Positions 1 to 40,722 of a DNA stretch of 40,722 nucleotides are shown here, piece by piece. The stretch covers positions 1 to 40,722 of the forward strand of contig JALVIB010000013.1 of the NCBI GenBank assembly GCA_027028725.1, in the 5' to 3' direction. Each line of letters begins with the position of its first letter. Positions within the stretch are counted from its first letter, which is position 1. Made by a program: the position numbers and the translations under genes. The stretch is from Candidatus Altimarinota bacterium (lineage in GTDB: Bacteria; Patescibacteriota; Gracilibacteria; UBA4473). Below the pieces are notes generated by a model. The model worked only from the letters and a program-made list of their open reading frames with translations, was not told where the DNA came from and did not search any database.

Positions 1-2
1 GG

Positions 3-161
3 TTAATTCCTTTTGGGAAAGAAAAATTCCCGCGAATTTATCGCAAAACTTCCAAAAGAGAGTTAGAAAAATTATTAAAGAAAAATGGCTTTAAAGTTCG
101 CTATTGTGAGCTATTTCGCGGGAAAAATTTTGTGGTGATTGGAGAGAAACAAACCCCTTAA
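3..161 (+). CDS. 3' end of a CDS entering from the left edge (C-terminal fragment, family uncertain; tail looks like a class I methyltransferase C-terminus)
   Basis: Frame 3 is open from the window edge to TAA at 159-161 (...KRELEKLLKKNGFKVRYCELFRGKNFVVIGEKQTP*). Too short for a firm call. Contains motif cores at 29-36 and 115-122. Confidence 0.3.
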   Translation, partial: LIPFGKEKFPRIYRKTSKRELEKLLKKNGFKVRYCELFRGKNFVVIGEKQTP

Positions 162-246
162 TCCCCTTGTCAGGGGAAATTCATTTGGAAAATTTCGCGG
201 GATTTTTTATTTTTCAATTTTCCAGATTTAATCTAAAATACCGGCG

Positions 247-1560
247 ATGTTAGATTATATCCGAAAACTAATTCCAGAAAGATCCCCTATTCGCTTGTGG
301 TACCACAAGATTTCCGCGATTTTTTCCGCGATTTTTTGGATGTTCCCTGCTGAAAAATTAAAAGTTATTGCGGTCACTGGAACTTCTGGAAAATCGACAA
401 CGGTGGAAATTATTCACCATATTTTACAAAATACTGGTCATAAATGTGGAGCACTTTCAACAATTCAGTTTCATATTGGTGATAAAGTTATCCCAAACAA
501 ATCTCTGCGAACAACTTTGCGTCCGTGGGATATTCATAAAATGTTGCGCAAAATGGTTTCCGCGAAATGCGAGTATGTGGTGATTGAAGTTTCGTCACAC
601 GCTATAGATCAGCATCGTTTATGGGGAGTAAATATTGATACAGCGGTTTTGACAAATGTTTATGACAACGAGCATTTGGATTATCACGGAACTTTTGTTG
701 ATTATCTGAAAACCAAAGAAAAATTGTTTAAGCAATTAAATTACAACAAACGCAAACCGAATGTCCGCAAACAAATGGTTTTGAATCGTGATTCTGAACA
801 TTTTGAAAATTTCGCGGATTTTAATGCTGATAAAACTTGGACTTTTGCTAAAAGAAATCAAGCTGATATTCGTGCCGAAGACCCGCAATTTACCGCGAAA
901 AATACAGCTTTTGATATTCGTGTGCCAAATAACAGCGCACATATCGATGTCCCAATGGTGGGAAATCATAATTTGGAAAATGTTTTGGCAGCTCTCGCGA
1001 CCGGGATGAGCGCCGAAATTTCGATGGCGGATATGGCCAAAGCGCTGGAAAAACTTCCCGGAATTCCAGGACGGCTAGAATCAATTAATTTAGGACAACC
1101 TTTTTCCGTAATTGTTGATTTTTCTTACAAACCAAGTGCTCTAAAAGCGATTTTTAATTCATTGGAAGATTTAACTGAGGGCAGAGTTATTGTTATTTGG
1201 GGCGGAGCTGGTGGTCGCCATATCGAAAATTGGCAAGATTCCGCGAAAATAATTGATGAATATGCGGACGAATTTATTTTAACCACAGATGATCCAGGGA
1301 TGACCGATCCCAAAGAAATCGCGAAAATAATTCGCGAGACAATTGAACGCGAGGAAGCCGACGATTTTTTTGAAATTGAAGATCGCTATGAAGCAATTCG
1401 TTACGCTATTTACACTGCTCAACCTGGCGATACTGTGTTAATCGCGGGACGCGGACATGAGGAAATTCAGACTATTGGCAAAAAGAAAATAAAATTTGAT
1501 GACCGCGAAATAGCCCGCGAAATTTTGCAGTTTGCAGCAGATCATCAGTTGGAAGACTAG
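247..1560 (+). CDS. murE: Mur ligase, MurE type (UDP-MurNAc-L-Ala-D-Glu:diamino acid ligase) with a short N-terminal domain
   Basis: 437-aa ORF. P-loop VTGTSGKSTT. MurE-like blocks DNEHLDYHGTF, GNHNLENVLAALA, PGRLE, VDFSYKPSAL, TTDDPGMTDP, DRYEAI...AGRGHEEIQ. TAG stop. Confidence 0.8.
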   Translation: MLDYIRKLIPERSPIRLWYHKISAIFSAIFWMFPAEKLKVIAVTGTSGKSTTVEIIHHILQNTGHKCGALSTIQFHIGDKVIPNKSLRTTLRPWDIHKMLRKMVSAKCEYVVIEVSSHAIDQHRLWGVNIDTAVLTNVYDNEHLDYHGTFVDYLKTKEKLFKQLNYNKRKPNVRKQMVLNRDSEHFENFADFNADKTWTFAKRNQADIRAEDPQFTAKNTAFDIRVPNNSAHIDVPMVGNHNLENVLAALATGMSAEISMADMAKALEKLPGIPGRLESINLGQPFSVIVDFSYKPSALKAIFNSLEDLTEGRVIVIWGGAGGRHIENWQDSAKIIDEYADEFILTTDDPGMTDPKEIAKIIRETIEREEADDFFEIEDRYEAIRYAIYTAQPGDTVLIAGRGHEEIQTIGKKKIKFDDREIAREILQFAADHQLED

Positions 1561-1576
1561 AGATTAATTAATAGTT

Positions 1577-1692
1577 GTCATTGCGAGGAATGAGGAACGA
1601 ATGACGAAGCAATCTGCTTCTTTGTTTTGCGAAAAAAATTAGCTAAAAATTTGAAGTAGATTGCCACGGTCGTTTCACTCCCTCGCAATGAC
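1577..1692. mobile_element. MITE-like element with 12-bp perfect terminal inverted repeats GTCATTGCGAGG / CCTCGCAATGAC
   Basis: TIRs read directly. Internal GAAGCAATCT ... AGATTGCCACG blocks are shared with the copy at 4171-4298. Non-coding. Lies between murE and argH. Confidence 0.7.
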
Positions 1693-1795
1693 GATATAAA
1701 TAAATTTTTCGCGGGATTTTTATTTGCAATTTTTCGCTCGGAGTAGAAAATTATTGAGATGCGAATTTTCGCGGAATTCTCTAACCCCCACTAAA

Positions 1796-3130
1796 ATGTC
1801 GGACAAAAAAGACACTATCAAAAAGAAAATTTGGTTCAAAGATGGTGCTGTTGAACTAAACCGAATTATTGAAGAATACAACGCCGGTGAGGACATTCTT
1901 TATGATCAAATGATGATTGGAGATGATGTCTGGTGTAGTCGTTGTTATGCGCAACTTTTGGAAAAACATGACTTAATAACACCAGAAGAATTGGCTCAAC
2001 TAGAGCAAGGTTTAGACGAGATTCTGGAACTTTGGGAAAAAGGAGAATTTCAATTACGAGTAGAAGACGAAGATTGTCATACAAAAATTGAGGAATACTT
2101 AATTGAAAGATTTGGGGACACTGGAAAGAAAATTCACACTGGACGATCACGAAATGACCAAGTACTAGTGATGATGCGGTATTTTTTGAAAAATAAGGCG
2201 ACAAAAATCCGCGAAAATATTCTAGATTTAGCGGAATATTTTTTGAAATTCGCGAAAGAATACGAGTTTGTGCCAATGCCGGGATATACTCACATGCAAA
2301 AAGCAATGCCGACAAGTGTCGGGACTTGGGCAAGTTCGTTTGTGGAGTCTTTGCTTGATGATGCACGACTTTTGACCGTGATTACGGACGAAATAATTGA
2401 CCAAAATCCGCTCGGATCAGGAGCTGGATATGGTTCGCCATTTGATTTTGATCGCGATTGGTTGAGTGAAAAACTTGGTTTCAGCCGAACACAAATTAAT
2501 CCGATTTACTGCCAAAATTCTCGCGGGAAATTTGAAGGACTAGTCTTGGAAGCGTGTTGTAACATTATGCTGACTTTAAACAAATTTGCTTCGGATATGC
2601 TTTTCTTTACGACACAAGAATTTCAGTTTTTCAAAATGGATGATTCGATTGCGACTGGTTCTTCCATTATGCCACAAAAGAAAAACCTTGATGTTGCGGA
2701 GTTAATTCGCGGGCGAACAGCAACAGTTTTTGCTTGTCGTCAGGAAATTGCGACTAATACGCTAAACAAAATTTTGGGATATCATCGTGACGGACAAGAG
2801 ATGAAACGACCGCTTTTCCTTGGTTTGCGATATACCGATATGTCGATTGATGCGGCCAAAGCAATTATCGCAAACATTGAACCGAACGAAGAAGTTATGA
2901 TTGAATCGATGATAGCTTCGCCGGGATTATTCGCCGCACACAAAGCGTTTGAATTGGTTAAACAAGGTATGACTTTCCGTGATGCTTATCGTCAAATTGG
3001 ATCAAATATTCAAGGTATTGAAATTTCTCCCGAAGAAATTCGCGAGATGTTGAAACAATCAACTCACCAAGGTGGGACTGGTAACCTTCAACTTGATAAA
3101 CTAGAAGAACAAATCAAAGCAATGCGGTAA
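1796..3130 (+). CDS. argH: argininosuccinate lyase (fumarate-lyase superfamily)
   Basis: Signature blocks HTGRSRNDQV, GYTHMQKAMP, GSSIMPQKKNLDVAELIRG. I prefer the ATG at 1796 (MSDKKD...) over the TTG at 1724, because the 24-aa extension is read through a repeat-filled spacer. Confidence 0.85.
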   Translation: MSDKKDTIKKKIWFKDGAVELNRIIEEYNAGEDILYDQMMIGDDVWCSRCYAQLLEKHDLITPEELAQLEQGLDEILELWEKGEFQLRVEDEDCHTKIEEYLIERFGDTGKKIHTGRSRNDQVLVMMRYFLKNKATKIRENILDLAEYFLKFAKEYEFVPMPGYTHMQKAMPTSVGTWASSFVESLLDDARLLTVITDEIIDQNPLGSGAGYGSPFDFDRDWLSEKLGFSRTQINPIYCQNSRGKFEGLVLEACCNIMLTLNKFASDMLFFTTQEFQFFKMDDSIATGSSIMPQKKNLDVAELIRGRTATVFACRQEIATNTLNKILGYHRDGQEMKRPLFLGLRYTDMSIDAAKAIIANIEPNEEVMIESMIASPGLFAAHKAFELVKQGMTFRDAYRQIGSNIQGIEISPEEIREMLKQSTHQGGTGNLQLDKLEEQIKAMR

Positions 3131-3138
3131 AATAAAAT

Positions 3139-3146
3139 CCCGCGAA
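3139..3146 (+). repeat. short motif core CCCGCGAA, 8 nt after the argH stop
   Basis: TAAAATAAAATCCCGCGAAATAT. Confidence 0.9.
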
Positions 3147-3168
3147 ATATTTTATAACCCCCTTAAAA

Positions 3169-4143
3169 ATGGCTGAACCATGGAACATGCTCGAACTTCT
3201 CCGCGAAAAAATCAAAGCAAAAGGTGGACCTGTTTGTTGTCATGCGCATTTTGATAAAGCGTATGTGGTTACGCCAGAAACTTTGCAAATGTGTAACGAT
3301 CACATGGAAGTAAAATGGGATTTATGGAAAGAGGTTAAAGAAAACTACACTCACAAAGATTTAGTAGAAAGAATTTCGCGGAGTGCGCAAAATTTTGTAA
3401 ACCAAGGTTGCGATATCGTGCGGACAAATATTGATGTTGATGCAACTGTTGGAATGAAATGTATTGAAGCCGCGCTAGAAGTTAAGGAAAAATTCGCGGG
3501 AAAAATTGATATTCAAATTGTTTCACAAGTTTTGGAAGGCGCTCTAACACCGGAAGCGCAAAAGATGATTGAAAAAGCCGCGAAATATGTTGATGTCTTG
3601 GGCGGACTCCCCTCTCGTGATCGACCACATGAAAACGAGCATTTAGATTTCTTGTTCGATCTCGCGAAAAGAATGAATAAAACGGTTGATGTTCACATTG
3701 ACCAAAATAATGATCCCGACGAACGCGATACGGAATTGTTGGTTAAAGCAGTTATCAGAAATGGCATGCAGGGACGAGTGAACGCGATCCATTCTTGTTC
3801 GCTAGCTGCTCAACCTGATGAGTATATTCGCGATGTTGCACAAATGCTTAAAGAAGCAGATATGAGCGTGGTTGTTTGTCCGCGAGCGATGATTGATAAT
3901 CAGCAACCGCGACATAAAACAGGACCAATTCATAACTCAATTGCACCAGTTCCACACTTGATTGAAGCCGGCGTAAATGTTGCACTAGGAGTGGACAATG
4001 TTTATGACTTTTTCTGTCCGTTTATTGATGGAAACTTGTTTACAGAATTAGTTTTCTTGTTGGAAACTACGCGATTTTACGATGTTGATAAACTTGTAGA
4101 TATCGCGACAACTAACGGACGAAAGGTTTTGGAGAATGTTTAA
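3169..4143 (+). CDS. metal-dependent amidohydrolase, cytosine-deaminase-like
   Basis: 324 aa. HxH motif (CCHAHFD), VHIDQ, HSCSL and GVDNVYD blocks are spaced as in the amidohydrolase TIM-barrel fold (CodA-like). Substrate not inferable. Confidence 0.55.
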   Translation: MAEPWNMLELLREKIKAKGGPVCCHAHFDKAYVVTPETLQMCNDHMEVKWDLWKEVKENYTHKDLVERISRSAQNFVNQGCDIVRTNIDVDATVGMKCIEAALEVKEKFAGKIDIQIVSQVLEGALTPEAQKMIEKAAKYVDVLGGLPSRDRPHENEHLDFLFDLAKRMNKTVDVHIDQNNDPDERDTELLVKAVIRNGMQGRVNAIHSCSLAAQPDEYIRDVAQMLKEADMSVVVCPRAMIDNQQPRHKTGPIHNSIAPVPHLIEAGVNVALGVDNVYDFFCPFIDGNLFTELVFLLETTRFYDVDKLVDIATTNGRKVLENV

Positions 4144-4146
4144 AAT

Positions 4147-4154
4147 CCCGCGAA
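4147..4154 (+). repeat. short motif core; the amidohydrolase stop codon is part of the motif flank
   Basis: TAAAATCCCGCGAAATTTT, with TAA at 4141-4143. Confidence 0.9.
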
Positions 4155-4170
4155 ATTTTCCACTTATTCC

Positions 4171-4298
4171 GTCATTGCGATCCCGCTCTGCGGGGGAAGC
4201 AATCTACTCCCTCGAACCAGTCATCTACTATAAATCTAGCTAAATTAATAAACAAAGAAGGAGATTGCCACGCTCCACTATGTTCCGCTCGCAATGAC
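4171..4298. mobile_element. MITE-like element, second copy (GTCATTGCGA ... TCGCAATGAC)
   Basis: 10-bp perfect TIR. Shares GAAGCAATCT and AGATTGCCACG with 1577-1692. Lies between the amidohydrolase stop and the terminator hairpin. Confidence 0.7.
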
Positions 4299-4302
4299 AA
4301 AT

Positions 4303-4337
4303 AAAAAAAGTCCAAACCTGCGGTTTGGACTTTTTTT
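4303..4337. terminator. bidirectional Rho-independent terminator between the convergent amidohydrolase and lipoprotein genes
   Basis: AAAAAAA-GTCCAAACC-TGC-GGTTTGGAC-TTTTTTT: 9-bp perfect stem, 3-nt loop, A-run and T-run on either side. Confidence 0.8.
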
Positions 4338-4343
4338 AAAAAT

Positions 4344-4351
4344 TTCGCGGG
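4344..4351 (-). repeat. short motif core, 4 nt after the lipoprotein stop (sense orientation)
   Basis: Minus-strand reading is TAAAAATCCCGCGAAATTTTT. Confidence 0.9.
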
Positions 4352-4355
4352 ATTT

Positions 4356-4907
4356 TTAGAATTCGTCAGAGTTAGCGAAAGCTTCCATAGATTTTAATCC
4401 TAATTCAAGAGTGGCAAGTGTTGCTTTTTTATCAACTTCAGTCCAGTCTCCAAATTCTTCATCTGGATTAAACTCTTTATCTTCTTCGTCAGGCAATCCT
4501 AATTCGTCAGACAATTCATCTGCTTTTTTATAACAAATAATTGCTCCTTCTTTTGTCTCTGCTTCTTCTAGACATGATTTATAAAAAGTCATTACTTGAA
4601 TTGATTTAGGCAAATTTTCTTTCATTTTATTTAATTCATCTTTCATCGCTCCCATAGCATTTCCATTCGCCAAAGCTTCTTTCATAGAATCCCCCACCTC
4701 ATCGCTATACTCATCTCCCATGGCTTCTTTCATTCCTTCCGCCATTTTGTCTGCCATTTCGTCATTGGTCATAGTTGTTACTTTGTCTAATTTTTCCGCG
4801 ACTTTATCGGCTAATTCATTACCGCGTTTTTCGGTTTCTGTTTGTCCACAAGCGGTCAAAGAAACAGCCAACGCCAACACAAAGGTGATTGTTAATAGTT
4901 TTTTCAT
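4356..4907 (-). CDS. acidic lipoprotein, unknown function
   Basis: Internal start MKKLLTITFVLALAVSLTAC gives a signal peptide with a lipobox (LTAC). The upstream 21 codons of the tracked ORF look spurious. The rest is E/D/K/M-rich. Confidence 0.6.
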   Translation of the reverse strand: MKKLLTITFVLALAVSLTACGQTETEKRGNELADKVAEKLDKVTTMTNDEMADKMAEGMKEAMGDEYSDEVGDSMKEALANGNAMGAMKDELNKMKENLPKSIQVMTFYKSCLEEAETKEGAIICYKKADELSDELGLPDEEDKEFNPDEEFGDWTEVDKKATLATLELGLKSMEAFANSDEF

Positions 4908-4975
4908 TTTATTAAAAGTTAGAAAATATAAAGTTTGGGCAATTCTAAAACTGCTTATCAGATAAGTCAAAAATT

Positions 4976-5015
4976 AAAAATCCCGCGCTGTGCCCCGCAA
5001 GGCGGTGGAAATTTT
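4976..5015 (+). repeat. composite element copy a (intergenic, abuts trmD stop)
   Basis: AAAAATCCCGCG-CTGTGCCCCGCAAGGCGGTGG-AAATTTT: short motif split by a 21-nt cassette. Confidence 0.9.
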
Positions 5016-5667
5016 ACTGGCAATTATCCTTTCGCCATTGTTCAATCTTGGCGTGATGTCCCGACAGGAGAACTTCAGGAACTTTTAACCCGCGAAAATT
5101 TTCTGGGCGCGTATAGTGTGGATACTCTATTTTTCCATCTAATTTCGCGGAAAAAGACTCTTCCTGATGACTTTCTTCTTTGCCCAGAACATCAGGCAAA
5201 AGTCGCGCTACCGCATCAATAAAAATTTGCGCGGGTAGTTCTCCGCCAGTCAAAACAAAGTTCCCAATAGAAATTTCCATATCAACTAATTCATCGCGAA
5301 CTCGCTGATCAATTCCTTCATAATGTCCGCAGAGCAAAATAACTCGGTCAAAATCCCGCGAAATTTTTTCCGCCATTTCTTGATTAAATATTTCTTTACT
5401 TGGCGTGAAAAAAATCACTGGTGCCTTGTCTTTTTCCAAATTTTTGACATGCTCAATACTATCAAACAATGGTTGACAAGTCATCAACATTCCCGCTCCG
5501 CCACCATAAGGAACATCGTCCACTTTTTTATGTTTGTTTTTAGAAAATTCGCGAATATCCCACAACCTTACTTCAAATTTTTTCTCCTCAATCGCTCGTC
5601 CAATAATAGAAGTCGATAAAAAACTTTCAAAAGCTTCGGGGAAAAGTGTTAAAACTTCAAATTTCAT
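5014..5667 (-). CDS. trmD: tRNA (guanine37-N1)-methyltransferase
   Basis: MKFEVLTLFPE..., DDVPYGGGAGMLM, LLCGHYEGIDQRV, ISIGNFVLTGGELPA, YTRPENFRGLKVPEVLLSGHH: full set of TrmD (SPOUT) blocks. Confidence 0.93.
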   Translation of the reverse strand: MKFEVLTLFPEAFESFLSTSIIGRAIEEKKFEVRLWDIREFSKNKHKKVDDVPYGGGAGMLMTCQPLFDSIEHVKNLEKDKAPVIFFTPSKEIFNQEMAEKISRDFDRVILLCGHYEGIDQRVRDELVDMEISIGNFVLTGGELPAQIFIDAVARLLPDVLGKEESHQEESFSAKLDGKIEYPHYTRPENFRGLKVPEVLLSGHHAKIEQWRKDNCQ

Positions 5668-5824
5668 CAGCTGATTTATAGCATTTTTTCGAGTTTTGCA
5701 AAATTTCCTGCCTAACTTGTTGTTTTAGTTTTACCTGCCGGCAGGCAGGCGCGGGAATTTTAGAATAAACTTAAAAGTAAAAAAGTCGAAGAGACAAAAA
5801 ACTCCAAATTTTTCACTTCGGAAA

Positions 5825-5848
5825 GCGCGGTCACGTGACCGCGCCTAC
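5825..5848 (-). repeat. REP-like hairpin (GTAG + 20-nt perfect palindrome)
   Basis: GCGCGGTCACGTGACCGCGC followed by CTAC (the complement reads GTAG-GCGCGGTCACGTGACCGCGC). Confidence 0.8.
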
Positions 5849-5866
5849 AAAGAAGTAATTACTTTT

Positions 5867-5892
5867 AGGGCTGGCACAAGACCAGCCCCTAC
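5867..5892 (-). repeat. REP-like hairpin
   Basis: AGGGCTGG-CACAAGA-CCAGCCCCTAC. The complement starts with GTAGGGGCTGG. Confidence 0.75.
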
Positions 5893-6001
5893 ATTTTCTT
5901 CTGACCCCCAAATTTCTATCCTTTTTCAGCGAGAATTCCCGCGAAATTTTGATTTTTTAGAAAAAAAATTATAAAGTTGGAGTGTAAATAAACCCCCCTT
6001 T

Positions 6002-7810
6002 ATGAAAAAAAGAATAATCGCTTTCGTTTTAATTTTAACTTGTGGACTTGCACTTGTCCCACAGGCAAATGCTTTCCGCAGTAGATACGCTGATTTTTGG
6101 GCACAACTTTTTGGACACCATTTCAGCAACAAAAATCCCGCGAAAAAAACAATTTCGCCTTATGCTCGACGGACTACTCGCCGAACTATTAAAAGAAAGC
6201 CATTTTCGCGACTATCAAAGAGACGTTTATTATTTTCCCCCTTCGCCAAGGCTACGGCGGACAGGTCACGGGATTTTCGAAACCGTTATAATCTAAATCG
6301 GCAAAATAACACAACTGGATTGATCGCGACAATTTCGCCAACTACTCCACATCAAAGTATTTACAAAGTTACCGACGATCCGGTTAGTGTTTTTAAAATT
6401 GGTGTTCGCAATAATTCCCGCACCAGTTCGACTAAATTTCCCGCGAATTTTTTGTTGGACAAAGCGGAATTTCAACTTTTTTCTAGAAACGGAATTTTTA
6501 CCGATCCCAGCGATTTTGATTTAGTGGTGAATGGCGAATCTTTTCAGTTTGATAAAAATGGAAAAGCGACAATTAGATTCAACAATGCCAGACTGGCGGA
6601 AGGCGAAAGTTTAGAACTAGATGTTGCGATAAAAGCTGATGATCCGGACAATATGTTACATCAAAACGGAAGTGCAAAATTGCGCTTACTAAATATTACG
6701 GCAAAAAAAGAATTTTCGCGGGATTTTGTGCCAGTTCTTATTCGCGGAAGCCGTATTTCGAAACTTATTTCCTATTTGCCAACACCAGTTGTCAGTAGTA
6801 GCGGAAATTCGACAATTGTTTCAACTGCCGGTTCGTCAATTTACGGCGACTTAATTTTAGCTGGTGAAGAAAAATTTGTTTTAGCGGTTCATATGAATGC
6901 GAGTTACGACGATTTGGCGATTCGAAAAATGACGGTTCACAATGTTTATGGCAACCTGATTGATTCGCAAGTTCAGGAAATTCAAGCCGTAAATCTTTTG
7001 ACCGGAGAACTTTTGGATACTGCGATGTTTACTAACGGTGAAGCACGATTTCAGTTTTCGCCACGCGTAATTATCCCACGAAATGGTTCGGGAAAAATTG
7101 GGTTCAAGGTAAAAACCCGCGAAAATCCGCGAAATCATGGTGATCGGCGTTTGAAACTAACTTTGTCAGCCAACGATGTTTTGGTAGAAAGTTTATCTAA
7201 TGGTCGCGAATTACCGAATTCTCACAAAAATTTCAATATTGATTCTTACGATTTTGTGGTTGTGCGAAGTTCACTAGAAGTTTCTCCGCAAAATCAACCT
7301 AACAATTTTTCAATTGGAACAGGAAGCCCAGAAGGAGTTTATAATTTCGCAATAAATTCGCGGGATTCTGCAGAGCTAGCACGAATTAGTTTTGATGTTT
7401 ATCCAAACGGCTTACAATTTGCTGGAGGAAGCATTTCCCCAGACGATTTTGAGTTAGTCGAAGTTTATGGAAATCACGAAGAAAATCTAAACACAAATAT
7501 TTCAGTTAGCGGAAATAAAGTCACTTTTGATTTCGTAAATCCTCTTTCTTTCTTTCAAAATTCCGCGAAAAATTTCCGTTTAAAAGTTGCCTTGGATGAA
7601 TTAGGTGCGAGCAATGATAATGATGGAGTTTCTGTGCGAATTTCTAGCGATGGAAGTTATATTAACAATACTTTAAATTCAGTGCGTACCAGTGGAGCCA
7701 ACTTCATTTGGTCAGACGAATCCGCCAGTCCACACTCAACAAATAGTGATGACTGGTTTAGCGGATACCGAATGAATTTTCCATCTAATTCAGTTTATAT
7801 TAAGCGATAA
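6002..7810 (+). CDS. secreted protein, unknown function
   Basis: 602 aa. Signal peptide MKKRIIAFVLILTCGLALVPQANA. A basic, low-complexity N-terminal stretch partly encoded by repeats, then a beta-rich region with no motif I recognise. Confidence 0.6.
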   Translation: MKKRIIAFVLILTCGLALVPQANAFRSRYADFWAQLFGHHFSNKNPAKKTISPYARRTTRRTIKRKPFSRLSKRRLLFSPFAKATADRSRDFRNRYNLNRQNNTTGLIATISPTTPHQSIYKVTDDPVSVFKIGVRNNSRTSSTKFPANFLLDKAEFQLFSRNGIFTDPSDFDLVVNGESFQFDKNGKATIRFNNARLAEGESLELDVAIKADDPDNMLHQNGSAKLRLLNITAKKEFSRDFVPVLIRGSRISKLISYLPTPVVSSSGNSTIVSTAGSSIYGDLILAGEEKFVLAVHMNASYDDLAIRKMTVHNVYGNLIDSQVQEIQAVNLLTGELLDTAMFTNGEARFQFSPRVIIPRNGSGKIGFKVKTRENPRNHGDRRLKLTLSANDVLVESLSNGRELPNSHKNFNIDSYDFVVVRSSLEVSPQNQPNNFSIGTGSPEGVYNFAINSRDSAELARISFDVYPNGLQFAGGSISPDDFELVEVYGNHEENLNTNISVSGNKVTFDFVNPLSFFQNSAKNFRLKVALDELGASNDNDGVSVRISSDGSYINNTLNSVRTSGANFIWSDESASPHSTNSDDWFSGYRMNFPSNSVYIKR

Positions 7811-7811
7811 T

Positions 7812-7819
7812 TTCGCGGG
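7812..7819 (-). repeat. short motif core, 1 nt after the 602-aa gene stop
   Basis: TAATTTCGCGGGATTTTGG. Confidence 0.9.
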
Positions 7820-7860
7820 ATTTTGGAAAGTCGCGCCTACAATTTTTCACACTTCTGAAA

Positions 7861-7884
7861 GCGCGGTCACGTGACCGCGCCTAA
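7861..7884 (-). repeat. REP-like hairpin, same palindrome as 5825-5844 with a variant head
   Basis: GCGCGGTCACGTGACCGCGC followed by CTAA instead of CTAC. Confidence 0.75.
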
Positions 7885-7905
7885 AAGAAAATCGCAACTT
7901 GGAAA

Positions 7906-7929
7906 GCGCGACGGCGCCGTCGCGCCTAC
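7906..7929 (-). repeat. REP-like hairpin
   Basis: GCGCGACGGCGCCGTCGCGC + CTAC. Identical to the copy at 9511-9534. Confidence 0.8.
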
Positions 7930-7951
7930 AAAAAAGGAATTATTTTAAATT

Positions 7952-7977
7952 AGGGACGGTTTTAAACCGTCCCCTAC
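7952..7977 (-). repeat. REP-like hairpin
   Basis: AGGGACGG-TTTTAAA-CCGTCCCCTAC. Confidence 0.75.
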
Positions 7978-8170
7978 ATTCCTCAGACCTCTGAATTTCT
8001 CCCCTTCTTCCGTGAAATTCCCGCGAAATTTTTACTCCGCATCAGTGTACTAGTACATTAGTTCAGCCAAATCACTTTCTTATCTTATAAACTTATTGTC
8101 TTGTAAACTTGTGAACTCGTAAACCAACTCTTTATCTTTTCGACTTTTTAGCTTTTGAGCTGTCCTAAAT

Positions 8171-8198
8171 ATTAACTTTTAACTATTAACTATTAATT
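8171..8198 (+). repeat. AACTATTAAC tandem module
   Basis: ATTAACTTTTAACTATTAACTATTAATTT followed by CCCCAAAATCCCGCGAAATTT. Just 3' of the mraY stop. Confidence 0.8.
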
Positions 8199-8208
8199 TC
8201 CCCAAAAT

Positions 8209-8216
8209 CCCGCGAA
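8209..8216 (+). repeat. short motif core, 3 nt after the mraY stop
   Basis: Minus-strand reading is TAAAATTTCGCGGGATTTTGGGG. Confidence 0.9.
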
Positions 8217-8219
8217 ATT

Positions 8220-9275
8220 TTATAAATTCCCCATTCCGAGAATTCCTAAAATTAGTCCGATAATCCCAAATCCCGCTCCAATAATCCAAAATCGCGTTGT
8301 GATTTGGGCTTCTGACCAGCCAATTGCTTCAAAATGATGATGAATTGGCGCGATTTTAAAGAGCTTTTTCCCAAATTTCTTTTTCCAGAAAAGCTGTAAA
8401 ATGACTGATAAAGTTTCCGCGATAAAAACTCCACAAACAATTATGAGAACAATTACCGAATTCGTCAACATCGCGATAACTCCTAAAGTTGCTCCCAAAG
8501 CGAGCGATCCAGTGTCGCCCATGTAAATTTTCGCGGGCGGAACATTAAACCATAGAAAAGCAACTAAGCTAGCAACAATCATCGCGCAAAAAACCGCGAG
8601 AATTGGTAGTCCGTAAAAGTAAGAAATTACCGAAAAAACCCCAAAAGCAATTGCCAAAAGTCCGCCAGCAAGCCCATCTAAACCATCTGTAATATTGACC
8701 GCATTGGAAGTTCCCACGACTACGAAAATAAAAAGTGGCGCATACCATAAACCAATATCAAAATCCCCTATTCCCGGAATATGAATAATTGACCAACCTA
8801 ATTTGAAAGAAAACCAAAGCGCTCCCAAAACCGCAAAAAGCACTAGCGACCAAAGTTTTACTTTCGCGGAAAGTCCTTTTTGTGCGCTTCTTTCGGTGAT
8901 GTTTAGATAATCATCAATCAACCCCAGAACTCCAACTGATAATAAAGTCGCAATTGGCAAATAAGTTTCTCCACGATTGAGAATAGAGTGATCCAAAATT
9001 CCAAAATAAGATAAAACCCGCGAAAAAATCACTACCAACAAAACCGCTGCAATAACCAAAGCTCCCCCCATCGTCGGTGTCCCCGATTTATGCGCATGCA
9101 AAGCGGAAAACAAAGGTGATTTTTTACCATCTAATCCTTGGGAACGAATTTTTTGCGTTAGTTTGAATTTCTGAATTAATTTAATAAATTTGGGAAAAAA
9201 ACTGATTACTAATAAAAAAACCAGTCCCGAATAGGAAAAAATTTCAATCAAATTAGCAATGTGTATTTCCTTCAT
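8220..9275 (-). CDS. mraY: phospho-N-acetylmuramoyl-pentapeptide transferase
   Basis: Multi-TM protein with NAVNITDGLDGLAGG, YMGDTGSLALG and APIHHHFE blocks. Confidence 0.95.
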   Translation of the reverse strand: MKEIHIANLIEIFSYSGLVFLLVISFFPKFIKLIQKFKLTQKIRSQGLDGKKSPLFSALHAHKSGTPTMGGALVIAAVLLVVIFSRVLSYFGILDHSILNRGETYLPIATLLSVGVLGLIDDYLNITERSAQKGLSAKVKLWSLVLFAVLGALWFSFKLGWSIIHIPGIGDFDIGLWYAPLFIFVVVGTSNAVNITDGLDGLAGGLLAIAFGVFSVISYFYGLPILAVFCAMIVASLVAFLWFNVPPAKIYMGDTGSLALGATLGVIAMLTNSVIVLIIVCGVFIAETLSVILQLFWKKKFGKKLFKIAPIHHHFEAIGWSEAQITTRFWIIGAGFGIIGLILGILGMGNL

Positions 9276-9377
9276 CTGTAAATAATAATCTCGCGGGAAT
9301 TTTAGGGAAACTCCTTCGTCTTGTAAACAAAAAAGAATTCAGAGACTTTTCCTAATTTTTTCGCGGGATTTTGGAAA

Positions 9378-9401
9378 GTATGAATTCAAATTCACGCCTA
9401 C
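9378..9401 (-). repeat. REP-like hairpin (imperfect stem)
   Basis: GTATGAATTCAAATTCACGC + CTAC, in the same GGAAAG...CCTACAA context as the other copies. Confidence 0.55.
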
Positions 9402-9510
9402 AATTTTTTCATATTTCCGAAAGCACGAATTCTGTCCCCCTCATTGAGGGGGAATAAATACGAAGAATGAGTATTTCAGGGGGAGCTAAAAAATCGCGGG
9501 AATTTGGTAA

Positions 9511-9534
9511 GCGCGACGGCGCCGTCGCGCCTAC
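9511..9534 (-). repeat. REP-like hairpin
   Basis: GCGCGACGGCGCCGTCGCGC + CTAC. Confidence 0.8.
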
Positions 9535-9552
9535 AAAAAAAGAATAATTTTT

Positions 9553-9578
9553 AGGGCTGGTATAAGACCTGCCCCTAC
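9553..9578 (-). repeat. REP-like hairpin
   Basis: AGGGCTGG-TATAAGA-CCTGCCCCTAC (one stem mismatch). Confidence 0.7.
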
Positions 9579-9587
9579 AAAGTAAAT

Positions 9588-9609
9588 GGCGATTGATAAT
9601 CGCCCCTAC
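9588..9609 (-). repeat. REP-like hairpin, left copy flanking rplS
   Basis: GGCGATTGATAATCGCCCCTAC. Exact reverse complement of 10240-10261. Confidence 0.85.
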
Positions 9610-9611
9610 AA

Positions 9612-9643
9612 AACTATTAACTTCTAACTATTAACTATTAATT
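9612..9643 (+). repeat. AACTATTAAC tandem module
   Basis: AACTATTAACTTCTAACTATTAACTATTAATTT followed by CCCCAAAATCCCGCGAAATTT. Just 3' of the rplS stop. The final ~40 nt (module end plus motif) are identical to 8178-8220. Confidence 0.8.
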
Positions 9644-9653
9644 TCCCCAAAAT

Positions 9654-9661
9654 CCCGCGAA
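9654..9661 (+). repeat. short motif core, 2 nt after the rplS stop
   Basis: Minus-strand reading is TAAATTTCGCGGGATTTTGGGG. Confidence 0.9.
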
Positions 9662-9663
9662 AT

Positions 9664-10101
9664 TTAGCTTGCTGCTTCTTCTGTTTTTTCTTCGGCTACT
9701 TCTTCTTTGGCAATTTCTTTAACTGGTTTTTCAAAAGTTTTGAAAGTCACTTCTTTTTTAATTTCTTTCAATCGTAGAGCTTTACCTTGTCTTTCTCGCA
9801 AGTAGTTCAATTTAGCTCGGCGAACTTTTTGGGAACGCATCACTTCAATCTCGACAATGTTTGGGGAGTGAATTGGGAAAACTTTCTCAACTCCAACTCC
9901 AGAAGCAATTCTTCGTACAGTGAAAGTAGAATTAACTCCGTGTCCAGGATTTACCGCGATAACCGTTCCTTGAAAAACCTGAATACGAGTTTTATTTCCT
10001 TCTTTAATTTTTTGGTGAACTTTAACAATCTGTCCTGGAATTAAGTTTGGTACTTTGTCCTTGCAGTGTTTAAGAGTGAAATCGCGTAAAATTTGAGACA
10101 T
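9664..10101 (-). CDS. rplS: 50S ribosomal protein L19 with an acidic C-terminal extension
   Basis: GQIVKVHQKIKEGNKTRIQVFQGTVIA, TFTVRRIASGVGVEKVFPIHSP, RRAKLNYLR blocks. Confidence 0.93.
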   Translation of the reverse strand: MSQILRDFTLKHCKDKVPNLIPGQIVKVHQKIKEGNKTRIQVFQGTVIAVNPGHGVNSTFTVRRIASGVGVEKVFPIHSPNIVEIEVMRSQKVRRAKLNYLRERQGKALRLKEIKKEVTFKTFEKPVKEIAKEEVAEEKTEEAAS

Positions 10102-10239
10102 TTTTAAATTAATTAAGTCAAAATCAGGCGAATACTAATAATTTTGTTTTTTCTGGCAAGTTTTTTCGCGGGATTTTGAGATAGCGAAAAAGTCAACAAG
10201 TCGAAAAGACAAAAATTTAGTTTACAAGTTCGCAAGCAA

Positions 10240-10261
10240 GTAGGGGCGATTATCAATCGCC
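10240..10261 (+). repeat. REP-like hairpin, right copy flanking rplS
   Basis: GTAGGGGCGATTATCAATCGCC. Confidence 0.85.
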
Positions 10262-10321
10262 TATATAAAAAAAATCCCGCGAAATTTTGAGCTAACACAA
10301 GATTAGAACCTGCATAAATTA

Positions 10322-10517
10322 TTAAGGAAACTCTGATAAATAACGCAAAATAGAAAATTTTAAGATTTTTGAGATAATTTTTTTGAGAAATTGATTTTCG
10401 TAGCGGGCTACGGAAATCACTATTTCGAGGGAAAATTAGCCAAAAAGATGAATTTTGTTTTTGCGCCTGCCTAATTCCTTTATTGTGTAGAATTTTTATT
10501 TATCAGAATTTCCTTAA
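10322..10517. mobile_element. 196-bp element bounded by 21-bp inverted repeats (candidate MITE or long hairpin)
   Basis: TTAAGGAAACTCTGATAAATA (10322-10342) versus TATTTATCAGAATTTCCTTAA (10497-10517): 20 of 21 complementary. Internal hairpin CGTAGC-GG-GCTACG. Non-coding. Confidence 0.5.
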
Positions 10518-10543
10518 CTATTAACTTTTAACTATTAATTTTT
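10516..10543 (+). repeat. AACTATTAAC tandem module
   Basis: AACTATTAACTTTTAACTATTAATTTTT followed by GTAAATCCCGCGAATTTTT. 34 nt upstream of the mutL start. Confidence 0.8.
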
Positions 10544-10576
10544 GTAAATCCCGCGAATTTTTCTAAAATACTTCCG

Positions 10577-12460
10577 ATGTCTATTCAGGTTTTGCCTCCC
10601 GAAATCGCTAATCAAATTGCCGCCGGTGAAGTTGTCGAAAGACCCGCCAGCGTGGTCAAAGAATGCGTTGAAAATTCCCTCGATGCCGGCGCGAAAAATA
10701 TTGAAATTCATATTTCAGACGGCGGAAAAGAACTGATTAAAATCATCGATGATGGGAAAGGAATGTCGCCTGAAGACGCGAAAAAATGCCATTTGCGACA
10801 CGCTACTTCTAAAATTTCTAAAATCGATGACTTATTTACAGTGCAATCTTTTGGTTTTCGCGGAGAAGCACTTGCCGCAATTTCTGCGGTTTCGGATTTT
10901 ACTTTGATTACGAAACGCGCGGAAGACGAAACCGGAACAAAAATCCAAATTTTCGCGGGAAAAAATATCACCGAATCCCCTGCTCCCGCCAATACCGGGA
11001 CAACGATTGAGATTAGAAAATTATTCTATCCAACTCCGGCTCGTTTGGCTCATTTAAAGACAAATGCGACCGAAATTCGCGAAATTTCGCGGGAAATTCA
11101 AGCTTTTGCGCTAGCTAATCCGCAAGTTAGTTTTAAGTTTTTTAAGGACGACAAACTTGCTCTGGATTTGCCGGCAACGGATAAAAAAACGCGTGTAGCC
11201 GAAATTTTGAAAGAAAATCCCGATGACTTGGCAGAAGTTTTCTTTAAATCCCGCGAAATTTCTATTTCCGGATTTCTCATTAAACCGGGAAAATGTGTTT
11301 CTAATAAAAAATCTCAATTTTTGTTTGTAAACGGACGCCGAATCGAAGACTATAAATTAGCTTACGCCATTCGTGAAGCGTATGTGCAGTCGGCAGGAAT
11401 TGAGCATCACTTGCATCCAAAATTCGCGATATTTATCGAAATTGATCCGATTTTGGTCGATGTAAATGTTCATCCGCGGAAATTGGAAGTGAAATTTGCG
11501 GAAGCGGGCGATGTTTTTCGCGCGGTCAAGCAGGCGTGTGTTTCGGCTTTGGAAAAAGTCCACACTACTCCTTTTTCTGGATTTGTAGGGACAGGTCGCG
11601 ACCTGTCCGCCCAAAATAGTCAAAATTTCGCGGGATTTCAGCCCTCACCCCAAACCCTCTCCCCGAGGGAGAGGGAGTTCTCATCAAACGGAAGAAAAAA
11701 TTATCAATCTTTTGGAATAAATAATAACGCGCACAAAATCCCGCGAAATTATCCGAAAATGTCCAAGTCCGGACTTAATACATATTCAAACACATCAAGT
11801 CCGGACTTAAAAACATTTTCTACTCAAAACTTTGAGCGAAATTTACAAAACACAGGCAATTTTCCACTTCCAGAAGAAAAAAATATTGTGCCAACCGGCG
11901 AACTAAAACTCATCGGGCAAATTTCGCGAAAATACATTATGGCGGAGGCGGAAAACGGGATTTGGATATTTGATCAGCATGCTTTGCACGAACGCCAGCG
12001 CTTTGAAGAGTTTTGGAAATCCCGCGAAAAATTGACCAAGGAAATTCAAAAATTACTTGTTCCGTATGTCTTAAAAATTGAAGACGAAGATTGGGAAACA
12101 ATTTGGCAAAATCGCTCGGAATTACAAAAACTTGGTTTTGAATTTAGCGAAAACAAAGAAGTTTTAGCCGTTCCCAAAATTCTAGTCAAAGAAAATCTTG
12201 ACCAAATTTTCGCGGGATTTTCGCAGTATTTTTCCGAAAATAAAGTCGGTGAAACGCCAGTTGATCGATTTTTACGAAAAATTCTGGAATACAAAAGTTG
12301 TCGTGGTGCGGTAATGTTTGGTGATAAAATGGAACCTGCCGAAATGCAAAAACTTTTGGACGATTTCCAGACTACGCAATGGCGAAATCTCTGTCCACAC
12401 GGCCGTCCAAATCATATTTTTTGGAGTTTTGATGATTTAGACAGAGAGTTTCATCGGTAA
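10577..12460 (+). CDS. mutL: DNA mismatch repair protein MutL
   Basis: N-terminal GHKL ATPase blocks (IQVLPPEIANQIAAGEVVERPASVVKECVENSLDAGA, DDGKGM, FGFRGEAL). C-terminal dimerisation domain with QHALHERQ and CPHGRP. The linker (about 11585-11810) is built from repeats. Confidence 0.93.
   Translation: MSIQVLPPEIANQIAAGEVVERPASVVKECVENSLDAGAKNIEIHISDGGKELIKIIDDGKGMSPEDAKKCHLRHATSKISKIDDLFTVQSFGFRGEALAAISAVSDFTLITKRAEDETGTKIQIFAGKNITESPAPANTGTTIEIRKLFYPTPARLAHLKTNATEIREISREIQAFALANPQVSFKFFKDDKLALDLPATDKKTRVAEILKENPDDLAEVFFKSREISISGFLIKPGKCVSNKKSQFLFVNGRRIEDYKLAYAIREAYVQSAGIEHHLHPKFAIFIEIDPILVDVNVHPRKLEVKFAEAGDVFRAVKQACVSALEKVHTTPFSGFVGTGRDLSAQNSQNFAGFQPSPQTLSPREREFSSNGRKNYQSFGINNNAHKIPRNYPKMSKSGLNTYSNTSSPDLKTFSTQNFERNLQNTGNFPLPEEKNIVPTGELKLIGQISRKYIMAEAENGIWIFDQHALHERQRFEEFWKSREKLTKEIQKLLVPYVLKIEDEDWETIWQNRSELQKLGFEFSENKEVLAVPKILVKENLDQIFAGFSQYFSENKVGETPVDRFLRKILEYKSCRGAVMFGDKMEPAEMQKLLDDFQTTQWRNLCPHGRPNHIFWSFDDLDREFHR
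11585..11608 (+). repeat. REP-like hairpin embedded in frame in the mutL linker
   Basis: GTAG + GGACAGGTCGCGACCTGTCC (perfect 20-nt palindrome). Translated as VGTGRDLS. Confidence 0.8.
11765..11776. repeat. AAGTCCGGACTT 12-nt perfect palindrome (in the mutL linker)
   Basis: Exact 12-mer, read as KSGL. Confidence 0.85.
11797..11808. repeat. AAGTCCGGACTT palindrome (in the mutL linker, different frame)
   Basis: Exact 12-mer, read as SPDL. Confidence 0.85.
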
Positions 12461-12463
12461 AAT

Positions 12464-12471
12464 CCCGCGAA
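12464..12471 (+). repeat. short motif core, 3 nt after the mutL stop
   Basis: TAAAATCCCGCGAAAAATTT. Confidence 0.9.
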
Positions 12472-12512
12472 AAATTTGATTTATAATATTTTTTGTGTTT
12501 TATTTAGATTAA

Positions 12513-13133
12513 ATGAAATTTAAAAATAAATTATTAATAGGTGGGTCTATCGTTTTAGGAAGCGTAACTATTGGTCTATTTCTAAATAATAAAAAAGAAA
12601 TCGCAAGGTTTGAGAATATAACAAAAGGAAAAATTGCAAAAATCATCGAAAATGAAGCAAAAATATATAAACAAGATCCTAAACTTTTAAAAACCTGTGC
12701 TCTTACTGAATCATTAAATAGTAACACGCCAAATGTTTTTCAATTAGAAACTAAGACTTACATAGAAATTGCTATAGAATTGTATCATGCTGGTCATACC
12801 GATATCGATACAACTTCTGCAGGTCTTAATAATTTAGAATCAAGTATTAAATGTGGAGTTAAGCATTTTTCGCGACTTTTATACAAATACAGTGATCATT
12901 ATGGTGGAAATTACAAATCTTATTATCCTCAAATACAAAAAATAATATCTGATCAGGGACTCAATAATCTATCTCCAGTTGTAGTTATGTCCTTGATAGC
13001 ACACAATCGTGGTGAAGGGAATATGGATAAGTGGCTCAAAAATGGTTGTAATTTTAAAGATTTACCAAGGATAACTAAAGAACATATTGCAAGGGCCGAT
13101 CGCAATATGCGTTGGATGCGAAAAAGCGCTTAA
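12513..13133 (+). CDS. membrane-anchored protein, possibly a lytic transglycosylase (SLT-like)
   Basis: 206 aa. N-terminal TM helix. TES...NVFQLE and AHNRGEGN loosely resemble the ES / LMQ / AYNxG blocks of family-1 lytic transglycosylases. Very AT-rich, with no CCCGCGAA motif. Confidence 0.35.
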   Translation: MKFKNKLLIGGSIVLGSVTIGLFLNNKKEIARFENITKGKIAKIIENEAKIYKQDPKLLKTCALTESLNSNTPNVFQLETKTYIEIAIELYHAGHTDIDTTSAGLNNLESSIKCGVKHFSRLLYKYSDHYGGNYKSYYPQIQKIISDQGLNNLSPVVVMSLIAHNRGEGNMDKWLKNGCNFKDLPRITKEHIARADRNMRWMRKSA

Positions 13134-13142
13134 TTAAAAAAA

Positions 13143-14525
13143 TTATCCAACAAACCTCTTTAAAACGCCAACTAAAATTTCTTTCTTTTCGGCGAGAGAT
13201 TTTTCATCGCGAGCTTCAATCCGAATGGAAATTTTTGGTGAAGTGTTGGAACAACGAATAATCCCCCACTCCAAGTTTCCAAATTCCACGCGAACTCCGT
13301 CTGTCGTGTCTGCATCAGGATATTTTTCGACTAAAATCCCGCGAATTTTTTCTAAAATTTCAAATTTTTCTTCGTCCGGAACACTGAATTTTTCGGAAAA
13401 CTCTAATAAAGTTGGCCAATGCACCAGAGTTTCTGCCAAAAGTTGCGGGAAAGATTGAATCGCCGTAATAAAGCGTAATCCCGCGAGAATTGCATCATCG
13501 TGTCCGTAAAAATTTTCGCCGAACATAAAGTGTCCACTCTGTTCTCCTCCTAATTTCGCGGGAATTTCGTGCATTTTTTCTTCGATATAAGAATGCCCGG
13601 TTTTGGAAAAAACAGGTTTTCCACCAATCTCGCGAATTTTTTCCGCCAGAGCTGTAGAACTCATCGCGTCAATTACAATCGACTCTCCAGGGTTTCGAGA
13701 AAGAAAATCCGCCGCCAAAATATACATAATTTTATCTGCGGAAAAAATTTCTCCTTCCTTGGAAACAATTCCAATTCGGTCGCCGTCTCCATCAAAAGCA
13801 AATCCGAAATCAGCTTTATTTTCGCGGGTTTTTTGGATTAAGTCTTGCAAATTTTCCACGCGTTCCGGATCTGGCTGATGATTGGGAAAAGTCGTATCCA
13901 AATCACAATACAGCTCAATCACATTGTGTCCAAATTCGCGCAAAATCTGCGGATAATAAAGTCCCGCCACTCCGTTTCCCGCATCAACAACGATGTTTAG
14001 AAGTTTTTGTTTTGGCGTAATTTCCTGCAATTTTTCTAAATATTCCGCGAAAAAATCGACTTTTTGGCAATTATTATCGCAAATTCCCATATCTTTTGCC
14101 AACAAGCACTTCGTGCATTCCGCCATTTTGGCGATTTTTTGCAGTTCTGCTCCGCAGACCGAGCCATTTTTGTCCATAAATTTTAGACCATTATCTTTCG
14201 CGGGATTATGGGAAGCGGTAATTTGCACCGTCGCGTTAAAACCAGCGTCATTGAAATAAAAATAATTCATTGGACTAGTAATTGTTCCGCCCCAAACAAC
14301 TTCTGCGCCAACTGATTCAAGTCCACCGACAACGGCCGGCCAAAGCTCCGGCATAGATTGTCGTCCGTCCCCAGCGACAAAAATTCGCGGGTTTTTAAGA
14401 TTGAATTTATCTTTAATATATCGTCCAAAAGCCGCCGCCGTCACAAAAAATCCGTCTTCGTCAAAGTCTTTAAAAGCTTCTCCGCGAATATCGTAAGCTC
14501 GGAATATTTTTTTGTTTAAAATCAT
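13143..14525 (-). CDS. phosphomannomutase/phosphoglucomutase (alpha-D-phosphohexomutase)
   Basis: FRAYDIRG, active-site TASHNPAKDNG, metal loop FDGDGDR, sugar loop GGEQSGH. Confidence 0.88.
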   Translation of the reverse strand: MILNKKIFRAYDIRGEAFKDFDEDGFFVTAAAFGRYIKDKFNLKNPRIFVAGDGRQSMPELWPAVVGGLESVGAEVVWGGTITSPMNYFYFNDAGFNATVQITASHNPAKDNGLKFMDKNGSVCGAELQKIAKMAECTKCLLAKDMGICDNNCQKVDFFAEYLEKLQEITPKQKLLNIVVDAGNGVAGLYYPQILREFGHNVIELYCDLDTTFPNHQPDPERVENLQDLIQKTRENKADFGFAFDGDGDRIGIVSKEGEIFSADKIMYILAADFLSRNPGESIVIDAMSSTALAEKIREIGGKPVFSKTGHSYIEEKMHEIPAKLGGEQSGHFMFGENFYGHDDAILAGLRFITAIQSFPQLLAETLVHWPTLLEFSEKFSVPDEEKFEILEKIRGILVEKYPDADTTDGVRVEFGNLEWGIIRCSNTSPKISIRIEARDEKSLAEKKEILVGVLKRFVG

Positions 14526-14645
14526 TTGGAAAAATAAAATTTCGCGGAAATATTAACTCAATTTCCCCAATTATGCTAAAAAAATTTGACTATAAATGAA
14601 ATTCCGCGAAAATTTAGGGGAACTATAATTTTTAACCAATAAAAA

Positions 14646-15140
14646 ATGAAAAAAATAGCTTTACTTCTAGCGATTGCCATTATGGCACCAGCATTGTCAT
14701 TCGCTATCCCTGCTTATCCAGAAAGCCACACTGCACCTACAACAATTAATTTTGAAGCATTGCGAAATTACCTACGCAGCCGAAATTTCTTACACCGAAA
14801 ATTTAATAACGGTTTGCGATCTTGGGAATTTAAGCCTCATGTTTACAAAGCTAAACGATTGCAATACAAAAATGTTAACGCCAAGAAAAAACCAACTTTT
14901 CCTGGAGTTGAATACAAAAAGCTATGTTTCCACTGGAAAAATTGCGTAAAACGCGTTTACCAAGCATCTAATGGATACGACAAAGCTTTTGAAAAATATC
15001 CTGGTGATACAAAAGTTGCTGGACCTAAAAAATTAGATTTAGCTTTTATGCCAAACCGAGAACGAAAATTAGGAGCTCGCGAAATTAGAAGTGGAAAATA
15101 TAAATTACTACACTGGAATATTGATTCACGAAACCACTAG
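14646..15140 (+). CDS. small basic secreted protein, unknown function
   Basis: 164 aa. Signal peptide MKKIALLLAIAIMAPALSFA. Followed by a hairpin plus T-run. No CCCGCGAA motif inside. Confidence 0.5.
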   Translation: MKKIALLLAIAIMAPALSFAIPAYPESHTAPTTINFEALRNYLRSRNFLHRKFNNGLRSWEFKPHVYKAKRLQYKNVNAKKKPTFPGVEYKKLCFHWKNCVKRVYQASNGYDKAFEKYPGDTKVAGPKKLDLAFMPNRERKLGAREIRSGKYKLLHWNIDSRNH

Positions 15141-15157
15141 TTTAGAGAATTAAATAC

Positions 15158-15190
15158 AAAAAAAGACGGCTCACGGAGTCGTTTTTTTTA
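15158..15190 (+). terminator. Rho-independent terminator after the 164-aa gene
   Basis: AAAAAAAG-ACGGCTC-ACG-GAGTCGT-TTTTTTT: 7-bp stem with one G-U pair, followed by a T-run. Confidence 0.65.
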
Positions 15191-15227
15191 TTTTAAAATT
15201 TCGCGGGATTTTGCTAATCTACCAAAG

Positions 15228-16067
15228 ATGAATTTCGACGGATTTTACTTAATTGATAAAGAAAAAGGCTGGACCAGTTTTGATGTTTGTGCCAAATTGC
15301 GTCGTTTATTTAAAACCCGCAAAGTTGGACATACCGGGACGCTTGATCCTTTCGCTACAGGACTTTTGATTGTTGCGGTAGGAAAATGTACCAAACTAAT
15401 CCCCTTTCTCGAAAAAGATCGTAAAACATATATTACCAAAATTGTTTTCGGACAAACTTCTGACACACTTGATCCCGAATCTGAAATAAGGGAAGAAAAA
15501 TCCCGCGAAATTTCGCTGGCAGAAGTTCAAAAAGTGCTTACTGAAAAATTCACAGGAAAAATCCAGCAAACTCCACCGCAATTTTCCGCGATTAAAATAA
15601 ATGGTAAAAAAGCTTGTGATTTAGCTAGAAAAGGCGAAAAAGTTGAACTAAAATCTCGCGAAACGGAGATTTTTTCCGCGAAAATTTTGTCTTATAATTT
15701 TCCAGAATTGGAAATCGAGTTGGAAACCTCCGCGGGATTTTATGTGCGGTCTTTTGCCCGAGATTTAGCGCAAGAATTAGGAACTTGCGGGATGTGTCAG
15801 GAATTACGGAGAACAAAAATTCGCGGGATTTCTGTTGAGGATGCAGTTAAAATTGAGGAAATTTCCACCCCCATTGATCCCAAATTTATATTAACCAACC
15901 TACCGCAACGAGAGATTCCAGCTGGTCGTGTGCAAGACTTTATCGCCGGTCGCGCCTTTAATTTCGCGGGAATTGATAGAGAAAAAATCCTTGTTTTAGT
16001 TGGCGGAAAATCTATCGGTGTTGGGGAAATGTTGCATGGAAAATTACAACCACGAATTGTGCTGTAA
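15228..16067 (+). CDS. truB: tRNA pseudouridine(55) synthase
   Basis: GWTSFDV...GHTGTLDPFATGLL catalytic-Asp block and overall TruB length. Confidence 0.9.
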   Translation: MNFDGFYLIDKEKGWTSFDVCAKLRRLFKTRKVGHTGTLDPFATGLLIVAVGKCTKLIPFLEKDRKTYITKIVFGQTSDTLDPESEIREEKSREISLAEVQKVLTEKFTGKIQQTPPQFSAIKINGKKACDLARKGEKVELKSRETEIFSAKILSYNFPELEIELETSAGFYVRSFARDLAQELGTCGMCQELRRTKIRGISVEDAVKIEEISTPIDPKFILTNLPQREIPAGRVQDFIAGRAFNFAGIDREKILVLVGGKSIGVGEMLHGKLQPRIVL

Positions 16068-16110
16068 AAAAATGCCCGAAGAACAAGAGAAGCTCAGAGA
16101 TTAGAATAAT

Positions 16111-16146
16111 AAAAAAGCACAACCGTGTAGCCGTGCTTATATTTTT
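16111..16146. terminator. weak hairpin between the convergent truB and trxA genes
   Basis: AAAAAAGCAC-(12-nt loop)-GTGCTTATATTTTT. The short stem and large loop make this tentative. Confidence 0.35.
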
Positions 16147-16160
16147 GAAAACCTAAATTG

Positions 16161-16189
16161 TTAACTATTAACTTTTAACTATTAACTTT
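16161..16189 (+). repeat. AACTATTAAC tandem module
   Basis: TTAACTATTAACTTTTAACTATTAACTTT. Ends 4 nt from the trxA stop. Confidence 0.8.
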
Positions 16190-16192
16190 CCC

Positions 16193-16504
16193 TTACACAT
16201 TCATCATTTCAATCAAAGCTTCTTTTGATTGCATTCCCAAAGTCTCGTTTACAATTTGTCCGTCTTTAAAAACTTTAAAAGTTGGAATAGACATTACTCC
16301 GTATTTCGCAGCAATTTCTGGTGCTTGGTCAATATCAATTTTTACAACCTTCTTTCCTGCTGGAAGTTCGTTTGATAATTCGTCAAGAACAGGAATCATT
16401 GCTTGACAAGGACCGCACCAAGTAGCGAAAAAGTCTACTAAAACTGTGTCTTTGCTGTTTAGAACTTCGTTTTGAAATTCAGCTGCTGTTATTTGTTTTG
16501 CCAT
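16193..16504 (-). CDS. trxA: thioredoxin
   Basis: 103 aa. WCGPCQ active site. VDFFATWCGPC...PTFKVFKDG fold blocks. Confidence 0.93.
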   Translation of the reverse strand: MAKQITAAEFQNEVLNSKDTVLVDFFATWCGPCQAMIPVLDELSNELPAGKKVVKIDIDQAPEIAAKYGVMSIPTFKVFKDGQIVNETLGMQSKEALIEMMNV

Positions 16505-16568
16505 TTTGTATTGGATTAAAAATTAAGACGAGTTAATTTTACTCTCGTCTAGTTCAAAAATCAATTTT

Positions 16569-16576
16569 TTCGCGGG
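16569..16576 (-). repeat. short motif core, 2 nt after the TPR gene stop
   Basis: Minus-strand reading is TAAATCCCGCGAAAAAATTG. Confidence 0.9.
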
Positions 16577-16578
16577 AT

Positions 16579-17193
16579 TTATTTTTCCTTTTTCCCAGCT
16601 TTCAAGATATTTAGAAATGCCAAACACTCTTTGGCTTGATTGGAATTCGGATTAATTTTTAAGACCTTTCTAAATGCTTCTTCGGCTTTTTTCGCATTAT
16701 CAGAATTCATATAACAAACTCCTAAATCACAAAGAATATTCGGATCATCCGGAGCTAAATTATTTGATCTCTCCAAAATCGCCAAACCTTGTTGTGAACG
16801 GCGATTAAAATTATGATAACTCCATCCTAAACACCGCAAGATTTCTGGATGATTTGGTGAAATTTGATCGGCTTTTTCTAATTCTTCAACAGAAGCTTCC
16901 CATTTTTGTTCTAGGGAATACAAAAATCCCAATAAATAATGAGCATTAGCTGACTTTGGACTTAGACGAACAGCTTCCTGAAGAGCTTTACGCGCTTTAT
17001 CAAGTTTCCGCAAAGAAATGTAGTTATCTCCAAGTTCCTCGAAAGCTTCAAAACAATTTGGTTCGTGAACAATCAGTTTATTAAGCAGTTTTACTGCTTT
17101 CTCGTGTTCGCCCATAATCTTTAAATCTTCCGATTGAGCCAACATATCGATAACGAATTGATCATAATTCATGGTTGTTTGATTATATTCCAA
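16579..17193 (-). CDS. tetratricopeptide-repeat protein
   Basis: 204 aa with several 34-aa TPR-like units (...AHYLLGFLYSLEQKWEASVEELEKADQISPNH...). Confidence 0.7.
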   Translation of the reverse strand: MEYNQTTMNYDQFVIDMLAQSEDLKIMGEHEKAVKLLNKLIVHEPNCFEAFEELGDNYISLRKLDKARKALQEAVRLSPKSANAHYLLGFLYSLEQKWEASVEELEKADQISPNHPEILRCLGWSYHNFNRRSQQGLAILERSNNLAPDDPNILCDLGVCYMNSDNAKKAEEAFRKVLKINPNSNQAKECLAFLNILKAGKKEK

Positions 17194-17195
17194 AT

Positions 17196-17203
17196 CCCGC
17201 GAA
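17196..17203 (+). repeat. short motif core between the galU stop and the TPR start
   Basis: CAAATCCCGCGAAATTTCAACTA. 7 nt from the galU stop and 2 nt from the TPR gene start codon. Confidence 0.9.
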
Positions 17204-17210
17204 ATTTCAA

Positions 17211-18089
17211 CTATTTTCCCCTTGCAAACTTCTCAATAATCTGTTGAGCTTTATCTCCTTCTTTTTTGAGAGCAAAGTGTAAAGTTGCTTCTAAAAAACC
17301 AAGTTTGTCCCCAATATCAAAGCGTTTTCCTTCTAAAACTTTTCCCATAAGTTGTCCGCCATTTTGCAAATATTGCCGAAAAGCTGCTGATAAACGAATT
17401 TCACCGCTCTGATCTGCTTCTAATTTCGCGAGATTTTTCAAAATTTCCGGTGTGATAATGTATTTCCCCACAATTGCTAAATTGGATGGAGCTTCATTTG
17501 GTTTTGGTTTTTCGACAACATCTAAAATATCGCCAGATTGCTGAAAATCCCGCGAAATTTTCACGATTCCGTATTTTTCAGAATCTTTTTGGTCGATTTT
17601 TTGTAATAAAATAACTGGATTTTGAGTTTTTTCGTAAATTTCCATTAACTGCTGAACCGAATTTTTTCCTTTTTCATTATCTACAATATCGTCTCCAAAT
17701 AGCACCAAAACAGACTCATCCGGCGCAATTAAATTTTTAGCACACAAGATGGCGTGTCCATCCCCCAGCGGTTCTGGCTGACGAACATAAGAAAAATTCG
17801 CCATTCGTGAAATCCGTTGAATTTGTGCTAATTCTTCAAATTTTTCGCGGGATTTTAATAAATTTTCCAGTTCTACATTTCGATCAAAATGATCTTCAAT
17901 TGCTCTTTTTCCGCGTCCAGTAATTAAAATTATTTCCTCTATTCCCGCTTCTACCGCTTCCTCAACGATAAATTCAATCGCCGGCGTATCAAAAATAGAC
18001 AGCATTTCCTTGGGCTGAACTTTGGTCGCCGGTAAAAACCTCGTCCCAAATCCCGCTACGGGCAAAATCGCTTTGGTAATCTTTTTCAT
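17211..18089 (-). CDS. galU: UTP--glucose-1-phosphate uridylyltransferase
   Basis: KAILPVAGFGTRFLPATKVQPKEML N-terminal signature. Start moved to the internal MKKITKAILP (ATG complement at 18087-18089), which removes the overlap with the upstream gene. Confidence 0.88.
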   Translation of the reverse strand: MKKITKAILPVAGFGTRFLPATKVQPKEMLSIFDTPAIEFIVEEAVEAGIEEIILITGRGKRAIEDHFDRNVELENLLKSREKFEELAQIQRISRMANFSYVRQPEPLGDGHAILCAKNLIAPDESVLVLFGDDIVDNEKGKNSVQQLMEIYEKTQNPVILLQKIDQKDSEKYGIVKISRDFQQSGDILDVVEKPKPNEAPSNLAIVGKYIITPEILKNLAKLEADQSGEIRLSAAFRQYLQNGGQLMGKVLEGKRFDIGDKLGFLEATLHFALKKEGDKAQQIIEKFARGK

Positions 18090-18109
18090 ACGGAAACAGC
18101 TTACAAAAT

Positions 18110-18117
18110 CCCGCGAA
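18110..18117 (+). repeat. short motif core, 4 nt after the Cys-rich gene stop
   Basis: AAAATCCCGCGAAAAAATCA. Confidence 0.9.
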
Positions 18118-18121
18118 AAAA

Positions 18122-19801
18122 TCAATTTAAAACATCTAAATAACACTCCTCACACAAAATTCGTCCGTTATATTTTTCTGGCCAAGAAGTTTGGATTTTT
18201 TTCGCGCATTTTCCGCATTTCGTGTCGCGGAGTTTTCCGTTGAACGGCATCCACGCGAAGTTTTCTTTAATTCGGCGCATATAGTAAGTATTCGGCAACG
18301 GACAACCTAAATCCCGCGAAAATTTAATATCAGCTGGTAAAATTTTGAATGGTCGGTGGTATTCTTCGTCCCAAAAAATTTGCTTTGTCAGCCACGCTTC
18401 TTTTTCCGGTGTTAAATCATCAACCGAATCAGGTATTTCGGAAGTTGGTAAATAATTTTTATTTTTTCGTTCGGAAATCTCCGAAACGCGAAAACCAAGT
18501 TTTTCTTGTGCTTCTCTGGTTAGAGGGAAATGATAACCTGCCCAACTTTCGTCATACGGATTTGGGGCGAAATATCCGGGAAAAAATTTTCCCCAAGTCC
18601 CTTCTTTTTTCATCTGTGCAATGATTTTTTCGCGGGTTTTTTCGTATTCTTCTTTGGTATACTGTTTATTAAAAATGCAGTATTTTTTACCAACTAAACC
18701 ACAACAACCAAAGCAGTTTTCGCATTGGAAACAATACATTGAATAATCGACAAAACGACACTGAACGAGTTGCACTCCAAAACGCGTCATATAACATTTA
18801 TCCTGAATCAACATCCCGCGAAAAACTAGTTCACTTGTTTGTCCATGCATATCTAACAAAGTTTTTCCCGTATAATTTCGTATTAAATTCGCACTTTCTT
18901 CAGTTCCGTTCACAAAATAACAATCGACACAATCGTTACAATTATCAGTATAGTTTCCAGTTGTGTTTTCGCATTTATCTAAATAAAGTGTGCGATGCCA
19001 CGCATTTTTTGTCATCATCTGAGCAAAAAAACTTTTGGCTTTATCGTAAATTTCGCGGGATTTTAGATTCCATTGGGCTTTCTTTTTTTCGTATTCTTCG
19101 CGAGAAAGTTGTTTGTTTCCAAAGCAATATTGTTTGTTCCGTAAATTAAAACAGAACATACAATTTGAGCAATTTCGGCAATCGTAAAGAAAGGCTGAAT
19201 CTTGAACATTTTGACAACTTAACAAGTATTTGGAATCAAAAATTTTTCGCGAATTTACGCAATCCAAAGCTAATTCATGATTAAAACCAAAGACACAAAA
19301 ATCTGAATCATTTGAATTTAAAAGACGATAACAATATTTTAAATCTTCGTCTTCAACTCCAGAATGACACAAATAACAATTTTTAGAATACCACCAGTCA
19401 TCAGTATATTCGCAATTTTCATTTCCCACTCCGGTATTGTGTGGAATAGGACACTTTTGAAAAAGTTCCCAAGCTTGTGAAAAGAAATCCCGCGCCGCGC
19501 CCCGCTCTGCGGTGGAAAAATCATAGTCCGCACTTGGCGGATTATTTTCTTTCATCCAAACATCTTTATGCCAAACCGGATAGGGACATTTTTCCGAAAA
19601 AACGGAAATAATTGGTTTACCGGTTTTATCACATTTGCGATTATGCAAGTTCCAGTGTTGCCAAAACGCTCCCAATTCACGAAATCTCACCCATGGTGCG
19701 GTTGTCGGTAAATCAAAAAAACCGAATTTTTCGCGGAGTTTTATTTCTAATTCCGAAACTTCAAATTCTTCGCCGGAAATTGTGCAGGTTTGTTTGGTCA
19801 T
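18122..19801 (-). CDS. very cysteine-rich repeat protein with a C-terminal zinc-ribbon-like CxxC...CxxC, unknown function
   Basis: 559 aa. Repeated Cys patterns (NCEYTDDWWYSKNCYLCHS, DCRNCSNCMFCFNLRNKQYCF, CFQCENCFGCCGLVGKKYCIFNKQY). Ends CGKCAKK...CEECY. TGA stop. Carries one composite repeat in frame (ERGAARDF). Confidence 0.6.
   Translation of the reverse strand: MTKQTCTISGEEFEVSELEIKLREKFGFFDLPTTAPWVRFRELGAFWQHWNLHNRKCDKTGKPIISVFSEKCPYPVWHKDVWMKENNPPSADYDFSTAERGAARDFFSQAWELFQKCPIPHNTGVGNENCEYTDDWWYSKNCYLCHSGVEDEDLKYCYRLLNSNDSDFCVFGFNHELALDCVNSRKIFDSKYLLSCQNVQDSAFLYDCRNCSNCMFCFNLRNKQYCFGNKQLSREEYEKKKAQWNLKSREIYDKAKSFFAQMMTKNAWHRTLYLDKCENTTGNYTDNCNDCVDCYFVNGTEESANLIRNYTGKTLLDMHGQTSELVFRGMLIQDKCYMTRFGVQLVQCRFVDYSMYCFQCENCFGCCGLVGKKYCIFNKQYTKEEYEKTREKIIAQMKKEGTWGKFFPGYFAPNPYDESWAGYHFPLTREAQEKLGFRVSEISERKNKNYLPTSEIPDSVDDLTPEKEAWLTKQIFWDEEYHRPFKILPADIKFSRDLGCPLPNTYYMRRIKENFAWMPFNGKLRDTKCGKCAKKIQTSWPEKYNGRILCEECYLDVLN
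19485..19521 (+). repeat. composite element copy b (in frame in the Cys-rich gene)
   Basis: AAATCCCGCG-CCGCGCCCCGCTCTGCGGTGG-AAAAAT. Read antisense as STAERGAARDF. Confidence 0.85.
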
Positions 19802-19803
19802 TT

Positions 19804-19989
19804 TCAGATTTGAGGAATATTTAAGTATTTACATATTTTCTGTGCCAAAATATTTGAAATCTCAGCATGTCGCGGAACTGTTTGGATATCTCCAGTTATA
19901 GTGTTTTGCCAAATAGAATGACTTCTCCCCTCTCTTCTCAAAACGCAATTATTTTTTCTCAAATGTTTCAGCAATATTTTTTGTTTCAT
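19804..19989 (-). CDS. hicA: HicA-family toxin (mRNA interferase)
   Basis: 61 aa. LLKHLRKNNCVLRREGRSHSIW...TVPRHAEISNILAQKICKYL matches the HicA/YcfA pattern (GSH-like RSH, P.H, Ilkq). The stop lies 2 nt before the next gene's start. Confidence 0.8.
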   Translation of the reverse strand: MKQKILLKHLRKNNCVLRREGRSHSIWQNTITGDIQTVPRHAEISNILAQKICKYLNIPQI

Positions 19990-19990
19990 A

Positions 19991-20197
19991 CTAAACGGCT
20001 AAAATTTCTCGCGAAAATCCCGCGAAATTTTTATCTGCTTCTTCTCGACGATACTTAAATAAAAGTTCTATGGCTTCCCGTAAACTTTTAACAGCTTCTT
20101 TGCGGGTTTCACCTTGTCCATTGGCTTCCGGAATTTCCGCACAAGTTGCAATCCAGAGATTTTTATCTTGAGTCAGAAAGATTGTTAAATTTTTCAT
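19991..20197 (-). CDS. hicB: HicB-like antitoxin (UPF0150 N-terminal domain only)
   Basis: Internal start MKNLTIFLTQDKNLWIATCAEIPEANGQGETRKEAVKSLREAIELL is the typical HicB N-domain. I see no RHH/HTH DNA-binding domain. The C-terminal tail NFAGFSREILAV is encoded by two motif copies. 1-nt gap to hicA. Confidence 0.7.
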   Translation of the reverse strand: MKNLTIFLTQDKNLWIATCAEIPEANGQGETRKEAVKSLREAIELLFKYRREEADKNFAGFSREILAV

Positions 20198-20263
20198 ACC
20201 ATAAATATAAGAAAATATTAGGCAATTTGCAAATCTTAAAAATTTCGCGGGATTTTTCATCCT

Positions 20264-20372
20264 GTCATTTCGACTGGGAGCTGAAATTTAAGTTCGTATA
20301 GAATGGAGAAATCTTCTATTGAGATCTCTCCACTGCTTACATTTTAACCAAATCTTTATCGGTCGAGATGAC
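20264..20372. mobile_element. MITE-like element with GTCATTTCGAC / GTCGAGATGAC termini
   Basis: 11-bp TIR with one mismatch. Internal hairpin GGAGAAATCT...AGATCTCTCC. Lies between the giant-gene stop and the hicB start. Confidence 0.6.
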
Positions 20373-20395
20373 AATAATGATTTGGAATTGAAAAT

Positions 20396-20403
20396 TTCGC
20401 GGG
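20396..20403 (-). repeat. short motif core, 3 nt after the giant-gene stop
   Basis: Minus-strand reading is TAAAATCCCGCGAAATTTT. Confidence 0.9.
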
Positions 20404-20406
20404 ATT

Positions 20407-23400
20407 TTATTGCACCACAATATCTTTTACCGGAATGAAAAATTCCGCGATTTTTTTGTCTATCCCTTTCTCGTTTTCGATGTTAATTGTAAAAATTAGT
20501 GGTTCTTTTTCATCAGTGGCTTTTTTCGGAAGAATTTTTAAGTTTTTCAAATAATCAGTTGCTTCAAATTTTCCCGAATTATTCAAAATTCCAACAGTCC
20601 GTTTGTTCGCATTGTCTAATAAAACAACTCCATCTGAAAAACTTTGCCAAACGAAATCATCTTGATCATCTGCGTCAACAACCTGAATTTCTGATGAATT
20701 TTTGACAGATTTCGCGGGAATTTCCGAAGTATTAGAGTTGATTTTGACATCATTTTCCCCGCTCGTTTTCAAGGTAATAGTCGCCATTTCCTCCATTTTG
20801 TCATCAGTAATTTTGATAGCAAAAGGTTTTGTCGTAATTCTCGTGTGAGCTTTTTTAGAATTCAAAATCATTGGACGACCAGTCGGCAAAATCGCCGCCA
20901 AAACTTCTTTTGTGTTTTTATCTTTTAATAAAATATTTCCAGATGTTCCTAATTCTTCTAACACAAAATTTCCACCTTTTTCAGAAATGGCAGTTTTTTC
21001 CAAAATATCTTTTCTCCCCTTTCGCTCACGCAAAACTCCAACTCTCAATCCACTAATCCCCTCTTTTATTTTCCCGCGAATTTTTTGTTCGCGCCGTGAA
21101 ACATCAATTAGTTTTAATTTTGGAACTTTAACTTCAATTGGAATAATTTGTGTCGCGATATTTCCGGATTCGTCAGCAATATTTAGCTCTACTTCAAAGT
21201 TCTGTGGAAAATTTTTCGCGGGCAATTTTATTTTTAATAATTGTGTCGGTGATTTTTTGTCTTTATCTGAATCAAGGAAAATGTGTCCGTCTCGCTTCCA
21301 CCAAACCCGCGAAATTTTTTGGTTATCATAACTTCCCGAAGCATCAATTTCAATCGGCGCTGTAATAAATGCTTCAATTTTACTTCCTTGTGAAATAATG
21401 ATTTGCGGCGGTTCGGTATCATCTCCCGGCTGTGGATCATGCAGTAAGTTTTTAGAGAGCACGAAACTTTCACCGTCTTTTTTGAAGGCCTTAAATTGTC
21501 CATAATGATTACCTAGATTTAGTTTTTGAAAGTTATCAATAAAATTTTCGCGGGAATTGAAGCTGTGTAGTTCATAACTTTCTCCACCATAAATGTGGAC
21601 TTTGGTATCGTTGTAAAGATTTAATTCTACTTCATCATTATTACCTAATTCAAAGCGCATATTGGAGAAAAAGTGATCTCCAACTTTCGGCACAAATTTT
21701 TCAATTTTTCCTAAATCCAAATAATTAATTTCTCCGCGAGTTAGACAAATTTCCGCGAAATCTACGGCAGTTTCTTCCCCCGCTCGCAAAATAATGTCGC
21801 GTTCTTCGGCTTGCTGTCCTTCTCGTTTTTTAGTTTTCACTCGGAATTGTGATTCTTTCCCAATTCCCACCAAAATTGTTTCTTCTGGGAAAAACGGCTT
21901 CACTACTTCCGGATCGCGACACTCGCTCGCGGAAAATCTCGCGATTTTTTTCATTTTATTTCCGTATAAAATTGGATGTCCAACAATCTTTTTAATTTGA
22001 GCTACTCCCGGACGAATCTCGTATTTATGACCTTTCGGGCGGATCAAAAATCCAATTCGTTTCCATTCTTTGGAATATTTTTCCACCGCCTTGCGGGGCA
22101 CTGCGCGGGATTTTGGTGTTTTTTCAAAGATTCGGTCCGGTCGCTCTGAAATAATCCACTCAAAGTAAGAAATTTCGCGGGATTTTGGTGGCAAAAATTC
22201 CAAACTAGATCCTATTGCATTAGTTTCTGAATTAAGTTCAATCGCTGGTGCGAAATATTTGGAAAATTCCGCGAAATTTTGGTGTATGACTTCTTTGGAA
22301 GTTTGTGATTCAGTTGGAAATTTATCTTTCAAGCGTTTCATAAAGAGTTGTCCGTCAATTGAGTAAAGTAATTCCGGTGTGCCATCTTCATCTAAATCAG
22401 AAACATTTAAAGTATGGATTTTCCCATTTACCGGAAAATCGGTAATCACTTCGGCTTTATCTTTTTGTGAATCGTAATAATATAGTTTGGCAATTGGTTG
22501 CGGCTCAATATTTTTTGGATCATATTTACTGGTATCAACATTATCCGGTAAGAAATTTGGTACATCATCAGCCGAAGCTAACATATTCTTGTAAAGAGCC
22601 AGATGTTTTTCAAGACGCGATTTAATTTTCTTTTGTTGAAAATCTAGCGGAATATCCGTTGCCGAATCAGCTAATTTTTTCAGTTTTTGTAAAACCGGTC
22701 TTGTGTCGATTTCTCCGGAATTATCTTCCACTTCGTCAAATAAATTTATCGCGACCGTTTCCACTTTCTCATTTTTTATCGACGAAGTTGGTAAATTTCG
22801 CGGGATTATACTTTCCGGATTTGGAATTCCACCTTTTCCCATCGTACTTAAAGTATTTGTGATGGCGTTCATTGTTTGTGCCAAAGCTGTCAAAGAAGCG
22901 TTTACACTTTCAAAAGCCGGCACAAGCGGAACTTTTGGTTTAATATTAATTGTTGGTGCTACCATTTTCGGCATAAGTGGTAGTTGTGCCGAAGGAACAA
23001 AATCCATTGGCAATAAACTTGTTCTATTTGTTAATTGCACAACTCGCGAAGCCACTTTCCATTCCGGAATTGGAATAATTCCCATTGATAACCAACACAG
23101 AATTGTTTTCATAAAAGGCTTAAAGGCAGAAACAATCGCCGTTACCGGTTTCAAAATATTTGGGAAATTTGGCGGTGGCAAAAGCGTTGGTAATTGAGGC
23201 AAATTAATTGTTGGCACTTTGATTTCCGGAACAACTTTTGGTAAAGGCGGCAAAACAACAATGTTTGGAACTTTGATTGTTGGAAATTTAGCGATAAAAT
23301 CAGCATTATAGTTGGCTGAATTTCCCGCGCTGTGCCCCGCTAAGCGGTGGAAATTTCCACCACCTGAAAGTGTTGATAAAGAAGAATCTAAACTAGCGTT

Positions 23401-26400
23401 ATAAGATTTAAGTTTGTTTTCAATGTTTTTTCCAGCGATTAACAGATCTGCTTCGTTGGTAATTCCTTCTAGTGAATCAAAAGTTAAATCTGTCATTTTT
23501 CCAACAGAACCAATTGAGGCAGTAAATCCTTTCAAAGAAGCGTTCAAGCTTTGATCAATTAATTTCGCGGGATTTATCTTGGCAGAAATAGTTGTCGGTA
23601 GTTTTGGTAAACTAACAGGAACTGGCGAAAATGATATTTCGGGAACTGTGACGGATACTCCAATTTTTACATCCGATAAATCAATCATTGTGTTCTGCAT
23701 TTGTGGCATCGGAATAACTGGCAATTTAACAGCGGAAAGCAAGATCTTTAATAACCAAGAAATCATCGTTCCACGATTAACTGAACTCGCTCCCCCACCT
23801 CCACCAGGGACACAACTCACTGTGAAGTCTTTAAATAGATTTGGAATATCATTCCAAGTATCAACGATGCCTTTAACTTTTTTCGCGAATTTTTTCCATT
23901 CTTTAACAGCTTGTTTGTTTTTATTTATCCAGGTTGACCAGTAAACTTCAACTACTTCGTTGATTTTTTCCATTTCCTCAACTGCTCGCTTAATTTTTTT
24001 AGGTAATTCTTTTAGTTTCTTGATCTCTGTCATATATGAATCCAATGCCCTAAGGTTTTCATCAAGAACTGTTTCTATTTTTTCAATCTCATCAATTTGT
24101 TCTTGAATTTTATTTTTCGCGGAATTTTTTAATTCTTGTGGTGTATTTTTTAATCCTATTAATTTTTCGTTAACTAAATTCTTCAATTCTGCCGATCGAG
24201 TCTTAATATTTTGAACCTCGTTTTTAATTGAAAGTTGTAAATCCGGTGGTAATTTACTCAGGTCTGGTAAATTGATTTCAGCTGAAAAATTATTATTAAA
24301 ATTTGTTTGAAAATCAGCAATAGCCCTATCAAAATCCTGAAAATCTGTCAGCTCTAAATCAACTAAACTTTGTGATAAACTCGCCTTGGCATCAGCGGAA
24401 GATTTTTTCCAAAAACTGAAATCTGTTTTTAATTTGTCTAATTTTTCGCGAGAAAAATCTGGATAATTTATCTGTAAATTTTTTCTTTTAACTTCGAAAT
24501 ATGGGGAAGCGGCTAATCTATCTAATGGCTTCATTGATTTATCACCGAATTTTAATTTCGGAAATTTAGGTAAAATTATATCAAACTGCGGGAATTTATA
24601 ATTACTAAATTCGTCCATTTGCGCCTTTGCCCATTCCGTAATAATATCCGGCGCTGCAATATTAAGATTTTGAGAATATCCACCGACTAACGGTGCAAAA
24701 GTTCCATAATTTACATTTCCGTTATCGGCAAAAGAATTTTGTAAAAAAGCATTTCGTGAAGCATTTTCATCAGAATTCGCGGGATTTTCAAAAATACAGT
24801 TATTTGAAGTGTCATTATTATTTCCATTTCCACTAGAAGACGAAGATGATAATGGTGGAACAATCACAAAACACTGTGGTGGGAAAGGGCTTCCGGTAGG
24901 CGACATTGAAGAATCGATAACTGGCCCACCGCAGATACCTATTCCTACTCGTAAAGTAGTTGTCGGCATTATATAAAGTCTAAACAGAGAAGTAGAATTT
25001 GGTCCTACCCCTACAAAAGGTGTAGATGGACCAACCCACAAAATAGGAAATCCTGGGAATTGTGGACCAGGAAAAGCAAACGGCGGAATATAGATGCTTT
25101 GTGGACCGGGAGCCAAGAACGCAATCGAAGGAATTTGTAATCCCGCGAAATTTTGTTTAACCGACATTTCTTGCATTAGTTCTTCAACATCCAGTGTATG
25201 ATAAAAAGGTGGCAAACCATCATCAGAAGAAGTTAAACACTCCAGCATATCACTTGCAGTCGATTCTGCATCAAAATCACTCGGAAAAGTTGTCCCCTCT
25301 GGAAAAGCATCAACGATTTTCTTGAGATGAGTTTTGACTATCGGTGAAGCCGGTGCATCAGGTGTTTTTTTCGCGGGATTTGGTGGATAAAGTTTGCCCG
25401 AACCATACGATAAATATTCGATAAATTTCTTTTTTCCATCAATCACCCACGGAATCAAAATATCATCAATGCCGTCTTTACCGACAAAATCAACCACTTT
25501 GAAACTAATTAACGGAACTTCTACTGTTTTTAATTTCCAAGAAATTCGAACAAGTTGTTGTTTTGGAATATTGCAACCGGAAATCATCATACTTTCCGAT
25601 TTTTCGGATATTTCGGGGTTTCCTTCGCAGTTTGTGAAATCAAAAGAATTGGTATCAACCTGAAATCCCGCGAATTTTGGAACAATTAATTTGAAGTTTT
25701 CCAAATCAATATTCGGTGAGTAAATAGTCACTTTTGCTGTAAATTCCGAATCTTTTTGAACTTTTAAATTATTTAAATTTCGCGGGTTTTCCTGTGTCAT
25801 TTCAAATTTAATGTTGAACGCTTTATTTTCAGTTACTCGTAAAAAATCAGTTTCTCCAATTTTTCGCAAGTTCGGCGTCCAAGCGTAGTCCAGAATATTA
25901 GAAAATCCCGCGAAAAAATTCTGTAAGTTTTTAAATTTATCAGGATTTATGTATTTCAAAGAACGATTTTGTCCATCAGCAGTTGTGTAGTACTCGGAAA
26001 TTTCTTGAAAAGTTGCTCCTGCCGAATCAAGCAATTGTGCTGAATAAAATCCGCCCTCTCGTCCGTAAACGAAATATAAATTATTGGAGTCATCAAGTAG
26101 AACTAAATCATCAAAAGCATCTGAATTAAGTTTGGCTACCGCGATTTTTTCAATTGGATTTAGCAATCCTAAATTAATTTTTTCGCGGGAAAATTTTCCG
26201 TCTTGATTGTGGTGAAAGATCAGTTTTCCCTCGTCATTAATTTGAATGATGTACTCTAAATCACCATTATTTTTATTGTAAGCGACAGTTTGTTTGGCAC
26301 CATCGGCAAACCGCAGAATTTTTCCGATATCACGGAAATTATCTTGATTGTGCGGATCAGCATAGAGCGCGGAAAGCGTGTCTCCGCTACGCACAAAAAT

Positions 26401-29400
26401 TTCGCGGGAATTATCAAAGTTTAAATCTCCTGTCATTACTTCGTCAATAACCCCCTGATTTGTGCGATAAATCGGCTTTCCTAAATCTTTGGTCAGACCA
26501 AGTTCGGATTTTTCGTTTTCGCTAGCCACTGATAAAGTCGGATCACCGAGCAAGATACAATTTTCGGAACAGGAAAATTTTGTCGCTTCTCCAACTGAAT
26601 TTTTCGCAGCAAAAAGTAGTCCTCCTTTCCAAGAAGTTGTCCAACCTAATTTTTCATCAGTTGTCGGAAAATTTGGCGCTTTCAATATTTTATCGGGTGT
26701 TTCAAATTCATTTTTCGCGATAACCGCAATTCCTTTCGGGGAAGTTGTGGTCAGCCCGTTTAAAGATTTTTCTAATTTAATAGACGGATCTAGACTCTGG
26801 AAAAATAACGAATTTCCCGCGAAATTTTTGGCTTGGAATATTTCTGAAACTTTTTTAGAAACCTCGAGTCCTGCTTCTTTTTTTGAAAACAATTTTTTCG
26901 GTGTTTGTAGTTCCTCCAAATTAAATTGAGGATCAGTCATTTTCAAAATAATTTCCCCCAATAATTTTCCTTCTAAATAAACTTCCCAATGATACAAAGA
27001 ATTATCTTTAATTCGTAATTCCAATTTGGAATTTTCGACAAAAATTCCCCCTTGCGGAGCAATTTTAAACAAAGGTTGTTCTTGATAAAAAATTTCGCGG
27101 GATTTTAGGTAAAACTCCTTAATATCTAATTCTTCAACAGGAATAAAATAAATTCCGTCTTCCTCTATTTTTTTTCTTCCTGCCCAAAAATCTACCTTCG
27201 AATCAAAATTGAATTTAGCAGAGACTTTTTTATTTAAAACGACCTCCCATTTACTACCAGAAACAACTTCCGGCTGAAAATCCCGCGCTGTGCCCCGCAA
27301 GGCGGTGGAAATTTTTCCGTCGGCAAAAATATTTCCTAATTTTTTCGCTTGTTTTTTATCAGCTATTTGTGTCGCTACCGCTTGCGTTTCACCATCAAAA
27401 AGAAAGCGATTTCCAATATTTGGCTTAGTTAAATCTCCTCCAGCAAACCCAAGTAATAATGTTAGCAAAGATTTCGGTGATAAATGCTTGAAATCACTTG
27501 TCGTCAAAACTTTTACTGCATCAATCTCGATTGTTCCCGGCAATAAATCGTCATTTTGCGCAACTATGTAAGCTTTTCCGCCATGCTCAACCGGATAAAT
27601 TTTATTAATACCTAAACCATTGGTAATTGTTAAATTTTCAGATTCTAAGGAAATAACTGGTGAAGAATTTGCGGGATTTTGGTTCTGATTCTGGACTAAG
27701 GCATCAACTTTTGCCGGATTATCCAAAATATTTAGATCCTTCAAATCTTGTGCTTTGTCCGCGAAATTTTCCGGTGGATTAACTGCAAACTGCACTTCTC
27801 CATCAAAGTCCGCGAGATTTCCATATTTATCGAGCACGCGAACTTGTAAATCTAGTGGGTTTTCATCGTCAACATTGAGAGTTTTCTTAGAACTTAAAAG
27901 TTGAATTTGATAAGGATCGCCCGCGAAAATTTGCAGGGAAAAATTGTTTTTCACAAAACCTGGTGCAGAAATTTGCACATTCAAATTGCCTGCTTTTTCG
28001 CCCGCGAAAATTTCTAGCTCCGCTTCCCCATTTTCAAAAACTATTTCTGGTAAAGCTGTCGCTTTGGCTTTATCGCTTACCAAAACCTGCGCAACAAAAT
28101 CATTTTTCAAAATTTTGCCGTCTGCCGTCTTGGCTAAAACCTTAATTTTTAACGGTTCTGTATCCCCCGCTCGCAAGTCTTTTTCCGGAATAATTGTTTC
28201 AAAAACTGGATTTTTAGCGAGTAAAATTTCCACCGCCTTGCGGGGCACAGCGCGGGATTTTTTAAGTAGAAGTGGTTTCTCATCTTCCTTTGTCGGAATT
28301 TCTGCAACCAAAGATATGTGTTCCGTAGGAATTTCGCGCTGTGCCCCGCTCTGCGGTGGGGATTTTTTCGTTGGTAAAATTTTGGTGATTTTTTTCAAAA
28401 ATTCTTCTTCCGGTTCATGTGCCTGAATGAATACTTCTCCTGCTTTTTCACCTTTTTCCAAGGTTAAATTTTCTCCAATCTGCCATTTTATTTGCTCTGC
28501 TAATTCTGGTATTTCGTTGCCATATTTATCAGTAATTCCCGTGAAAAAATTTTGCTTAACGCCGTTTATCACAAGTTTGTCTGGCGCGGAAAAAATCTCG
28601 ATTTTAGCTGGTTCAGCTGGCAAAATATCAAAATAAATTTTCGCGGGAGGAAGTAGTTTCTGTTCATCTTGTACAATAATTTCTGCTTCTCCGGCTTTAA
28701 TTCCTGGTAAGAAAACAATTTTAGCTATCCCATCTTTTATTTTGGCGCGAGCACCTGAAGTAAATTCTTCGGAAAAGAAACGCCCTTTTTCTGATGTAAA
28801 TTCTAAAATTTCGCCATCAAAACTGTGATCAATATTTCCTTCGTTATCCAAAATTTTCGCGGAAATTTCCGTTCCCGTTCCGTCTCCGGCGGTGATTTTT
28901 TCTTTATCGCTGGAAGCACTTATTCTCTTAGTTGAGATTTTTATTTGAACTTCGTTTGATTCAACTGAATTCCCGCGAAATTTAAACTTCACGACTCCCC
29001 CATTTGGTCCGCGTTTTGGCAAAAGGAAAAATTTCGCTTGTCCCGCTTTAACCAAAACTTTTTTCGCGGGCGTTATGGTAAAGAAATTTTCTAAATCTGA
29101 ACTATTACTAATCAATTCTACTTCTGTCGAATAATCGTTTTTCAAAATTTTGCCGTCAGCATCTTTGAGCGTAACTTTTATTTCCTGCGGAAAAGTCTCG
29201 TTGTTAGAAATTTTAATTGCACTTGGTTCAGCTGCAATTTCTGAAATAACAATTTCGTCTGCAGTTTTCACTGGACTTAAATCAAAAGAAGACAAATTTT
29301 TCGCGGGATTTTTATCTGTATTCTCTGAACTATCTTCTTTTTCTAAATCAACATTTGGAATTAGTTTTGTTATTTTACTCAAAACATTCGGCAATTCTTG

Positions 29401-31941
29401 TAGCCAAGGAACTAAACATTTTGAAGGCCAAGAAAAAATATTTCCCGTACAAGAATTTTCACTGGCTGATTTTTCAAAAAGCTTCTCGAATTCCTGTTGT
29501 AGTTTCAAATTTTCGCGGGAATTTATTTTTTTGTATTCTGTTGCAACTTCATCATTGGCTGAAGTTATATCGGCCTGATTTTTTAAGTCAACAAAACTGG
29601 TACTTGGTTTTTCATCACCACGCTCAAAAGCAATTTTTAGTCCGTTATTATTTTCAAAATCCGCTAATTCCCCGCGAATTTCTATTAACTCATAACCATC
29701 AAAATCTGATTGTTTTAAGGCATTTCGCGCTTTACCGGGCGCCGACATCGCCGCCGTCAACATTTCAATATTTTTTGTTTCCAAATCCTTTCCCAGCCAC
29801 TTAATCGCTTCAATTAGTTCTTTTTGTTTCCCCGAATTCATCCAGATAGAATCCGCGAAATATGATTCTTGGATTTTTCCAGCATTTCCCGCTGTTGAAT
29901 TAATTTCGTCTATTGTAGACAAAAGTTGTTGTTCTAAGTCCGCCTTAGTTAAAATTTCAAAATTTTCATCAGTTTCCTCACGCTTGTTAATTAAATCAAA
30001 AGCACTCGGAAAATAAATTCGGTAAAAATTATAATCGTAATCATAAAAAGAAATTCCGTGATGCGGATCAATTGGTAAAGCATTTGTTATTTTATTTTTC
30101 AGTTGGGCCTTAATTGTGTCTATTGTTGGTTCGTTGTGAACCATTAGAGAGGAAATTTCGATTTTCTTTTTGTTCGCAGCAGCAGTTCTAACTGCCGTAT
30201 CTTGTAATTCTAAAATAATAGGAGCGCAAGCACTAGCTCCATCATAGCGAGAATCAGAAATTTCGCGGGATCCTGTCATGCTAAAAATTGGAGAATTTAC
30301 TGATTCATACCAATGATTATAAGGTAGAGACTGAGTTGGATCATAAACTGCCTTATCCCAATAATAGTGAACTTTTACTTCTTCATTACTTCTCATATGA
30401 GATATATATAACGGTAAACGACATTTATGATAATCAATATCACTACCACTAATTTTTCCACAACAACGATCGTCTGGATAAATATCATCACTAGTAACAA
30501 CTTTGCTAAATTTATGCGGATTAAAAACCCGCGAAATTTCTACTTTTTGAGCAATTGGATTAGAGTCTGAACGAAGTGTTCCCCGATAAAGAGAACAATT
30601 CTCTGCAGGATACTTTATATCAGCTGTTTCATACTCTCCTGTTCTCCAATTCCATTTTTTAAAGTATTTGTTTTCTACTGGCTTACTAAAAGGTATCCCT
30701 AACCATTCAGCAGGAAAATGTTTTAAACAAGTACTTTCATCATTATTAACACATCCAACATCTTCTATTATAAGATTTACTTTGGCCGCAATATTATTTT
30801 CATCAACCTTATTAATTAAAATATTCTCTACTTCATCAGTAGCTTCTTTCAAAATATCTGATGCCCACTGGTCTTTTTTGGCAATTAGTGAAATGGTCGT
30901 ATCAATATCCGGCGCTTCCCAGCGACCAGCGACTTCTACTTGCTCATTAATTTGCGATAATAAATTTTTATTCGCGGTCAGATACCGCATTGACATTGTT
31001 TCAATTGGATTTTTGGTAAAAATATCAGGAATTTGCGATAAATCCATTGACTGATCTTGTCCTTGCATTGAGTTCGGCAAAAGTTCGTTTGGCACGCCTT
31101 GTCCCATTTCTTTATCTAGCAATTCCTGCAACCAATGCTTATTAAAGCGGTGATAAACAAAATCACCCAAATGATTAATCCAGTTCTCATAAAATTGTTT
31201 TTGTTTCTCACTTATCCCCCGTCGTTGACGGAAAAAATCCGCGAAAAAAACTTTTTTGGAATAATTTATCTTTTTCTGGTGAACTTGGTGATTACGCGTA
31301 AAATATTTTTTTAATTCTGCAATTTGCAATTCTAAATCATCAGCATCAGACCGAATTAATCCGTGCCAAATTTCCGGCTCATTATCTCCCCCAACCCATT
31401 TAAAGCGTTTTCTATCAAAATCCCATTGATAAGAAGTATCTTCAAAATCAACATACGGAAAAATCGCGGGATTTAGACCGCCGTTTTTGTCAACAATTGG
31501 CAGAGGAACCTCTCCGATTAAAATTGTTCCAATTAATTGTGACTTATGATCATTTTCGTATCCGGAAAAATAAAGTTGCGCCAAACCTTCCTGAATTTCT
31601 TTGGGAGAAGCGTCTTCCGGTACATTGATAACAATTGCCCGCGAATTTAGTTCATTCTGAACATCCTGTGCATATCGTTCGATGTCGCCTTTTAAATCTG
31701 TGTCTAGAAGTTCTTCCTGAACCAGAATTGCCACAATTTTTTCGCGGGAAATTGGCGGAAGTTCTTTTTCCGGCTTTTCTGAAATATCTTTCTGTTTATC
31801 CTTTTTAATGAAGTTTATATTCCCAAAATCAAAATCAAAAAGTGCTTTGGCTTCCGCGATTGGTGCCCCAATAGAGAAAAAAACTGACAAAAGCGCCACA
31901 AAACTAGCAAATTTTTGCCATAACTTTTCTTTAAAAAACAT
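20407..31941 (-). CDS. giant (3,844 aa) membrane-anchored surface protein with Ig-like (Big_1-like) and FG-GAP/VCBS-like repeats, Pro/Gly-rich hydrophobic segments and a coiled coil
   Basis: Single uninterrupted ORF. N-terminal signal/anchor (FASFVALLSVFFSIGAPIAEAKA). Invasin-like Ig repeats at about 27760-29250 (VTLKDADGKILKND..., AKILDNEGNIDHSFDG..., RVLDKYGNLADFDG...). FG-GAP-like DxDxDG-type segments (GDLNFDNSREIF, NSDAFDDLVLLDDSNNLYF, SDLDEDGTPELLYS). Contains 30 short motifs and 5 composite repeats, all in frame. Confidence 0.8.
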   Translation of the reverse strand: MFFKEKLWQKFASFVALLSVFFSIGAPIAEAKALFDFDFGNINFIKKDKQKDISEKPEKELPPISREKIVAILVQEELLDTDLKGDIERYAQDVQNELNSRAIVINVPEDASPKEIQEGLAQLYFSGYENDHKSQLIGTILIGEVPLPIVDKNGGLNPAIFPYVDFEDTSYQWDFDRKRFKWVGGDNEPEIWHGLIRSDADDLELQIAELKKYFTRNHQVHQKKINYSKKVFFADFFRQRRGISEKQKQFYENWINHLGDFVYHRFNKHWLQELLDKEMGQGVPNELLPNSMQGQDQSMDLSQIPDIFTKNPIETMSMRYLTANKNLLSQINEQVEVAGRWEAPDIDTTISLIAKKDQWASDILKEATDEVENILINKVDENNIAAKVNLIIEDVGCVNNDESTCLKHFPAEWLGIPFSKPVENKYFKKWNWRTGEYETADIKYPAENCSLYRGTLRSDSNPIAQKVEISRVFNPHKFSKVVTSDDIYPDDRCCGKISGSDIDYHKCRLPLYISHMRSNEEVKVHYYWDKAVYDPTQSLPYNHWYESVNSPIFSMTGSREISDSRYDGASACAPIILELQDTAVRTAAANKKKIEISSLMVHNEPTIDTIKAQLKNKITNALPIDPHHGISFYDYDYNFYRIYFPSAFDLINKREETDENFEILTKADLEQQLLSTIDEINSTAGNAGKIQESYFADSIWMNSGKQKELIEAIKWLGKDLETKNIEMLTAAMSAPGKARNALKQSDFDGYELIEIRGELADFENNNGLKIAFERGDEKPSTSFVDLKNQADITSANDEVATEYKKINSRENLKLQQEFEKLFEKSASENSCTGNIFSWPSKCLVPWLQELPNVLSKITKLIPNVDLEKEDSSENTDKNPAKNLSSFDLSPVKTADEIVISEIAAEPSAIKISNNETFPQEIKVTLKDADGKILKNDYSTEVELISNSSDLENFFTITPAKKVLVKAGQAKFFLLPKRGPNGGVVKFKFRGNSVESNEVQIKISTKRISASSDKEKITAGDGTGTEISAKILDNEGNIDHSFDGEILEFTSEKGRFFSEEFTSGARAKIKDGIAKIVFLPGIKAGEAEIIVQDEQKLLPPAKIYFDILPAEPAKIEIFSAPDKLVINGVKQNFFTGITDKYGNEIPELAEQIKWQIGENLTLEKGEKAGEVFIQAHEPEEEFLKKITKILPTKKSPPQSGAQREIPTEHISLVAEIPTKEDEKPLLLKKSRAVPRKAVEILLAKNPVFETIIPEKDLRAGDTEPLKIKVLAKTADGKILKNDFVAQVLVSDKAKATALPEIVFENGEAELEIFAGEKAGNLNVQISAPGFVKNNFSLQIFAGDPYQIQLLSSKKTLNVDDENPLDLQVRVLDKYGNLADFDGEVQFAVNPPENFADKAQDLKDLNILDNPAKVDALVQNQNQNPANSSPVISLESENLTITNGLGINKIYPVEHGGKAYIVAQNDDLLPGTIEIDAVKVLTTSDFKHLSPKSLLTLLLGFAGGDLTKPNIGNRFLFDGETQAVATQIADKKQAKKLGNIFADGKISTALRGTARDFQPEVVSGSKWEVVLNKKVSAKFNFDSKVDFWAGRKKIEEDGIYFIPVEELDIKEFYLKSREIFYQEQPLFKIAPQGGIFVENSKLELRIKDNSLYHWEVYLEGKLLGEIILKMTDPQFNLEELQTPKKLFSKKEAGLEVSKKVSEIFQAKNFAGNSLFFQSLDPSIKLEKSLNGLTTTSPKGIAVIAKNEFETPDKILKAPNFPTTDEKLGWTTSWKGGLLFAAKNSVGEATKFSCSENCILLGDPTLSVASENEKSELGLTKDLGKPIYRTNQGVIDEVMTGDLNFDNSREIFVRSGDTLSALYADPHNQDNFRDIGKILRFADGAKQTVAYNKNNGDLEYIIQINDEGKLIFHHNQDGKFSREKINLGLLNPIEKIAVAKLNSDAFDDLVLLDDSNNLYFVYGREGGFYSAQLLDSAGATFQEISEYYTTADGQNRSLKYINPDKFKNLQNFFAGFSNILDYAWTPNLRKIGETDFLRVTENKAFNIKFEMTQENPRNLNNLKVQKDSEFTAKVTIYSPNIDLENFKLIVPKFAGFQVDTNSFDFTNCEGNPEISEKSESMMISGCNIPKQQLVRISWKLKTVEVPLISFKVVDFVGKDGIDDILIPWVIDGKKKFIEYLSYGSGKLYPPNPAKKTPDAPASPIVKTHLKKIVDAFPEGTTFPSDFDAESTASDMLECLTSSDDGLPPFYHTLDVEELMQEMSVKQNFAGLQIPSIAFLAPGPQSIYIPPFAFPGPQFPGFPILWVGPSTPFVGVGPNSTSLFRLYIMPTTTLRVGIGICGGPVIDSSMSPTGSPFPPQCFVIVPPLSSSSSSGNGNNNDTSNNCIFENPANSDENASRNAFLQNSFADNGNVNYGTFAPLVGGYSQNLNIAAPDIITEWAKAQMDEFSNYKFPQFDIILPKFPKLKFGDKSMKPLDRLAASPYFEVKRKNLQINYPDFSREKLDKLKTDFSFWKKSSADAKASLSQSLVDLELTDFQDFDRAIADFQTNFNNNFSAEINLPDLSKLPPDLQLSIKNEVQNIKTRSAELKNLVNEKLIGLKNTPQELKNSAKNKIQEQIDEIEKIETVLDENLRALDSYMTEIKKLKELPKKIKRAVEEMEKINEVVEVYWSTWINKNKQAVKEWKKFAKKVKGIVDTWNDIPNLFKDFTVSCVPGGGGGASSVNRGTMISWLLKILLSAVKLPVIPMPQMQNTMIDLSDVKIGVSVTVPEISFSPVPVSLPKLPTTISAKINPAKLIDQSLNASLKGFTASIGSVGKMTDLTFDSLEGITNEADLLIAGKNIENKLKSYNASLDSSLSTLSGGGNFHRLAGHSAGNSANYNADFIAKFPTIKVPNIVVLPPLPKVVPEIKVPTINLPQLPTLLPPPNFPNILKPVTAIVSAFKPFMKTILCWLSMGIIPIPEWKVASRVVQLTNRTSLLPMDFVPSAQLPLMPKMVAPTINIKPKVPLVPAFESVNASLTALAQTMNAITNTLSTMGKGGIPNPESIIPRNLPTSSIKNEKVETVAINLFDEVEDNSGEIDTRPVLQKLKKLADSATDIPLDFQQKKIKSRLEKHLALYKNMLASADDVPNFLPDNVDTSKYDPKNIEPQPIAKLYYYDSQKDKAEVITDFPVNGKIHTLNVSDLDEDGTPELLYSIDGQLFMKRLKDKFPTESQTSKEVIHQNFAEFSKYFAPAIELNSETNAIGSSLEFLPPKSREISYFEWIISERPDRIFEKTPKSRAVPRKAVEKYSKEWKRIGFLIRPKGHKYEIRPGVAQIKKIVGHPILYGNKMKKIARFSASECRDPEVVKPFFPEETILVGIGKESQFRVKTKKREGQQAEERDIILRAGEETAVDFAEICLTRGEINYLDLGKIEKFVPKVGDHFFSNMRFELGNNDEVELNLYNDTKVHIYGGESYELHSFNSRENFIDNFQKLNLGNHYGQFKAFKKDGESFVLSKNLLHDPQPGDDTEPPQIIISQGSKIEAFITAPIEIDASGSYDNQKISRVWWKRDGHIFLDSDKDKKSPTQLLKIKLPAKNFPQNFEVELNIADESGNIATQIIPIEVKVPKLKLIDVSRREQKIRGKIKEGISGLRVGVLRERKGRKDILEKTAISEKGGNFVLEELGTSGNILLKDKNTKEVLAAILPTGRPMILNSKKAHTRITTKPFAIKITDDKMEEMATITLKTSGENDVKINSNTSEIPAKSVKNSSEIQVVDADDQDDFVWQSFSDGVVLLDNANKRTVGILNNSGKFEATDYLKNLKILPKKATDEKEPLIFTINIENEKGIDKKIAEFFIPVKDIVVQ
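22078..22114 (-). repeat. composite element copy c (in frame in the giant gene)
   Basis: Reverse complement is AAAATCCCGCG-CAGTGCCCCGCAAGGCGGTGG-AAAA. Read as KSRAVPRKAVEK. Confidence 0.9.
23319..23356 (+). repeat. composite element copy d (in frame in the giant gene)
   Basis: AATTTCCCGCG-CTGTGCCCCGCTAAGCGGTGG-AAATTT. Read antisense as NFHRLAGHSAGNS. Confidence 0.9.
27277..27316 (+). repeat. composite element copy e (in frame in the giant gene)
   Basis: AAAATCCCGCG-CTGTGCCCCGCAAGGCGGTGG-AAATTTTT. Read antisense as ISTALRGTARDF. Confidence 0.9.
28223..28263 (-). repeat. composite element copy f (in frame in the giant gene)
   Basis: Reverse complement is AAAAAATCCCGCG-CTGTGCCCCGCAAGGCGGTGG-AAATTTT. 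Read as KKSRAVPRKAVEI. Confidence 0.9.
28330..28368 (+). repeat. composite element copy g: the same cassette inside an opposite-orientation host motif (in frame in the giant gene)
   Basis: AATTTCGCG-CTGTGCCCCGCTCTGCGGTGG-GGATTTTTT. Read antisense as SPPQSGAQREI. Confidence 0.85.
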
Positions 31942-32007
31942 AATATCAGGGGGTTTGTTTTTCTTTGCCTGAATTATGTATCTTTTTTTCTAAAAACTCA
32001 ATAAATT

Positions 32008-32015
32008 TTCGCGGG
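32008..32015 (-). repeat. short motif core, 12 nt after the 1,796-aa gene stop
   Basis: Minus-strand reading is TAAAATCCCTAAAATCCCGCGAAAATTT. Confidence 0.9.
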
Positions 32016-32027
32016 ATTTTAGGGATT

Positions 32028-35000
32028 TTATTTTGGAGGACTCCAACTCATTAAAACTTTTTCAATAACTTCAGTATTTTCAAAGTATTTTTCGCGTGTT
32101 TCTGGACTATCTAATAATTTTTTTGCCTTTTCCCAAACACCACTTTCTTCCAACTTCTTTTTTCGCTCTTTATATTGAATTCCATATTCCAAAACACCCA
32201 TAAAATCTAAAACTTCTCCAAATCCATCATCACCACCAGCAACTTGAAAAACCTGTTTCATAAAACTATTAATTTGTTCTTTGCTTCTTTGAGCCGAAGC
32301 TGAATAACCTGTATCTTCCTTTCTCCAATCTTCTGCATTAAAGACTATTGAACCACGCTCCTGTCCAAGGTTAATATTACCTTGAAGTGTTTGAGTTACA
32401 GTTAAAGCCGCATTTAATCTGTCTCCAACCTCAATTAATGCTCTTTTCCTTTCTTTTTGCCAACCAGGTAATTCACCCCATTTTTCATCTCCTTCTTTAA
32501 TATAATCCCGCATCATTTGCATATATGTCGGAAATCCTGATAAATAACGACGCCAAAGGTCGTTTGACAATTTGTTTTCACCACCAGAAGATTGTGACAT
32601 ATTGTTTATAAGATGGACCTGCTTCCAGTCCGCGAAAAAACTTTCTGCATCATCATGATCTCCCTCTTTATCTGAAAAACGATCCATTCGCGAAACACGA
32701 TCACGAGCCGGTGGGGAAGCATGTACAATATGATAAAAGAATTTTTTTGTTTGTTCTTTAATATTAGAATCATTAAGAATATCAAAAGACCCACCTCCAT
32801 TACCAAGAAAGTCTCCCCAAGCCTTATAGTCTTCATATGTCCACCCTCTTTTTTCTGCTCCTGGAGTGTCTTCTGGAACAATTCTGCCATTTAATTTATA
32901 AGATTCCTTATCTGTTAAAAAATCAACATGTGGAAATCTTGCTAAAAATTTATCATTAATTCGCATAAAGGCATCTCGTGAAATTAAACTACGATTTGTT
33001 TTAGGATTTATAGTAGCAACCCCCATTACTAAAAAATACCATCTTTGATCAGGTTGTCCGTTCATTTTTCCTTTCTCAAAAGACTCATGAATAAAACATT
33101 CATATTTCGCGGGATCTACATCTGTACTATCTCCTCTTGCCCATTTTTTTAACATTGTTGATAAAATCCTACTCCTAGCTACAGGAGAGTCCTCATATCT
33201 AGCAAAATCAGCTTTAAAACTATCGATTGCTGAATCAAGTTTACCTTTAAGATTAGTATCCCAATCTCGGAATGTTTCTTTTGACCAAATAAATTCACAA
33301 GCATTACGAACTTTGTCCAAGATTTCTAAACGAGAAAGATTTAAGTCTTCAGGAATACGGAAAGTAACTGCATTTCCGGACAACCTCATCAAAGTTCTCC
33401 ATAGTCCAGGATCATCCCATTGCAAAACCCCCTTATCTAACATCAATCTAATCAAAGCTTTAGCTTCATCTTGGTCATTGGTACGATATAAGGCATCTTG
33501 CAAATCCCATCCCGGCACTTCTCCATACTGAGTTTCAAATTCTTTAACCCGGTTTTCTTCTGCTTCTTCTGCCTTTTGCTTAAAATCTTTTCCCCAAGCT
33601 GATTTCTCACCAAAAAAACTCATTCCAATATTTGCCACAGCTCGCTCTGAATCACGCTGCCATCTTCTTTCATGCACTTCAATTGCTTGTTTTACAATGG
33701 CATATAAATCATACAATGAGAATCTTTGATAATTCCTCTGAGGACCACTGTTTTTGGCATTATCATCATATTCTGTCACCCATTTTTTAATTTTTTGCGC
33801 ACTATCATTGGCGCTCTTTGAATAATCTCGCAAAGAATTAAAATCTGCCATTTCAGCAATAGCTTCTGCTCTGTCCTGCGGAGATGCATCATAACGATTA
33901 ATCCAGTCTTTTAGGAACCCTGACTTAAAAAATTTATCTGATTTTTCTTTAAATTCATTCAGTCTTGCTCTATGTTGACTCAAAATATCTTCTAAATACT
34001 CCTTATCCAAACCATATTTATTAAAGAAGTCTTGATCATCCATTTTGTTTAAATCTCGACGGATTCGACTTTCAACATCATTAATTGCTTCCTGATATTC
34101 CGCGAAATCTTTTTTAAACCCTTTAACTACCTCATTATAATTTTTGGTAAATTCTTCTTTATCAGGCGTATCATCATCAAAAAATTGCAACTCGGTCAGA
34201 AGCTCCAAAGCTCTATTGGAATCTTCCAAATATTTATTTAAAGACTCACTTTCTTTAGCAAATTTCCCGTCTCGAAAATTCAAAGCTGTTTCAAGTTTGA
34301 TGAAATTATCAGCGAAAATTTCCCAGAAAGTCTCTTTTCCCGTAAATTTATAATCAATTTTTTTCGCGTGTTTTTGCAAATTATCAAAAGTCTTCTGGAA
34401 ACTATCCAACATTTTCATTGGAACTTCCATCAATAAATCGGTAAATTCAGCCGGATTAACTCCTTCCGGCAAAACTTCGTTAATGACTGTACCTAAATCT
34501 AAAAATTTATTTCTTAATTTCTCCTTTTGTTCCGGCCATTTCTCAAAAAGTTTATCTAACTCATTTTTAGCTTCTGCTTGACGCAAACTCGCCGCAATCG
34601 GATCATCTTTCATCTTAGAAATCCCGCGAAATTTTTCAGCAATTTGGGCAATATCATCCCGTAATCCATTAGTTATTTCTGCAATTTCATTATTAACACT
34701 CTGTGTTTGTAAAGCTATTTCATTCAAAAACTCGCGCCCCGGAGCCCAAATTAATTTAGGTTTACCATTTTTATCTTTTCCCCAATATCGCCCGCCTCTT
34801 TGATAAGCTTGTTTGCGGTACTCAAAGGACTCTTCTAATTTATCTGCTTCATCTAAATAATGTTGTTTTTTCGCGGGATTTGTTTCTTCTTCAGCTTTAC
34901 GACGCAACCGTTCTACATAAGCTTCATTAACTTGGTGTGCATCTTCTATTTCTTGTGATGTAATTAATTTATTTTGCTCATAAGCCACATGATCTTCGTG

Positions 35001-37418
35001 TAATTTTGTCGGATCAACTCCCGCTGCCAAACCATTATGAATTCGGTCCCAACCAGCATAGAAGTCATTTAATTCTTCTTCGGTCAATTCATCACGAACA
35101 TCTCTTGAGGCAATATCAAAGATTCGATCTCGATAACTGTGAATTGCTCCATCAACAAGCTGTGAAAGTTGTTGTGGATGCGGAAATTCTTGTCGCAAAT
35201 CAAATCCTTCTTCTGCCAAACGCGCAATAATATTTTCGTAACTAAGCGCTTTATCTAGTTCGTTATACCATGGCGAGAATTTATCTTCTCCGTCTGAAAG
35301 ATGTTCAATATCCGGTAAAACAGTGTCTTCAAAAATTGATTCCAAAATTCCCGCGAATTTTTGACGAAATTCATTAACTTTTTCCTTATTTGGAGTGTTT
35401 AGAATATTATCGCGAAATTCCGCAAAATCTGCATAATAAGGATTTCGCGGATTATTAACTTCGTCTCCCCAGAGAACTTCAAAATCCGCCGCATATAAAT
35501 TTCGATTAGCAATTCTTGAATTTATATTACTTAAAAATAAATCCTTTGATTCTCTCGCGACTTTTTTCGGGTCTTTTAGGAAATGTTGCCAAGTTTTATA
35601 TGTGTCTAAATTCTTTGTTTCATCGCGAACCTTTTCTTTTAATTTTTTATATTTTTCATTTAGCTTATTTCTTTCTTCCTCGTAAGAACTTACGATTGGC
35701 ACTTGTCCATAAAGCGTTTTGGCTTGATTTTCCCACCTATTAATTTCTTGACCATACTTTTTAAATCCTTCCTGTTGTTTCTTGTAATTCTCATTTTCTT
35801 TTAAGTCTGAGCTAAGCTTAATTGATAATTCTCTAAATTCTTCAATAAATTTTTCGCGGGATTTTAAATCACTTCCTATGCTTGCCTTATCCGTTGAAAA
35901 TCTTTTTATTTTCGCGGGAATTCCTTCTTTTATCTCTTTTTCTTTATTTTCAAATCTTTTTTCATTATTTTTCAGTAATTCTTCTCTTCTCTTCTCATCT
36001 TCTATTTTCTGAATTTCTAAATCACTTTTAATTTTTTCCAATTCAAGTTCTTCTAATTTCTTTTCCTTTATGCTTTCCCATGCCTTTTCCAAATCCTTAA
36101 CCCATTCATCAAAATCTTTATTCCAATGTCTTTCAATAATTTCATTTTTTTCTTCTAATAATTTTTTATAGTTCTGCTCAATTACTTCTACTTTATTAAA
36201 ATCAACAATTTTAGACGCTTCCCAAGCGTCTTTAATTTTTTTCTTCTCCGTCTCATTTCCTTCTAAATAAGACTGAAGACCATATCTTTCTACTGACAAT
36301 TTTTTATTTTCCAAATCTCGCAGTTTCTTTTCCAACTTATCTAGTTCCTCATTTTCCGCAGAAAAATTGAGCCATTCATCTAAATCTTTAATTTGAACGA
36401 GTTCAAAATCTTCTTGCAAAATTTCGTGCAAAGCTTGCAGATGTGTCGGCAAGAAAACCGGCGATTTTTGCGCAAATTGCAAAAACTTAATCGCTTCAGT
36501 TGATTTAAATGCTTTATTAATCTCTTCTTCTTTTACGATACTGAGAATTTTGCGTCGCAAAGTTTCTGCCGACTCTACTTCTGATGGACTTCCCAAAAAC
36601 TCGCGAAGTAATTCCCAAGTAAAAGCCATATTAGGATTGTAAAGTTTCTTTGGCGACTTCAAGAGAGTGGCCACCGCCTGAACAGCAATATTATCCCAAT
36701 CATAAAACCGACTTTTTTCCGCCCATTTTCTCTCGTTCGGAAACATTCGACGAATCTCCAAAACAAGCAATTTTTCTTCCAAAGTCATTACTTCATTCTT
36801 CTTTGATTCAATAATATCGTAGGCCTTATCCCCGCTAGTGACAGACTTGGTCATCAAAGTAAAAGCCTTATCCACAATTTTTTCGCGGGCTTTTTCAAAA
36901 ACATCTTTTCGTTTCCCGTCTTTCAAAACAGCATTTTTTTGTAACCTTCGATACAAAGCACAAACTTTGGAAAGCTCAAAAGTGCTCCAATTATTTTTAT
37001 TCACAATGCTCCCCAAAGCACGCACCTGCTTATCAACTTCCGCGATAATTTGGTTCTGCATACGCTTTGGTAGAAGCTTACGCAGTGGAGAATCCGCTAA
37101 ATGATTCAACAATCGCGGTGGCAAATCTTCCATATCTTTCCCCCGCGCTAAGCTCAGCTGATATCCCGCGATATTTCGAAAACGACGCTTTTGAAAAGCG
37201 TTCATATGCTCCGCATTTTCTTCCAAAAATCGCAATTCTTTCACACCAAACCCTAGCGGACTGCGCAGAGCTTTTTCTATTTGTTTATCAATATCTTCCT
37301 TATCTTCAGGAACAGAAGGTCCTTTTGGTCCACCGGCAAAGTATAAAAATTTACCAGCGCCGTGCCCCGCTAAGCGGTGGAAATCTTCATTTTCAAACCC
37401 GTTAAATAATTTTTTCAT
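32028..37418 (-). CDS. large (about 1,796 aa) E/K-rich coiled-coil protein, no signal peptide, unknown function
   Basis: Uninterrupted ORF 86 nt upstream of the giant gene on the same strand. Start set at MKKLFNG (ATG complement 37416-37418), because the tracked 23-aa extension is read through a motif copy (FFAGF). No catalytic motif recognised. Confidence 0.65.
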   Translation of the reverse strand: MKKLFNGFENEDFHRLAGHGAGKFLYFAGGPKGPSVPEDKEDIDKQIEKALRSPLGFGVKELRFLEENAEHMNAFQKRRFRNIAGYQLSLARGKDMEDLPPRLLNHLADSPLRKLLPKRMQNQIIAEVDKQVRALGSIVNKNNWSTFELSKVCALYRRLQKNAVLKDGKRKDVFEKAREKIVDKAFTLMTKSVTSGDKAYDIIESKKNEVMTLEEKLLVLEIRRMFPNERKWAEKSRFYDWDNIAVQAVATLLKSPKKLYNPNMAFTWELLREFLGSPSEVESAETLRRKILSIVKEEEINKAFKSTEAIKFLQFAQKSPVFLPTHLQALHEILQEDFELVQIKDLDEWLNFSAENEELDKLEKKLRDLENKKLSVERYGLQSYLEGNETEKKKIKDAWEASKIVDFNKVEVIEQNYKKLLEEKNEIIERHWNKDFDEWVKDLEKAWESIKEKKLEELELEKIKSDLEIQKIEDEKRREELLKNNEKRFENKEKEIKEGIPAKIKRFSTDKASIGSDLKSREKFIEEFRELSIKLSSDLKENENYKKQQEGFKKYGQEINRWENQAKTLYGQVPIVSSYEEERNKLNEKYKKLKEKVRDETKNLDTYKTWQHFLKDPKKVARESKDLFLSNINSRIANRNLYAADFEVLWGDEVNNPRNPYYADFAEFRDNILNTPNKEKVNEFRQKFAGILESIFEDTVLPDIEHLSDGEDKFSPWYNELDKALSYENIIARLAEEGFDLRQEFPHPQQLSQLVDGAIHSYRDRIFDIASRDVRDELTEEELNDFYAGWDRIHNGLAAGVDPTKLHEDHVAYEQNKLITSQEIEDAHQVNEAYVERLRRKAEEETNPAKKQHYLDEADKLEESFEYRKQAYQRGGRYWGKDKNGKPKLIWAPGREFLNEIALQTQSVNNEIAEITNGLRDDIAQIAEKFRGISKMKDDPIAASLRQAEAKNELDKLFEKWPEQKEKLRNKFLDLGTVINEVLPEGVNPAEFTDLLMEVPMKMLDSFQKTFDNLQKHAKKIDYKFTGKETFWEIFADNFIKLETALNFRDGKFAKESESLNKYLEDSNRALELLTELQFFDDDTPDKEEFTKNYNEVVKGFKKDFAEYQEAINDVESRIRRDLNKMDDQDFFNKYGLDKEYLEDILSQHRARLNEFKEKSDKFFKSGFLKDWINRYDASPQDRAEAIAEMADFNSLRDYSKSANDSAQKIKKWVTEYDDNAKNSGPQRNYQRFSLYDLYAIVKQAIEVHERRWQRDSERAVANIGMSFFGEKSAWGKDFKQKAEEAEENRVKEFETQYGEVPGWDLQDALYRTNDQDEAKALIRLMLDKGVLQWDDPGLWRTLMRLSGNAVTFRIPEDLNLSRLEILDKVRNACEFIWSKETFRDWDTNLKGKLDSAIDSFKADFARYEDSPVARSRILSTMLKKWARGDSTDVDPAKYECFIHESFEKGKMNGQPDQRWYFLVMGVATINPKTNRSLISRDAFMRINDKFLARFPHVDFLTDKESYKLNGRIVPEDTPGAEKRGWTYEDYKAWGDFLGNGGGSFDILNDSNIKEQTKKFFYHIVHASPPARDRVSRMDRFSDKEGDHDDAESFFADWKQVHLINNMSQSSGGENKLSNDLWRRYLSGFPTYMQMMRDYIKEGDEKWGELPGWQKERKRALIEVGDRLNAALTVTQTLQGNINLGQERGSIVFNAEDWRKEDTGYSASAQRSKEQINSFMKQVFQVAGGDDGFGEVLDFMGVLEYGIQYKERKKKLEESGVWEKAKKLLDSPETREKYFENTEVIEKVLMSWSPPK
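37354..37385 (+). repeat. composite element copy h (degenerate left flank; in frame at the N-terminus of the 1,796-aa gene)
   Basis: CCAGCG-CCGTGCCCCGCTAAGCGGTGG-AAATC. Read antisense as DFHRLAGHGAGKF. Confidence 0.8.
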
Positions 37419-37555
37419 TTGTAATCCGAAGATTATACCATAAAATCCCGCGAAAAAATAGACACATGAAGCTATTTTCGCTTGCAATAAGACGACATAT
37501 GTTAATTTTATAAAATTTCGCGGAATTTTTTATTTTTTTCGTGCATTTGTTGTTG

Positions 37556-37581
37556 TAGAGACGTTGCATGCAACGTCTCTA
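37556..37581 (+). repeat. REP-like hairpin
   Basis: GTAGAGACGTTGCATGCAACGTCTCT. A 24-nt perfect palindrome that overlaps the GTAG head. Confidence 0.75.
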
Positions 37582-37614
37582 ACGCGTATTTCTAAATTTT
37601 TTCGCGGGATTTTC

Positions 37615-37640
37615 GTAGGGGCGATCCCTTGTGGTCGCCC
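37615..37640 (+). repeat. REP-like hairpin
   Basis: GTAGGGGCGATC-CCTTGT-GGTCGCCC. Confidence 0.7.
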
Positions 37641-37653
37641 AAATTTCTTCCCC

Positions 37654-37687
37654 AACTATTAACTTTTAACTATTAACTATTAATTTT
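37654..37687 (+). repeat. AACTATTAAC tandem module
   Basis: AACTATTAACTTTTAACTATTAACTATTAATTTT. In the divergent spacer between the 1,796-aa and 677-aa genes. Confidence 0.8.
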
Positions 37688-37826
37688 CTTCTGACCTCTA
37701 AATTTCCCCTATTCTTCAGCAAATAAATCACTTGTAATGACATACACATTACGCAGCCAAAAATAAACTTTTCTTTTTTTTCTAAATCCATATCATGAGG
37801 AAGATATATAAATAACAAACCTAAAA

Positions 37827-39860
37827 ATGTCATTTGCAGTTCACACTTTCGAAACTCATCCCGAAGATTCGGGACTGGCTTTTGCTTATCACGAAAATAT
37901 TGGCGAAGGTCAAGATGTTTTTTTTCGCGGGAAATTTCCCGAAGGCACAACTGATGCGACAACTGTTGCTGAATCTATTTTCGGGGCAATTGTTGATAGT
38001 TTAAAAATTCTTAAAAAAGGTGATAGCTACGATCGTTTTGAAGATGCTTTGAAGTCAGCAAATTTAGAATTCAAGAAAAATCTCGCGAAAATTCCAGCTA
38101 TGCCAGACATTGTTGTGAGTTATTTTGATTTTAACAATTTGTATTTAAGTCAGTCTGGAAAAGCCGAGGCTTACTTAATTCGCAACGGAGCAATTTCACA
38201 AATTTCCGAAACACCGGACTCTGATAGCGAATTATTTTTAAATATTCTAAGCGGACAAGTAGCCGTTAACGATATAATTTTAATTAGCAATAATCGCCTA
38301 TTGCACTCTATTACGACAAGCCAATTAATCGATATTTTTTCGCGGGCAGATTTCAAAGAAGCCGTAGCAACTTTGCGACACGAATTACAAATGAAATCCG
38401 AAGAAGATTTAATTGTTACGGTTATCGGAGTCGGGAAAAAAGAAGATTTAGGCGCTGCTGGATTTCTTTCACGTATGGTTTCCAAAATGTCTGCACCAAA
38501 AGTTTTAGACAAGGTTTACACTGCTGACAAAGATGAAGAAATCTCAGCCGAAATTGAAGAAAATCCCGCTGCGCCCCGCAAGGCGGTGGCGAAATTAGCT
38601 GAAGAAGTGCCAAATGAACCTGAATGTGAACCCAAATTAATTTCTGATGAAGACATTGAAGCACCGAAAAAACTTGATGAGAAATTTGAAATGGAAATGC
38701 CGAAAGTGGATTTGAAAAATATCGGAAAATTAGGCGAAAAAATCCCTAATTTTTTCCGCAACCTTCCGCCAAAAAAGGTTTTGATGAAATACGCGGGAAT
38801 TGTCGCGGGACTTTTGATTTTATTCATCGCTGGAAAAGCAATTATCGGATACGAATCAGAAGACACCAAAGCCATGCGCGAAGAATTATCTATCGCTCGT
38901 GAAGCTATTCAACAAGCTGATATTTTCTTGACCCAAGGAGATCGTCAATCAGCTTCTGATTTATTAACAAAAGCTCAAAGTTCTCTACAAGTTGTTTTGA
39001 ATTCTAAATCACAATTTCGTTCTGATGCTCAATTTTTATTGGCTGATATTCAAGAAAAACAACTTCAAGTCGAAAACGCCCACAAAGTTCAGGCGCAGGT
39101 TTTATCTGATTTAGCGACCAAAAACGACAACATTGTTGCTAACGGCTTGCTAAAACTCCGCGAAAATTTATTCGCTTATGACTCTCACTTAGTTTACAAA
39201 ACAATCAGAAATATTGTCGAAAAAGGTGTAACAATTTCCGATAAAGAAAGTATCGTATCAGGTGCGGTTCGTGAGCCACAAAACACCTTGGTATTTTTGA
39301 CAGATATACCGCGAGTTATTGAATACAAAAATGGAGTAATTTCTCCGATGTCCACTTCTGACGAAACTTGGAAACACGGTTTAGATATTGAAACCTACGG
39401 ATCTCGTTTTATCTACATTCTTGATCCGGTCGAAAACCAAATTTGGAAATACGAGCGCCGAAAAAACAACTACTCTGGAGCAATTGCTTATAATCAAGGT
39501 GCTGACTTATCTCGCGCTATTAGTTTCGCAATTGACGGTGCGCTTTATGTACTTTCTGATGATGGAACTATCCAGAAATTATTTCGCGGGGAAAAACAAG
39601 AATTCGCTTTCCGCGAAATGCCAAGCACTCCGATTTCTGGTAAAAATTTAAAGATTTACACTTCCGCTGACCTTGATTACCTCTATATTCTTGATCCGGA
39701 TAACGAACGAATTTTGATCTTCACCAAAGGTGAAAAATTCGCGACTTATAAGAAACAAATTATTTACAGCGTTCCTGGTGCGGCAGATTTCGTAATTGAT
39801 AGCGCCGGACAAAAAGCCAACATTGTCACTAAAGACAAAATTTACGAATTCTCACTATAA
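37827..39860 (+). CDS. bitopic membrane protein: cytoplasmic PP2C-like (apparently inactive) domain, one TM helix, large extracytoplasmic beta-rich domain
   Basis: 677 aa. Residues 1-210 follow the PP2C block order (...SGKAEAYLIRNGAISQISE..., ...NDIILISNNRLLHSIT..., ...EDLIVTVIGV), but the metal-binding Asp positions are replaced. TM helix YAGIVAGLLILFIAGKAIIGY at about 38775-38850. One composite repeat in frame (PAAPRKAVA). Confidence 0.5.
   Translation: MSFAVHTFETHPEDSGLAFAYHENIGEGQDVFFRGKFPEGTTDATTVAESIFGAIVDSLKILKKGDSYDRFEDALKSANLEFKKNLAKIPAMPDIVVSYFDFNNLYLSQSGKAEAYLIRNGAISQISETPDSDSELFLNILSGQVAVNDIILISNNRLLHSITTSQLIDIFSRADFKEAVATLRHELQMKSEEDLIVTVIGVGKKEDLGAAGFLSRMVSKMSAPKVLDKVYTADKDEEISAEIEENPAAPRKAVAKLAEEVPNEPECEPKLISDEDIEAPKKLDEKFEMEMPKVDLKNIGKLGEKIPNFFRNLPPKKVLMKYAGIVAGLLILFIAGKAIIGYESEDTKAMREELSIAREAIQQADIFLTQGDRQSASDLLTKAQSSLQVVLNSKSQFRSDAQFLLADIQEKQLQVENAHKVQAQVLSDLATKNDNIVANGLLKLRENLFAYDSHLVYKTIRNIVEKGVTISDKESIVSGAVREPQNTLVFLTDIPRVIEYKNGVISPMSTSDETWKHGLDIETYGSRFIYILDPVENQIWKYERRKNNYSGAIAYNQGADLSRAISFAIDGALYVLSDDGTIQKLFRGEKQEFAFREMPSTPISGKNLKIYTSADLDYLYILDPDNERILIFTKGEKFATYKKQIIYSVPGAADFVIDSAGQKANIVTKDKIYEFSL
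38560..38596 (+). repeat. composite element copy i (in frame in the 677-aa gene)
   Basis: AAAATCCCGC-TGCGCCCCGCAAGGCGGTGGC-GAAATT. Read as NPAAPRKAVAKL. Confidence 0.85.
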
Positions 39861-39881
39861 AAAATTTTTTAATAAATCACA

Positions 39882-39893
39882 AAGTCCGGACTT
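39882..39893. repeat. AAGTCCGGACTT palindrome, 22 nt after the 677-aa gene stop
   Basis: Exact 12-mer. Confidence 0.85.
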
Positions 39894-39913
39894 TAAATGT
39901 TCTGAAAAGAATT

Positions 39914-39925
39914 AAGTCCGGACTT
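39914..39925. repeat. AAGTCCGGACTT palindrome, second of a pair
   Basis: Exact 12-mer, 20 nt after the first copy. Confidence 0.85.
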
Positions 39926-39939
39926 AAATTTATAAAAAT

Positions 39940-39947
39940 CCCGCGAA
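39940..39947 (+). repeat. short motif core, 4 nt upstream of the FNR-family start codon
   Basis: AAAAATCCCGCGAAAAAAATG. Confidence 0.9.
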
Positions 39948-39951
39948 AAAA

Positions 39952-40674
39952 ATGAAAGATTTCACCAGCAAAATTCTCGATATCAAAAAAATTGCGACAG
40001 ACACCAAGCGTTTTATTTTTTCTAAACCAACTAATTACGATTTTCAAGCGGGACAATTTTTGATTATAAAATTCGCGAAAGATTTGATACGCGCTTATTC
40101 CATCGCTTCTCCGCCGAGTGAAGAAAATTTGGAACTAGTTATTCGCATTATTCCCAATGGTCGCGGGACAAGTATTCTGGATAAAGCCAAAATTAGTGAT
40201 GAGTTTACTATTTCTCAATCGATGGGACATTTTGTTTTATCAGAAAATCAAGAAGCGGAATTATTTTTTCTGGCTACAGGAACAGGAATTGCCCCATTTA
40301 AATCTATGATTTGCACAGAAGCGCAGAAAAAAATCCCGCGAAAAATGCATTTGTTTTACGGCGGACGCCAAGTGGAAGATTTACCTTATTTAGACGAAAT
40401 TTCCTCTTGGACAGAAAATTTGGAAGTTAAGATTGGTCTTTCTCGTGATCCTGATGCTAAAAAAAGAGAATTTTCAAACTTAAAAGCTGAAATTGATAAC
40501 TGCCGAATTACCAAATTCATTGAAAACGAAAATTTCCACCGCTTAGCGGGGCACGGCGCGGGAAATTCCGAGTTTTACATCTGCGGAAATAAAGGCATGG
40601 TCGAAGGAACTCGCGATTTATTATTAGAAAAAGGAATAGAAAAATCACGGATATTTTTTGAGAAGTTTAATTAA
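39952..40674 (+). CDS. ferredoxin-NADP reductase-family FAD/NAD(P)-binding oxidoreductase
   Basis: 240 aa. FAD motif RAYSIAS, NAD(P) motif LATGTGIAPFKSM, C-terminal YICG block. A 12-aa repeat-encoded insertion (FHRLAGHGAGNS) sits just before YICG. Confidence 0.75.
   Translation: MKDFTSKILDIKKIATDTKRFIFSKPTNYDFQAGQFLIIKFAKDLIRAYSIASPPSEENLELVIRIIPNGRGTSILDKAKISDEFTISQSMGHFVLSENQEAELFFLATGTGIAPFKSMICTEAQKKIPRKMHLFYGGRQVEDLPYLDEISSWTENLEVKIGLSRDPDAKKREFSNLKAEIDNCRITKFIENENFHRLAGHGAGNSEFYICGNKGMVEGTRDLLLEKGIEKSRIFFEKFN
40529..40567 (-). repeat. composite element copy j (in frame in the FNR-family gene)
   Basis: Reverse complement is AATTTCCCGCG-CCGTGCCCCGCTAAGCGGTGG-AAATTTT. Read antisense as NFHRLAGHGAGNS. 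Confidence 0.9.
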
Positions 40675-40684
40675 TTAAAAAAAA

Positions 40685-40696
40685 CAAGTCCGGACT
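40685..40696. repeat. AAGTCCGGACTT palindrome, 11 nt after the FNR-family gene stop
   Basis: Exact 12-mer. Confidence 0.85.
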
Positions 40697-40722
40697 TGGC
40701 ACAGGATAAAAAGATCTTAAGT

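Follow-up and report, generated by a model that had tools for sequence, protein, structure and literature searches.

Apart from the case described here, the dense recurrence of a word across a bacterial chromosome is a pattern seen chiefly in Neisseria and Haemophilus, whose DNA-uptake 'passwords' (DUS/USS) are distributed in this way. A comparable pattern of hyperabundance, genes included, is seen in the window analysed here, which is the whole of a 40,722-nt stretch of core chromosome from a Peregrinibacteria/Gracilibacteria-type bacterium belonging to the CPR (candidate phyla radiation), and in which the 18-letter word AAAATCCCGCGAAATTTT stands about once in every 400 bases, essential genes not excepted. 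The CPR is a large and poorly understood branch of the bacteria, and the lineage that carries the word is small and uncultivated.

The word and its placement in the window

Exact copies of the core CCCGCGAA number 102, with 45 on the forward and 57 on the reverse strand, as against 1.56 ± 1.23 expected from dinucleotide shuffles (largest value 6); order-0 and order-2 models give expectations of 0.33 and 2.7, respectively. The original prediction had listed these copies by position and proposed that they exceed the background; our recount agrees on both points, apart from a core start given as 7367, a typographical error for 7357. When the core is relaxed to YYCGCGAA there are 155 sites (3.8 per kb over the window), the largest gap being at most 993 bp. 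The 18-nt consensus, AAAAT-CCCGCGAA-AWWWT, is that of the motif logo (AAAAT-CCCGCGAA-A-WWWT), the information of which lies entirely within positions -5 to +12 between random flanks, and the CGCGAA part of the core is essentially invariant. The exact 17-mer AAAATCCCGCGAAATTT occurs 16 times, and one-mismatch cores are, as had been noticed earlier, abundant (TCCGCGAA, 32 copies; CTCGCGAA, 13 copies), three of the five positions quoted for such variants (811, 14603 and 22268) having been seen again.

The copies are evenly spaced and free of strand polarity, and the orientation of adjacent copies alternates (Table 1). Spacers are enriched 3-fold for them, and the genic copies use all six reading frames (16/19/5 in sense and 13/11/12 in antisense), as had been claimed. 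Protein sequence is overwritten by these copies, and the peptides reported to recur in the translations, KSREI, NPAK, IPRN, NFAGF, ISRD and KFRG/KIRG, were all found.

Table 1. Motif copies and long forms (motifs split by the 21-nt insert CTGTGCCCCGCAAGGCGGTGG) in the window, with their counterparts in L-numbered relatives
Feature	Position	Strand	Location and remarks
array	1..40722		entire window; 102 exact copies (155 with YYCGCGAA)
copy	24..41	+	intergenic
copy	110..127	-	intergenic
copy	189..206	-	intergenic
copy	1509..1526	+	Mur ligase gene, sense; kept in L052
copy	1703..1720	-	intergenic
copy	2701..2718	-	Lyase_1 gene, antisense
copy	3134..3151	+	intergenic
copy	3488..3505	-	amidohydrolase gene, antisense
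copy	4142..4159	+	intergenic, adjoins stop codon; inverted pair in L126
copy	4339..4356	-	intergenic, adjoins stop codon
long form	4977..5016	+	intergenic
copy	5084..5101	+	trmD, antisense
copy	5350..5367	+	trmD, antisense
copy	5933..5950	+	intergenic
copy	6132..6149	+	602-aa ORF, sense
copy	6435..6452	+	602-aa ORF, sense
copy	6710..6727	-	602-aa ORF, antisense
copy	7111..7128	+	602-aa ORF, sense
copy	7352..7369	-	602-aa ORF, antisense; core start 7357
copy	7807..7824	-	intergenic, adjoins stop codon
copy	8015..8032	+	intergenic
copy	8204..8221	+	intergenic, adjoins stop codon of mraY-like gene
copy	8525..8542	-	mraY-like gene, sense; common to L084
copy	9012..9029	+	mraY-like gene, antisense; differs by one base in L084, L085
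copy	9355..9372	-	intergenic
copy	9649..9666	+	intergenic, adjoins rplS stop codon
copy	10160..10177	-	intergenic
copy	10271..10288	+	intergenic
copy	10545..10562	+	intergenic
copy	10947..10964	-	mutL, antisense, FAG; kept in L084, L085
copy	11081..11098	-	mutL, antisense, ISRE; kept in L084, L085
copy	11245..11262	+	mutL, sense, SRE; kept in L084, L085
copy	11622..11639	-	mutL linker, antisense; window-specific
copy	11735..11752	+	mutL linker, sense, IPRN; differs by one base in L084
copy	12016..12033	+	mutL, sense, SRE; kept in L084, L085
copy	12204..12221	-	mutL, antisense, FAG; kept in L084, L085
copy	12459..12476	+	intergenic, adjoins mutL stop codon
copy	13333..13350	+	PGM/PMM gene, antisense
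copy	13550..13567	-	PGM/PMM gene, sense
copy	13816..13833	-	PGM/PMM gene, sense
copy	14192..14209	-	PGM/PMM gene, sense
copy	14379..14396	-	PGM/PMM gene, sense
copy	15195..15212	-	intergenic
copy	15497..15514	+	truB, sense
copy	15815..15832	-	truB, antisense
copy	15958..15975	-	truB, antisense
copy	16564..16581	-	intergenic, adjoins stop codon
copy	17191..17208	+	intergenic
copy	17544..17561	+	NTP-transferase gene, antisense
copy	17839..17856	-	NTP-transferase gene, sense
copy	18105..18122	+	NTP-transferase gene, antisense
copy	18308..18325	+	559-aa ORF, antisense
copy	18624..18641	-	559-aa ORF, sense
copy	18810..18827	+	559-aa ORF, antisense
copy	19047..19064	-	559-aa ORF, sense
long form	19484..19523	+	559-aa ORF
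copy	20014..20031	+	intergenic
copy	20239..20256	-	intergenic
copy	20391..20408	-	intergenic, adjoins stop codon of 3844-aa ORF
copy	20706..20723	-	3844-aa ORF, sense
copy	21068..21085	+	3844-aa ORF, antisense
copy	21210..21227	-	3844-aa ORF, sense
copy	21301..21318	+	3844-aa ORF, antisense
copy	21542..21559	-	3844-aa ORF, sense
long form	22075..22114	-	3844-aa ORF
copy	22169..22186	-	3844-aa ORF, sense
copy	22792..22809	-	3844-aa ORF, sense
long form	23319..23358	+	3844-aa ORF
copy	23559..23576	-	3844-aa ORF, sense
copy	24771..24788	-	3844-aa ORF, sense
copy	25137..25154	+	3844-aa ORF, antisense
copy	25365..25382	-	3844-aa ORF, sense
copy	25662..25679	+	3844-aa ORF, antisense
copy	25774..25791	-	3844-aa ORF, sense
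copy	25902..25919	+	3844-aa ORF, antisense
copy	26177..26194	-	3844-aa ORF, sense
copy	26396..26413	-	3844-aa ORF, sense
copy	26811..26828	+	3844-aa ORF, antisense
copy	27089..27106	-	3844-aa ORF, sense
long form	27277..27316	+	3844-aa ORF
copy	27915..27932	+	3844-aa ORF, antisense
copy	27996..28013	+	3844-aa ORF, antisense
long form	28222..28261	-	3844-aa ORF
long form	28328..28367	+	3844-aa ORF; flanking motif a TTTCGCG variant
copy	28635..28652	-	3844-aa ORF, sense
copy	28967..28984	+	3844-aa ORF, antisense
copy	29058..29075	-	3844-aa ORF, sense
copy	29295..29312	-	3844-aa ORF, sense
copy	29507..29524	-	3844-aa ORF, sense
copy	29666..29683	+	3844-aa ORF, antisense
copy	30257..30274	-	3844-aa ORF, sense
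copy	30523..30540	+	3844-aa ORF, antisense
copy	31633..31650	+	3844-aa ORF, antisense
copy	31736..31753	-	3844-aa ORF, sense
copy	32003..32020	-	intergenic
copy	33101..33118	-	1819-aa ORF, sense; common to L119
copy	34618..34635	+	1819-aa ORF, antisense; common to L119
copy	34865..34882	-	1819-aa ORF, sense; common to L119
copy	35345..35362	+	1819-aa ORF, antisense; common to L119
copy	35848..35865	-	1819-aa ORF, sense
copy	35906..35923	-	1819-aa ORF, sense; common to L119
copy	36877..36894	-	1819-aa ORF, sense
long form	37349..37388	+	1819-aa ORF; intact short motif at matching place in L119
copy	37442..37459	+	1819-aa ORF, antisense
copy	37596..37613	-	intergenic
copy	37919..37936	-	677-aa ORF, antisense; common to L119
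copy	38334..38351	-	677-aa ORF, antisense
long form	38559..38597	+	677-aa ORF; insert 2 bases further left, CCCG-insert-CGAAA
copy	39578..39595	-	677-aa ORF, antisense
copy	39935..39952	+	intergenic
copy	40330..40347	+	FNR-like oxidoreductase gene, sense, KIPRKM; kept in L117, L118, L119
long form	40528..40567	-	oxidoreductase gene, HRLAGHG added; empty site in L118 an intact short motif

Distribution and conservation among relatives

The enrichment extends beyond the window, since relatives fetched through MutL, the word itself playing no part in their choice, carry it at 2.1 per kb. It was found in at least five related lineages at a density of 2-2.5 per kb, one genome having a 'dialect' of it, and was absent from the next relatives outside these carriers as well as from 2.9 million viral contigs. 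Conservation of the motif amounts to 65%, against a background of 17%, and perfect inverted pairs of it in relatives form terminator-like hairpins.

The 21-nt insert

The ten long forms are motif copies split by an in-frame insert of 21 nt, the empty sites of which in relatives are intact motifs. That 10 motif copies have each received the insert shows that a copy or conversion process of some kind acts on these sites. The original prediction had set transposons aside, and for the short word this stands, new copies arising inside conserved genes without indels, but the insert had been overlooked. A reading of the motif as a MITE was rejected: its information is limited to 18 nt, and it is therefore a word rather than a MITE.

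Comparison with DNA-uptake sequences

Since its fingerprint matches that of DUS/USS, the best explanation of the word may be a self-DNA uptake or transformation signal, a tentative reading to which we would give somewhat less than an even chance. The likeness to DUS/USS, already drawn in the original prediction, whose interpretation is partly borne out, is the best-supported analogy because all the hallmarks testable at the sequence level were found. DprA is present, as are a ComF-like protein and a PilB ATPase; comEC was not found in ~0.3 Mb of clade DNA. Another suggestion, that the word is tied to a restriction/methylation system, found no support, as homologues of Dcm, Vsr and m5C methylases were absent from the sample and the CpG positions of the word display no C-to-T decay.

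If true, the uptake-signal reading would make this word the first signal of such a kind in the CPR. Three of its aspects go beyond the picture known from DUS/USS, namely the alternating orientation of adjacent copies, the spread of the 21-nt in-frame insert into 10 motif copies, and the marking of mobile-element islands by the same word in genomes of the Bacteroidota.

Anatomy and genomic arrangement of the word

The 8-nt core CCCGCGAA occurs 102 times in the 40,722 bases of the window, 45 times on the forward strand and 57 times on the reverse strand, bearing out the roughly one hundred copies of the original prediction. Dinucleotide-preserving shuffles of the window yielded 1.56 +/- 1.23 copies (maximum 6), while order-0 and order-2 models gave expected counts of 0.33 and 2.7, such that the enrichment holds over a Markov background. 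The core positions originally listed were correct with a single exception, 7367, which should read 7357. An alignment of all window copies gave the consensus AAAAT-CCCGCGAA-A-WWWT (also AWWWT), with the information limited to positions -5 to +12 and random flanks outside this stretch. Hence, the unit is an 18-nt word rather than the conserved part of a longer repeat. A MITE or other longer repeat was rejected on the same grounds, the repeat families having only the word in common; REP/BIME elements and MITEs were further rejected because 75% of the copies are intragenic and the short, uninterrupted word does not fold (0 kcal/mol).

Variation within the word is strongly restricted. Just two one-mismatch variants are common in the window, namely TCCGCGAA (32 copies) and CTCGCGAA (13 copies), and substitutions in CGCGAA stay at background level. 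Thymine replaces the two CpG cytosines of the core in 0 and 1 copies, as against 32 and 13 for the two non-CpG cytosines. The relaxed core YYCGCGAA recovers 155 window sites (3.8/kb), with no gap larger than 993 bp. Despite 14 of the 18 positions being palindromic, the symmetric forms CCCGCGGG and TTCGCGAA are represented by 0 and 8 copies, respectively; this avoidance indicates that the word is truly asymmetric, and not a perfect palindrome of the HIP1 type. A direct reading further showed that both the short word and the long form described below are free of stop codons in all six frames.

The genes of the window are ordinary chromosomal ones, encoding a Mur ligase, a Lyase_1 enzyme, an amidohydrolase, TrmD, RplS, an MraY-like transferase, MutL, a phosphoglucomutase, TruB, a thioredoxin and an FNR-like oxidoreductase, along with giant ORFs of 3844 and 1819 amino acids; the long ORFs read through under the standard code. 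The named homologues of its MutL come from Candidatus Gracilibacteria and Peregrinibacteria. Coding DNA makes up 90% of the window and holds 76 copies (2.07/kb), 40 in the sense and 36 in the antisense orientation with all six frames in use, whereas the spacers hold 26 copies (6.6/kb), many of them abutting a stop codon; the predicted presence of the word in both compartments and in every frame is thus borne out. An RNA-level signal was rejected in view of this 40:36 ratio, the lack of folding and an empty Rfam search of the window.

Orientation is balanced at every scale. The 45:57 ratio of the window is seen although its cumulative GC skew is monotonic, and over 43 loci of the clade bearing the word the ratio is 555:560, uncorrelated with GC skew. 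The proposed comparison of orientation with replication thus revealed no polarity, the orientation being unrelated to transcription as well, and a replication-polar word of the Chi or KOPS kind was rejected on these counts. The spacing is more even than random (CV 0.76 vs 0.99, P=0.001), also when each orientation is taken separately (CV 0.67-0.72, P<=5e-4). Furthermore, neighboring copies tend to alternate: same-orientation pairs number 193 against 252 expected among 530 for the word, and 323 against 449 expected among 918 for its relaxed version. To our knowledge, neither this alternation nor the even spacing within each orientation has been described for the DNA uptake sequences of Neisseriaceae (DUS) or Pasteurellaceae (USS). 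The non-coding DNA of relatives holds six perfect inverted pairs, each made up of CCCGCGAAATTTCGCGGG and a subsequent T-run; none was found in coding DNA, and the window itself is devoid of them.

The window also carries other repeats (see table). One class, found in spacers and, in one copy, inside the mutL linker, has GTAG(G/A) at its head and behind it a perfect, GC-rich hairpin of 7-9 bp whose stem differs in each copy, reminiscent of REP elements whose GTAG head is recognized by RAYT transposases. A second class comprises tandem TTAACTA/TTAACTT heptamers, about four per block, in spacers beside gene ends, with a motif copy directly after three of the blocks; these might be promoter or terminator elements, or else an array of sites bound by a regulator. 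A third class is formed by AAGTCCGGACTT palindromes that occur in pairs, about 20 nt apart. The mutL linker additionally contains a window-specific stretch of about 100 nt, in which the orthologues are gapped, bearing the hairpin CCCTCTCCCCGAGGGAGAGGG; a similar hairpin occurs in the clade contig L126.

Coordinates of repeats, inserts and word-bearing islands
Feature	Sequence	Positions	Remark
GTAG hairpins	window	starts 5848-, 5892-, 7929-, 7977-, 9534-, 9609-, 10240+, 11585+, 37555+	sign gives the strand
GTAG copy shared with L077	window	37547-37581	35/35 identical to L077 2236-2270
Tandem heptamer blocks	window	8167-8195, 9612-9640, 10509-10540, 16156-16185, 37654-37685	
Paired palindromes	window	11765-11808, 39882-39925	inverted arrangement
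Window-specific mutL-linker stretch	window	11640-11735	between inverted motif copies 11627- and 11740+
Tandem doublets of the 21-nt insert	L075 (CAZYIR)	701-743, 2104-2146	unit loops CCC and TCT
Gene with 45-nt in-frame insert	L117	~1512-2279	ortholog of window 39952-40674
T4SS pilin/PKD gene	L036	3222-6716	1164-aa protein, TrbC/VirB2-like pilin domain and PKD repeats
Word-bearing Tenacibaculum island	L053 (OZ251501.1)	498-5115	
Word-bearing Tenacibaculum island	L042 (OZ251501.1)	2960-3660	
Homologous mobile-element contig with word	L122	6247-10692	
Homologous mobile-element contig with word	L123		

Phylogenetic spread and evolutionary behavior

An exact 17-mer scan of one genome per species, covering 185,579 species, returned among the matches listed multi-hit contigs from two 'Candidatus Peribacteria' MAGs, CAZMOH01 and CAZYIR01, and several copies in four Bacteroidota-labelled records. 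One of the CAZMOH contigs is an ortholog of the window, with 86% identity at the amino-acid level. When relatives were retrieved via MutL, and hence blind to the word, the two loci with 72-79% identical MutL proteins (L084 and L085) carried it at 2.1/kb, and the next relatives (MutL 53-55% identical) at 0-0.06/kb. Further clade members (L117-L119, L124 and L126) were found in JGI, ENA and Logan assemblies, and relaxed sites occur at 3.7/kb over 282 kb of clade DNA. The CAZYIR genome shows a dialect in which TTCCGCGAA is almost as frequent as TCCCGCGAA. As judged from these sequence comparisons, the word is confined to a genus-level clade. Thus, close relatives share the word, and an assembly artefact or local duplication on this contig is barely conceivable, because independent NCBI, ENA, JGI and Logan assemblies agree, with the same density and copies at orthologous positions. 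No motif-dense contig was found among 2.9 million IMG/VR viral contigs, and the long form is absent there too; a phage origin was rejected accordingly.

A sister lineage (L086-L088; MutL 55% identical, GC 44%) is without the word. Words of the T-tract/G/A-tract type, among them TTTTGAAAAA and TTTTGGAAAAAA, saturate its loci, with AAAAATTT alone present 56 times in 21.8 kb; these resemble the AT-tract flanks of the word minus its GC core.

The Bacteroidota occurrences are of two kinds. Two short contigs, assigned by binning to Saprospiraceae (L029) and Crocinitomicaceae (L039), contain the full word as densely as the clade does, and L039 shows 76% nucleotide identity to the clade locus L023; the two contigs probably represent DNA of the clade that was misbinned. 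The other occurrences are local. A 3.98 Mb Tenacibaculum MAG chromosome bears the word at 1-1.6/kb in IS-flanked islands, with genes for a BRO-N protein, a large serine recombinase, an m5C methylase and a protein of 703 aa. In a contig labelled Flavobacteriales (L077), 7 copies within 3.5 kb surround the gene of a T9SS-tailed protein. The 703-aa island protein has homologues on contigs of mobile elements, which also carry genes for type I R-M, CBASS, a relaxase and an integrase and keep motif copies at the same positions; it had no match in phage or plasmid collections. Such copies could mean that the CPR clade and a Bacteroidota host have exchanged DNA, or that the assemblies are chimeric. 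A Bacteroidota origin of the word was rejected on the reading of the former contigs as misbinned and of the latter cases as local islands.

Comparison of orthologous DNA (31.9 kb of pairwise alignment, 77.6% nucleotide identity) showed that 65.5% of motif cores are identical between genomes, as against 17% of random 8-mers. There are 38 shared and 40 unshared sites; 36 of the latter align gap-free, half of them (18) differing by one base and the other 18 by at least two core bases. In mutL, 5 of the 7 window copies are identical, flanks included, in two other genomes. Lineage-specific copies align to relatives without gaps, implying that the word is written by substitution and not by insertion. 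The MutL residues that it encodes fall at weakly conserved positions (0.37 vs 0.57, P=0.04) and depart from the outgroup consensus (ILKE to ISRE, EYE to SRE and FQD to FAG), which indicates that a force acting on DNA overrode the protein sequence. At one orthologous spacer site the word lies in opposite orientations in two genomes. Two putatively mobile, T4SS-related segments have few motifs: the density drops from 3/kb in the flanks of a TraG/VirB4-like insert of L084 to ~1/kb within it, and the T4SS-pilin/PKD gene of the clade contig L036 has 3 relaxed sites in 4.75 kb. The protein of the latter gene falls within the largest motif-poor stretch of the 282 kb of clade DNA.

At ten places in the window, nine of them within genes, the word takes a long form, AAAATCCCGCG-CTGTGCCCCGCAAGGCGGTGG-AAATTTT, in which an insert of 21 nt, or seven codons, interrupts it. 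The window and its closest relative (L117) share this insert in the oxidoreductase gene, where it adds HRLAGHG in frame; L118 (73% identical) is empty at this place and carries the uninterrupted word AAAAATTTCGCGGGAAATTC there. A second filled/empty pair is provided by the 1819-aa gene, with the window filled and L119 empty but for an intact motif. The insert was also seen in two further clade contigs and as a tandem doublet at two CAZYIR loci, and was absent from 151 kb of CAZMOH as well as from L085 and L119. The two-unit arrangement of the doublet, which sits inside the TTTCGCG|AAA dialect, is the same at both CAZYIR loci. Since the insert is present at unrelated loci, copying between motif copies is needed. 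No transposase, recombinase, retroelement or other enzyme was found in association with the sites, and an exact 21-mer metagenome scan for a parent element returned only two clade contigs and one unrelated high-GC gene on two metagenome contigs. Strong secondary structure of the long form lacked support in three of four folded copies, with z-scores of -0.45 to -0.8; the fourth scored -2.9. The earlier verdict that the repeat is not a transposon stands for the short word, which is gap-free in genes, but it had missed the 21-nt insert copied into ten motifs. A different, 45-nt in-frame insert, GEIYPERQTEFQKSE, lies in L117 directly 5' of a conserved motif copy encoding KIPRKM and has no counterpart in the window or in any other relative.

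Weighing the explanations

The explanation that we rank first, tentatively and at somewhat less than an even chance, is that the word serves as a lineage-specific self-DNA uptake or transformation signal working like DUS and USS. Under this scheme, a surface receptor of the competence machinery (a type IV pilus, ComEA or ComEC route) would prefer double-stranded DNA with the word, and fragments from relatives would be imported and recombined through DprA/RecA more often than the far commoner host or foreign DNA. The import bias, along with any selection for it, would favor point substitutions creating or restoring the word wherever the protein tolerates them, eventually leaving thousands of copies, evenly spread and in both orientations, and inverted pairs in spacers might be co-opted as terminator hairpins. 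Its first rank derives from the conjunction of hyperabundance, occurrence in both orientations without polarity, spacer enrichment, terminator-like inverted pairs, even spacing, sharing across a clade with a dialect, and substitution-born, conserved copies at permissive protein positions, together with some competence genes; a self-DNA signal also makes sense for an epibiont living amid host DNA. The sequence hallmarks behind the original likening to DUS and USS thus hold up, and the link to uptake itself is drawn by analogy.

Several published observations fit this explanation. Dialects are known for DUS (PMC3630211), comparable to that of CAZYIR, and copies of DUS and USS sit at weakly conserved residues, replacing those of outgroups (10.1101/2025.10.24.684340). 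ComEC is present in 86% of CPR genomes (PMC6744442), and Saccharibacteria undergo comEC-dependent natural transformation (PMC10633639). Our ~0.3 Mb sample of the clade, drawn from several genomes none of which is complete, encodes DprA, a ComF-like phosphoribosyltransferase and a PilB-type ATPase (T2SSE and MshEN domains) and, to the disadvantage of this explanation, no recognizable ComEC or pilin. The low density in the two T4SS-related segments would also fit uptake if these are mobile. Other observations speak against it: 1) The density of 2.5-3.8/kb amounts to about 4.5-7% of the DNA, above the maximum of roughly 2% quoted for known uptake sequences (10.1101/2025.10.24.684340). 2) Uptake bias does not predict alternating orientation. 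3) The insert in ten copies and the orientation flip need copying between loci, which uptake bias with homologous recombination does not predict. 4) The word is also found in the mobile-element islands of Bacteroidota. 5) Hyperabundance, conservation and near-periodic spacing also fit HIP1, the function of which is unsettled (PMC5861425).

The features that call for copying raise the possibility, which we regard as unlikely though worth entertaining, that the word, besides being a passive signal, is the substrate of an undescribed DNA-copying process by which thousands of 18-nt sites, intragenic and intergenic, exchange sequence. Such a process would explain why the insert has spread and doubled in tandem, why one site is flipped and why orientations alternate; it might proceed either through imported single-stranded fragments annealing at ectopic copies or through a site-specific enzyme. 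If so, the word would belong to a novel kind of repeat that lies within genes, is convertible and is tied to natural transformation in the CPR, and could trace the flow of DNA between epibionts and Bacteroidota hosts.

A second reading to which we give little credence takes the word to be bound or recognized by an abundant protein that handles DNA for some purpose besides uptake. It could then act as a Chi-like signal read by a helicase-nuclease from one or the other side of a break, as a marker of self in an organism importing foreign DNA, or as a nucleoid-organizing site. Selection for one site per DNA stretch in each orientation would then keep the spacing even, and the asymmetry of the word, its alternation and the even spacing of each orientation suggest orientation-specific reading; its high conservation is also in keeping with such a role, as is a RecB-like helicase fragment in L011, the one such case in the clade sample. 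Moreover, word-carrying mobile elements would gain from a self marker. However, Chi and KOPS are 5-8 nt long, far sparser and co-oriented with replication, at odds with the balanced, skew-independent orientations seen here; no candidate protein was identified, and the RecB-like match could equally be a UvrD/PcrA-type helicase.

It is similarly doubtful that the word is a self-propagating micro-repeat devoid of cellular function, spread by short-patch ectopic conversion or by an enzyme recognizing the 18-nt site. Its freedom from stop codons, in short and long forms alike, would explain how such a repeat survives inside genes. The in-frame insert at unrelated loci, with two empty sites intact in relatives, the tandem doubling in CAZYIR set against none in the 151 kb of CAZMOH, the flipped site and the 18 unshared sites differing at two or more core positions point the same way. 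Against it, the gap-free alignment of copies in conserved genes to outgroup residues shows that the short word was not inserted, the other 18 unshared sites are a single base apart, as stepwise change predicts, and no mobilizing enzyme accompanies the sites; nor is either even spacing or 65% conservation to be expected of a neutral selfish repeat.

We consider it quite improbable that the word is a by-product of methylation-linked repair bias acting on the CGCG core, akin to VSP repair or to HIP1 with its orphan methyltransferases. The near-absence of thymine at the CpG cytosines is compatible with this idea, HIP1 is methylated and boosts transformation in a methylation-dependent manner (10.1101/2024.09.10.611283, PMC4390886), and the m5C methylase gene of the Tenacibaculum island bears the motif. 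Nevertheless, the 296 kb of clade DNA, from incomplete genomes, yielded no homologue of Dcm, Vsr or the m5C methylase of that island (L042), the asymmetric 18-nt word far exceeds what a methylase or VSR context would specify, its symmetric variants are essentially missing, and repair bias does not predict even spacing.

Significance and relationship to known systems

Searches of a literature library found no paper pairing 'uptake sequence' with Patescibacteria, and for 'uptake sequence' with 'candidate phyla radiation' only a review of HGT-detection methods; the Peribacteria genome paper makes no mention of such a word, and string searches with the sequence gave unrelated primer matches only. 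The copying behavior of the word may also be new. We know of sequence-specific DNA uptake from two proteobacterial families only, and the CPR are tiny epibionts living amid host DNA whose transformability was shown only recently. Thus, were the uptake explanation true, the word would constitute a third independent case, in the CPR, and show how epibionts tell kin from host DNA; it would also offer a handle for genetic manipulation through its addition to donor DNA, and a sequence tag for binning, for foreign islands and for gene flow to possible hosts. Were it false, the word would become a second unexplained hyperabundant word beside HIP1, and a useful one, being asymmetric, young, clade-restricted and endowed with a visible copying variant.

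Among the known systems, the DUS of Neisseriaceae (GCCGTCTGAA and AT-DUS, with the minor pilin ComP as receptor) share with the word a short, asymmetric form over-represented hundreds-fold, equal use of both strands, presence in genes and spacers with enrichment in the latter, inverted-pair terminators, family-level dialects, and conserved copies at permissive protein positions. The word differs from them in sequence and phylum, in its two- to four-fold higher density, in AT-tract flanks that carry part of its information, in its alternating orientation and in the 21-nt insert variant. The USS of Pasteurellaceae (AAGTGCGGT with AT-rich flanks) likewise combine a GC-rich core with following AT-rich tracts, are evenly spaced, are imposed on coding frames and accumulate by substitution; the differences are as for DUS, and the flanks of USS extend further (about 29 nt), whereas the information of the word ends at 18 nt.

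HIP1, the Highly Iterated Palindrome of cyanobacteria (GCGATCGC), resembles the word in being hyperabundant (15- to 300-fold), located in genes, more conserved than expected and near-periodic. Its function is likewise unsettled, and it may be connected with transformation (PMC5861425, 10.1101/2024.09.10.611283). However, HIP1 is a perfect palindrome served by orphan methyltransferases and found phylum-wide, in contrast to an asymmetric word of a genus-level clade in which the sampled DNA encodes no methylase. Chi and KOPS/AIMS are, like the word, oriented, over-represented and genome-wide, but much sparser and strongly co-oriented with replication, whereas the word is balanced and alternating. 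Finally, REP/BIME and Rickettsia palindromic elements (RPEs) recall the long form in that in-frame insertion is tolerated in protein genes, and the presence or absence of an in-frame insert at orthologous sites is a trait that the long form displays as RPEs do. Its size and sequence are unrelated to those of RPEs: the insert has 21 nt, as against roughly 35 nt for REP and 100-150 nt for RPE, and targets the word itself. The short word, unlike REP or RPE, is neither an insertion nor a hairpin.

Follow-up and report, generated by a model that had tools for sequence, protein, structure and literature searches.

A hyper-abundant DNA word in a genus of Candidatus Altimarinota overlaps stop codons, probably through a placement bias

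In a genus of Candidatus Altimarinota an 18-bp pseudo-palindrome, AAAATCCCGCGAAATTTT, piles up at stop codons far above chance, and its favoured placement is an overlap with the stop codon itself. We consider the pile-up to be most plausibly (a probability of about 0.6) a docking, or placement, bias of a word resembling a DNA uptake sequence, rather than a function at the 3′ end of genes.

Abundance and lineage range of the word

The core of the word, TCCCGCGA, occurs 2,472 times in the 1.04 Mb genome (G000), with 1,247 copies on the plus strand and 1,225 on the minus strand. Most copies (1,585, or 64%) lie inside ORFs, in all six frames, and core density is 1.81 per kb in coding and 5.33 per kb in intergenic DNA; the word is by no means restricted to gene ends. 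The arms AAAAT...ATTTT are common to both orientations of the word. None of its frames contains a stop, and from the logic of its letters stops can form only at its edges. Aligned with motif-free orthologs, 85% of the coding copies are gap-free, and these copies therefore arose by substitution.

The word is confined to one genus. Among 31 genomes, a 12-mer version is found 1,391, 1,012 and 281 times in the three species of this genus, and 0 to 1 times in each of 28 relatives. One of the sister species, G001, uses a dialect of the word, TTCCGCGAA. Between G000 and the other sister species, G002, 59% of stop-adjacent copies and 51% of coding copies are exactly conserved. A contig search for a closer strain to compare returned only a 100% identical contig.

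Copies at gene ends

The window analysed here is a contig stretch of 40,722 nt. It was initially annotated as carrying the motif 0-12 nt from the stop codon of 13 genes, seven in sense and six in antisense orientation. All 13 sites were located, and the division into orientations was borne out on recount. Counting the 22 ORF-called genes of at least 70 aa, 12 have the core CCCGCGA/TCGCGGG starting 2-12 nt 3′ of the stop, and trmD adds a composite form. Pfam confirms the gene names that had been given (Lyase_1/argH-like, amidohydrolase, TrmD, MraY-type GT4, L19, MutL, TPR and NTP-transferase).

Copies in sense orientation merge with the TAA of the amidohydrolase gene (TAAAATCCCGCGAAATTTT, 4145..4155, plus strand; stop 4141-4143), of a 204-aa gene (4343..4353, minus; stop 4356-4358, minus), of mutL (12462..12472, plus; stop 12458-12460), of the TPR gene (16568..16578, minus; stop 16579-16581, minus) and of a 3,844-aa gene (20395..20405, minus; stop 20407-20409, minus). 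Antisense copies merge with the TAA of a 602-aa gene (TAATTTCGCGGGATTTT, 7811..7821, minus; stop 7808-7810), of the mraY-type gene (8207..8217, plus; stop 8220-8222, minus), where a heptamer array is next, and of rplS (9652..9662, plus; stop 9664-9666, minus), where a heptamer array and a GTAG hairpin follow. A sense copy, ATCCCGCGAAA, lies 6 nt past the argH-like stop (3137..3147, plus; stop 3128-3130), and another lies 12 nt past the TAA of a 1,819-aa gene (32007..32017, minus; stop 32028-32030, minus), preceded by a half copy, AAAATCCC. Antisense copies are found 5 nt past the TAG of the galU-like gene (17194..17204, plus; stop 17211-17213, minus) and past the TGA of a 559-aa gene (18108..18118, plus; stop 18122-18124, minus). 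The composite form (4976..5015, minus) abuts the trmD stop (5014-5016), and in it a 20-21-nt hairpin cassette, CTGTGCCCCGCAAGGCGGTG, splits the CGCG of the word. There are about 111 such cassettes genome-wide, nearly all of them within a word copy.

As a separate observation, the 17194..17204 copy sits in the spacer of the region's best promoter-like match, TTGAAA-17-TATAAT (17210-17182). Across the whole window (1..40722, both strands) there are 102 copies of the 11-mer with at most one mismatch, compared with 1.5 expected by shuffling. Most are within ORFs, about 30 of them in the 3,844-aa gene. An Rfam search of the window returned no known RNA family.

The pattern holds genome-wide. In G000 the 8-mer core lies 0-12 nt 3′ of the stop in 276 of 899 genes (31%), and 23.2% of copies fall 0-4 nt from a stop where random placement within the same spacers would give 8.1%. 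The sister species repeat it, G002 at 32% of genes and G001 at 22% with its own dialect, and it is absent in the motif-free relatives. For annotation, the word can serve as a marker of true stop codons, at between a quarter and a third of the genes of the genus.

Phase with the stop codon

Measured per position, an 18-mer starting at the second base of TAA (offset -2) is found at 33 times the intergenic rate, and one starting at the third base (-1) at 14 times. At offsets 0 to +11 past TAA, where the word does not overlap the stop, the rate is at baseline (about 1x). The phase lock is equal in spacers of <60, 60-149 and ≥150 nt. It also depends on the type of stop, with the word at 35% of TAA stops versus 11% of TAG and TGA stops (OR 4.2, p=1.6e-9). 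TAG stops show an abutment of about 6x, which is not predicted from the sequences of relatives.

In the motif-free relatives, AAAAT already occurs at TAA offset -2 at 11.6 times and at offset -1 at 5.3 times the intergenic rate, and no AAAAT peak is seen at their TAG or TGA stops. These figures come from AAAAT counts on 1.02 Mb; a flank likelihood profile on a smaller outgroup sample was too noisy.

Docking at stops is proposed to occur because TAA and the A-rich sequence after it spell the first letters of the word. The word behaves like the DNA uptake sequences of Neisseria and Haemophilus, with thousands of copies on both strands, dialects between species, and substitution as its route into genes. 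In this family TAA and its A-rich post-stop context already supply the first arm (T-AAAAT), and within a gene end only the stop codon would combine fixed letters of this kind with freedom from constraint further downstream. New copies would therefore appear and be kept in register with the stop, whichever way they face. Where there was no spacer, the word was gained as about 15 nt of added DNA. The stop-codon lock would reveal how such a word colonises a genome, by silent rewriting within genes and by docking on the one trinucleotide at each gene end that spells its arm.

Biased uptake or transmission would be the force that multiplies the word, and the pre-made arm would be the cause of the phase, not merely its correlate. 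ComEC, DprA and three pilus-type (T2SSE-type) ATPases are present, while ComEA (HHH_3) falls below the cut-off, and another CPR group has been shown to be naturally competent (PMC10633639). However, the competence genes, ComEC among them, are found equally in relatives that carry no word. Other observations also sit uneasily with placement bias. The pre-made arm accounts for 12x where 33x is observed, and it does not predict the abutment at TAG. The arm holds only about 3 bits of the word's information, and how it would control the position of the GC core is not obvious. DNA added in tight junctions (see below) is not predicted by a simple point-mutation drive. Some additional factor acts at stops, for example relaxed constraint, locked bases or a function.

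Added DNA at gene junctions

At six operon junctions where the genes overlap (ATGA) in relatives, G000 has a spacer of 12-18 nt that consists of the word alone, with the protein ends unchanged and a net gain of 13-39 nt; the word adds DNA even between genes that overlap in relatives. Junctions with the motif have gained a median of 24 nt, compared with 6.5 nt for those without (p=0.039). Over half (53%) of tandem spacers of 12-29 nt hold the motif, and 19 of the 23 convergent spacers of 10-22 nt are the word itself. Convergent spacers shorter than 12 nt are rarer than in relatives (13% versus 37%). The median tandem spacer is 77 nt in the genus and 35 nt in relatives, lengths that may be off as start codons were set by a simple longest-ORF caller.

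These junctions and convergent spacers speak for active, targeted insertion, in which a sequence-specific mechanism would place the word, or some 15 nt of it, at the ends of genes with a preference for TAA or A-tract targets, so that the stop-codon lock becomes a target-site preference. The candidates would be copying from existing copies through microhomology, or an enzyme that would at the same time account for the 20-nt cassette in CGCG. The cassette stands at one fixed place in about 111 word copies, and therefore something recognises the word. It is conceivable, if unlikely, that the word at gene ends is not built up base by base but placed whole by a dedicated mechanism aimed at the TAA/A-tract, as a tiny self-propagating 'punctuation' insertion of about 15 nt that pries apart overlapping operon genes, and such an insertion may be linked to DNA uptake or to the inserter of the cassette. 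Against targeted insertion in general, to which we give a similarly low chance, stands the gap-free alignment of 85% of coding copies with motif-free orthologs, and hence their origin by substitution. At the six junctions the added segment varies at its ends (12, 14, 15, 17 and 18 nt) and there are no target duplications. The same stops in sister species carry degenerate, flipped and shifted copies, with orientation flips at one and the same site between G000 and G002, which resembles mutational turnover. Targeted insertion also comes with no enzyme candidate. The spacer lengths of G000 and G002 were uninformative on insertion versus substitution, as more copies fit into larger spacers and the slope of 83 nt per motif reflects no more than this.

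The word and transcription termination

The initial annotation had suggested that the motif marks 3′ ends, as a factor-dependent terminator, a roadblock or a processing site. This was unsupported. The evidence, which is indirect and drawn from DNA sequence, says that the word is not a transcription stop signal. Of four stop-adjacent single copies, three have minimum free energies between 0 and -0.3 kcal/mol and fold no better than shuffled sequences, and the RNA of the copy at the amidohydrolase stop (4145..4155) has no fold. The fourth (7808-7842) reaches -9 kcal/mol by pairing with its flanks, which is not significant (z -1.55). The word is thus not the GC-rich hairpin with a U-run that defines an intrinsic terminator.

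Classical terminators are few, roughly as had been noted for the window, and a hairpin with a T-run follows about 14% of stops with a spacer of at least 60 nt. Where the motif and a real hairpin occur together the motif is upstream in 24 of 26 cases. In the window, a strong hairpin terminator (4302-4338, -21 kcal/mol) follows the 204-aa gene, and the 4343..4353 copy lies unpaired between the stop and this hairpin, on its 5′ side. Co-occurrence is about as expected (15% versus 20%, p=0.20) and hairpins are no more frequent in the motif-free relatives. The motif as a substitute for hairpin terminators was rejected on these two grounds. Hairpin terminators of the Neisseria style, made from inverted pairs, were likewise rejected, since only 5 closely spaced inverted word pairs exist genome-wide; these would fold at -19.8 kcal/mol. 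Rho-dependent termination was rejected as no Rho was found. With the Rho model (TIGR00767), neither G000 (99.6% complete) nor any of 8 relatives gave a match above the cut-off; of 14 control genomes, 12 were matched, 8 of them above it. The family as a whole lacks Rho, in members that carry the motif and in those that do not.

Another reading is a gene-end function in which a dimeric DNA-binding protein or an RNA-binding factor recognises the word just past the stop and ends, blocks or processes transcripts, replacing Rho and hairpins in this lineage, while copies in ORFs are masked by translation or tolerated. The sharp phase at 31% of genes, kept in three species, speaks for this, as do the missing Rho and the scarcity of hairpin terminators. 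Convergent ends carry the word somewhat more commonly than tandem ends (42% versus 31%, p=0.004), and stop-adjacent copies are maybe slightly better conserved than other intergenic ones (8/10 versus 16/38, p=0.07). We nevertheless regard such a function as rather improbable. Nearly two thirds of copies are in ORFs, and the two orientations in use would yield two different RNAs. The word precedes real hairpins and is undepleted where they exist. It fills junctions inside operons, at translationally coupled overlaps of relatives where there is no room for a new promoter. Relatives free of the motif also lack Rho and have no more hairpins, which leaves no gap to fill, and a three-fold dependence on stop-codon type is unexpected of a functional signal. 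A tempting false lead is thereby removed, namely that the word is the missing terminator in a family without Rho and with few hairpins.

Neutral placement and the origin of the stops

The initial annotation also offered that the motif simply takes the first neutral position after an ORF. This is closer to what was found, but incomplete. In its full form, the word takes the first unconstrained bases and is driven up to the stop by the deletion bias of a streamlined genome. The three-fold higher density in intergenic than in coding DNA agrees with this, and so does the depletion of the motif 5-15 nt upstream of start codons, where the ribosome-binding sequence is expected. Many short spacers also consist of the word alone. 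Yet non-overlapping offsets past TAA are flat at baseline and the lock does not depend on spacer length, being just as strong at ≥150 nt, and on these grounds the idea was rejected as largely refuted. The spacers of the genus are, moreover, longer than those of relatives, and the dependence on TAA is left unexplained. Little credence therefore remains for pure neutrality or compaction.

It is most improbable that the word makes the stops, with copies in 3′ coding ends truncating genes by a premature TAA after a T (T+AAAA gives TAA in one frame, and the word is stop-free inside), and this was rejected because C-terminal ends match those of motif-free outgroup orthologs equally in genes with (n=41) and without (n=146) the motif (p=0.78; median length difference 0, and ≤2 aa in 61% versus 64%), so the stops are ancestral, and where only one gene of a G000/G002 pair carries the word, both genes stop at the identical codon.

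Comparison with known systems

REP/BIME and similar intergenic repeats follow stop codons in Enterobacteria; REPs are imperfect, folding palindromes that occur only outside genes and are moved by RAYT transposases. The word shares with them a preference for sites just 3′ of genes, in either orientation. Unlike them, its single copies are unfolded and 64% of copies are in genes, so that it is neither extragenic nor self-folding.

HIP1 (GCGATCGC) of cyanobacteria is a perfect 8-bp palindrome of unresolved function. Both HIP1 and the word are hyper-abundant, short and palindromic or nearly so, are rich in CG at the centre, and are written by substitution into coding as well as non-coding DNA. The word differs in its length of 18 bp, its asymmetry at 4 positions and the A and T tracts on its flanks. 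We know of no report of a phase lock of HIP1 to stop codons.

The closest likeness is to DUS of Neisseriaceae and USS of Pasteurellaceae, which are also known to occur in terminators (Kingsford et al., 2007, PMC1852404; bioRxiv 10.1101/2025.10.24.684340). Like these, the word is short and lineage-specific, has thousands of copies on both strands in genic and intergenic DNA, is denser in the spacers between genes, above all directly past the ends of ORFs, and has dialects in related species. Competence genes are present in its genome, as they are in relatives that lack the word. Its density is 2-3 times higher than that of DUS/USS. At gene ends DUS and USS occur for the most part as inverted pairs, which make up the terminator hairpin, whereas here there are 5 inverted pairs only, and gene-end copies are single, unfolded, overlapping the stop codon and upstream of any hairpins. 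Such paired hairpins are typical of DUS/USS, not strictly defining, and judged by sequence features the word would otherwise fit this class in copy number, strand balance, six-frame presence in genes, origin by substitution, lineage restriction and dialects. The host here is a CPR bacterium, and no report of an uptake sequence in CPR bacteria was found in the literature searched. Should the word serve as a signal for uptake or self-recognition, this genus would provide the first example from the candidate phyla radiation within that literature.

A genus-specific word throughout the genome

The motif is a genus-specific word that saturates the genome, not a gene-end element, as its restriction to one genus and its copies both within and between ORFs indicate. 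The 40.7-kb window holds 102 copies of an 11-mer, ATCCCGCGAAA, at up to one mismatch, where shuffled sequence would give 1.5. A sequence logo made from occurrences of the 8-mer core TCCCGCGA extends it to an 18-bp unit, AAAATCCCGCGAAATTTT. Only four positions change in the reverse complement, AAAATTTCGCGGGATTTT, which leaves the arms AAAAT...ATTTT common to both orientations. The whole assembly (G000; 1.04 Mb, 94 contigs, 99.6% complete), which among named genomes is closest to Candidatus Peribacteria MAGs, holds 2,472 core copies (1,247 on the plus and 1,225 on the minus strand), with 1,585 within ORFs, in all six frames (1.81/kb), and 886 between ORFs (5.33/kb). Counts of a 12-mer of the word are 1,391, 1,012 and 281 in the genus' three genomes, compared with 0-1 in each of 28 other genomes from the family and class. 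The third species of the genus (G001) carries a more palindromic dialect, AAATTTCGCGGAAATTT / TTCCGCGAA, at ~3 per kb.

CGCG occurs 8,101 times in G000, where ~1,384 would be expected; most occurrences belong to word copies, exact or decayed. GGCC occurs only 302 times, compared with 2,436 for CCGG and 2,751 for GCGC, as if a HaeIII-type restriction site were being avoided.

Associated elements

A 20-21-nt hairpin cassette, CTGYGCCCCGCAAGGCGGTG, interrupts the central CGCG of ~111 word copies genome-wide, in genes and in spacers, with a fixed insertion point. Window copies on the plus strand include 4988-5007, 23330-23349, 27288-27307, 28339-28358, 37360-37379 and 38569-38588. The fixed position indicates that something recognises the word precisely.

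Tandem heptamer arrays (TTAAWAG, three to six units) lie on the minus strand at 8179-8195, 9624-9640, 10521-10537, 16168-16184 and 37666-37682. There are 86 genome-wide, none of them in ORFs, at a median of 18 nt after the stop; they often directly follow a stop-adjacent word, and on other contigs also follow a tRNA-like 3' end. Within the first 20 kb, the strongest sigma-70-like match is TTGAAA-17-TATAAT (11/12; 17182-17210, minus strand). It begins immediately after the TAG of the galU-like gene, and the word forms its spacer, so the TPR gene may begin at an ATG near 17152, not at the TTG at 17193.

Pile-up at stop codons

All 13 stop-adjacent sites of the initial annotation were recovered as described, seven sense and six antisense; the composite at the trmD stop proved to be a word copy split by the 20-21-nt cassette, and the gene names given for the window agree with Pfam. 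Genome-wide, the core lies 0-12 nt 3' of 276 of 899 stops, the gene calls behind all stop statistics being those of a simple longest-ORF caller. Compared with random placement within the same spacers, the word is concentrated 0-4 nt from the stop (23.2% of copies vs 8.1% expected) and depleted 5-15 nt before start codons. In spacers of at least 30 nt, the rate at which 18-mers begin is 33 times the mean intergenic per-position rate for the second base of TAA (offset -2), 14 times for the third base (offset -1), and ~1 times at every offset clear of the stop. This phase lock is equally strong in spacers of at least 150 nt and in short ones. The word is found at 35% of TAA stops vs 11% of TAG and TGA stops (OR 4.2, p=1.6e-9).

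The sister species (G002) has the same pile-up in the same phases (32%), and G001 a weaker one with its own dialect (22%). As one arm is common to both orientations, sense and antisense copies dock equally (151 and 115 respectively), and the orientation at a given site may differ from one species to another. Where genes converge, both arms can be docked simultaneously, as T-AAAATCCCGCGAAATTTT-A; of 23 convergent spacers measuring 10-22 nt, 19 have this form.

Sharing of stop-adjacent copies between G000 and G002 is above chance (OR 3.9, p=1.4e-4): both genomes have a copy at 27 stops, a single genome at 19 and 36, and neither at 99. Apparent losses are mostly one-mismatch, flipped or shifted copies. 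Exact conservation is 59% for stop-adjacent copies, similar to the 51% for coding copies, and stop-adjacent copies are possibly better conserved than other intergenic ones (8/10 vs 16/38, p=0.07). Additional selection at stops is thus not strongly indicated.

Origin of the stop-codon preference

We put at about 60% the probability that the pile-up reflects a bias of a USS-like word towards docking at stop codons. In 1.02 Mb of motif-free relatives the four bases 3' of TAA are A-enriched (52, 42, 43 and 38% A), and AAAAT occurs at offset -2 of TAA at 11.6 times and at offset -1 at 5.3 times the intergenic rate, with no peak at TAG or TGA. Phase, rank order and stop-codon dependence match those of the word in G000. 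The arm would thus already be spelled at TAA stops, and the word would dock there by pre-adaptation. The 33-fold rate at offset -2 exceeds the 12-fold predicted from the pre-made arm, and the ~6-fold abutment at TAG stops is not predicted by the relatives' sequences.

An active insertion route preferring TAA or A-tracts is an unlikely source of the pile-up, for which net added DNA at tight junctions nevertheless leaves room. Outgroup comparison covered 93 junctions in synteny with motif-free relatives. Of these, 56 are overlapping or abutting in the relatives (ATGA type), and eight of the 56 hold the word in G000; in six of these eight, the 12-18-nt spacer is the word alone and the ends of the flanking proteins align at every residue. 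Junction length, taken between the last and first aligned residues, shows a median change of +24 nt where the word is present and +6.5 nt where it is absent (p=0.039). By these alignments the word at tight junctions is net added DNA. Within genes, however, 85% of copies align gap-free to motif-free orthologs and so arose by substitution.

Intergenic spacers in the genus are about twice as long as in ~1 Mb of motif-free relatives (medians: tandem 77 vs 35, convergent 102 vs 48, divergent 177 vs 98 nt), the extra DNA being largely word, cassette, heptamer arrays and GTAG hairpins. TAA usage is 74% in G000 vs 51% in the relatives.

The proposal that the motif marks 3' ends, as a terminator, roadblock or processing site, is not supported: most copies lie in ORFs, single copies are unfolded (MFE between 0 and -0.3 kcal/mol, no more stable than shuffled sequence), and a functional signal should ignore stop codon identity, so the preference for TAA over TAG or TGA counts against one. 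Inverted pairs do fold (-19.8 kcal/mol), and there are five in the genome. Hairpin plus T-run terminators follow 15% of stops that adjoin the word and 20% of the remaining stops (p=0.20). The two co-occur in 26 cases, and in 24 the hairpin is downstream of the word (e.g. 4300-4358, minus strand), which places the word in the 3' UTR. Such terminators follow only 9-15% of stops in G000 and its relatives (14-15% in word-bearing species, 15% and 9% in motif-free relatives), and no Rho factor (TIGR00767) was found in G000 or in eight relatives from the family and class. The motif-free relatives being equally poor in hairpins and without Rho, the word fills no gap particular to its bearers. It occupies 53% of tandem spacers of 12-29 nt, and word-filled overlap-type junctions are within operons, with no room for a new promoter.

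The alternative suggestion of the initial annotation, a neutral position after the ORF, is recast here as docking bias. Use of the first free base, or compaction, is rejected, as the profile is flat at offsets not overlapping the stop; the genus' spacers are also the longer ones (tandem median 77 vs 35 nt). Nor does the word make the stops: measured against motif-free orthologs, C-terminal ends show no difference between genes that have it (n=41) and genes that lack it (n=146; p=0.78), and discordant G000/G002 pairs stop at the same codon.

Comparison with uptake sequences

G000 encodes ComEC, DprA and pilus-type ATPases, as do, equally, relatives without the word. We found no literature tying Peribacteria or Patescibacteria to uptake sequences; natural transformation has been demonstrated in Saccharibacteria (PMC10633639). 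DUS and USS concentrate at gene ends, about half of them in predicted terminators, mostly as hairpin-forming inverted repeats (PMC1852404; bioRxiv 10.1101/2025.10.24.684340). The word shares this gene-end preference with DUS and USS but takes a different form: each gene-end copy stands alone, does not fold and is joined to the stop codon itself.

Follow-up and report, generated by a model that had tools for sequence, protein, structure and literature searches.

The repeated element that lies in frame in five genes of the window (the whole 40.7-kb stretch of DNA that was analyzed) is an insertion of 21 nt, and our best explanation, held with about even confidence, is that this cassette is a very small, non-autonomous mobile insertion that enters pre-existing copies of an abundant 18-nt word. 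The pattern that this explanation has to account for is itself very probably correct: the cassette is always 21 nt long, carries neither target-site duplication nor terminal inverted repeats, leaves native flanks, occurs in both orientations and once with a 2-nt offset (CG^CG, where ^ marks the junction), is younger than the word, and represents a lineage-specific and partly recent invasion. The original prediction had described a repeated, hairpin-forming element colonizing unrelated ORFs in frame, an observation that orthologue gaps for eight of the nine genic copies bear out; its interpretation is only partly supported, and the anatomy differs.

The cassette and the word it occupies

When the copies are aligned, the cassette is a GC-rich unit of 21 nt, CYGYG-CCCCGC-loop-GCGGTGG, with a head of C[TCA]G[TC]G followed by C and a loop of AAG, TCT, TCC or TAA. 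The pattern GCCCCGC-NNN-GCGGTGG has 10 perfect copies in the 40.7-kb window as opposed to 0.6 by chance. An unanchored search of the window with GCCCCGCNNNGCGGTGG, allowing up to 3 mismatches, returned the same ten perfect copies that had been predicted, together with two unrelated 3-mismatch matches, while shuffled sequence gives 0.59 expected matches and a maximum of 2. As predicted, the first copy is intergenic, the other nine lie within long ORFs belonging to five genes, and none of them interrupts a frame.

Copy 1: 4988..5008, + strand; loop AAG; intergenic, 6 nt past the TrmD stop codon; composite extent 4976-5015; flanks AAAAATCCCGCG and AAATTTT
Copy 2: 19495..19515, + strand; CCGCG form with TCT loop; Cys-rich 559-aa gene, antisense; insert TAERGAA
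Copy 3: 22083..22103, - strand; CAGTG form with AAG loop; giant gene, sense; insert AVPRKAV
Copy 4: 23330..23350, + strand; TAA loop; giant gene, antisense; insert HRLAGHS
Copy 5: 27288..27308, + strand; AAG loop; giant gene, antisense; insert TALRGTA
Copy 6: 28230..28250, - strand; AAG loop; giant gene, sense; insert AVPRKAV
Copy 7: 28339..28359, + strand; TCT loop; giant gene, antisense; word reversed, with AATTTCGCG before the cassette and GGATTTT after it
Copy 8: 37360..37380, + strand; TAA loop; 1796-aa gene, antisense; insert HRLAGHG at residues 14-20
Copy 9: 38569..38589, + strand; CTGCG form with AAG loop; 677-aa gene, sense
Copy 10: 40536..40556, - strand; TAA loop; FNR-like gene, antisense; insert HRLAGHG at residues 196-202
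Cys-rich 559-aa gene: 18122..19801, - strand; hosts copy 2; large family, 2853 representatives
Giant gene, 3844 aa: 20407..31941, - strand; hosts five copies; 62% identity to orthologue P0122 at 100% length coverage
1796-aa gene: 32028..37418, - strand; hosts copy 8
677-aa gene: 37827..39860, + strand; hosts copy 9; L004 orthologue at 76% identity
FNR-like flavoprotein gene, 240 aa: 39952..40674, + strand; hosts copy 10
Empty 18-nt word, example of the target type: 40330..40347, + strand; AAAATCCCGCGAAAAATG; encodes KIPRK in the FNR-like gene

The uniform flanks of the original prediction, AAATCCCGCG on the left and AAATTT on the right, hold for seven of the ten copies. The other three depart from them: copy 7 sits in a reversed word, copy 9 is shifted 2 nt to the left (CCCG, cassette, CGAAATT, i.e., CCCG^CG), and the left flank of copy 8 has decayed. 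The reversed configuration (TTTCGCG, cassette, GGATTT) occurs both in the window and on contigs L127 and L129. Among 18 copies from the window and other contigs, orthologous pairs included, the left junction reads ..CGCG^ whatever the orientation of the word, with three exceptions: copy 9 (..CCCG^), the decayed copy 8 (..CAGCG^), and the distal member of a tandem pair on L149, which adjoins the first cassette.

The host word is AAAATCCCGCG^AAATTTT, 18 nt with a palindromic CGCG core, and the window holds 107 copies of it with at most 1 mismatch versus 4.2 expected, a density of about 2.6 per kb or one per ~400 bp. About 97 of these lack a cassette, so that empty sites outnumber filled ones by roughly 10:1. 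All ten window cassettes found by the unanchored search lie at the CGCG core of a word copy, and the six true metagenome matches all have a word-like left flank, on the side that the search pattern left free. The word predates the cassette. It overlies conserved residues without indels, including the SHNPA active-site loop of GlmM and the KIPRK of the FNR-like protein, and 16 of the 19 word sites in the L152 orthologue of the giant gene fall in columns orthologous to word sites of the window. Within the scope of our census (about 40 kb plus eight short contigs) there are 16 independent copies of the cassette, 12 genic and 4 intergenic, a split that matches the 29% of word copies that are intergenic. 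Cassettes favor one orientation of the word (about 11 canonical, 3 reversed), and recognition must therefore involve more than CGCG. Copies with the TAA loop accompany GAATTTCCCGCG, and reversed sites have TCT or TCC loops.

The predicted fold, CCCCGC-loop-GCGG(T)GG, is the minimum-energy structure when the 21-mer is folded by itself (-4.2 kcal/mol, z -1.3 to -2.2), while the 39-nt composite folds otherwise and no better than its shuffles (z -0.2 to -0.55). As the original prediction had noted, the stem is conserved and the loop varies in several forms; with the stem nearly invariant, there is no covariation for or against the hairpin.

Empty sites in orthologous genes

For eight of the nine genic copies we found orthologues in which the word is unbroken and exactly 21 nt (7 aa) are cleanly missing, native flanks being kept between filled and empty sites. 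At copy 2, a clean seven-column gap separates DFS from R in seven orthologues (33-58% identity) of the Cys-rich protein. Four of the five copies in the giant gene have an empty counterpart in L152, which reads ccaaaatcccgcg^aaaaatttt without interruption at copy 3 (where the 7 aa are missing from four orthologues), gaaaatttc^gcgggaaattt at copy 4, gaaaatttc^gcgggattta at copy 5, with a clean 7-aa gap, and acaaaatcccgcg^aaattttaatt at copy 6. The orthologous L152 region has diverged at copy 7, the one genic copy of nine without a demonstrated empty site. At copy 8 the L004 orthologue reads gag gat ttc^gcg gga aat, again uninterrupted, at copy 9 relative L002 (84.6% nucleotide identity) has GAAAATCCCGCGAAATTA with a clean 21-nt gap, and at copy 10 a seven-column gap is present in 12 FNR-like orthologues, the empty site of L003 being aaaatttc^gcgggaaattc. 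Orthologue comparison was the test by which the original prediction had proposed that it could be refuted, and its clean gaps instead identify the shared peptides, as predicted, as insertions at the DNA level and not a protein motif.

Non-consensus bases beside the junction are native and unchanged, for instance AAAAAT at copy 3 and AAATTA at copy 9. No target-site duplication is seen in the filled and empty pairs beyond a 1-nt ambiguity of G, and the ends of the cassette, CTGTGCC... and ...GCGGTGG, are not mutual inverted repeats when read from the sequence; the cassette thus has neither of these two marks of MITEs, which derive from DDE transposases.

On these sequence comparisons the invasion is lineage-specific and partly recent. 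Copy 2 is also present in the close relative L137 (85.5% nucleotide identity) and copy 10 in L002; the absence of copy 9 from the latter, 85% identical, makes that insertion recent. Neither 25.5 kb of GCA_964567875.1 nor 21.5 kb from the ERR15087768 organism contained a cassette, although the word is present in both at ~2 per kb (Poisson probability of zero, 0.002 and 0.005, respectively). The closest named relatives of the host are Candidatus Gracilibacteria and Peregrinibacteria, and the host is not a cyanobacterium.

Possible modes of spread

A trans-acting, sequence- and strand-specific activity may insert the cassette, a possibility to which we give somewhat less than even weight, and by analogy the likeliest candidate would be a single-strand-DNA enzyme of the HUH/Y1 type. 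Such an enzyme, as in REP/RAYT and IS200/IS605, would recognize the hairpin plus a short target (..CG^). The insertion point itself is immediately 3' of the CGCG core as read on the cassette strand. Within the 40.7-kb window there is no Y1/HUH or any other transposase domain, including Y1_Tnp, and no match to TnpA. Several points count against an HUH enzyme: the cassette is a single 21-nt hairpin, with neither the two subterminal hairpins found in IS200/IS605 nor the GT[AG]G head that REPs carry, its fold at -4.2 kcal/mol is weak and lacks covariation support, the orientation bias relative to the word calls for recognition of more than CGCG, and the correlation of loop subfamilies with flank variants is also expected from copying that depends on homology.

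Spread templated by homology, with no dedicated enzyme, is less probable though still worth weighing. One word copy would have gained the 21-nt insert, which ectopic short-patch gene conversion or replication template switching would then have carried to other word copies, the near-identical halves of the word (left, 10-11 nt; right, 3-7 nt) providing the homology. With a word every ~400 bp, donors and recipients are plentiful, and the loop subfamilies track flank variants that are already present at empty sites, as expected if a recipient must match its donor. Copies 8 and 10, only 3 kb apart, have 46 nt in common at 91%, and the host N-terminus near copy 8 shows an additional nearby length change relative to its orthologue. 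Recombination, however, normally requires homology arms far longer than these word halves. With empty sites in excess by ~10:1, unbiased conversion would erase cassettes, yet two copies have been kept across 85%-identical relatives. Nor could the 2-nt shifted junction of copy 9 and the copies in reversed words have been copied from canonical donors, and native non-consensus flank bases only 4-6 nt from the junction were left unconverted. Beyond the word, non-orthologous copies have no common flanks; the best such pair (copy 8 and the L002 orthologue of copy 10) has a null fraction of 0.001 among 153 pairs, which is not significant after multiple testing.

The original prediction had taken the mobile unit to be a composite of 36-40 nt (motif, hairpin cassette and AAATTT) that adds 12-13 aa, and similarity among the ten copies does span 35-46 nt. 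This is very improbable, since all eight documented empty sites have adjacent word halves and a gap of 21 nt or 7 aa, never 36-40 nt, and the "motif" part recurs about 97 more times without the cassette, over conserved residues such as the SHNPA loop of GlmM. A composite as the mobile unit is thus refuted for eight of the nine genic copies by empty sites that hold an intact word. It is scarcely credible, too, that the 7-aa segments are ancestral and were precisely deleted elsewhere, or are a convergently selected peptide or RNA motif: nothing specific favors this beyond the two copies conserved between 85%-identical relatives, the segment is missing from 12 FNR-like, seven Cys-rich and up to four giant-protein orthologues and is present only in the lineage of the window, the same DNA is read in four frames and also occurs between genes, so that no single peptide is selected, and nothing in the window reaches an Rfam gathering score.

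Protein consequences and known systems

Four of the six possible frames are in use among the genic copies, and the peptides listed in the original prediction (SRAVPRKAVE, PAAPRKAVA, FHRLAGH(G/S)AGN, STALRGTARDF/STAERGAARDF and SPPQSGAQRE) were all reproduced. The preservation of frame had been seen as consistent with purifying selection. The frame is kept because 21 nt make 7 codons and because the AAG, TCT and TCC forms are stop-free in all six frames; length and freedom from stops account for it, and it is therefore no evidence of selection. In the TAA form stops do occur, in one of the sense frames and in one of the antisense frames. The claim that this form is safe when read antisense is only partly right, as cTTAGc yields TAG in one antisense frame, and the argument built on it is weak, the TAA-loop copies all being in one frame and, save for the decayed copy 8, in one word variant. 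There is a weaker signal elsewhere: frames encoding Cys or Trp are used by 0 of 12 independent genic copies versus 32% of genic word sites (p = 0.0105), and copies that encode these residues appear to have been filtered out.

As a mobile insertion, a 7-codon, GC-rich, nearly stop-free element is automatically in frame and persists as a 7-aa insert in loops and variable linkers. Copy 9 is located in a variable linker of the 677-aa protein. The original prediction had asked whether insertion sites map to surface loops. In the predicted model of the FNR-like protein, the insert of copy 10 lies in a low-confidence surface coil flanked by H186-192 and E206-211, and pLDDT falls below 50 nowhere but at residues 198-202.

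The original prediction had likened the element to Rickettsia palindromic elements (RPEs), which were reportedly described by Ogata et al. (2000, Science 290:347; 2002, Genome Res 12:808; summary in PMC10969869). The analogy holds for the outcome and fails for size, target specificity and sequence. Like RPEs, the cassette is a dispersed palindromic repeat that inserts in frame in unrelated genes, adds a peptide tolerated by the fold, and is revealed as an insertion by orthologues that lack it; RPEs, however, measure about 100-150 bp and contribute tens of residues each (PMC10969869). In contrast, the cassette is 21 nt (7 aa), is strictly specific for the CGCG core within a hyper-abundant word, occurs in four reading frames, has no sequence relationship to RPEs, and resides in a bacterium related to Patescibacteria/Gracilibacteria. 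Cyanobacterial small dispersed repeats (SDRs), reportedly described by Elhai et al. (2008, Genome Res 18:1484, cited in PMC3116915), are mobile repeats of 21-27 nt with a hairpin context; they are said to have been found through filled and empty sites and frequently lie within other repeats. The cassette, at 21 nt, is likewise dispersed, and mobile judging by eight empty sites, one of them in an 85%-identical relative; unlike SDRs in sequence and phylum, it targets one defined position in an 18-nt word and is mostly intragenic and in frame. We know of no enzyme that mobilizes SDRs. The cassette resembles RPEs and SDRs in behavior and is a member of neither family.

With IS200/IS605 elements of the HUH superfamily (10.1101/279083) the cassette shares strand-specific insertion 3' of a short, specific target without duplication, and those elements depend on DNA hairpins as it may. 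They span 100 nt or more and carry a hairpin at each end, whereas the cassette is a single 21-nt hairpin, and the window contains no TnpA. DNA uptake sequences (USS/DUS) and cyanobacterial HIP1 (PMC5861425) are analogues of the host word and not of the cassette. Like them in its sequence features, the host word is strongly over-represented on both strands and in all frames, arises by substitution and codon choice and not by indels, and is conserved among relatives; it is denser (about 2.6 per kb). As with REP/REPIN-RAYT systems (PMC3116915), the cassette is a short, GC-rich, imperfect palindrome in the range of ~20-40 nt with many near-identical copies and no target duplication. Unlike REPs, which are extragenic, it starts with CYGYG-C in place of a GT[AG]G head, is mostly intragenic (12 of 16 copies), and does not form inverted REPIN doublets. 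The window also contains other, classical-looking REPs with a GTAG head (TGTAGG).

Cassette copies and empty sites in orthologous genes

We searched the window for the hairpin core GCCCCGCNNNGCGGTGG with up to three mismatches and unconstrained flanks, and recovered exactly ten perfect copies along with two unrelated matches that each carry three mismatches. With dinucleotide-preserving shuffles giving a mean of 0.59 matches and a maximum of 2, the ten copies of the original prediction are borne out at their positions. Nine lie within long ORFs, interrupt none of them, and use four of the six possible frames; all of the peptides previously listed were recovered on translation. The tenth copy (4988-5008) lies 6 nt past the stop codon of TrmD. 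Since the cassette, for which the search pattern is YNGYGCCCCGCNNNGCGGTGG, is also found in independent assemblies (ENA ERZ27262687, JGI Ga0256832, and JGI Ga0256914), it is not an assembly artefact.

The surroundings of the cassette belong to a second, hyper-abundant sequence. Allowing one mismatch at most, we counted 107 copies of the 10-mer AAATCCCGCG in the 40.7-kb window, against 4.2 in shuffles, and aligning these copies yields an 18-nt word, AAAATCCCGCG followed by AAATTTT (also written AAAATCCCGCGAAATTTT). In the ten copies previously described as a composite, this same word is split between CGCG and AAATTT by 21 additional bases. On the cassette strand the 5' neighbouring bases end in CG in all copies, mostly as CGCG. 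Examples of the word and the exceptional cassette copies are as follows:

196-205, 3135-3144, and 40331-40340: word copies
Cassette copy 28339: reversed word, reading AATTTCGCG, cassette, GGATTTT
Cassette copy 38569: insertion point 2 nt further left, reading CCCG, cassette, CGAAATT
Cassette copy 37360: left flank decayed

Comparison with orthologues, the check by which the original prediction itself could have failed, identified the shared peptides as insertions, as had been proposed, with an empty site available for eight of the nine genic copies. In the FNR-like protein, HRLAGHG in the window corresponds to HLLAGRG in an 84%-identical relative, and twelve other orthologues (50-73% identity) have a clean 7-column gap; at the DNA level, the L003 orthologue reads aaaatttc/gcgggaaattc, and the window carries 21 additional bases at the slash, which marks the insertion site. 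The orthologue of the giant gene on L152 (P0122, from GCA_964567875.1; 62% identical) has unbroken words at copies 22083, 23330, 27288, and 28230, and is too diverged around copy 28339 for a filled or empty call. Contig L004 covers the N-terminal part of the giant gene and reads gat ttc/gcg gga at the insertion site of the 1796-aa gene. For the Cys-rich gene, seven family members (33-58% identity) have DFS and R on either side of a 7-column gap, and for the 677-aa gene, contig L002, from ERZ27262687, reads GAAAATCCCGCGAAATTA, cleanly lacking the 21 nt. Over window positions 38410-40674, L002 is 84.6% identical in nucleotides. Because it has the FNR-like copy in common with the window and is without the 677-aa copy, insertions took place both before and after its split.

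Each documented empty site carries an intact word and a gap of exactly 21 nt, and no target duplication was found at the documented empty and filled sites. Native flank bases that deviate from the consensus are kept (AAAAAT at copy 22083, AAATTA at copy 38569), and pairwise comparison of non-orthologous copies found no sharing of flanks beyond the word. Given these 21-nt gaps, intact words, and native flanks, the mobile unit is the 21-nt cassette with a protein insert of 7 aa, not the 36-40-nt composite with a 12-13-aa insert envisaged earlier. Joint movement with flanks beyond the word was considered on account of 46 nt common to the pairs 4976/28223 and 37354/40529; it was ruled out as a general rule by the AAATTTTA flank being ancestral at the L152 empty site, and is also countered by flank similarity being non-significant except in orthologous pairs. 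Separately, the 84%-identical FNR-like orthologue (L002, ~1880-1940) has a 15-aa (45-nt) insertion of its own with no obvious hairpin, directly upstream of the gene's other word copy, which encodes KIPRK.

The word and the distribution of the cassette

The word is found on either strand and in each of the six frames, including within housekeeping genes, where it encodes peptides such as NPAK, KSRE, FAGF, and SRDF. Nearly every intergenic spacer also holds one, often directly 3' of a TAA stop codon. Because it overlies conserved residues, such as those of the SHNPA loop of GlmM, the word is a product of codon choice rather than of insertion. The giant gene of the window has 27 word sites, and 16 of the 19 in its L152 orthologue fall in columns orthologous to them; the sites are old. 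The word, whose position is conserved between proteins just 62% identical, poses a question of its own, apart from the cassette. In kind, it resembles DNA uptake sequences or HIP1. AT-rich direct repeats of the type TTAACTATTAACTTTTAACTATTAA, mostly adjoining a word copy, lie near gene ends and starts:

8167-8195: AT-rich direct repeat
9612-9640: AT-rich direct repeat
10509-10537: AT-rich direct repeat
16156-16184: AT-rich direct repeat
37654-37682: AT-rich direct repeat

The word also occurs in contigs L004, L152, L153, L154, and L155. Its density in relatives is about 2 per kb, and more distant relatives, whose MutL is 52-55% identical, are largely without it. In one contig, L156 (JGI Ga0209249_1000526; MutL 55% identical), the CCCGCG word falls to 0.37 per kb. 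The top 10-mers of that contig, TTTTGAAAAA and TTTGAAAAAA, number 16 each in 21.7 kb and may represent another abundant word.

The cassette has a narrower distribution than the word. Two related organisms, GCA_964567875.1 (L152 and L153, 25.5 kb) and that of ERR15087768 (L004 and L154, 21.5 kb), have about 2 words per kb and zero cassettes, for which the Poisson probabilities at the window's cassette density are 0.002 and 0.005, respectively. A metagenome scan with the left flank unconstrained gave six true matches, each in a low-GC, word-rich contig:

L118: TAA loop
L123: intergenic copy with an AAG loop
L127 and L129: copies within reversed words, with loops TCT and TCC
L137: orthologue of copy 19495
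L149: tandem pair of cassettes between convergent genes

The tandem pair (L149 223-264) reads CCGTGCCTCGCCCCGCGGTGG then CCGTGCCCCGCTCTGCGGTGG, flanked by AAATTTCGCG and TAAATTTT, which suggests that the site was either entered more than once or duplicated locally. Two related hairpins that depart from the canonical cassette, a perfect 19-nt CCCCCCGCCTTGCGGGGGG at a word-like intergenic site (L127 3696-3714) and ATCCCGCTCTGCGGGGG in the spacer that follows the gene for an amidohydrolase (window 4180-4196), may be sibling or precursor forms of the cassette.

Elsewhere, the genome-contig scan with GCCCCGCNNNGCGGTGGAAA returned, among the matches listed, chance ones in GC-rich genomes and none with the word, and so does not bear on distribution; all 4 matches in viral contigs were likewise due to chance. 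In phage and plasmid records, BLAST with the composite as query gave no match, or chance ones at E = 0.6. No Rfam family was found in the window, and neither the word nor the cassette was found described in the searchable literature, including that on CPR/Patescibacteria uptake sequences and Gracilibacteria palindromes. The host proteins have their nearest named relatives in Candidatus Gracilibacteria and Peregrinibacteria (46-52% identity), and the ORFs of the window are intact with the standard genetic code.

Reading frames, peptides, and hairpin structure

The unbroken frames had been taken as a sign of purifying selection. As the cassette is seven codons long and nearly free of stops (the AAG, TCT, and TCC loop forms have none in any of the six frames), frame preservation is built into it and intact frames carry little weight for selection. 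The same holds for the argument that TAA-loop copies are read antisense to avoid a stop, as this form has a stop in one sense and one antisense frame. Independent copies divide into 12 genic and 4 intergenic, which matches the word, 29% of which is intergenic or at gene edges. At the level of peptides there is a real if modest signal of selection: none of the 12 independent genic copies uses the frames encoding LCPARRW or CAPQGG, to which the frames of 32% of genic word sites correspond (p = 0.0105). The only cassette in a word read in the NPAK frame is the 2-nt-offset copy, the offset placing it in the VPRKAV frame.

Mapping an insert onto a predicted structure, as had been suggested, located it in coil. 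In a confident model of the FNR-like protein (240 aa; mean pLDDT 91.8), the insert spans residues 196-202 between a helix (186-192) and a strand (206-211), and pLDDT drops below 50 at residues 198-202 and nowhere else. In the 677-aa protein the cassette lies within a variable linker. The shared cassette peptides (AVPRKAV, HRLAGHG, TALRGTA, and PPQSGAQ) could be mistaken for protein motifs and create false homology links, and the word peptides carry the same risk.

Taken by itself, the 21-mer adopts the fold CCCCGC-loop-GCGG(T)GG, with -4.2 kcal/mol (z -1.3 to -2.2), and the 39-nt composite prefers another fold that is no more stable than shuffles. Over 11 distinct cassette sequences the stem is nearly invariant, and it is positions 2 and 4 and the loop (AAG, TAA, TCT, TCC, or CCC) that vary. 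The stem may plausibly be under constraint; no compensatory changes occur among the 11, the invariance of the stem making covariation uninformative.

Mechanism of insertion and related repeats

Insertion is precise: 21 nt are added at the CGCG core of a word that was already in place, the target is not duplicated, and terminal inverted repeats are lacking. The cassette occurs in both orientations relative to the word, and one junction is offset by 2 nt. By analogy with IS200/IS605 and REP/RAYT systems, the most likely mechanism, which we put forward tentatively, would be strand-specific insertion of single-strand DNA 3' of a short target. The main rival, homology-templated copying between word copies, would agree with loop subfamilies following flank variants; it is possible but doubtful, being at odds with junctions that are shifted or reversed, with flank bases left unconverted, with the 10-to-1 surplus of empty donors, and with the copies kept across relatives. 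DDE-type MITE transposition is ruled out by the lack of duplication and of terminal inverted repeats. Taken as a whole, our best explanation has about an even chance of being correct.

No candidate mobilising enzyme was found within the window. The Cys-rich 559-aa protein, absent from the syntenic place in L152, was considered as a lineage-specific enzyme and dismissed as a member of a widespread family (2853 representatives at E <= 1e-3). It has no Pfam, NCBIfam, or PDB match, and its single-sequence structure model (pLDDT 33) is useless. Its gene, with a spacer of ~600 nt, lies between the giant and NTP-transferase genes (window 18122-20406), as it does in L137, and both gene and spacer are missing from that position in GCA_964567875.1 (L152 12213-12253).

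The small dispersed repeats of cyanobacteria are reportedly tiny, with evidence for mobility, and the cassette is like them in size and in the type of that evidence. These repeats, of Elhai et al. 2008, are cited in PMC3116915. Rickettsia RPEs (PMC10969869) are alike in outcome, so that the analogy drawn in the original prediction holds for in-frame colonisation and fails on their defining size. MITEs have the terminal inverted repeats and target duplication missing here, REPs have a GTAG head and an extragenic location that the cassette does not share, and IS200/IS605 ends have two hairpins as against one. The cassette is a variant among the mobile repeats of very small size and the palindromic elements inserted in frame; what sets it apart is a size of 21 nt, an exact target within a hyper-abundant word, and the lineage of its host. 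Overall, the original observation stands, with its interpretation partly supported.

A bolder reading, which we consider speculative, is that this would be the smallest described site-specific mobile DNA: a 21-nt single hairpin homing, with no target duplication, to the CGCG core of an uptake-sequence-like word that serves as a genome-wide landing pad in a Patescibacteria/Gracilibacteria-group bacterium. Its mover would be a new or minimal HUH-type activity or an unrecognised templated mechanism, with 7-aa insertion polymorphisms across the proteome as a by-product.

To the selfish DNA within protein-coding genes known from Rickettsia RPEs, the cassette adds an element of seven codons, from an uncultured bacterium with a reduced genome. 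The clean anatomy (21-nt insert, no duplication, target word every ~400 bp) makes the mechanism directly testable. The repeats may also break up genome assemblies in this lineage.

In-frame repeat colonisation is not confined to the 21-nt cassette, since repeat blocks in MutL vary in presence among aligned orthologues 72-79% identical. The linker of MutL (10577-12460) holds other in-frame palindromic repeats at 11584-11611, 11655-11675, and 11765-11808. Its palindromes include a GTAG-headed, REP-like TGTAGGGACAGGTCGCGACCTGTCC encoding FVGTGRDLS, another repeat, CCCTCTCCCCGAGGGAGAGGG, and two AAGTCCGGACTT palindromes, the pair of which recurs at 39882-39925. GC-rich palindromes cluster between genes at 5817-5893, 7853-7929, and 9503-9579 and terminate in CCTACA, the GTAG head on the other strand (GCGCGGTCACGTGACCGCGCCTAC, GCGCGACGGCGCCGTCGCGCCTAC, GGGCTGGCACAAGACCAGCCCCTACA); they resemble classical REP elements, which suggests that a RAYT is encoded in the genome. 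Lastly, a 30-nt GC-rich stretch at 6237-6266 (minus strand, ACCTGTCCGCCGTAGCCTTGGCGAAGGGGG), within a 602-aa ORF (6002-7810), directly follows the word-like AAATCCCGTG and precedes AAAATAA. It includes ACCTGTCCGCC, half of the MutL REP-like palindrome, and may represent an in-frame insert of another sort at a comparable site.

Follow-up and report, generated by a model that had tools for sequence, protein, structure and literature searches.

Probable GTAG-tagged REP-type hairpin repeats in a CPR bacterium

GTAG-tagged REPs comprise 24 families with stems of 6-13 bp, among which sub-families differ by complementary changes and several families can occupy one genome (PMC3733652). REPs are mostly extragenic, lying 3' of ORFs where the neighbouring genes converge or run in the same direction, with spacers between divergent genes being a rare location, while the intragenic copies of GTAG-REPs are often found in repair and tRNA-synthetase genes, and many REPs have been argued to work as RNA (PMC3733652). 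The mobilisation of REPINs is attributed to a RAYT encoded in single copy (PMC3116915). The GTAG-REP kind of repeat is already known, and its occurrence in a CPR host is not mentioned in the REP literature searched: no CPR host of REPs appears in PMC6006769 or PMC12306157, none was found elsewhere in that literature, and nothing of relevance came from searches on the exact hairpin sequences, on REP or RAYT in CPR bacteria, or on REPs of phage genomes.

The window analysed here is a stretch of 40.7 kb, the whole of its contig, from a CPR bacterium; the closest relatives that bear a name carry the label Gracilibacteria. It contains a set of short hairpins that are probably GTAG-tagged REP-type repeats of the published superfamily. 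An initial annotation had proposed a REP identity, and this interpretation is partly supported, by the anatomy of the units, the covariation of their stems, their TTGTAGGC head, and their presence or absence among relatives, but not in three of its parts, the BIME-like orientation, the use of the word CCCGCGAA as a module, and the 10.1-10.6 kb spacer, which is in part a different element.

Anatomy, folding and covariation of the hairpins

Fourteen GTAG/CTAC-tagged palindromes are found in the window, 9 perfect and 5 imperfect or degenerate, with the tag reading GTAG in the 9 perfect and in 4 imperfect or decayed copies, and TTAG in 1 copy (Table 1). Thirteen are extragenic and spread over five spacers, and the fourteenth lies inside mutL, so that every hairpin listed in the initial annotation (13 in five spacers plus one in mutL) could be located in the sequence; its description of a GTAG head followed by a GC-rich palindrome also holds, the hairpins having the anatomy that defines GTAG-REPs, a GT(A/G)G tag and a short GC-rich palindrome. 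Each unit consists of a head, (T)TGTAG(G), a GC-rich inverted repeat with arms of 7-13 bp and a loop of 0-7 nt, and a short tail, CTTTCC where the stem is of the GCGCG type and CTA(AAA) where it is of the GGG type. Where the head is on the minus strand, the plus strand reads as the palindrome followed by CCTACA. Several sequence types of the hairpin coexist in the window. Many stems run on as perfect palindromes across their centre, with neither loop nor bulge, while other copies carry non-palindromic loops of 3-7 nt, and in hairpins of the symmetric types TAG, within the tag, is itself base-paired with CTA.

All copies within each cluster of the window share one orientation, head-to-tail, and at every copy the GTAG strand is the sense strand of a co-oriented gene, either a flanking one or the host gene. 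Of the five spacers that hold hairpins, three separate divergent genes and two are convergent or tandem. The truncated copy directly adjoins the word TTTCGCGGGATTTT, just past the stop codon of ORF 6002-7810, and the AT-rich decayed variant lies within a block that is missing from a relative, L118.

Table 1. Hairpins, modules and the block absent from L118, with positions in the window
Feature	Position	Strand	Remarks
Class-1 GTAG hairpin, TTGTAGG-CGCGGTCACGTGACCGCG-CTTTCC	5817..5853; perfect 20-nt palindrome 5825-5844	-	RNA fold -19.1 kcal/mol, z -5.0
Class-2 GTAG hairpin, GTAGGGGCTGG-TCTTGTG-CCAGCCCTA	5862..5897; palindrome 5868-5888	-	Head-to-tail doublet with 5817..5853 copy
Module CTTCTGACCYCYRAATTTC	5898..5916 (+); 7981-7999; 37688-37706		3 copies against 0.05 expected
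Truncated class-1 copy, GGAAAG-TCGCG-CCTACAA	7825-7842	-	Head and tail kept, stem gone, no fold
Class-1 hairpin, head TTAG instead of GTAG	7853..7889; palindrome 7861-7880	-	Same stem as 5817..5853 copy
Class-1 GTAG hairpin, GTAGG-CGCGACGGCGCCGTCGCG-CTTTCC	7898..7934; palindrome 7906-7925	-	
Class-2 GTAG hairpin, GTAGGGGACGGTTT-A-AAACCGTCCCTA	7947..7982; palindrome 7953-7973	-	Doublet with 7898..7934 copy
AT-rich decayed class-1 variant, GTAGG-CGTGAATTTGAATTCATA-CTTTCC	9370..9406; palindrome 9379-9396	-	Weak fold, -5.1 kcal/mol, z -1.2
Block of about 130 bp, present in window, missing from L118	9380..9509	-	Sequences read directly
Class-1 GTAG hairpin	9503..9539; palindrome 9511-9530	-	Same stem as 7906 copy
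Class-2 GTAG hairpin, GTAGGGGCAGG..CCAGCCC	9548..9583; imperfect stem 9553-9575	-	One A.A mismatch; more decayed in L118
GTAG hairpin GTAGGGGCGATTATCAATCGCC	9583..9614; palindrome 9588-9604	-	First hairpin past rplS stop; exact 22-mer in 5 IMG/VR contigs
AACTATT heptamer tandem, about 4 units, mosaic module	9612..9641; other arrays 8166-8196, 10514-10543, 16161-16189, 37654-37683		
Second copy of GTAGGGGCGATTATCAATCGCC	10240..10262; hairpin 10240-10261	+	In rplS/mutL divergent spacer
Intragenic GTAG hairpin GTAGGGACAGGTCGCGACCTGTCC	11585..11608	+	In-frame in MutL linker, encodes VGTGRDLS
Symmetric GTAG hairpin TGTAGAGACGTTGCATGCAACGTCTCTA, hairpin 37555-37581 with 13-bp arms, TAG paired to CTA	37555..37583	+	Exact core in 5 IMG/VR contigs
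GTAG hairpin GTAGGGGCGATCCCTTGTGGTCGCCC	37615..37640	+	Word TTTCGCGGGATTTT directly before hairpin

The association of tag and palindrome is far from the background. Nine of the 126 GTAG occurrences on both strands directly precede a perfect GC-rich hairpin, against a background of 0.25% for all tetramers, and of the window's 21 perfect hairpins that contain GC, 9 bear the tag. In 200 first-order Markov simulations the number of tagged hairpins averaged 0.06 and never exceeded 1, and the enrichment of GTAG beside palindromes is thereby confirmed for the window, to which this check was confined. Twelve of the 14 copies fold strongly, with energies of -9 to -21.5 kcal/mol and z of -2.5 to -5.3 relative to shuffles; the AT-rich variant and the truncated copy are those with a weak fold or none.

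The stems differ in sequence yet stay self-complementary, as had been claimed from inspection of the sequence, and the covariation test agrees: in an alignment whose non-clade rows were chosen from pattern matches, 99% of cells are paired and 25 double-sided changes are seen, compared with 6.7 in shuffles, with none of 500 shuffles reaching as high a count. The double-sided changes are present in 5 of 8 pairs. Individual orthologues and variants behave in the same manner, with a compensatory C-G to T-A change and one G.T pair in the L118 orthologue of the 9503..9539 hairpin, and a compensatory A-T to G-C change in a variant of the 37555..37583 hairpin in the relative L119. For each of five stem types, two or more non-orthologous copies were seen across the window and about 20 kb of relatives' sequence, the clade sequence sampled amounting to <60 kb.

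Modules, gain and loss among relatives, and wider distribution

The hairpins are embedded in recurring modules, as the initial annotation had suggested on the strength of several sequences, of which CTTCTGACCYCYRAATTTC and the AACTATT tandems, the latter at 5 sites, stand as mosaic modules. Another of them, CCCGCGAA, is not specific to the mosaics, because it is over-represented throughout the window, with 102 copies (about 2.5/kb) that lie mostly within genes, and it is found lineage-wide. An AT-rich linker is conserved between class-2 and class-1 hairpins in three doublets, and the doublet at 9.5 kb has its class-2 stem in common with the 5.8-kb doublet and its class-1 stem in common with the one at 7.9 kb. 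The 130-bp block is flanked on both sides by the 17-nt sequence CTT(A/T)CC-AAA(A/T)TCCCGCG, and its ends therefore fall between the CCCGCG and the A of the abundant word. The GTAG hairpins sit beside two other short-repeat systems. A separate element, TIR-bounded and MITE-like, makes up part of the 10.1-10.6 kb spacer.

Hairpins were gained recently at orthologous sites, and a copy found in one genome may be lacking in a close relative. In seven relatives the orthologous spacers run to about 105-200 bp. The rplS-mraY spacer measures 388 bp in the window and 329 bp in L118, compared with 106-115 bp in L117, L120, L121-123, L144 and L147; in L145/L146 the contig stops before mraY, and the spacer is at least about 190 bp. 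No examined relative except L118 has a GTAG hairpin in this spacer. A plain intrinsic terminator follows rplS in L117, L144, L145/L146 and L147, and in the window and L118 the hairpin array occupies the place of this terminator. The mutL-rplS spacer is likewise longer in the window, at 475 bp versus 67-198 bp in the relatives, and MutL itself is 627 aa in the window versus 586-612 aa, with the hairpin-encoded VGTGRDLS inserted. The GTAGGGACAGGTCGCGACCTGTCC-type hairpin is missing from MutL of L117 and L120, is found at a non-aligning position of the MutL linker in L121/L122, and occurs in-frame in a valS-like ORF of L119, an ORF that holds two hairpins; a scan of metagenome contigs with the 39-nt core of the element matched 1 contig, L119. 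The hairpins have accumulated head-to-tail in a small number of 'junkyard' spacers, while intragenic copies are tolerated in-frame, in the MutL linker and the valS-like ORF. Because copies are present in some relatives and absent from others, the GTAG hairpins are indicated to behave as mobile or amplifying DNA.

Beyond the clade, exact 22-28-mers of three stem types are found in 16 IMG/VR contigs of 36-64% GC, and the phage contigs that share identical stems lack the abundant word. In one phage such hairpins are present in every intergenic gap between its structural genes, and inverted (HH) hairpin dimers were seen only in the phage contig L141. Neither class-1 (GCGCG) hairpins nor the GGGGCWGG type were found in IMG/VR. 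Kerfeldbacteria, Peregrinibacteria, Poribacteria, Leptospiraceae, Fluviicola and others have hairpins of the GCGCG type whose inner stems are different; the scan of genome contigs with AAGCGCG-N10-CGCGCCTAC has few fixed bases, and chance matches in GC-rich genomes are among the matches listed, of which 7 of the 10 from low-GC genomes are true hairpins.

Candidate origins and the expected transposase

A number of identities were tried and rejected. The hairpins are not ordinary intrinsic terminators, as there are 7 terminator-like sites compared with 6.2 expected, a weak T-rich tail is found in only 2 hairpins, and copies lie in divergent spacers and in coding sequence. A known RNA family or tRNA was rejected with 0 matches from both Rfam and ARAGORN, integron attC sites with no integrase found, and CRISPR/TIGR arrays on the grounds of irregular spacing (35-47 nt and larger), differing 'repeats' and no Cas/Tas domains in Pfam scans. 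An assembly artefact was rejected because independent ENA, Logan and NCBI assemblies hold the same sequence.

One unlikely alternative is that copies of the AAAATCCCGCGAAA word recombine with one another and so reshuffle and duplicate whole blocks of spacer, a process that uptake of related DNA could help if the word is an uptake signal, with the hairpins being passengers that do not transpose themselves. Consistent with such recombination, the 130-bp block missing from L118 has the same 17 nt at both ends, the additional 375 bp in the mutL-rplS spacer end between CCCGCG and AAAAAA, several hairpin tails or heads directly adjoin the word (7811, 9360, 9495, 37601, and in L119), the doublets mix and match stem types, as at 9.5 kb, and the L118 hairpin resembles a chimera of two window copies. 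Block boundaries at the abundant word could in fact reflect recombination equally as well as transposition. Recombination accounts for shuffling, however, and not for the conserved GTAG tag, nor does it sit well with lone intragenic hairpins that have no neighboring modules (one in mutL and two in the L119 valS-like ORF) or with identical stems in unrelated phage contigs without the word.

Selection in place of RNA stem-loops, as terminators, mRNA stabilisers or processing sites instead of mobile DNA, is quite improbable as an origin, even though the GTAG strand is always the sense strand, the array replaces the rplS terminator of the relatives in the window and L118, the G.T pair of L118 lies on the sense strand, and REPs elsewhere are argued to act as RNA (PMC3733652). 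Most stems lack a T-run and terminator-like sites are close to the expected count; copies also lie in divergent promoter spacers and coding sequence, and independent origins cannot account for identical sequences of 20-28 nt at loci that are not orthologous and in genomes that are unrelated. A function acquired after insertion would in any case be compatible with REPs and is not an alternative origin. Many copies are perfect palindromes across the centre (CACGTG, GGCGCC, TCGCGA, GCATGC), a symmetry that is not needed for a hairpin loop and could instead mark double-stranded sites for a dimeric DNA-binding protein, be it a regulator, a nucleoid protein or a restriction-modification-related one. 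This is very improbable, as the stems are near-wholly variable while an asymmetric head and tail are conserved, the opposite of a sequence-specific operator; furthermore, other copies carry non-palindromic loops, regulon-like placement was not seen, and covariation without sequence conservation is already visible in the small sample.

Under the preferred reading, that of GTAG-tagged REP-type repeats, the mobilising enzyme would be expected to be a RAYT. As the initial annotation had stated, no RAYT is encoded in the window: searches with Pfam and with phmmer, using E. coli RayT as query, found no RAYT/Y1_Tnp gene in the window or in the fetched clade loci, no HUH motif was found in the window, and phmmer against six-frame ORFs of all fetched loci returned only one marginal match, in Aequorivita (E = 0.003). 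By analogy with the systems studied, mobilisation of the window hairpins by a RAYT may be supposed. The hairpin would form on single-stranded DNA with GTAG at its 5' foot, a GTAG-footed hairpin being the substrate that is bound and cut by the Y1/HUH enzyme RAYT/TnpAREP in those systems, and a RAYT encoded elsewhere in the genome, or formerly present, would copy the hairpins in trans. Transcribed copies probably act as RNA stem-loops as well.

It is conceivable, if doubtful, that the GTAG hairpins belong to cosmopolitan, phage-spread families that persist or multiply in a genome of roughly 1 Mb without a RAYT of its own, which would imply that an enzyme of external origin mobilises them in trans or that the mechanism does not involve a RAYT. 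Such a mechanism would fit the loop-less perfect palindromes and the insertion boundaries at the lineage's hyper-abundant, uptake-signal-like word.

CPR/Patescibacteria are generally considered to have streamlined genomes with few repeats and little mobile DNA. Unlike that picture, both spacers and essential genes (mutL, and the valS-like gene of a relative) have recently acquired GTAG-type REP hairpins here. Should a RAYT be present, REP-RAYT systems reach CPR hosts, and this lineage offers a compact natural system for the study of REP gain; should there be none, it is a test case for the spread of REPs without a transposase. The repeats probably fragment the assemblies of this clade, as most contigs of the relatives are 1-4 kb.

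Comparison with known systems

The REP/BIME elements of E. coli, with their RayT (YafM, TnpAREP), share with the window hairpins the head TTGTAGGC on one strand and GCCTACAA on the other, and the REPs that flank rayT end in GCCTACAA, equivalent to the TTGTAGGC head. A GC-rich palindrome and mosaic clusters with conserved linkers are also common to both. In contrast, E. coli REPs are imperfect, bulged and about 35 nt in length, whereas the window stems are perfect and 14-26 nt; E. coli REPs alternate in BIMEs, as seen at rayT, and flank rayT, whereas the window copies are co-oriented with no rayT seen. The label 'BIME-like' given to the clusters is therefore only loosely apt, fitting the conserved linker of the three doublets but not the single orientation of each cluster. 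With REPINs (Bertels & Rainey 2011, PMC3116915) the hairpins share the character of short, REP-derived, non-autonomous repeats that form populations within a genome. A REPIN, however, is two inverted REPs in one long hairpin, while the window doublets are two different hairpins in direct orientation, and there are no inverted REP pairs in the window.

The Rickettsia palindromic elements (RPE) resemble the intragenic copies as in-frame palindromic inserts in essential genes, tolerated as extra peptide, but RPE-4 and RPE-6 fall in CGTC families, RPE-1 is a longer palindromic insertion, and none is GTAG-tagged (PMC3733652). The intragenic inserts of the window clade are by comparison 24-28 nt, or about 8-9 codons. 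Very small hairpin-capable repeats beside tandem heptamer arrays in intergenic DNA are a feature shared with the small dispersed repeats of Nostoc, which reportedly occur within heptamer tandem repeats; the sequences and the host are different, and the likeness is one of co-location with the AACTATT arrays only.

Closest is the superfamily of GTAG-tagged REPs (Di Nocera, De Gregorio & Rocco 2013, PMC3733652), to which the SMAG elements of Stenotrophomonas belong. Shared features are the terminal GTAG tag, the GC-rich stem of 6-13 bp and the short loop, as well as several families per genome, sub-families with complementary changes, clustering with reiteration of flanking DNA, occurrence of the same family in distant organisms, and in-frame intragenic copies in DNA-repair and tRNA-synthetase genes. 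The window differs in its host, a CPR bacterium with an apparently small genome of 37% GC, in clusters that are purely head-to-tail and lie mostly in divergent spacers, in the many copies that are loop-less perfect palindromes, and in the symmetric types whose TAG is paired, whereas the superfamily is defined with an unpaired tag.

Tagged hairpins and their stem families

The hairpins proposed in the initial annotation lie where it placed them, with 10 heads on the minus strand and four on the plus strand, and mostly consist, as claimed, of a GTAG head directly followed by a GC-rich palindrome. A perfect hairpin follows 9 of the 126 GTAG occurrences in the window, versus a background across all tetramers of 0.25% directly preceding a perfect GC-rich hairpin, and simulated sequences (n=200) gave a mean of 0.06 and a maximum of one tagged hairpin. 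The tetramer itself is rarer than expected in the window (53 + 73 versus ~118 + 160), and the tag is found on 9 of the window's 21 perfect GC-containing hairpins. The conserved head exceeds GTAG, typically reading TTGTAGG, while the tail is CTTTCC after GCGCG-type stems and CTA(AAA) after GGG-type stems, where TAG...CTA lengthens the stem; in symmetric types the tag's TAG is base-paired. Many stems have central perfect palindromes (CACGTG, GGCGCC, TCGCGA, GCATGC), a symmetry not required by hairpin function alone. Two untagged hairpins of similar look, TCCCCCTCATTGAGGGGGA and CCCTCTCCCCGAGGGAGAGGG, lie at 9435-9453 and 11655-11675.

Five stem types repeat at non-orthologous sites, and three head-to-tail doublets (class-2 hairpin, AT-rich linker, class-1 or GCGCG-type hairpin) combine stem types in mix-and-match fashion. 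Stems differ yet stay paired, as the initial annotation held: when 13 class-1 hairpins are aligned without gaps, including seven non-clade rows picked from pattern matches for resembling hairpins, 99% of cells pair, and two-sided changes occur in five of eight pairs, with 25 double-sided cells versus 6.7 in shuffles. No shuffle or slid register came near the observed covariation. Copies from the clade by themselves show GTCAC/GTGAC replaced by ACGGC/GCCGT in the inner stem, and the orthologous copy in a close relative, L118, shows a C-G to T-A change plus one G.T pair.

Hairpins, spacers and other repeats (window unless stated)
Feature	Position or locus	Strand	Detail
GTAG-head hairpins	5825, 5868, 7906, 7953, 9511, 9588	-	plus strand reads palindrome + CCTACA
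Variant head TTAG	7861	-	
One stem mismatch	9553	-	
Truncated copy	7825-7842	-	
AT-rich copy	9373-9403	-	
GTAG-head hairpins	10240, 37555, 37615	+	
GTAG-head hairpin	11585	+	within mutL
Stem type GCGCGGTCACGTGACCGCGC	5825, 7861		
Stem type GCGCGACGGCGCCGTCGCGC	7906, 9511		
Stem type GGGGCGATTATCAATCGCC	9588, 10245		
Stem type GGACAGGTCGCGACCTGTCC	mutL of window and L121/L122; L119 valS-like ORF		
Stem type GAGACGTTGCATGCAACGTCTC	37556		compensated variant in L119
Doublets	5.8, 7.9, 9.5 kb		
rplS-mraY spacer	window		388 bp, five hairpins
rplS-mraY spacer	L118 (L19 95%)		329 bp, three hairpins
rplS-mraY spacer	L117, L144, L120, L121-123, L147		106-115 bp
mutL-rplS spacer	window; L118; other relatives		475 bp; 67 bp; 103-198 bp
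Abundant word (examples)	6137, 8209, 9654, 10276, 37447		
Second repeat family	4979, 19486, 23321, 27279, 28330, 37351, 38560		
Second repeat family	22080, 28223, 40520	-	
Second repeat family	L119 701-727		
MITE-like element	10322-10516		~190 bp, rplS/mutL spacer
Palindrome AAGTCCGGACTT or CAAGTCCGGACTTG	11765, 11797, 39882, 39914, 40685		
Inverted pair	8108-8169, 10175-10236		62 nt, 77% complementary
Further modules common to spacers	5780, 8130, 10190		

Gain, loss and in-frame copies among relatives

The window is one complete 40,722-bp MAG contig (37% GC, 90% coding) that bears housekeeping genes (Mur ligase, trmD, mraY, rplS, mutL, a phosphoglucomutase-family gene with PGM_PMM domains, truB, trx) and a pair of giant ORFs, 3,844 and 1,819 aa long. 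Its ORFs are intact with the standard code, it yielded no Rfam families or tRNAs, and its L19 finds its nearest named homologues, at 67-72% identity, under the label 'Candidatus Gracilibacteria bacterium'. Judging by these best hits, the host is probably a member of the CPR/Patescibacteria in the vicinity of Gracilibacteria/Peregrinibacteria. An independent ENA assembly carries identical window sequence, and the hairpins are therefore not an assembly artefact. Nearly all public-assembly contigs of the clade (P0007-P0017) measure merely 1-4 kb, and on both sides the window's ends are contig ends in independent assemblies too, consistent with short repeats breaking assemblies.

Orthologous mutL-rplS-mraY loci from eight relatives (L19 identity 81-95%; the L145/L146 contigs stop short of mraY) reveal that hairpins have been recently gained and lost. 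Relatives other than L118 have no GTAG hairpins in the rplS-mraY and mutL-rplS spacers, and an ordinary terminator (hairpin plus T-run) lies 3' of rplS in L117, L144, L145/L146 and L147.

The dispersed copies are also tolerated in frame within genes. MutL is 627 aa long in the window versus 586-612 aa in relatives, and the GTAG hairpin encodes VGTGRDLS among the extra linker residues; the untagged hairpin at 11655-11675 lengthens the linker further, encoding ...TLSPRERE... in frame, and a segment of ~50 nt around it is missing from L117. The GTAG hairpin of the window's mutL also occurs in mutL of L121/L122, read in the same frame and at a linker site not aligned with that of the window copy; it is missing from mutL of L117 and L120. 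In L119, a 1.3-kb JGI contig (metagenome contig search, one contig matched), a valS-like ORF contains two in-frame GTAG hairpins. All four intragenic copies are in sense orientation, in frame GTA-GGx.

Phage copies and companion repeats

The hairpin families are cosmopolitan. Exact matches to GTAGGGACAGGTCGCGACCTGTCC occur in six IMG/VR contigs, and to TAGAGRCGTTGCATGCAACGYCTCTA and GTAGGGGCGATTATCAATCGCC in five each; the GC content of these contigs ranges over 36-64%, and the lineage's abundant word is missing from them. Among the matches listed for a genome-contig pattern with few fixed bases, GCGCG-type hairpins with other inner stems were found in Kerfeldbacteria, Peregrinibacteria, Poribacteria and Leptospiraceae, as well as Fluviicola, Aequorivita and a gammaproteobacterial MAG, with at least three further contiguous pairs in 7 of 10 low-GC versus 4 of 106 high-GC matches. 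Dense GTAG hairpins also lie between the structural genes of two genuine phage contigs from IMG/VR: 18 with many different stems, head-to-head dimers among them, on IMGVR_UViG_3300029305_011967 (L141, 1637-6818; terminase, P22-like portal, capsid protein), and eight of GTAGAGACG...CGTCTCTAC type on IMGVR_UViG_3300014914_000039 (L138, 2179-9451; Mu Gp36, tail sheath, tape-measure protein). Neither fragment contains a RAYT, and our literature searches turned up no account of phage genomes with REP arrays. The exact hairpins common to lineage and phages, together with the other repeat systems, merit follow-up.

The abundant 8-mer word CCCGCGAA/TTCGCGGG, initially read as a mosaic module, is instead a word of the lineage, found in genes too (2.1/kb, versus 6.6/kb in spacers). 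It numbers 45 + 57 = 102 copies versus ~0.3 expected, or ~2.5 per kb of window, in both orientations and all six reading frames, often immediately 3' of stop codons and also in promoter-like spacers, with the extended form aAAATCCCGCGAAAwttt. In relatives whose L19 is at least 81% identical (L117-L123, L144-L146) its density is ~2/kb, and L124/L125 (78%) have none. In its pattern, the word resembles a DNA uptake sequence. In a second repeat family, AAAATCCCGCG-CTGTGCCCCGCAAGGCGGTGG-AAATTTT, a 21-nt (7-codon) GC-rich hairpin seemingly splits the word after CCCGCG; nine of ten copies lie within ORFs, where they contribute peptides such as KSRAVPRKAVE or FHRLAGHGAGN, and both orientations and several frames are represented. 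The family is a tiny element that inserts in frame, with the word as its apparent specific target.

The MITE-like element ends in terminal inverted repeats GGAAAYTCTGATAAATAA, whose 27-nt arms are 89% complementary, has TTAA on both flanks and adjoins an AACTATT heptamer array; it is missing from the orthologous L118 spacer and has no second copy in the fetched loci. Two of the five AAGTCCGGACTT/CAAGTCCGGACTTG palindromes lie within mutL and one is 24 nt off the contig end. The inverted pair includes AAAAAGTCGAAAAGACAAAAA plus short units of CTTGTAAA/AACTTGT in tandem. That modules are common to several spacers shows the long ones to be patchworks in which different kinds of repeat are combined.

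Origin of the copies and known REP systems

By analogy with characterized systems, a Y1/HUH RAYT would recognise the hairpin, folded from a single strand and carrying GTAG at the foot, and would copy it in trans (PMC2817692; PMC3733652); from REP family biology, we infer that such an enzyme may have mobilised the copies. As initially noted, the window has no RAYT: Pfam searches of every ORF from 100 aa upwards, the giant ones among them, found none, nor did phmmer with E. coli RayT against its six-frame ORFs, and no HUH motif occurs among its small unknown ORFs. The main rival is recombination at the abundant word, which would shuffle whole blocks. A 130-bp block (9380-9509) missing from L118 has the same 17-nt tail-plus-word at both borders, and the 375 bp by which the mutL-rplS spacer is longer terminate at CCCGCG|A. 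Intragenic hairpins that stand alone, and stems found unchanged in genomes lacking the word, argue that hairpins also move by themselves. A secondary function at the RNA level is plausible: every head is on the sense strand of a gene with the same orientation, and the array occupies the place of the relatives' rplS terminator. Such a function cannot account for how the copies arose.

The REP reading is upheld for anatomy, family resemblance and mobility, whereas 'BIME-like' needs correction. Unlike classic REP/BIME arrays, all copies within each cluster share one orientation, the palindrome of many stems is perfect right across the centre, the tag's TAG is paired in symmetric types, and three of the five spacers separate divergent genes, a rare REP location (PMC3733652). 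The REP papers searched make no mention of a CPR host, and literature searches did not turn one up. The GTAG-tagged superfamily defined by Di Nocera et al. comprises 24 families in eight phyla, with stems of 6-13 bp, sub-families separated by complementary changes, multiple families in one genome, some of them shared by distant organisms, frequent intragenic copies in DNA-repair and tRNA-synthetase genes, and repeats usually flanking RAYT genes (PMC3733652). The window elements share its anatomy, and the REPs flanking E. coli rayT terminate in GCCTACAA, the same TTGTAGGC head; we class the window elements as GTAG-tagged REPs in a CPR host, belonging to an already known kind.

What the first reader, a model, noticed from the sequence alone, without database searches (positions are those of the whole stretch)
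11585..11808. The MutL interdomain linker carries six in-frame repeat copies
Within ~225 nt of the mutL linker I read six repeat copies. They are a REP hairpin (11585-11608, VGTGRDLS), a TTCGCGGG motif (11627, NFAGF), a 9-bp-stem hairpin CCCTCTCCC-CGA-GGGAGAGGG (11655-11675, TLSPRERE), a CCCGCGAA motif (11740, IPRN), and two AAGTCCGGACTT palindromes in different frames (11765, KSGL; 11797, SPDL). The ATPase and dimerisation domains on either side are intact. The MutL linker is known to be long, disordered and length-variable, so it is a plausible safe harbour. Even so, a mismatch-repair gene whose coding sequence is packed with hairpin-forming repeats is notable, because such repeats could promote slippage or phase-variable inactivation and hence a mutator state.
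Basis: partly seen in the sequence, partly recalled or inferred. Interest (0 to 1): 0.6.

Follow-up and report, generated by a model that had tools for sequence, protein, structure and literature searches.

The report
Repeat-built linker in MutL gene
The floppy middle of this tiny uncultured bacterium's MutL repair protein is largely encoded by copies of four DNA repeat families that litter the rest of its genome; they look like tolerated passengers in a length-tolerant linker, and nothing shows that they switch repair on and off.

Summary
Each belongs to a genome-wide family:
- A, a GTAG-headed REP-like hairpin (19 copies).
- B, a 36-nt element that fits the E. coli "TMECO/BoxC" triplex motif (15 pattern matches).
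- C, a paired AAGTCCGGACTT hairpin (131 words, 56 pairs).
- D, the hyper-abundant word TTCGCGGG (2,478 copies, one per 420 bp).

All copies lie in MutL residues 337-411, inside the linker that AlphaFold predicts to be disordered (pLDDT below 50). The ATPase and endonuclease/dimerisation domains and their motifs are intact.

This is the only 225-nt stretch of the 1.04-Mb assembly that holds all four families. The linker is 38 residues longer than the median of 117 homologues. Four congeners show that A, an 84-nt D+B module and the C-pair segment are separate lineage-specific indels, while the D words come and go by substitution. B also sits in frame in UvrC, LigA, a RecJ-like protein, IleRS and an AcrB-family protein.

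Best reading: Rickettsia-palindromic-element-like colonisation of a permissive linker. The mutator-switch idea has no support: there are no tandem repeats, the only slippage product is an irreversible 32-nt frameshift, and read data were unavailable. One point is unexplained: the A and C words stay perfect despite roughly 40% neutral divergence, so some DNA-level force maintains them.

The parts
10577..12460 (+). mutL coding sequence. It encodes 627 aa of the endonuclease type, with DQHALHERQRFE, QKLLVP, SCRGA and CPHGRP motifs.
   Evidence: ORF; Pfam domains; invariant motif columns; 7,980 homologues with E <= 1e-50.
11552..11911 (+). Interdomain linker, residues 326-445. It is predicted to be disordered.
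   Evidence: It lies between DNA_mis_repair (ends at 325) and MutL_C (starts at 446). AlphaFold pLDDT is below 50 at 331-414 and 424-435 with no secondary structure. S/T/N/Q/G/P make up 54% of the linker against 26% of the rest of the protein.
11585..11608 (.). Family A, a REP-like hairpin: GTAG head plus GGACAGGTCGCGACCTGTCC. The family consensus is the 28-bp palindrome GTAGGGACAGGTCGCGACCTGTCCCTAC. It is translated as VGTGRDLS.
   Evidence: 19 exact core copies in the genome, 16 of them intergenic. The DNA hairpin has 8 bp. It is perfect in congener P0004, degenerate in G001 and absent in G002 and P0005.
11609..11692 (+). 84-nt (28-codon) insertion found only in this genome (AQNSQNFAGFQPSPQTLSPREREFSSNG). 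It carries D#1 and B.
   Evidence: Codon alignment of five congeners: the flanks are identical to P0004 on both sides and the segment is absent from all four others.
11622..11638 (+). Family D word, copy 1 (AAAATTTCGCGGGATTT; core TTCGCGGG at 11627-11634). It encodes NFAGF.
   Evidence: 102 cores in the window against 1.4 expected and 2,478 in the genome. It sits 6 nt upstream of B, as in 6 of 20 B-type copies against 4% at random positions.
11641..11677 (-). Family B, a TMECO/BoxC-type element. On the minus strand it reads CCCTCTCCC-TCG-GGGAGAGGG-TTTG-GGGTGAGGG. It is translated on the plus strand as QPSPQTLSPRERE.
   Evidence: It matches the TMECO pattern of PMC4666352 except for a 4-nt second loop. 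There are 15 pattern matches in the genome, and 10 of the 11 exact cores lie in long ORFs.
11735..11750 (-). Family D word, copy 2 (AAAATCCCGCGAAATT; core CCCGCGAA at 11740-11747), inverted relative to copy 1. It encodes IPRN.
   Evidence: It is exact in P0004, has one mismatch in G002 and is deleted in G001. It is predicted to pair with copy 1 over 15 bp.
11765..11808 (.). Family C paired hairpin: AAGTCCGGACTT, a 20-nt loop, then AAGTCCGGACTT. It has no T-tract. It is translated as KSGLNTYSNTSSPDL.
   Evidence: 56 pairs in the genome with spacing 32-35. 39 of 40 intergenic pairs carry T-runs, but the mutL copy does not. The stem has 12 bp, z = -6.2. It is perfect only here, with 7 and 6 mismatches in G001 and G002, and the 51-nt segment is absent in P0004.

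Best explanation
The mutL linker of this small-genome candidate-phyla-radiation (Patescibacteria) bacterium has been colonised by the genome's own dispersed repeats. The colonisation happened in separate events, and the repeats are read through as protein because the linker is disordered and tolerant of changes in length and sequence.

Shown: three G+C-rich hairpin elements are present or absent independently among congeners, and all three families are greatly expanded in this genome. They are the REP-like A, the TMECO/BoxC-type B (which arrived with a D word as an 84-nt module), and the terminator-type C pair (here stripped of its T-tracts). The two D words are instances of a genus-wide hyper-abundant word that is gained and lost by point substitution everywhere, including in conserved genes. 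Together the elements make up about 62% of the 224-nt stretch and account for the roughly 38 extra linker residues.

Inferred: MutL function is unaffected. The B element probably spreads in association with DUF559 nuclease cassettes, which it flanks elsewhere in the genome. Copies survive in coding sequence only where they keep the frame, lack stop codons and lack terminator tails. In mechanism this matches Rickettsia palindromic elements. It is not a regulatory switch.
For: 1. Location. All copies lie in residues 337-411, within the low-confidence, structure-free linker. The domains on both sides have pLDDT above 90 and intact catalytic motifs.
2. Family membership and counts.
3. Separate indel events. 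A is perfect in G000 and P0004, decayed in G001 and absent in G002 and P0005. The 84-nt D+B module occurs only in G000 and has clean junctions. The 51-nt C segment is absent in P0004. P0005 carries a different composite, D plus a GTCATTGCGAG-type cassette, at the place where G000 has D+B.
4. Expansion in this genome. Counts in G000, G001 and G002 are 22, 1 and 0 for A; 15, 0 and 1 for B; and 131, 12 and 6 for C.
5. Genome-wide in-frame carriage. B lies inside UvrC, LigA, a RecJ-like DHH protein, IleRS and an AcrB-family protein.
6. Excess length explained. The interdomain distance is 163 aa against a median of 125, and the linker is 124 aa against 83-109 in congeners.
7. Terminator features removed. 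The linker hairpins have no T-tracts and no terminator is called there, whereas 39 of 40 intergenic C pairs have T-runs.
8. Tolerance is established for MutL. The E. coli linker is about 100 aa, and deleting 40 of them gives no mutator phenotype (PMC6902014).
9. Precedent. Rickettsia palindromic elements insert in frame into many housekeeping genes (PMC10969869).
10. Hairpins concentrate in linkers. Across 20 relatives, perfect hairpins of at least 8 bp occur at 1.32 per kb of linker DNA against 0.03 per kb of domain DNA, and most are in this genus.
Against: Purely passive passengers should decay, yet two elements have not.
- The A hairpin plus its head is 27/27 identical between G000 and P0004, although third codon positions in the domains are only 59% identical.
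- Both C words are perfect in G000 (0 of 24 changes), against 7 and 6 changes in G001 and G002.
So some DNA-level force acts even inside the gene: gene conversion among copies, selection on the word or hairpin, or biased repair or uptake.

Having all four families within 225 nt is unique in the genome. It is far above random placement of the few copies that lie in coding sequence (my estimate is about 1e-4, or about 1e-2 if only a few per cent of coding DNA is permissive). So clustering or targeting, and not only tolerance, may be involved.

No reads or strain variants could be examined, so neutrality for MutL function is inferred rather than shown.
Confidence: 0.7

Rival explanations
1. Selected nucleic-acid function. 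On this reading the hairpins and words in the linker are kept because they do something as DNA or RNA. Candidates are protein-binding or self-recognition words (D as a DNA-uptake-type signal, C as a palindromic binding site), a structured mRNA segment that slows ribosomes between the two MutL domains, or a recombination or gene-conversion target.
For: - A is 27/27 conserved between G000 and P0004, and the C words show 0 of 24 changes, despite about 40% neutral divergence.
- Only the 12-nt C words are kept, not the loop between them.
- The RNA fold is extreme: -83 kcal/mol, z = -7.5, with D#1 pairing to D#2 around B.
- D is genus-specific, equal on both strands and hugely over-represented.
- A ComEC-family gene is present.
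Against: - Congeners do without each element, and 14 of 20 relatives have no strong linker hairpin.
- The same conservation would result from concerted evolution of selfish repeats.
- No Rfam family matches anywhere in the window.
- Nothing ties any such function to mutL specifically.
Confidence: 0.17
2. Mutator switch or contingency locus. On this reading the structure-forming repeats make mutL break at a high rate, creating mutator subpopulations. The wild-type gene could be restored by recombination or uptake of intact DNA.
For: - Two 12-nt direct (and palindromic) words lie 32 nt apart. Deleting between them shifts the frame and truncates MutL at residue 409, before the endonuclease domain.
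- TMECO motifs are associated with local genetic instability in E. coli (PMC4666352).
- The linker is the fastest-changing, most indel-rich part of the gene among congeners.
- Repeat-mediated mutL switching is known in Salmonella and E. coli (PMC2955026).
Against: - There are no tandem short repeats or long homopolymers of the kind that give reversible slippage.
- All five congener alleles are in frame with intact domains.
- The observed indels are multiples of three, which means selection keeps the protein.
- The same elements sit in UvrC, LigA and IleRS, where a switch makes no sense.
- No variant reads or alleles are available.
Confidence: 0.07
3. Artefact. On this reading the repeat-dense stretch is a mis-assembly of a metagenome-assembled genome across dispersed repeats, or mutL is a decaying pseudogene.
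For: - The genome is a 94-contig assembly.
- The 84-nt D+B module is seen in this assembly only.
Against: - The ORF is uninterrupted, and the insertion is a multiple of three with both flanks collinear with P0004.
- A and the C-pair region occur at the same sites in independently assembled congeners.
- The mutL copy of B has its own variant (an extra A in the second loop), so it is not a copy-paste of another locus.
- The domains are conserved.
Confidence: 0.04

Closest known systems
Rickettsia palindromic elements (RPEs): selfish palindromic repeats inserted in frame in housekeeping genes (Ogata et al.; summarised in PMC10969869)
   Same: Both are dispersed palindromic elements found in intergenic DNA and also in frame inside unrelated essential genes of a small-genome bacterium. 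They are translated as extra surface or loop peptide, their presence or absence is lineage-specific, and the host proteins stay intact.
   Different: The elements here are much shorter (24-44 nt against about 100-150 bp) and unrelated in sequence. Several families are stacked in one linker. The host is a Patescibacteria lineage. No conserved peptide is encoded: B is read in five frames.
TMECO / BoxC / PIT intrastrand-triplex motif of E. coli and other Proteobacteria (Holder et al. 2015, PMC4666352)
   Same: Family B has the same architecture and nearly the same sequence as TMECO: CCCTCTCCC, a loop, GGGAGAGGG, a 3-nt loop, GGGTGAGGG. The copy number differs sharply between close relatives, and flanks are variable.
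   Different: The paper treats TMECO as intergenic and reports it from 262 proteobacterial genomes. Here it is in a candidate-phyla-radiation genome, and 10 of 11 exact cores are inside ORFs. The mutL copy has a 4-nt second loop. Triplex formation was not tested here.
REP elements with their RAYT (Y1) transposases, including intragenic REPs
   Same: Family A has a GTAG head followed directly by a G+C-rich palindrome. It is about 20-28 nt long, has about 20 copies that are mostly extragenic, and often occurs in mosaics with other repeats. One Y1_Tnp homologue is in the genome.
   Different: The Y1 gene is flanked by a different GTAG-palindrome family, not by A. The copy number is low. Mobilisation is unproven.
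DNA uptake sequences (USS of Pasteurellaceae, DUS of Neisseriaceae) and the cyanobacterial HIP1 word
   Same: Family D is a short word at about 2.4 copies per kb. It is equal on both strands, genus-specific, sits inside genes in many frames, is gained by substitution, and often forms inverted pairs around terminator hairpins.
   Different: No uptake experiment exists for this lineage. The density is higher than for USS or DUS. The function is unknown.
Repeat-mediated mutL switches (6-bp tandem repeats in Salmonella/E. coli mutL, PMC2955026) and SpyCIM1 integration in Streptococcus pyogenes mutL (PMC4689407)
   Same: In each case repetitive or mobile DNA lies inside a mismatch-repair gene.
   Different: Those systems are reversible (tandem-repeat copy-number change, or site-specific excision) and are shown to change mutation rate. 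Here the repeats are dispersed palindromes in the dispensable linker, with no reversible mechanism and no phenotype data.
SPRITE-type terminator-like mobile repeats (listed in PMC10969869)
   Same: Intergenic C pairs form a conserved hairpin with T-runs on one or both strands in 39 of 40 copies. This makes them look like a dispersed family of rho-independent-terminator-like elements.
   Different: The sequences are unrelated. The mutL copy has lost, or never had, the T-runs and the consensus loop.

Membership tests
MutL (endonuclease type) | GHKL ATPase domain, transducer domain and C-terminal dimerisation domain, with the DQHA(X)2E(X)4E, ACR/SCR and C(P/N)HGRP motifs | tested here: met
   Pfam finds HATPase_c_3, DNA_mis_repair and MutL_C. 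D466, Q467, H468, A469, E472, C575, R576, C606, H608, G609, R610 and P611 are invariant in 35 homologues. The two domains are modelled with high confidence.
RPE-like in-frame palindromic element | The same dispersed element occurs in intergenic DNA and in frame inside several unrelated, otherwise intact genes | tested here: met
   B lies in MutL, UvrC, LigA, a RecJ-like protein, IleRS and an AcrB-family protein. A and C occur both in intergenic DNA and in coding sequence.
RPE-like in-frame palindromic element | Orthologues in close relatives lack the element (insertion polymorphism) | tested here: met
   Five-way codon alignment of mutL. Congener genomes hold 0-1 B copies and 0-1 A copies in total.
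RPE-like in-frame palindromic element | Sequence homology to the Rickettsia RPE families and a conserved encoded peptide | tested here: not met
   The elements are 24-44 nt long and different in sequence. B is translated in five different frames and orientations. So this works like an RPE but is not a member of that family.
REP/RAYT | A GTAG tetranucleotide at the 5' end followed by a palindrome, with many mostly extragenic copies | tested here: met
   The consensus is GTAGGGACAGGTCGCGACCTGTCCCTAC. There are 19 exact cores, 16 of them intergenic.
REP/RAYT | A cognate RAYT (Y1 transposase) gene flanked by the same REPs | tested here: inconclusive
   There is one Y1_Tnp hit (33 bits, contig C87). 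Its neighbouring GTAG palindromes (GTAAGCGCGACGGCGCCGTCGCGC and its inverted partner GCGCGACGGCGCCGTCGCGCCTAC) belong to another family.
TMECO / BoxC / PIT triplex motif | The pattern is a C-rich 9-mer, a 3-6-nt loop, GGGNGAGGG, a 3-nt loop, then GGGNGAGGG (PMC4666352) | tested here: met
   13 of the 15 genomic matches fit the pattern with a 3-nt second loop. The mutL copy fits with a 4-nt second loop (TTTG).
TMECO / BoxC / PIT triplex motif | Forms a stable intrastrand triplex | not testable with these tools
   Only the 9-bp hairpin was predicted. Triplex formation needs CD or NMR measurement, or chemical probing.
DNA uptake sequence (USS/DUS) | Extreme over-representation, equal use of both strands, restriction to one lineage | tested here: met
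   102 copies in the window against 1.4 expected. The 11-mer occurs 726 and 720 times on the two strands. G001 has 290 copies, G002 has 1,030, and other genera have 6 or fewer.
DNA uptake sequence (USS/DUS) | Sequence-specific DNA uptake by a competence machine | not testable with these tools
   A ComEC-family gene is present. No receptor is known and there is no uptake assay.
Phase-variable or contingency locus | A tandem short repeat or homopolymer in or before the coding sequence whose copy number changes reversibly | tested here: not met
   The repeats are dispersed palindromes. The only direct repeat is the pair of 12-nt words 32 nt apart, and it gives a one-way frameshift.
Phase-variable or contingency locus | Length or frame polymorphism within populations | not testable with these tools
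The protein's 90% cluster has one member on one contig.

The most novel reading that the evidence does not exclude
The MutL linker is not just a passive dump. It is a preferred landing and maintenance site for structure-forming repeats, kept perfect at the DNA level: A is 27/27 identical across species, and the C words show 0 of 24 changes. This makes mutL a fragile gene, with hairpin, triplex and direct-repeat deletion substrates, in an organism saturated with a candidate DNA-uptake word. Mutator alleles would arise by repeat-mediated frameshift and be repaired by uptake and recombination of intact mutL. That would be a population-level, recombination-reset mutator cycle. Unchecked notes from this scan report hairpin repeats in the MutL linker in dozens of unrelated genomes, which would make this a general property of MutL.
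Probability: 0.07. Interest if true: 0.8.

Novelty: new member of a known kind. Interest (0 to 1): 0.4.

Why it matters
This is a clean, well-resolved example of how dispersed DNA repeats build protein sequence. About 38 extra residues of an essential repair protein are repeat DNA read through, and close relatives show each step of the build-up.

It extends RPE-like behaviour to the candidate phyla radiation. It places the E. coli triplex motif (TMECO/BoxC) inside coding sequence, next to DUF559 nuclease cassettes that may mobilise it.

It also shows that repeats inside a gene can be held perfect at the DNA level while the surrounding linker drifts, which points to an active homogenising or selective process. 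For annotation and protein-family work, it is a warning that odd low-complexity linker peptides such as SPRERE, PLPEGEG, KSGL...SPDL and NFAG can be repeat DNA and not evolved protein motifs.

The mutator-switch idea would matter for how tiny-genome symbionts tune their mutation rate, but it is currently unsupported.

Tried and rejected
2. Strain variants. The protein's 90% cluster has a single member. Only four congeners at 72-79% identity exist, so no population data could be had.
3. Polarising the indels on a tree. The five congeners form an unresolved star, so the order of gains and losses could not be fixed.
4. The 84-nt module as a tandem duplication or target-site duplication. The local alignment score is 14 against a shuffle mean of 13, so there is no support. 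By eye, the first 27 nt of the module resemble the P0005 allele (24/27) more than this genome's own downstream copy. That might mean allelic recombination, and it is left unexplained.
5. Internal terminators. None is called in the linker, and the linker hairpins lack T-runs.
6. Known RNA families. There is no Rfam match in the window.
7. A family flanking the RAYT-like gene. This was not found; another GTAG-palindrome family sits there.
8. Excess of D words in the linker. Two in 225 nt is only mildly above the coding average of 1.8 per kb, so it is not remarkable on its own.
Full report
**What is there**

The ORF at 10577-12460 (+) encodes a 627-aa MutL. Pfam places HATPase_c_3 at 24-124, DNA_mis_repair at 216-325 and MutL_C at 446-583. 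The endonuclease-type motifs (DQHA..E....E, SCR, CPHGRP) fall in columns that are invariant across 35 homologues. A MutS gene is present on another contig.

An AlphaFold model built on that alignment gives pLDDT above 90 for both domains. It gives pLDDT below 50, with no secondary structure, for residues 331-414 and 424-435. The finding (11585-11808, residues 337-411) therefore lies entirely in the disordered interdomain linker. The linker has 54% S/T/N/Q/G/P, against 26% in the rest of the protein.

**Check of the observation**

The repeats are far above chance:
- TTCGCGGG occurs 102 times in the 40.7-kb window against 1.4 expected.
- AAGTCCGGACTT occurs 5 times against 0.09 expected.
- In the 1.04-Mb, 38% G+C assembly the exact counts are 2,478 (D word), 131 (C word), 19 (A core) and 11 (B core).

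**The four families in context**

- A is the 28-bp palindrome GTAGGGACAGGTCGCGACCTGTCCCTAC. Sixteen of its 19 copies are intergenic.
- B is the 36-nt GCCCTCACCCCAACCCTCTCCCCGAGGGAGAGGGAG. On the other strand it reads CCCTCTCCC-TCG-GGGAGAGGG-TTG-GGGTGAGGG, which fits the TMECO/BoxC intrastrand-triplex pattern defined for E. coli (PMC4666352). There are 15 pattern matches in this genome. The mutL copy differs by one extra base in the second loop.
- C is not two separate palindromes. It is one element: two AAGTCCGGACTT arms 32-35 nt apart, in 56 pairs. In intergenic DNA 39 of 40 pairs carry T-runs, 36 of them on both strands, so they look like bidirectional terminators.
- D is the core of a roughly 17-nt word (AAATTTCGCGGGATTT) present about once per 420 bp on both strands.

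Folded as RNA, the 246-nt stretch reaches -83 kcal/mol (z = -7.5). The fold has the A hairpin, a 15-bp D#1:D#2 stem enclosing the B hairpin, and the 12-bp C stem.

**How unusual the linker is**

Among all positions in the assembly, this is the only 225-nt stretch that holds all four families (pattern A-D-B-D-C-C). Apart from UvrC, it is the only coding region with three or more.

The interdomain distance (HPxK to DQHA) is 163 aa against a median of 125 (range 105-178) in 117 homologues, rank 114 of 117. Within the genus the linker is 124 aa against 83-109.

In 20 relatives' mutL genes, perfect hairpins of at least 8 bp occur at 1.32 per kb of linker DNA against 0.03 per kb of domain DNA. They are concentrated in this genus, and 14 of 20 relatives have none.

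**Comparative anatomy**

Four congeners are available, with MutL 72-79% identical over the whole protein.
- A is perfect in G000 and P0004, has three changes in G001, and is absent from G002 and P0005.
- An 84-nt (28-codon) segment carrying D#1 and B is present only in G000. Both of its junctions are identical to P0004.
- P0005 carries a D word plus a different hairpin cassette at the equivalent place. That cassette is of the GTCATTGCGAG...GCAATC family, which has 51 copies in G000.
- The C-pair segment (51 nt) is missing in P0004. In G001 and G002 the homologous sequence is present, but the two words carry 7 and 6 mismatches.
- The D words differ from their orthologous positions by point substitutions. 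G002 has a perfect D word where G000 has none.

So the A, D+B and C units are independent indels, each a multiple of three, while the D words turn over by substitution. The three hairpin families are expanded specifically in this genome. Counts in G000, G001 and G002 are 22, 1 and 0 for A; 15, 0 and 1 for B; and 131, 12 and 6 for C. D is shared by the genus and absent outside it.

**The phenomenon is genome-wide**

Ten of the 11 exact B cores lie in long ORFs, in either orientation and in five reading frames. Pfam identifies the hosts as UvrC, NAD-dependent DNA ligase, a RecJ-like DHH protein, IleRS and an AcrB-family transporter. MutL is therefore one host among many, which argues against a role specific to mutL.

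D words sit at a fixed 5-6 nt upstream of B in 6 of 20 copies, lie near the GTCATTGCGAG cassette in 35 of 51, and bracket C pairs. The random expectation is 4%. The D#1+B arrangement in mutL is thus a standard composite of this genome.

**Mechanism**

Best reading (about 0.7): RPE-like colonisation of a permissive linker. Small palindromic elements proliferate in this genome. Copies that land in coding DNA persist only where they keep the frame, bring no stop codon and no terminator tail, and where the protein tolerates extra disordered residues.
- The MutL linker is the textbook case of tolerance. E. coli MutL loses 40 of its roughly 100 linker residues without a mutator phenotype (PMC6902014).
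- The mutL copies lack T-runs, and no terminator is predicted there.
- The precedent is the Rickettsia palindromic elements (PMC10969869).
- How the elements move is inferred, not shown. The genome has one Y1-transposase (RAYT-like) gene, but different GTAG palindromes lie next to it.
- All four DUF559 nuclease copies in the genome are flanked on both sides by B-type 'C-tract plus hairpin' elements. One of them is an in-frame DUF559 insertion in UvrC bounded by inverted B copies. This makes DUF559 cassettes a candidate source or mobiliser of B.

**What does not fit simple tolerance**

Third codon positions in the MutL domains are only 55-62% identical between congeners. Yet A plus its head is 27/27 identical between G000 and P0004, and both C words are perfect in G000 while their loop and the orthologous words in G001 and G002 have drifted. 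Some DNA-level process keeps these words intact inside the gene. It could be conversion among copies, selection on the word or hairpin, or biased repair or uptake. I give a functional nucleic-acid role about 0.17.

**The mutator-switch idea**

There are no tandem short repeats, so the known reversible mutL switches are not a model (PMC2955026; SpyCIM1, PMC4689407). The one plausible slippage event is deletion between the two C words. It removes 32 nt, shifts the frame and truncates MutL at residue 409, and it is irreversible. All five congener alleles are in frame. I put the switch at about 0.07 and an assembly artefact at about 0.04.

**Organism**

The nearest named MutL homologues come from Candidatus Gracilibacteria, Peregrinibacteria and Peribacteria metagenome-assembled genomes. 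The genome is about 1 Mb. Earlier notes of this scan call it a hydrothermal-vent Peribacteria genome; I did not check that.

**Verdict**

The 'safe harbour' reading is supported, and the 'phase-variable mutator' reading is not. The case is a new member of a known kind: in-frame selfish palindromic repeats. It is notable for stacking four families in one linker and for the DNA-level preservation of the words.

Noticed in passing
G000 contig C60:7989-10454 (locus L024), outside the window: UvrC (820 aa) carries an in-frame DUF559 nuclease domain (aa 523-630) that splits its RNase H-like endonuclease domain. The insert is bounded by two inverted B/TMECO-type elements: CTCCCTCTCCTTCTAGGAGAGGGCGGGGGTGAGGT upstream and GCCCTCACCCCGACCCTCTCCCCGAGGGAGAGGGAG downstream. 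A C pair lies further downstream in the same gene.
   Followed up: partly
G000 C84:271-591, C65:1687-2007, C5:5284-5616, C60:8562-8885: All four DUF559 copies of the genome are flanked on both sides, within about 10-80 nt, by 'C-tract plus hairpin' elements of B-like architecture whose sequences differ from copy to copy. Two of the four lie inside very long open frames (1,100 and 824 aa). Relatives G002 and G005 also have DUF559 inside 1,401-aa and 742-aa frames.
   Followed up: partly
whole genome; in the window e.g. 1578, 1682, 4288: There is a fifth repeat family, GTCATTGCGAG...(G/A)GCAATCTACTTCC, with 51 copies. In 35 of 51 it has a D word within 40 nt upstream (commonly 9-15 nt). A copy of this family sits in the MutL linker of congener P0005, where this genome has D+B.
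   Followed up: partly
G000 C87 (locus L030, 1459-2025): A single 188-aa Y1_Tnp (IS200/RAYT-like) ORF. A GTAG-type palindrome (GTAAGCGCGACGGCGCCGTCGCGC) lies inside its own coding sequence. Its inverted partner lies 268 nt downstream, inside the next ORF.
   Followed up: partly
window 11609-11640 versus L022 (P0005 mutL linker): The first 27 nt of the G000-only 84-nt module (CAAAATAGTCAAAATTTCGCGGGATTT) match the P0005 allele at 24 of 27. This genome's own downstream paralogous segment matches the P0004 allele instead. The linker may be an inter-allelic recombinant.
   Followed up: partly
window 39882-39925 and 40686-40697: Another C pair with 32-nt spacing lies in the spacer before the last gene of the window. 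A single C word follows that gene's stop codon, at the contig end.
   Followed up: no
G000 C39:4128-7907 (locus L027): IleRS is 1,259 aa long and has a histidine-phosphatase (His_Phos_1) domain inserted between the catalytic and anticodon-binding domains. A B element lies near its C-terminus.
   Followed up: no
window 12513-13133: The 206-aa ORF just downstream of mutL contains no exact TTCGCGGG core, whereas mutL holds seven in 1.9 kb.
   Followed up: no

What the first reader, a model, noticed from the sequence alone, without database searches (positions are those of the whole stretch)
20407..37418. Tandem giant-gene module: 1,796-aa cytoplasmic coiled-coil protein followed by a 3,844-aa surface protein
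Two co-directional ORFs separated by 86 nt occupy 42% of the window. The upstream product has no signal peptide and is dominated by E/K-rich heptad-like segments. The downstream product has an N-terminal anchor, Ig-like and FG-GAP/VCBS-like repeats, two Pro/Gly-rich hydrophobic regions and a long coiled coil. I recognise no secretion ATPase, pilin or known adhesin-export partner nearby. The divergent neighbour (37827-39860) is a bitopic PP2C-like membrane protein. The module then runs on into hicBA, the Cys-rich gene and galU on the same strand. In an organism with an otherwise minimal gene set, this investment suggests a cell-surface apparatus for attachment to or interaction with another cell. 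The function is unknown and the pairing may be an undescribed system.
Basis: inference. Interest (0 to 1): 0.7.

Follow-up and report, generated by a model that had tools for sequence, protein, structure and literature searches.

The report
Conserved giant gene pair in Peribacteria
Two very large neighbouring genes in a tiny-genome (CPR) bacterium encode a 3,844-residue exported cell-surface protein and, just upstream, a 1,796-residue cytoplasmic helical protein; they stay adjacent across distant relatives, but neither has a known function, and each family also occurs without the other next to it.

Summary
Two minus-strand ORFs (32028-37418, 1,796 aa; 20407-31941, 3,844 aa) lie 86 nt apart, and both have homologues.

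The downstream protein belongs to a family of 3,200-5,200-aa exported proteins from Gracilibacteria/Peregrinibacteria. It has a Sec-type signal, a gingipain/caspase-like N-terminal domain, Ig-like and FG-GAP modules, Pro/Gly-rich segments and a coiled coil. Distant members carry SLH cell-wall anchors.

The upstream protein has no membrane segment and is all-alpha. It belongs to a large uncharacterised family (502 clusters) with no Pfam, NCBIfam, PHROG, PDB or Foldseek match.

The pair is adjacent in all 10 loci (window included) whose giant is at least 28% identical, including a locus that reads TGA as sense. More distant giants (3 loci) lack the partner. Distant partner homologues (about 10 loci) lack a giant and instead end a conserved cassette containing a 6-7-TM membrane protein.

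My best reading is a lineage-specific coupling of a surface attachment protein to the cytoplasmic component of an unknown membrane machine. Function is inferred, not shown. The neighbour's "PP2C-like" label is not supported.

In passing, I found an 11-mer present 52 times (0.08 expected) that is targeted by a 21-nt in-frame mini-insertion.

The parts
32028..37418 (-). Gene for the 1,796-aa cytoplasmic all-alpha protein, the upstream partner
   Evidence: ORF. No TM segment. Homologues at 57-59% (P0002-4) and 28-35% in Gracilibacteria loci. No Pfam, NCBIfam or PHROG hit.
32499..33740 (-). Conserved core of the upstream protein (residues ~1227-1640; motifs RWDDP..LW, GKMNGQPDQRWYF, DHDD)
   Evidence: This is the region matched by all distant family members (profile positions ~188-600). 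The AF2 model is all-alpha with pLDDT 74.7. There is no significant Foldseek hit.
35619..36521 (-). E/K-rich, poorly conserved helical segment of the upstream protein (residues ~300-600)
   Evidence: E+K is 29-44% per 100 aa. Column identity is 0.20-0.25.
31942..32027 (-). 86-nt gap between the two genes. It holds a promoter-like site (TTGAGT-17-CATAAT, 32001-31973) and one copy of the 11-mer, and has no terminator-like hairpin on the minus strand.
   Evidence: The equivalent gap is 82-216 nt in nine loci.
20407..31941 (-). Gene for the 3,844-aa exported giant surface protein
   Evidence: ORF. 46 homologues of 3,200-5,226 aa, with source names Gracilibacteria or Peregrinibacteria.
31843..31941 (-). 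N-terminal Sec-type signal peptide or signal anchor (residues 1-33, ...APIAEA/KA)
   Evidence: KD 2.05 at residues 11-29. The family-averaged hydropathy of 1.89 is the only strong peak in the protein.
31270..31752 (-). Gingipain/caspase-like (clan CD fold) alpha/beta domain, residues ~64-224. It has an invariant W-H-G and a near-invariant Asp in the 'VFFAD' strand.
   Evidence: AF2 pLDDT is 83-93 over this stretch. The top Foldseek hit is RgpB 4ief_D (prob 1.00, rmsd 3.8 over 158 columns), followed by many caspases.
29812..31269 (-). Rest of the conserved N-terminal 'head' (residues ~225-710), including the Cys-rich part with invariant C..RG and CC motifs
   Evidence: Conserved in 15 or more homologues. 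AF2 confidence is low here.
27742..29244 (-). Ig-like repeat region (residues ~900-1400)
   Evidence: Invasin_D3 36.1 bits (cut-off 33), GH2_C5 32.3 (cut-off 32), Big_1 28.2.
26101..26271 (-). FG-GAP-like repeat (residues 1891-1947), within a well conserved block at 1700-1970
   Evidence: PF13517 at 18-20 bits, below the cut-off. Homologues carry PF13517.
24847..25149 (-). Conserved Pro/Gly-rich moderately hydrophobic region (residues ~2265-2365)
   Evidence: P+G is 26-28%. Column identity is 0.53-0.58 and mean hydropathy is ~0.5, so this is not a canonical TM segment.
23842..24474 (-). Helical or coiled-coil stalk (residues ~2490-2700)
   Evidence: E+K reaches 33% with almost no P/G. Only weak coiled-coil-type hits were found.
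22912..23844 (-). Pro-rich segments with two amphipathic hydrophobic helices (residues ~2700-3010)
   Evidence: Family-averaged KD is only 1.0-1.2 and the helices contain Lys. The region is conserved across the family.
20410..22524 (-). C-terminal region (residues 3140-3844) with an FG-GAP-like repeat and beta-rich modules. It has no LPXTG, SLH or C-terminal TM segment.
37827..39860 (+). Divergent 677-aa bitopic protein: cytoplasmic N-domain, one TM segment at 323-341, and an extracellular PQQ-like beta-propeller. It is a conserved neighbour only in Peribacteria loci.
   Evidence: It is 76-79% identical in L001, L002, L008 and L012. It has no relation to the cassette 'mid' proteins.
16193..17193 (-). 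TPR protein (204 aa) and thioredoxin (103 aa). These are the conserved downstream neighbours of the giant gene in relatives. In the window they are separated from it by hicBA-like ORFs, the 559-aa Cys-rich gene and galU.
   Evidence: The TPR protein is 59-68% identical in L004, L033 and L034. The gene order is shown.

Best explanation
The downstream gene encodes a Sec-exported, cell-envelope-associated giant protein. It belongs to a family confined to the Gracilibacteria/Peregrinibacteria branch of the CPR. Its modules run in this order:
- a gingipain/caspase-fold head, probably not a cysteine peptidase because Asp sits where the catalytic Cys is expected;
- a Cys-rich module;
- Ig-like repeats;
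- an FG-GAP propeller;
- Pro/Gly-rich wall-spanning-type segments;
- a helical stalk;
- beta-rich C-terminal modules.

It most likely acts as an attachment fibre towards another cell.

The upstream gene encodes the cytoplasmic all-alpha component of an uncharacterised, widespread membrane-associated cassette. That cassette consists of a small 2-TM protein, a variable 500-850-aa protein, a 6-7-TM protein and this large cytoplasmic protein. In this lineage the giant gene has become fixed immediately downstream of the cytoplasmic component. The two are therefore co-expressed, and the cytoplasmic protein, with its membrane partners wherever they are encoded, probably helps to deploy, anchor or position the surface protein.

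Shown here: the anatomy, the family memberships, the conserved adjacency and the cassette.
Inferred: export by Sec, the adhesive role, and any physical or functional link between the two proteins.
For: Adjacency is kept in all 10 loci, counting the window, whose giant is 28-62% identical: window, L001, L003, L004, L005, L006/7, L009, L011, L033, L034. It persists while the flanks are rearranged. The upstream cassette is present in L004, L005, L006, L009 and L034 but absent in the window and L033. hicBA, the 559-aa gene and galU are inserted downstream only in the window. Adjacency also persists across a genetic-code change (L011).

Both genes are always co-directional with an 82-216-nt gap, and no terminator-like hairpin lies in the window's gap.

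Surface location of the giant is supported by the N-terminal signal, the Ig-like and FG-GAP modules, and the SLH domains in distant homologues.

Cytoplasmic location of the partner is supported by the absence of a TM segment in 148 of 148 family members.

Its membrane-machine context is supported by the conserved cassette, with a 6-7-TM protein directly upstream in 17 loci.

The literature proposes host attachment for giant envelope proteins of this clade (PMC8080830, PMC13059738, PMC4736985).
Against: Each family occurs without the other nearby. Giants at 21-24% identity have no partner within 10 kb (L030, L031, L032). Partner homologues of 1,170-1,450 aa in about 10 loci are followed by ATP synthase or other genes, not a giant.

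Adjacency within one clade could be inherited synteny, since the TPR-thioredoxin and L1-L11-NusG block is also syntenic.

A promoter-like site lies in the gap, so co-transcription is not shown.

The window holds no homologue of the membrane cassette proteins.

No domain of known function was found in the partner. No expression, localisation or interaction data exist.
Confidence: 0.45

Rival explanations
1. Adjacency is inherited gene order only. The 1,796-aa protein works solely with its membrane cassette in a general CPR envelope or housekeeping process. The giant is an independent surface or S-layer-associated adhesin with its own promoter.
For: Both families occur apart. The whole neighbourhood (TPR, thioredoxin, L1-L11-NusG-SecE) is syntenic in the clade. 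There is always a gap of 82-216 nt, and the window's gap has a promoter-like site. Distant cassettes sit among housekeeping genes such as ATP synthase.
Against: The pair stays together in 10 of 10 loci, counting the window, even where genes on both sides have been lost, inserted or inverted (window and L033 versus L004 and L034), at only 28-35% protein identity. That is more than the surrounding synteny retains.
Confidence: 0.33
2. The cassette plus the large cytoplasmic protein is a dedicated export or assembly pathway for very large surface proteins, analogous to the accessory Sec system for serine-rich adhesins. The giant is its cargo.
For: A polytopic membrane protein and a large cytoplasmic protein are encoded directly upstream of the giant in L004, L005, L006, L009 and L034. 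The giant lacks any recognisable anchor. There is a very weak SecF-like hit for the polytopic protein (16.8 bits).
Against: The giant has an ordinary Sec signal. There is no ATPase motif anywhere in the cassette. The cassette exists in many loci without a giant nearby. The SecF hit is far below the cut-off of 304 bits.
Confidence: 0.12
3. The giant protein is a contact-dependent membrane-active (pore-forming or fusogenic) device. In this reading the conserved Pro/Gly-rich hydrophobic region, the long helical stalk and the amphipathic helices insert into the partner cell's membrane.
For: A conserved, moderately hydrophobic P/G-rich block at 2265-2365 is followed by a helical stalk and two amphipathic hydrophobic helices. 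None of them looks like a canonical TM segment of the cell's own membrane. Predatory relatives consume the host cytoplasm (PMC8080830).
Against: No similarity to any fusogen or toxin was found. Pro-rich segments are equally typical of wall-spanning regions of Gram-positive-type surface proteins. The idea rests on architecture alone.
Confidence: 0.07
4. An ordinary RTX/Bap-type adhesin with export partners encoded elsewhere.
For: Large size, and Ig-like and FG-GAP/VCBS-like repeats.
Against: There is no RTX, Bap or cadherin-type Pfam match. The protein has an N-terminal Sec signal rather than a C-terminal T1SS signal. No ABC, MFP or TolC genes lie in the window. The family is confined to one CPR branch.
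Confidence: 0.03

Closest known systems
Giant envelope proteins of Absconditabacteria, Gracilibacteria and Peribacteria (Vampirococcus lugosii, Strigamonas, Ca. Peribacter riflensis)
   Same: They come from the same bacterial branch. They are very large (1,200-4,200 aa) predicted surface proteins with integrin/FG-GAP, Ig-like or SLH modules, and a role in host attachment has been proposed for them (PMC8080830, PMC13059738, PMC4736985). The homologues found here carry Gracilibacteria or Peregrinibacteria names.
   Different: Those papers list such proteins only in general terms. The passages I read describe neither the conserved pairing with a ~1,800-aa cytoplasmic protein, nor the upstream membrane cassette, nor the clan-CD-like head.
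Gingipain (peptidase C25) and caspase fold, clan CD
   Same: The N-terminal alpha/beta domain (residues ~64-224) superposes best on RgpB and then on caspases. An invariant His-Gly follows a hydrophobic strand, as in clan CD.
   Different: There is no Pfam C25 match. The strand that should end in Ala-Cys ends in Ala-Asp ('VFFAD', near-invariant), as read from motif spacing alone. The Foldseek E-value is weak (0.048). A cysteine-peptidase activity is therefore unlikely.
SLH-anchored S-layer-associated proteins
   Same: Distant members of the giant family carry SLH domains, so the family is cell-wall associated.
   Different: The window protein and its closer relatives have no SLH domain. How they are retained on the cell is unknown.
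Accessory Sec (SecA2/SecY2-Asp) loci for giant serine-rich adhesins
   Same: The concept is the same: a giant adhesin gene lies next to genes for a polytopic membrane protein and cytoplasmic accessory proteins.
   Different: There is no homology, no SecA2/SecY2, no ATPase motif and no serine-rich repeats.
Mycoplasma mobile gliding operon (gli123-gli349-gli521)
   Same: Tandem giant genes that take up a large share of a minimal genome and build a surface apparatus. This comparison rests on my own knowledge.
   Different: In Mycoplasma all the products are surface proteins. Here the first product is cytoplasmic. No sequence or fold similarity was found.

Membership tests
Giant surface-protein family of Gracilibacteria/Peregrinibacteria (P0005-P0050) | Collinear homology over the N-terminal head, the 1700-1970 block, the 2250-2790 block and the C-terminal region | tested here: met
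   46 homologues. BLASTP segments cover these blocks in 10-46 proteins.
Giant surface-protein family of Gracilibacteria/Peregrinibacteria (P0005-P0050) | N-terminal export signal | tested here: met
   KD 2.05 at residues 11-29. The family-averaged value is 1.89 with 0.87 occupancy.
1,796-aa protein family (P0001-4, P0053-P0202) | Conserved C-terminal core (RWDD, GK..PDQRWYF, DHDD motifs) | tested here: met
   hmmsearch found 502 clusters at E<=1e-3 and 188 at E<=1e-30. The invariant columns are shared.
1,796-aa protein family (P0001-4, P0053-P0202) | Encoded directly after a 6-7-TM membrane protein in a small/mid/polytopic cassette | tested here: not met
   No window ORF matches the cassette HMMs at E<=1. 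The cassette is present in L004-6, L009, L014-17, L020, L023-25 and L034.
Clan CD cysteine peptidase (C25 gingipain / caspase) | Caspase-hemoglobinase alpha/beta fold | tested here: inconclusive
   The top Foldseek hits are RgpB (prob 1.00, E 0.048) and caspases, for the high-confidence part of the model. There is no Pfam hit.
Clan CD cysteine peptidase (C25 gingipain / caspase) | Catalytic His-Cys dyad | tested here: not met
   His is invariant (W-H-G). The expected Ala-Cys position reads Ala-Asp and is near-invariant. The assignment rests on motif spacing, not on a structural superposition.
RTX/Bap adhesin with type I secretion | RTX or Bap repeats, a C-terminal secretion signal, and neighbouring ABC/MFP genes | tested here: not met
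   No such Pfam matches. The protein has an N-terminal signal. No T1SS genes lie in the window.
SLH-anchored surface protein | SLH domain (PF00395) | tested here: not met
   Absent from the window protein. Present in distant homologues P0022 and P0041.
Sortase substrate | C-terminal LPXTG followed by a TM segment | tested here: not met
   No LP.[TSA]G motif and no C-terminal hydrophobic segment.
Type IV secretion system | VirB4-type ATPase and VirB6/TrbL polytopic protein | tested here: not met
   No Walker A motif is conserved in any cassette protein. Cassette proteins have no Pfam or NCBIfam hits.
PP2C phosphatase (677-aa neighbour) | PP2C catalytic domain | tested here: not met
   No Pfam or NCBIfam hit. 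PDB sequence hits cover only the C-terminal beta-propeller.
Class II terpene cyclase (considered because of the D-x-D-D motif) | Alpha/alpha-barrel fold with DxDD and QW motifs | tested here: not met
   DHDD is present, but there is no Pfam prenyltransferase or SHC hit, and Foldseek finds no cyclase.
HicAB toxin-antitoxin (19804-20260) | HicA and HicB domains | tested here: inconclusive
   The 61-aa ORF has a HicA-like sequence on reading, and a HicB-like 68-89-aa ORF lies upstream. Pfam gave only a weak DUF7387 hit for the 89-aa ORF. The 61-aa ORF was not scanned.

The most novel reading that the evidence does not exclude
The 1,796-aa family, with its small 2-TM, 'mid' and 6-7-TM partners, forms a previously unrecognised envelope machine that is widespread in CPR bacteria. 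In Gracilibacteria and Peribacteria it has been coupled to a giant extracellular fibre. The conserved Pro/Gly-rich hydrophobic module and stalk of that fibre would engage, or even breach, the membrane of the host cell. This would make it a new type of cell-cell contact apparatus.
Probability: 0.15. Interest if true: 0.85.

Novelty: new variant of a known kind. Interest (0 to 1): 0.55.

Why it matters
How CPR/Patescibacteria attach to and exploit other cells is an open question, and giant envelope proteins are the usual suspects. This work turns a single odd locus into three testable objects:
- a defined giant-protein family with a clan-CD-fold head;
- a large, completely uncharacterised cytoplasmic protein family (about 500 clusters at 50% identity);
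- a conserved membrane cassette that links them.

If the coupling is functional, it identifies the intracellular side of a surface attachment apparatus in a major uncultured lineage. If it is not, the cassette is still one of the more widespread unannotated gene sets in these genomes.

Tried and rejected
- Pfam, NCBIfam and PHROGs gave no usable hit for the 1,796-aa protein, for distant family members or for the cassette proteins.
- PDB sequence searches with profiles A1, A6 and A8 and with the whole giant returned only coiled-coil or vinculin-type noise.
- Foldseek with the C-terminal model of the 1,796-aa protein found nothing significant against PDB or BFVD.
- The third word-indexed homologue search (A2) returned only two proteins, because low-complexity words swamped the candidate list.
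- A 32-sequence alignment was too divergent for the metagenome scan, so a 7-sequence alignment was used instead.
- I tested whether the 677-aa neighbour is a diverged cassette 'mid' protein. hhalign gave a probability of 0.2%, so this was rejected.
- I tested whether the internal hydrophobic stretches are TM helices. Family-averaged hydropathy is only 1.0-1.2, so this was rejected.
- Walker A motifs are not conserved in any component.
- I considered a class II terpene cyclase because of the DHDD motif. There is no fold or Pfam support.
- The shared 'FHRLAGH' peptide in both giant proteins is not a protein motif. It is the translation of a 21-nt DNA insertion.
- The genes downstream of distant giants share only a weak ~73-aa C-terminal similarity, and it is absent from the window.
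- I could not determine the taxonomy of the metagenomic cassette loci.
Full report
**1. Observation.**
The window (37% G+C) carries two co-directional minus-strand ORFs. One runs 32028-37418 and gives 1,796 aa from the ATG; a TTG at 37487 would add 23 residues. The other runs 20407-31941 and gives 3,844 aa. They are 86 nt apart. Family alignments start at the ATG. Neither ORF contains an in-frame TGA, and TGA terminates the neighbouring 559-aa gene, so the standard code is in use. Both products have full-length homologues, so they are genuine genes.

**2. Organism.**
The closest genome records are named 'uncultured Candidatus Peribacteria bacterium' (70-71% identity). More distant ones are named 'Candidatus Gracilibacteria bacterium'. 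The rest of the window is housekeeping: Mur ligase, TrmD, MraY, L19, MutL, PGM, TruB, thioredoxin and a GalU-type transferase. No tRNA or Rfam family was found.

**3. The 3,844-aa protein.**
- It has no Pfam or NCBIfam hit above cut-off when scanned whole.
- Scanned in segments, Ig-like modules just pass (Invasin_D3 36.1 bits against a cut-off of 33; GH2_C5 32.3 against 32; Big_1 28.2). An FG-GAP repeat is sub-threshold.
- It has 46 homologues of 3,200-5,226 aa. All those that carry a source taxon name are from Gracilibacteria or Peregrinibacteria (others are labelled only 'bacterium' or 'hypothetical protein'). The distant ones carry SLH and FG-GAP domains.
- Four blocks are conserved: the N-terminal head (60-700, found in all homologues), 1700-1970, 2250-2790 and 3140-3840.
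- The only strongly hydrophobic segment, in this protein and averaged over 13 family members, is the N-terminal signal (KD 2.05 and 1.89). The internal 'hydrophobic' stretches average only 1.0-1.2 and are amphipathic and Pro-rich. I therefore read them as wall-spanning or interaction segments and not as TM helices of the cell's own membrane.
- There is no LPXTG, SLH or C-terminal anchor.
- An AF2 model of residues 40-710 (16-sequence alignment) is confident only for residues ~64-224 (pLDDT 83-93). That part superposes best on gingipain RgpB (4ief_D, prob 1.00, rmsd 3.8 Å over 158 columns, E 0.048) and then on a series of caspases.
- The alignment has an invariant W-H-G. About 42 residues later comes a near-invariant 'VFFAD' strand. 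By the clan-CD pattern (hydrophobic strand-His-Gly, then hydrophobic strand-Ala-Cys; my knowledge), Asp occupies the Cys position. A cysteine-peptidase activity is therefore unlikely. This is an inference from motif spacing, not from a superposition.

**4. The 1,796-aa protein.**
- It has no TM segment and no Walker A motif.
- E+K exceeds 29% only in the poorly conserved residues ~300-600.
- The best conserved part is residues ~1230-1700. It is rich in invariant Trp, Asp and Gly, with motifs RWDDP..LW, GKMNGQPDQRWYF and DHDD.
- An exhaustive profile search with the C-terminal 757 residues found 502 clusters (50% identity level) at E<=1e-3 and 188 at E<=1e-30. They fall into two size classes, ~1,600-2,090 aa and ~1,050-1,580 aa, and share the core at residues ~1227-1640.
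- None of the 148 retrieved members has a predicted TM segment. None of those scanned has a Pfam domain.
- AF2 predicts an all-alpha domain (pLDDT 74.7, pTM 0.59). Foldseek finds nothing significant in PDB or BFVD, and PDB profile searches give only noise.

**5. Conservation of the pair.**
- A homologue of the 1,796-aa protein lies directly upstream of, and co-directional with, a homologue of the giant in L001 and L003 (57-59% and 54% identity), L004/L010, L006/L007, L034 and L011 (34-37% and 34-36%), L009, L033 and L005/L013 (28-38% and 28-29%).
- That is 10 of 10 loci, counting the window, in which a giant of at least 28% identity and its upstream region are visible.
- In L011 the giant can be followed only if TGA is read as sense, so the pairing spans a genetic-code change.
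- The gap is always 82-216 nt. In the window it holds a promoter-like site and no terminator-like hairpin, although such consensus hits are no more frequent here than in shuffled sequence.
- The flanks vary. L004, L005, L006, L009 and L034 have three or four further co-directional genes upstream. The window and L033 do not. hicBA-like ORFs, the Cys-rich 559-aa gene and galU lie between the giant and the conserved TPR-thioredoxin genes only in the window.

**6. Limits of the pairing.**
- Giants at 21-24% identity (P0017, P0032, P0041) have no 1,796-type gene within 10 kb. P0032 follows PilB, PilC and a pilin gene.
- Conversely, a metagenome scan with distant members of the 1,796-aa family returned 16 loci. 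In the informative ones the homologue (1,167-1,448 aa) is the last gene of a tightly packed cassette: a ~160-200-aa protein with a hydrophobic hairpin, a ~510-840-aa variable protein, sometimes a further 300-500-aa protein, a 670-855-aa protein with 6-7 TM segments, and then the large cytoplasmic protein.
- Those cassettes are followed by ATP synthase or other genes, never by a homologue of the giant.
- The same small and polytopic proteins precede the pair in the Gracilibacteria loci.
- None of these cassette proteins has a Pfam, NCBIfam, PHROG or PDB match or a conserved nucleotide-binding motif.
- The window contains no homologue of them.

**7. The divergent neighbour.**
The 677-aa protein is bitopic (TM segment at 323-341). 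Its C-terminal part is a PQQ-like beta-propeller (E 1e-12 to designed propellers and 4e-7 to a PQQ-repeat protein). No PP2C signal was found. It is a conserved divergent neighbour in the Peribacteria loci (76-79% identity). It is absent from the Gracilibacteria loci and unrelated to the cassette 'mid' proteins.

**8. Interpretation.**
What is shown:
- a lineage-restricted giant exported protein family;
- a broad cytoplasmic protein family tied to a membrane-protein cassette;
- a clade-wide, rearrangement-resistant adjacency of the two.

What is inferred: the giant acts in cell-cell attachment, as proposed for giant envelope proteins of Vampirococcus, Strigamonas and Ca. Peribacter (PMC8080830, PMC13059738, PMC4736985), and the cytoplasmic partner contributes to its deployment.

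The main rival is plain inherited synteny, which I rate only slightly lower. An RTX/Bap-type adhesin, a sortase substrate, an SLH protein, a T4SS and accessory Sec were each tested against their defining features, and none was met.

**9. Novelty.**
Giant surface proteins in this branch are known in general terms. The passages I read in the literature available here do not describe the specific family anatomy (clan-CD-fold head), the conserved cytoplasmic partner, or the cassette it belongs to. I file the locus as a new variant of a known kind, with an uncharacterised partner family of real interest.

**10. Seen in passing.**
- The 11-mer ATCCCGCGAAA occurs 52 times in 40.7 kb, against 0.08 expected. 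It is also abundant in the Peribacteria relatives and nearly absent from all other loci fetched by that point (a single copy, in L014).
- Ten copies are split by a 21-nt hairpin insert: ATCCCGCG|CTGTGCCCCGCAAGGCGGTGG|AAA.
- Nine of those ten lie inside ORFs and are read through in several frames. Five are in the giant gene and one is in the 1,796-aa gene.
- Against the 62%-identical homologue, two of them are exact 7-aa insertions into K-S-R-E, which is the translated 11-mer.
- This explains the 'FHRLAGH' peptide shared by the two giant proteins. It may also relate to the tens-of-bp indels reported in large Peribacter proteins (PMC4736985).

Noticed in passing
whole window (e.g. 193-203, 3137-3147, 20395-20405, 32007-32017, 37445-37455); also L001, L002, L003, L008: The 11-mer ATCCCGCGAAA occurs 52 times on both strands, in genes and between them, against 0.08 expected from shuffles. 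That is about one copy per 780 bp, similar to the density of DNA-uptake sequences. It is equally abundant in Peribacteria relatives (13 in 17 kb, 11 in 9.7 kb, 13 in 11.6 kb) and nearly absent from the other loci fetched by then, with a single copy in L014.
   Followed up: partly
window 4980-5011, 19487-19518, 22080-22111, 23322-23353, 27280-27311, 28227-28258, 28331-28362, 37352-37383, 38561-38592, 40533-40564: A 21-nt GC-rich hairpin (CTGTGCCCCGCAAGGCGGTGG and variants) is inserted inside the abundant 11-mer. Nine of ten copies lie within ORFs and are read through in different frames and orientations (FHRLAGHS/GAG, SRAVPRKAVE, STALRGTARDF, SPPQSGAQRE). Compared with the 62%-identical homologue P0006, two copies are exact 7-aa insertions into K-S-R-E. 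This looks like a miniature in-frame insertion element, reminiscent of Rickettsia palindromic elements.
   Followed up: partly
L004, L005, L006, L009, L014-L017, L020, L023-L025, L034: A conserved, unannotated 4-5-gene cassette: a ~160-200-aa protein with a hydrophobic hairpin, a variable 500-850-aa protein, a 670-855-aa protein with 6-7 TM segments, and a 1,170-2,030-aa cytoplasmic protein. None has a Pfam, NCBIfam, PHROG or PDB match. It is probably widespread in CPR metagenomes.
   Followed up: partly
L030 6799-25681: A distant (21% identical) 5,226-aa SLH-bearing member of the giant family lies directly downstream of PilB-like (T2SSE), PilC-like (T2SSF) and pilin (N_methyl) genes. This suggests a link between the giant family and type IV pilus machinery in another lineage.
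   Followed up: no
window 8167-8220, 9612-9665, 10509-10562, 16156-16209, 37654-37707: Repeated AT-rich blocks (TTAACTATTAACTTTTAACTATTAA) lie in intergenic regions, usually followed by the 11-mer. One is in the divergent region upstream of the 1,796-aa gene. Their role is unknown.
   Followed up: no
window 5817-5893, 7853-7929, 9503-9579, 37559-37645; also 11765-11808 and 39882-39925: Families of GC-rich perfect hairpins (for example GCGCGGTCACGTGACCGCGC, GGGCGATCCCTTGTGGTCGCCC, AAGTCCGGACTT pairs) lie in intergenic regions of this AT-rich sequence. Two of them sit in the divergent promoter region between the 1,796-aa and 677-aa genes.
   Followed up: no
window 18122-19801 (-): A 559-aa protein with many CxxC-type cysteine pairs and no family hit in Pfam or NCBIfam. 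It lies between the hicBA-like ORFs and galU, and it carries one of the 21-nt insertions.
   Followed up: no
window 16579-17193 (-): The 204-aa TPR protein downstream is 59-68% identical to its counterparts next to the giant gene in Gracilibacteria loci. That is far more conserved than the giant (34%) or its partner (35%).
   Followed up: no
L011 4183-11271: The giant homologue in this Gracilibacteria contig is continuous only when TGA is read as a sense codon (code 25), whereas the window uses TGA as a stop. The gene pair is therefore conserved across a genetic-code boundary.
   Followed up: partly
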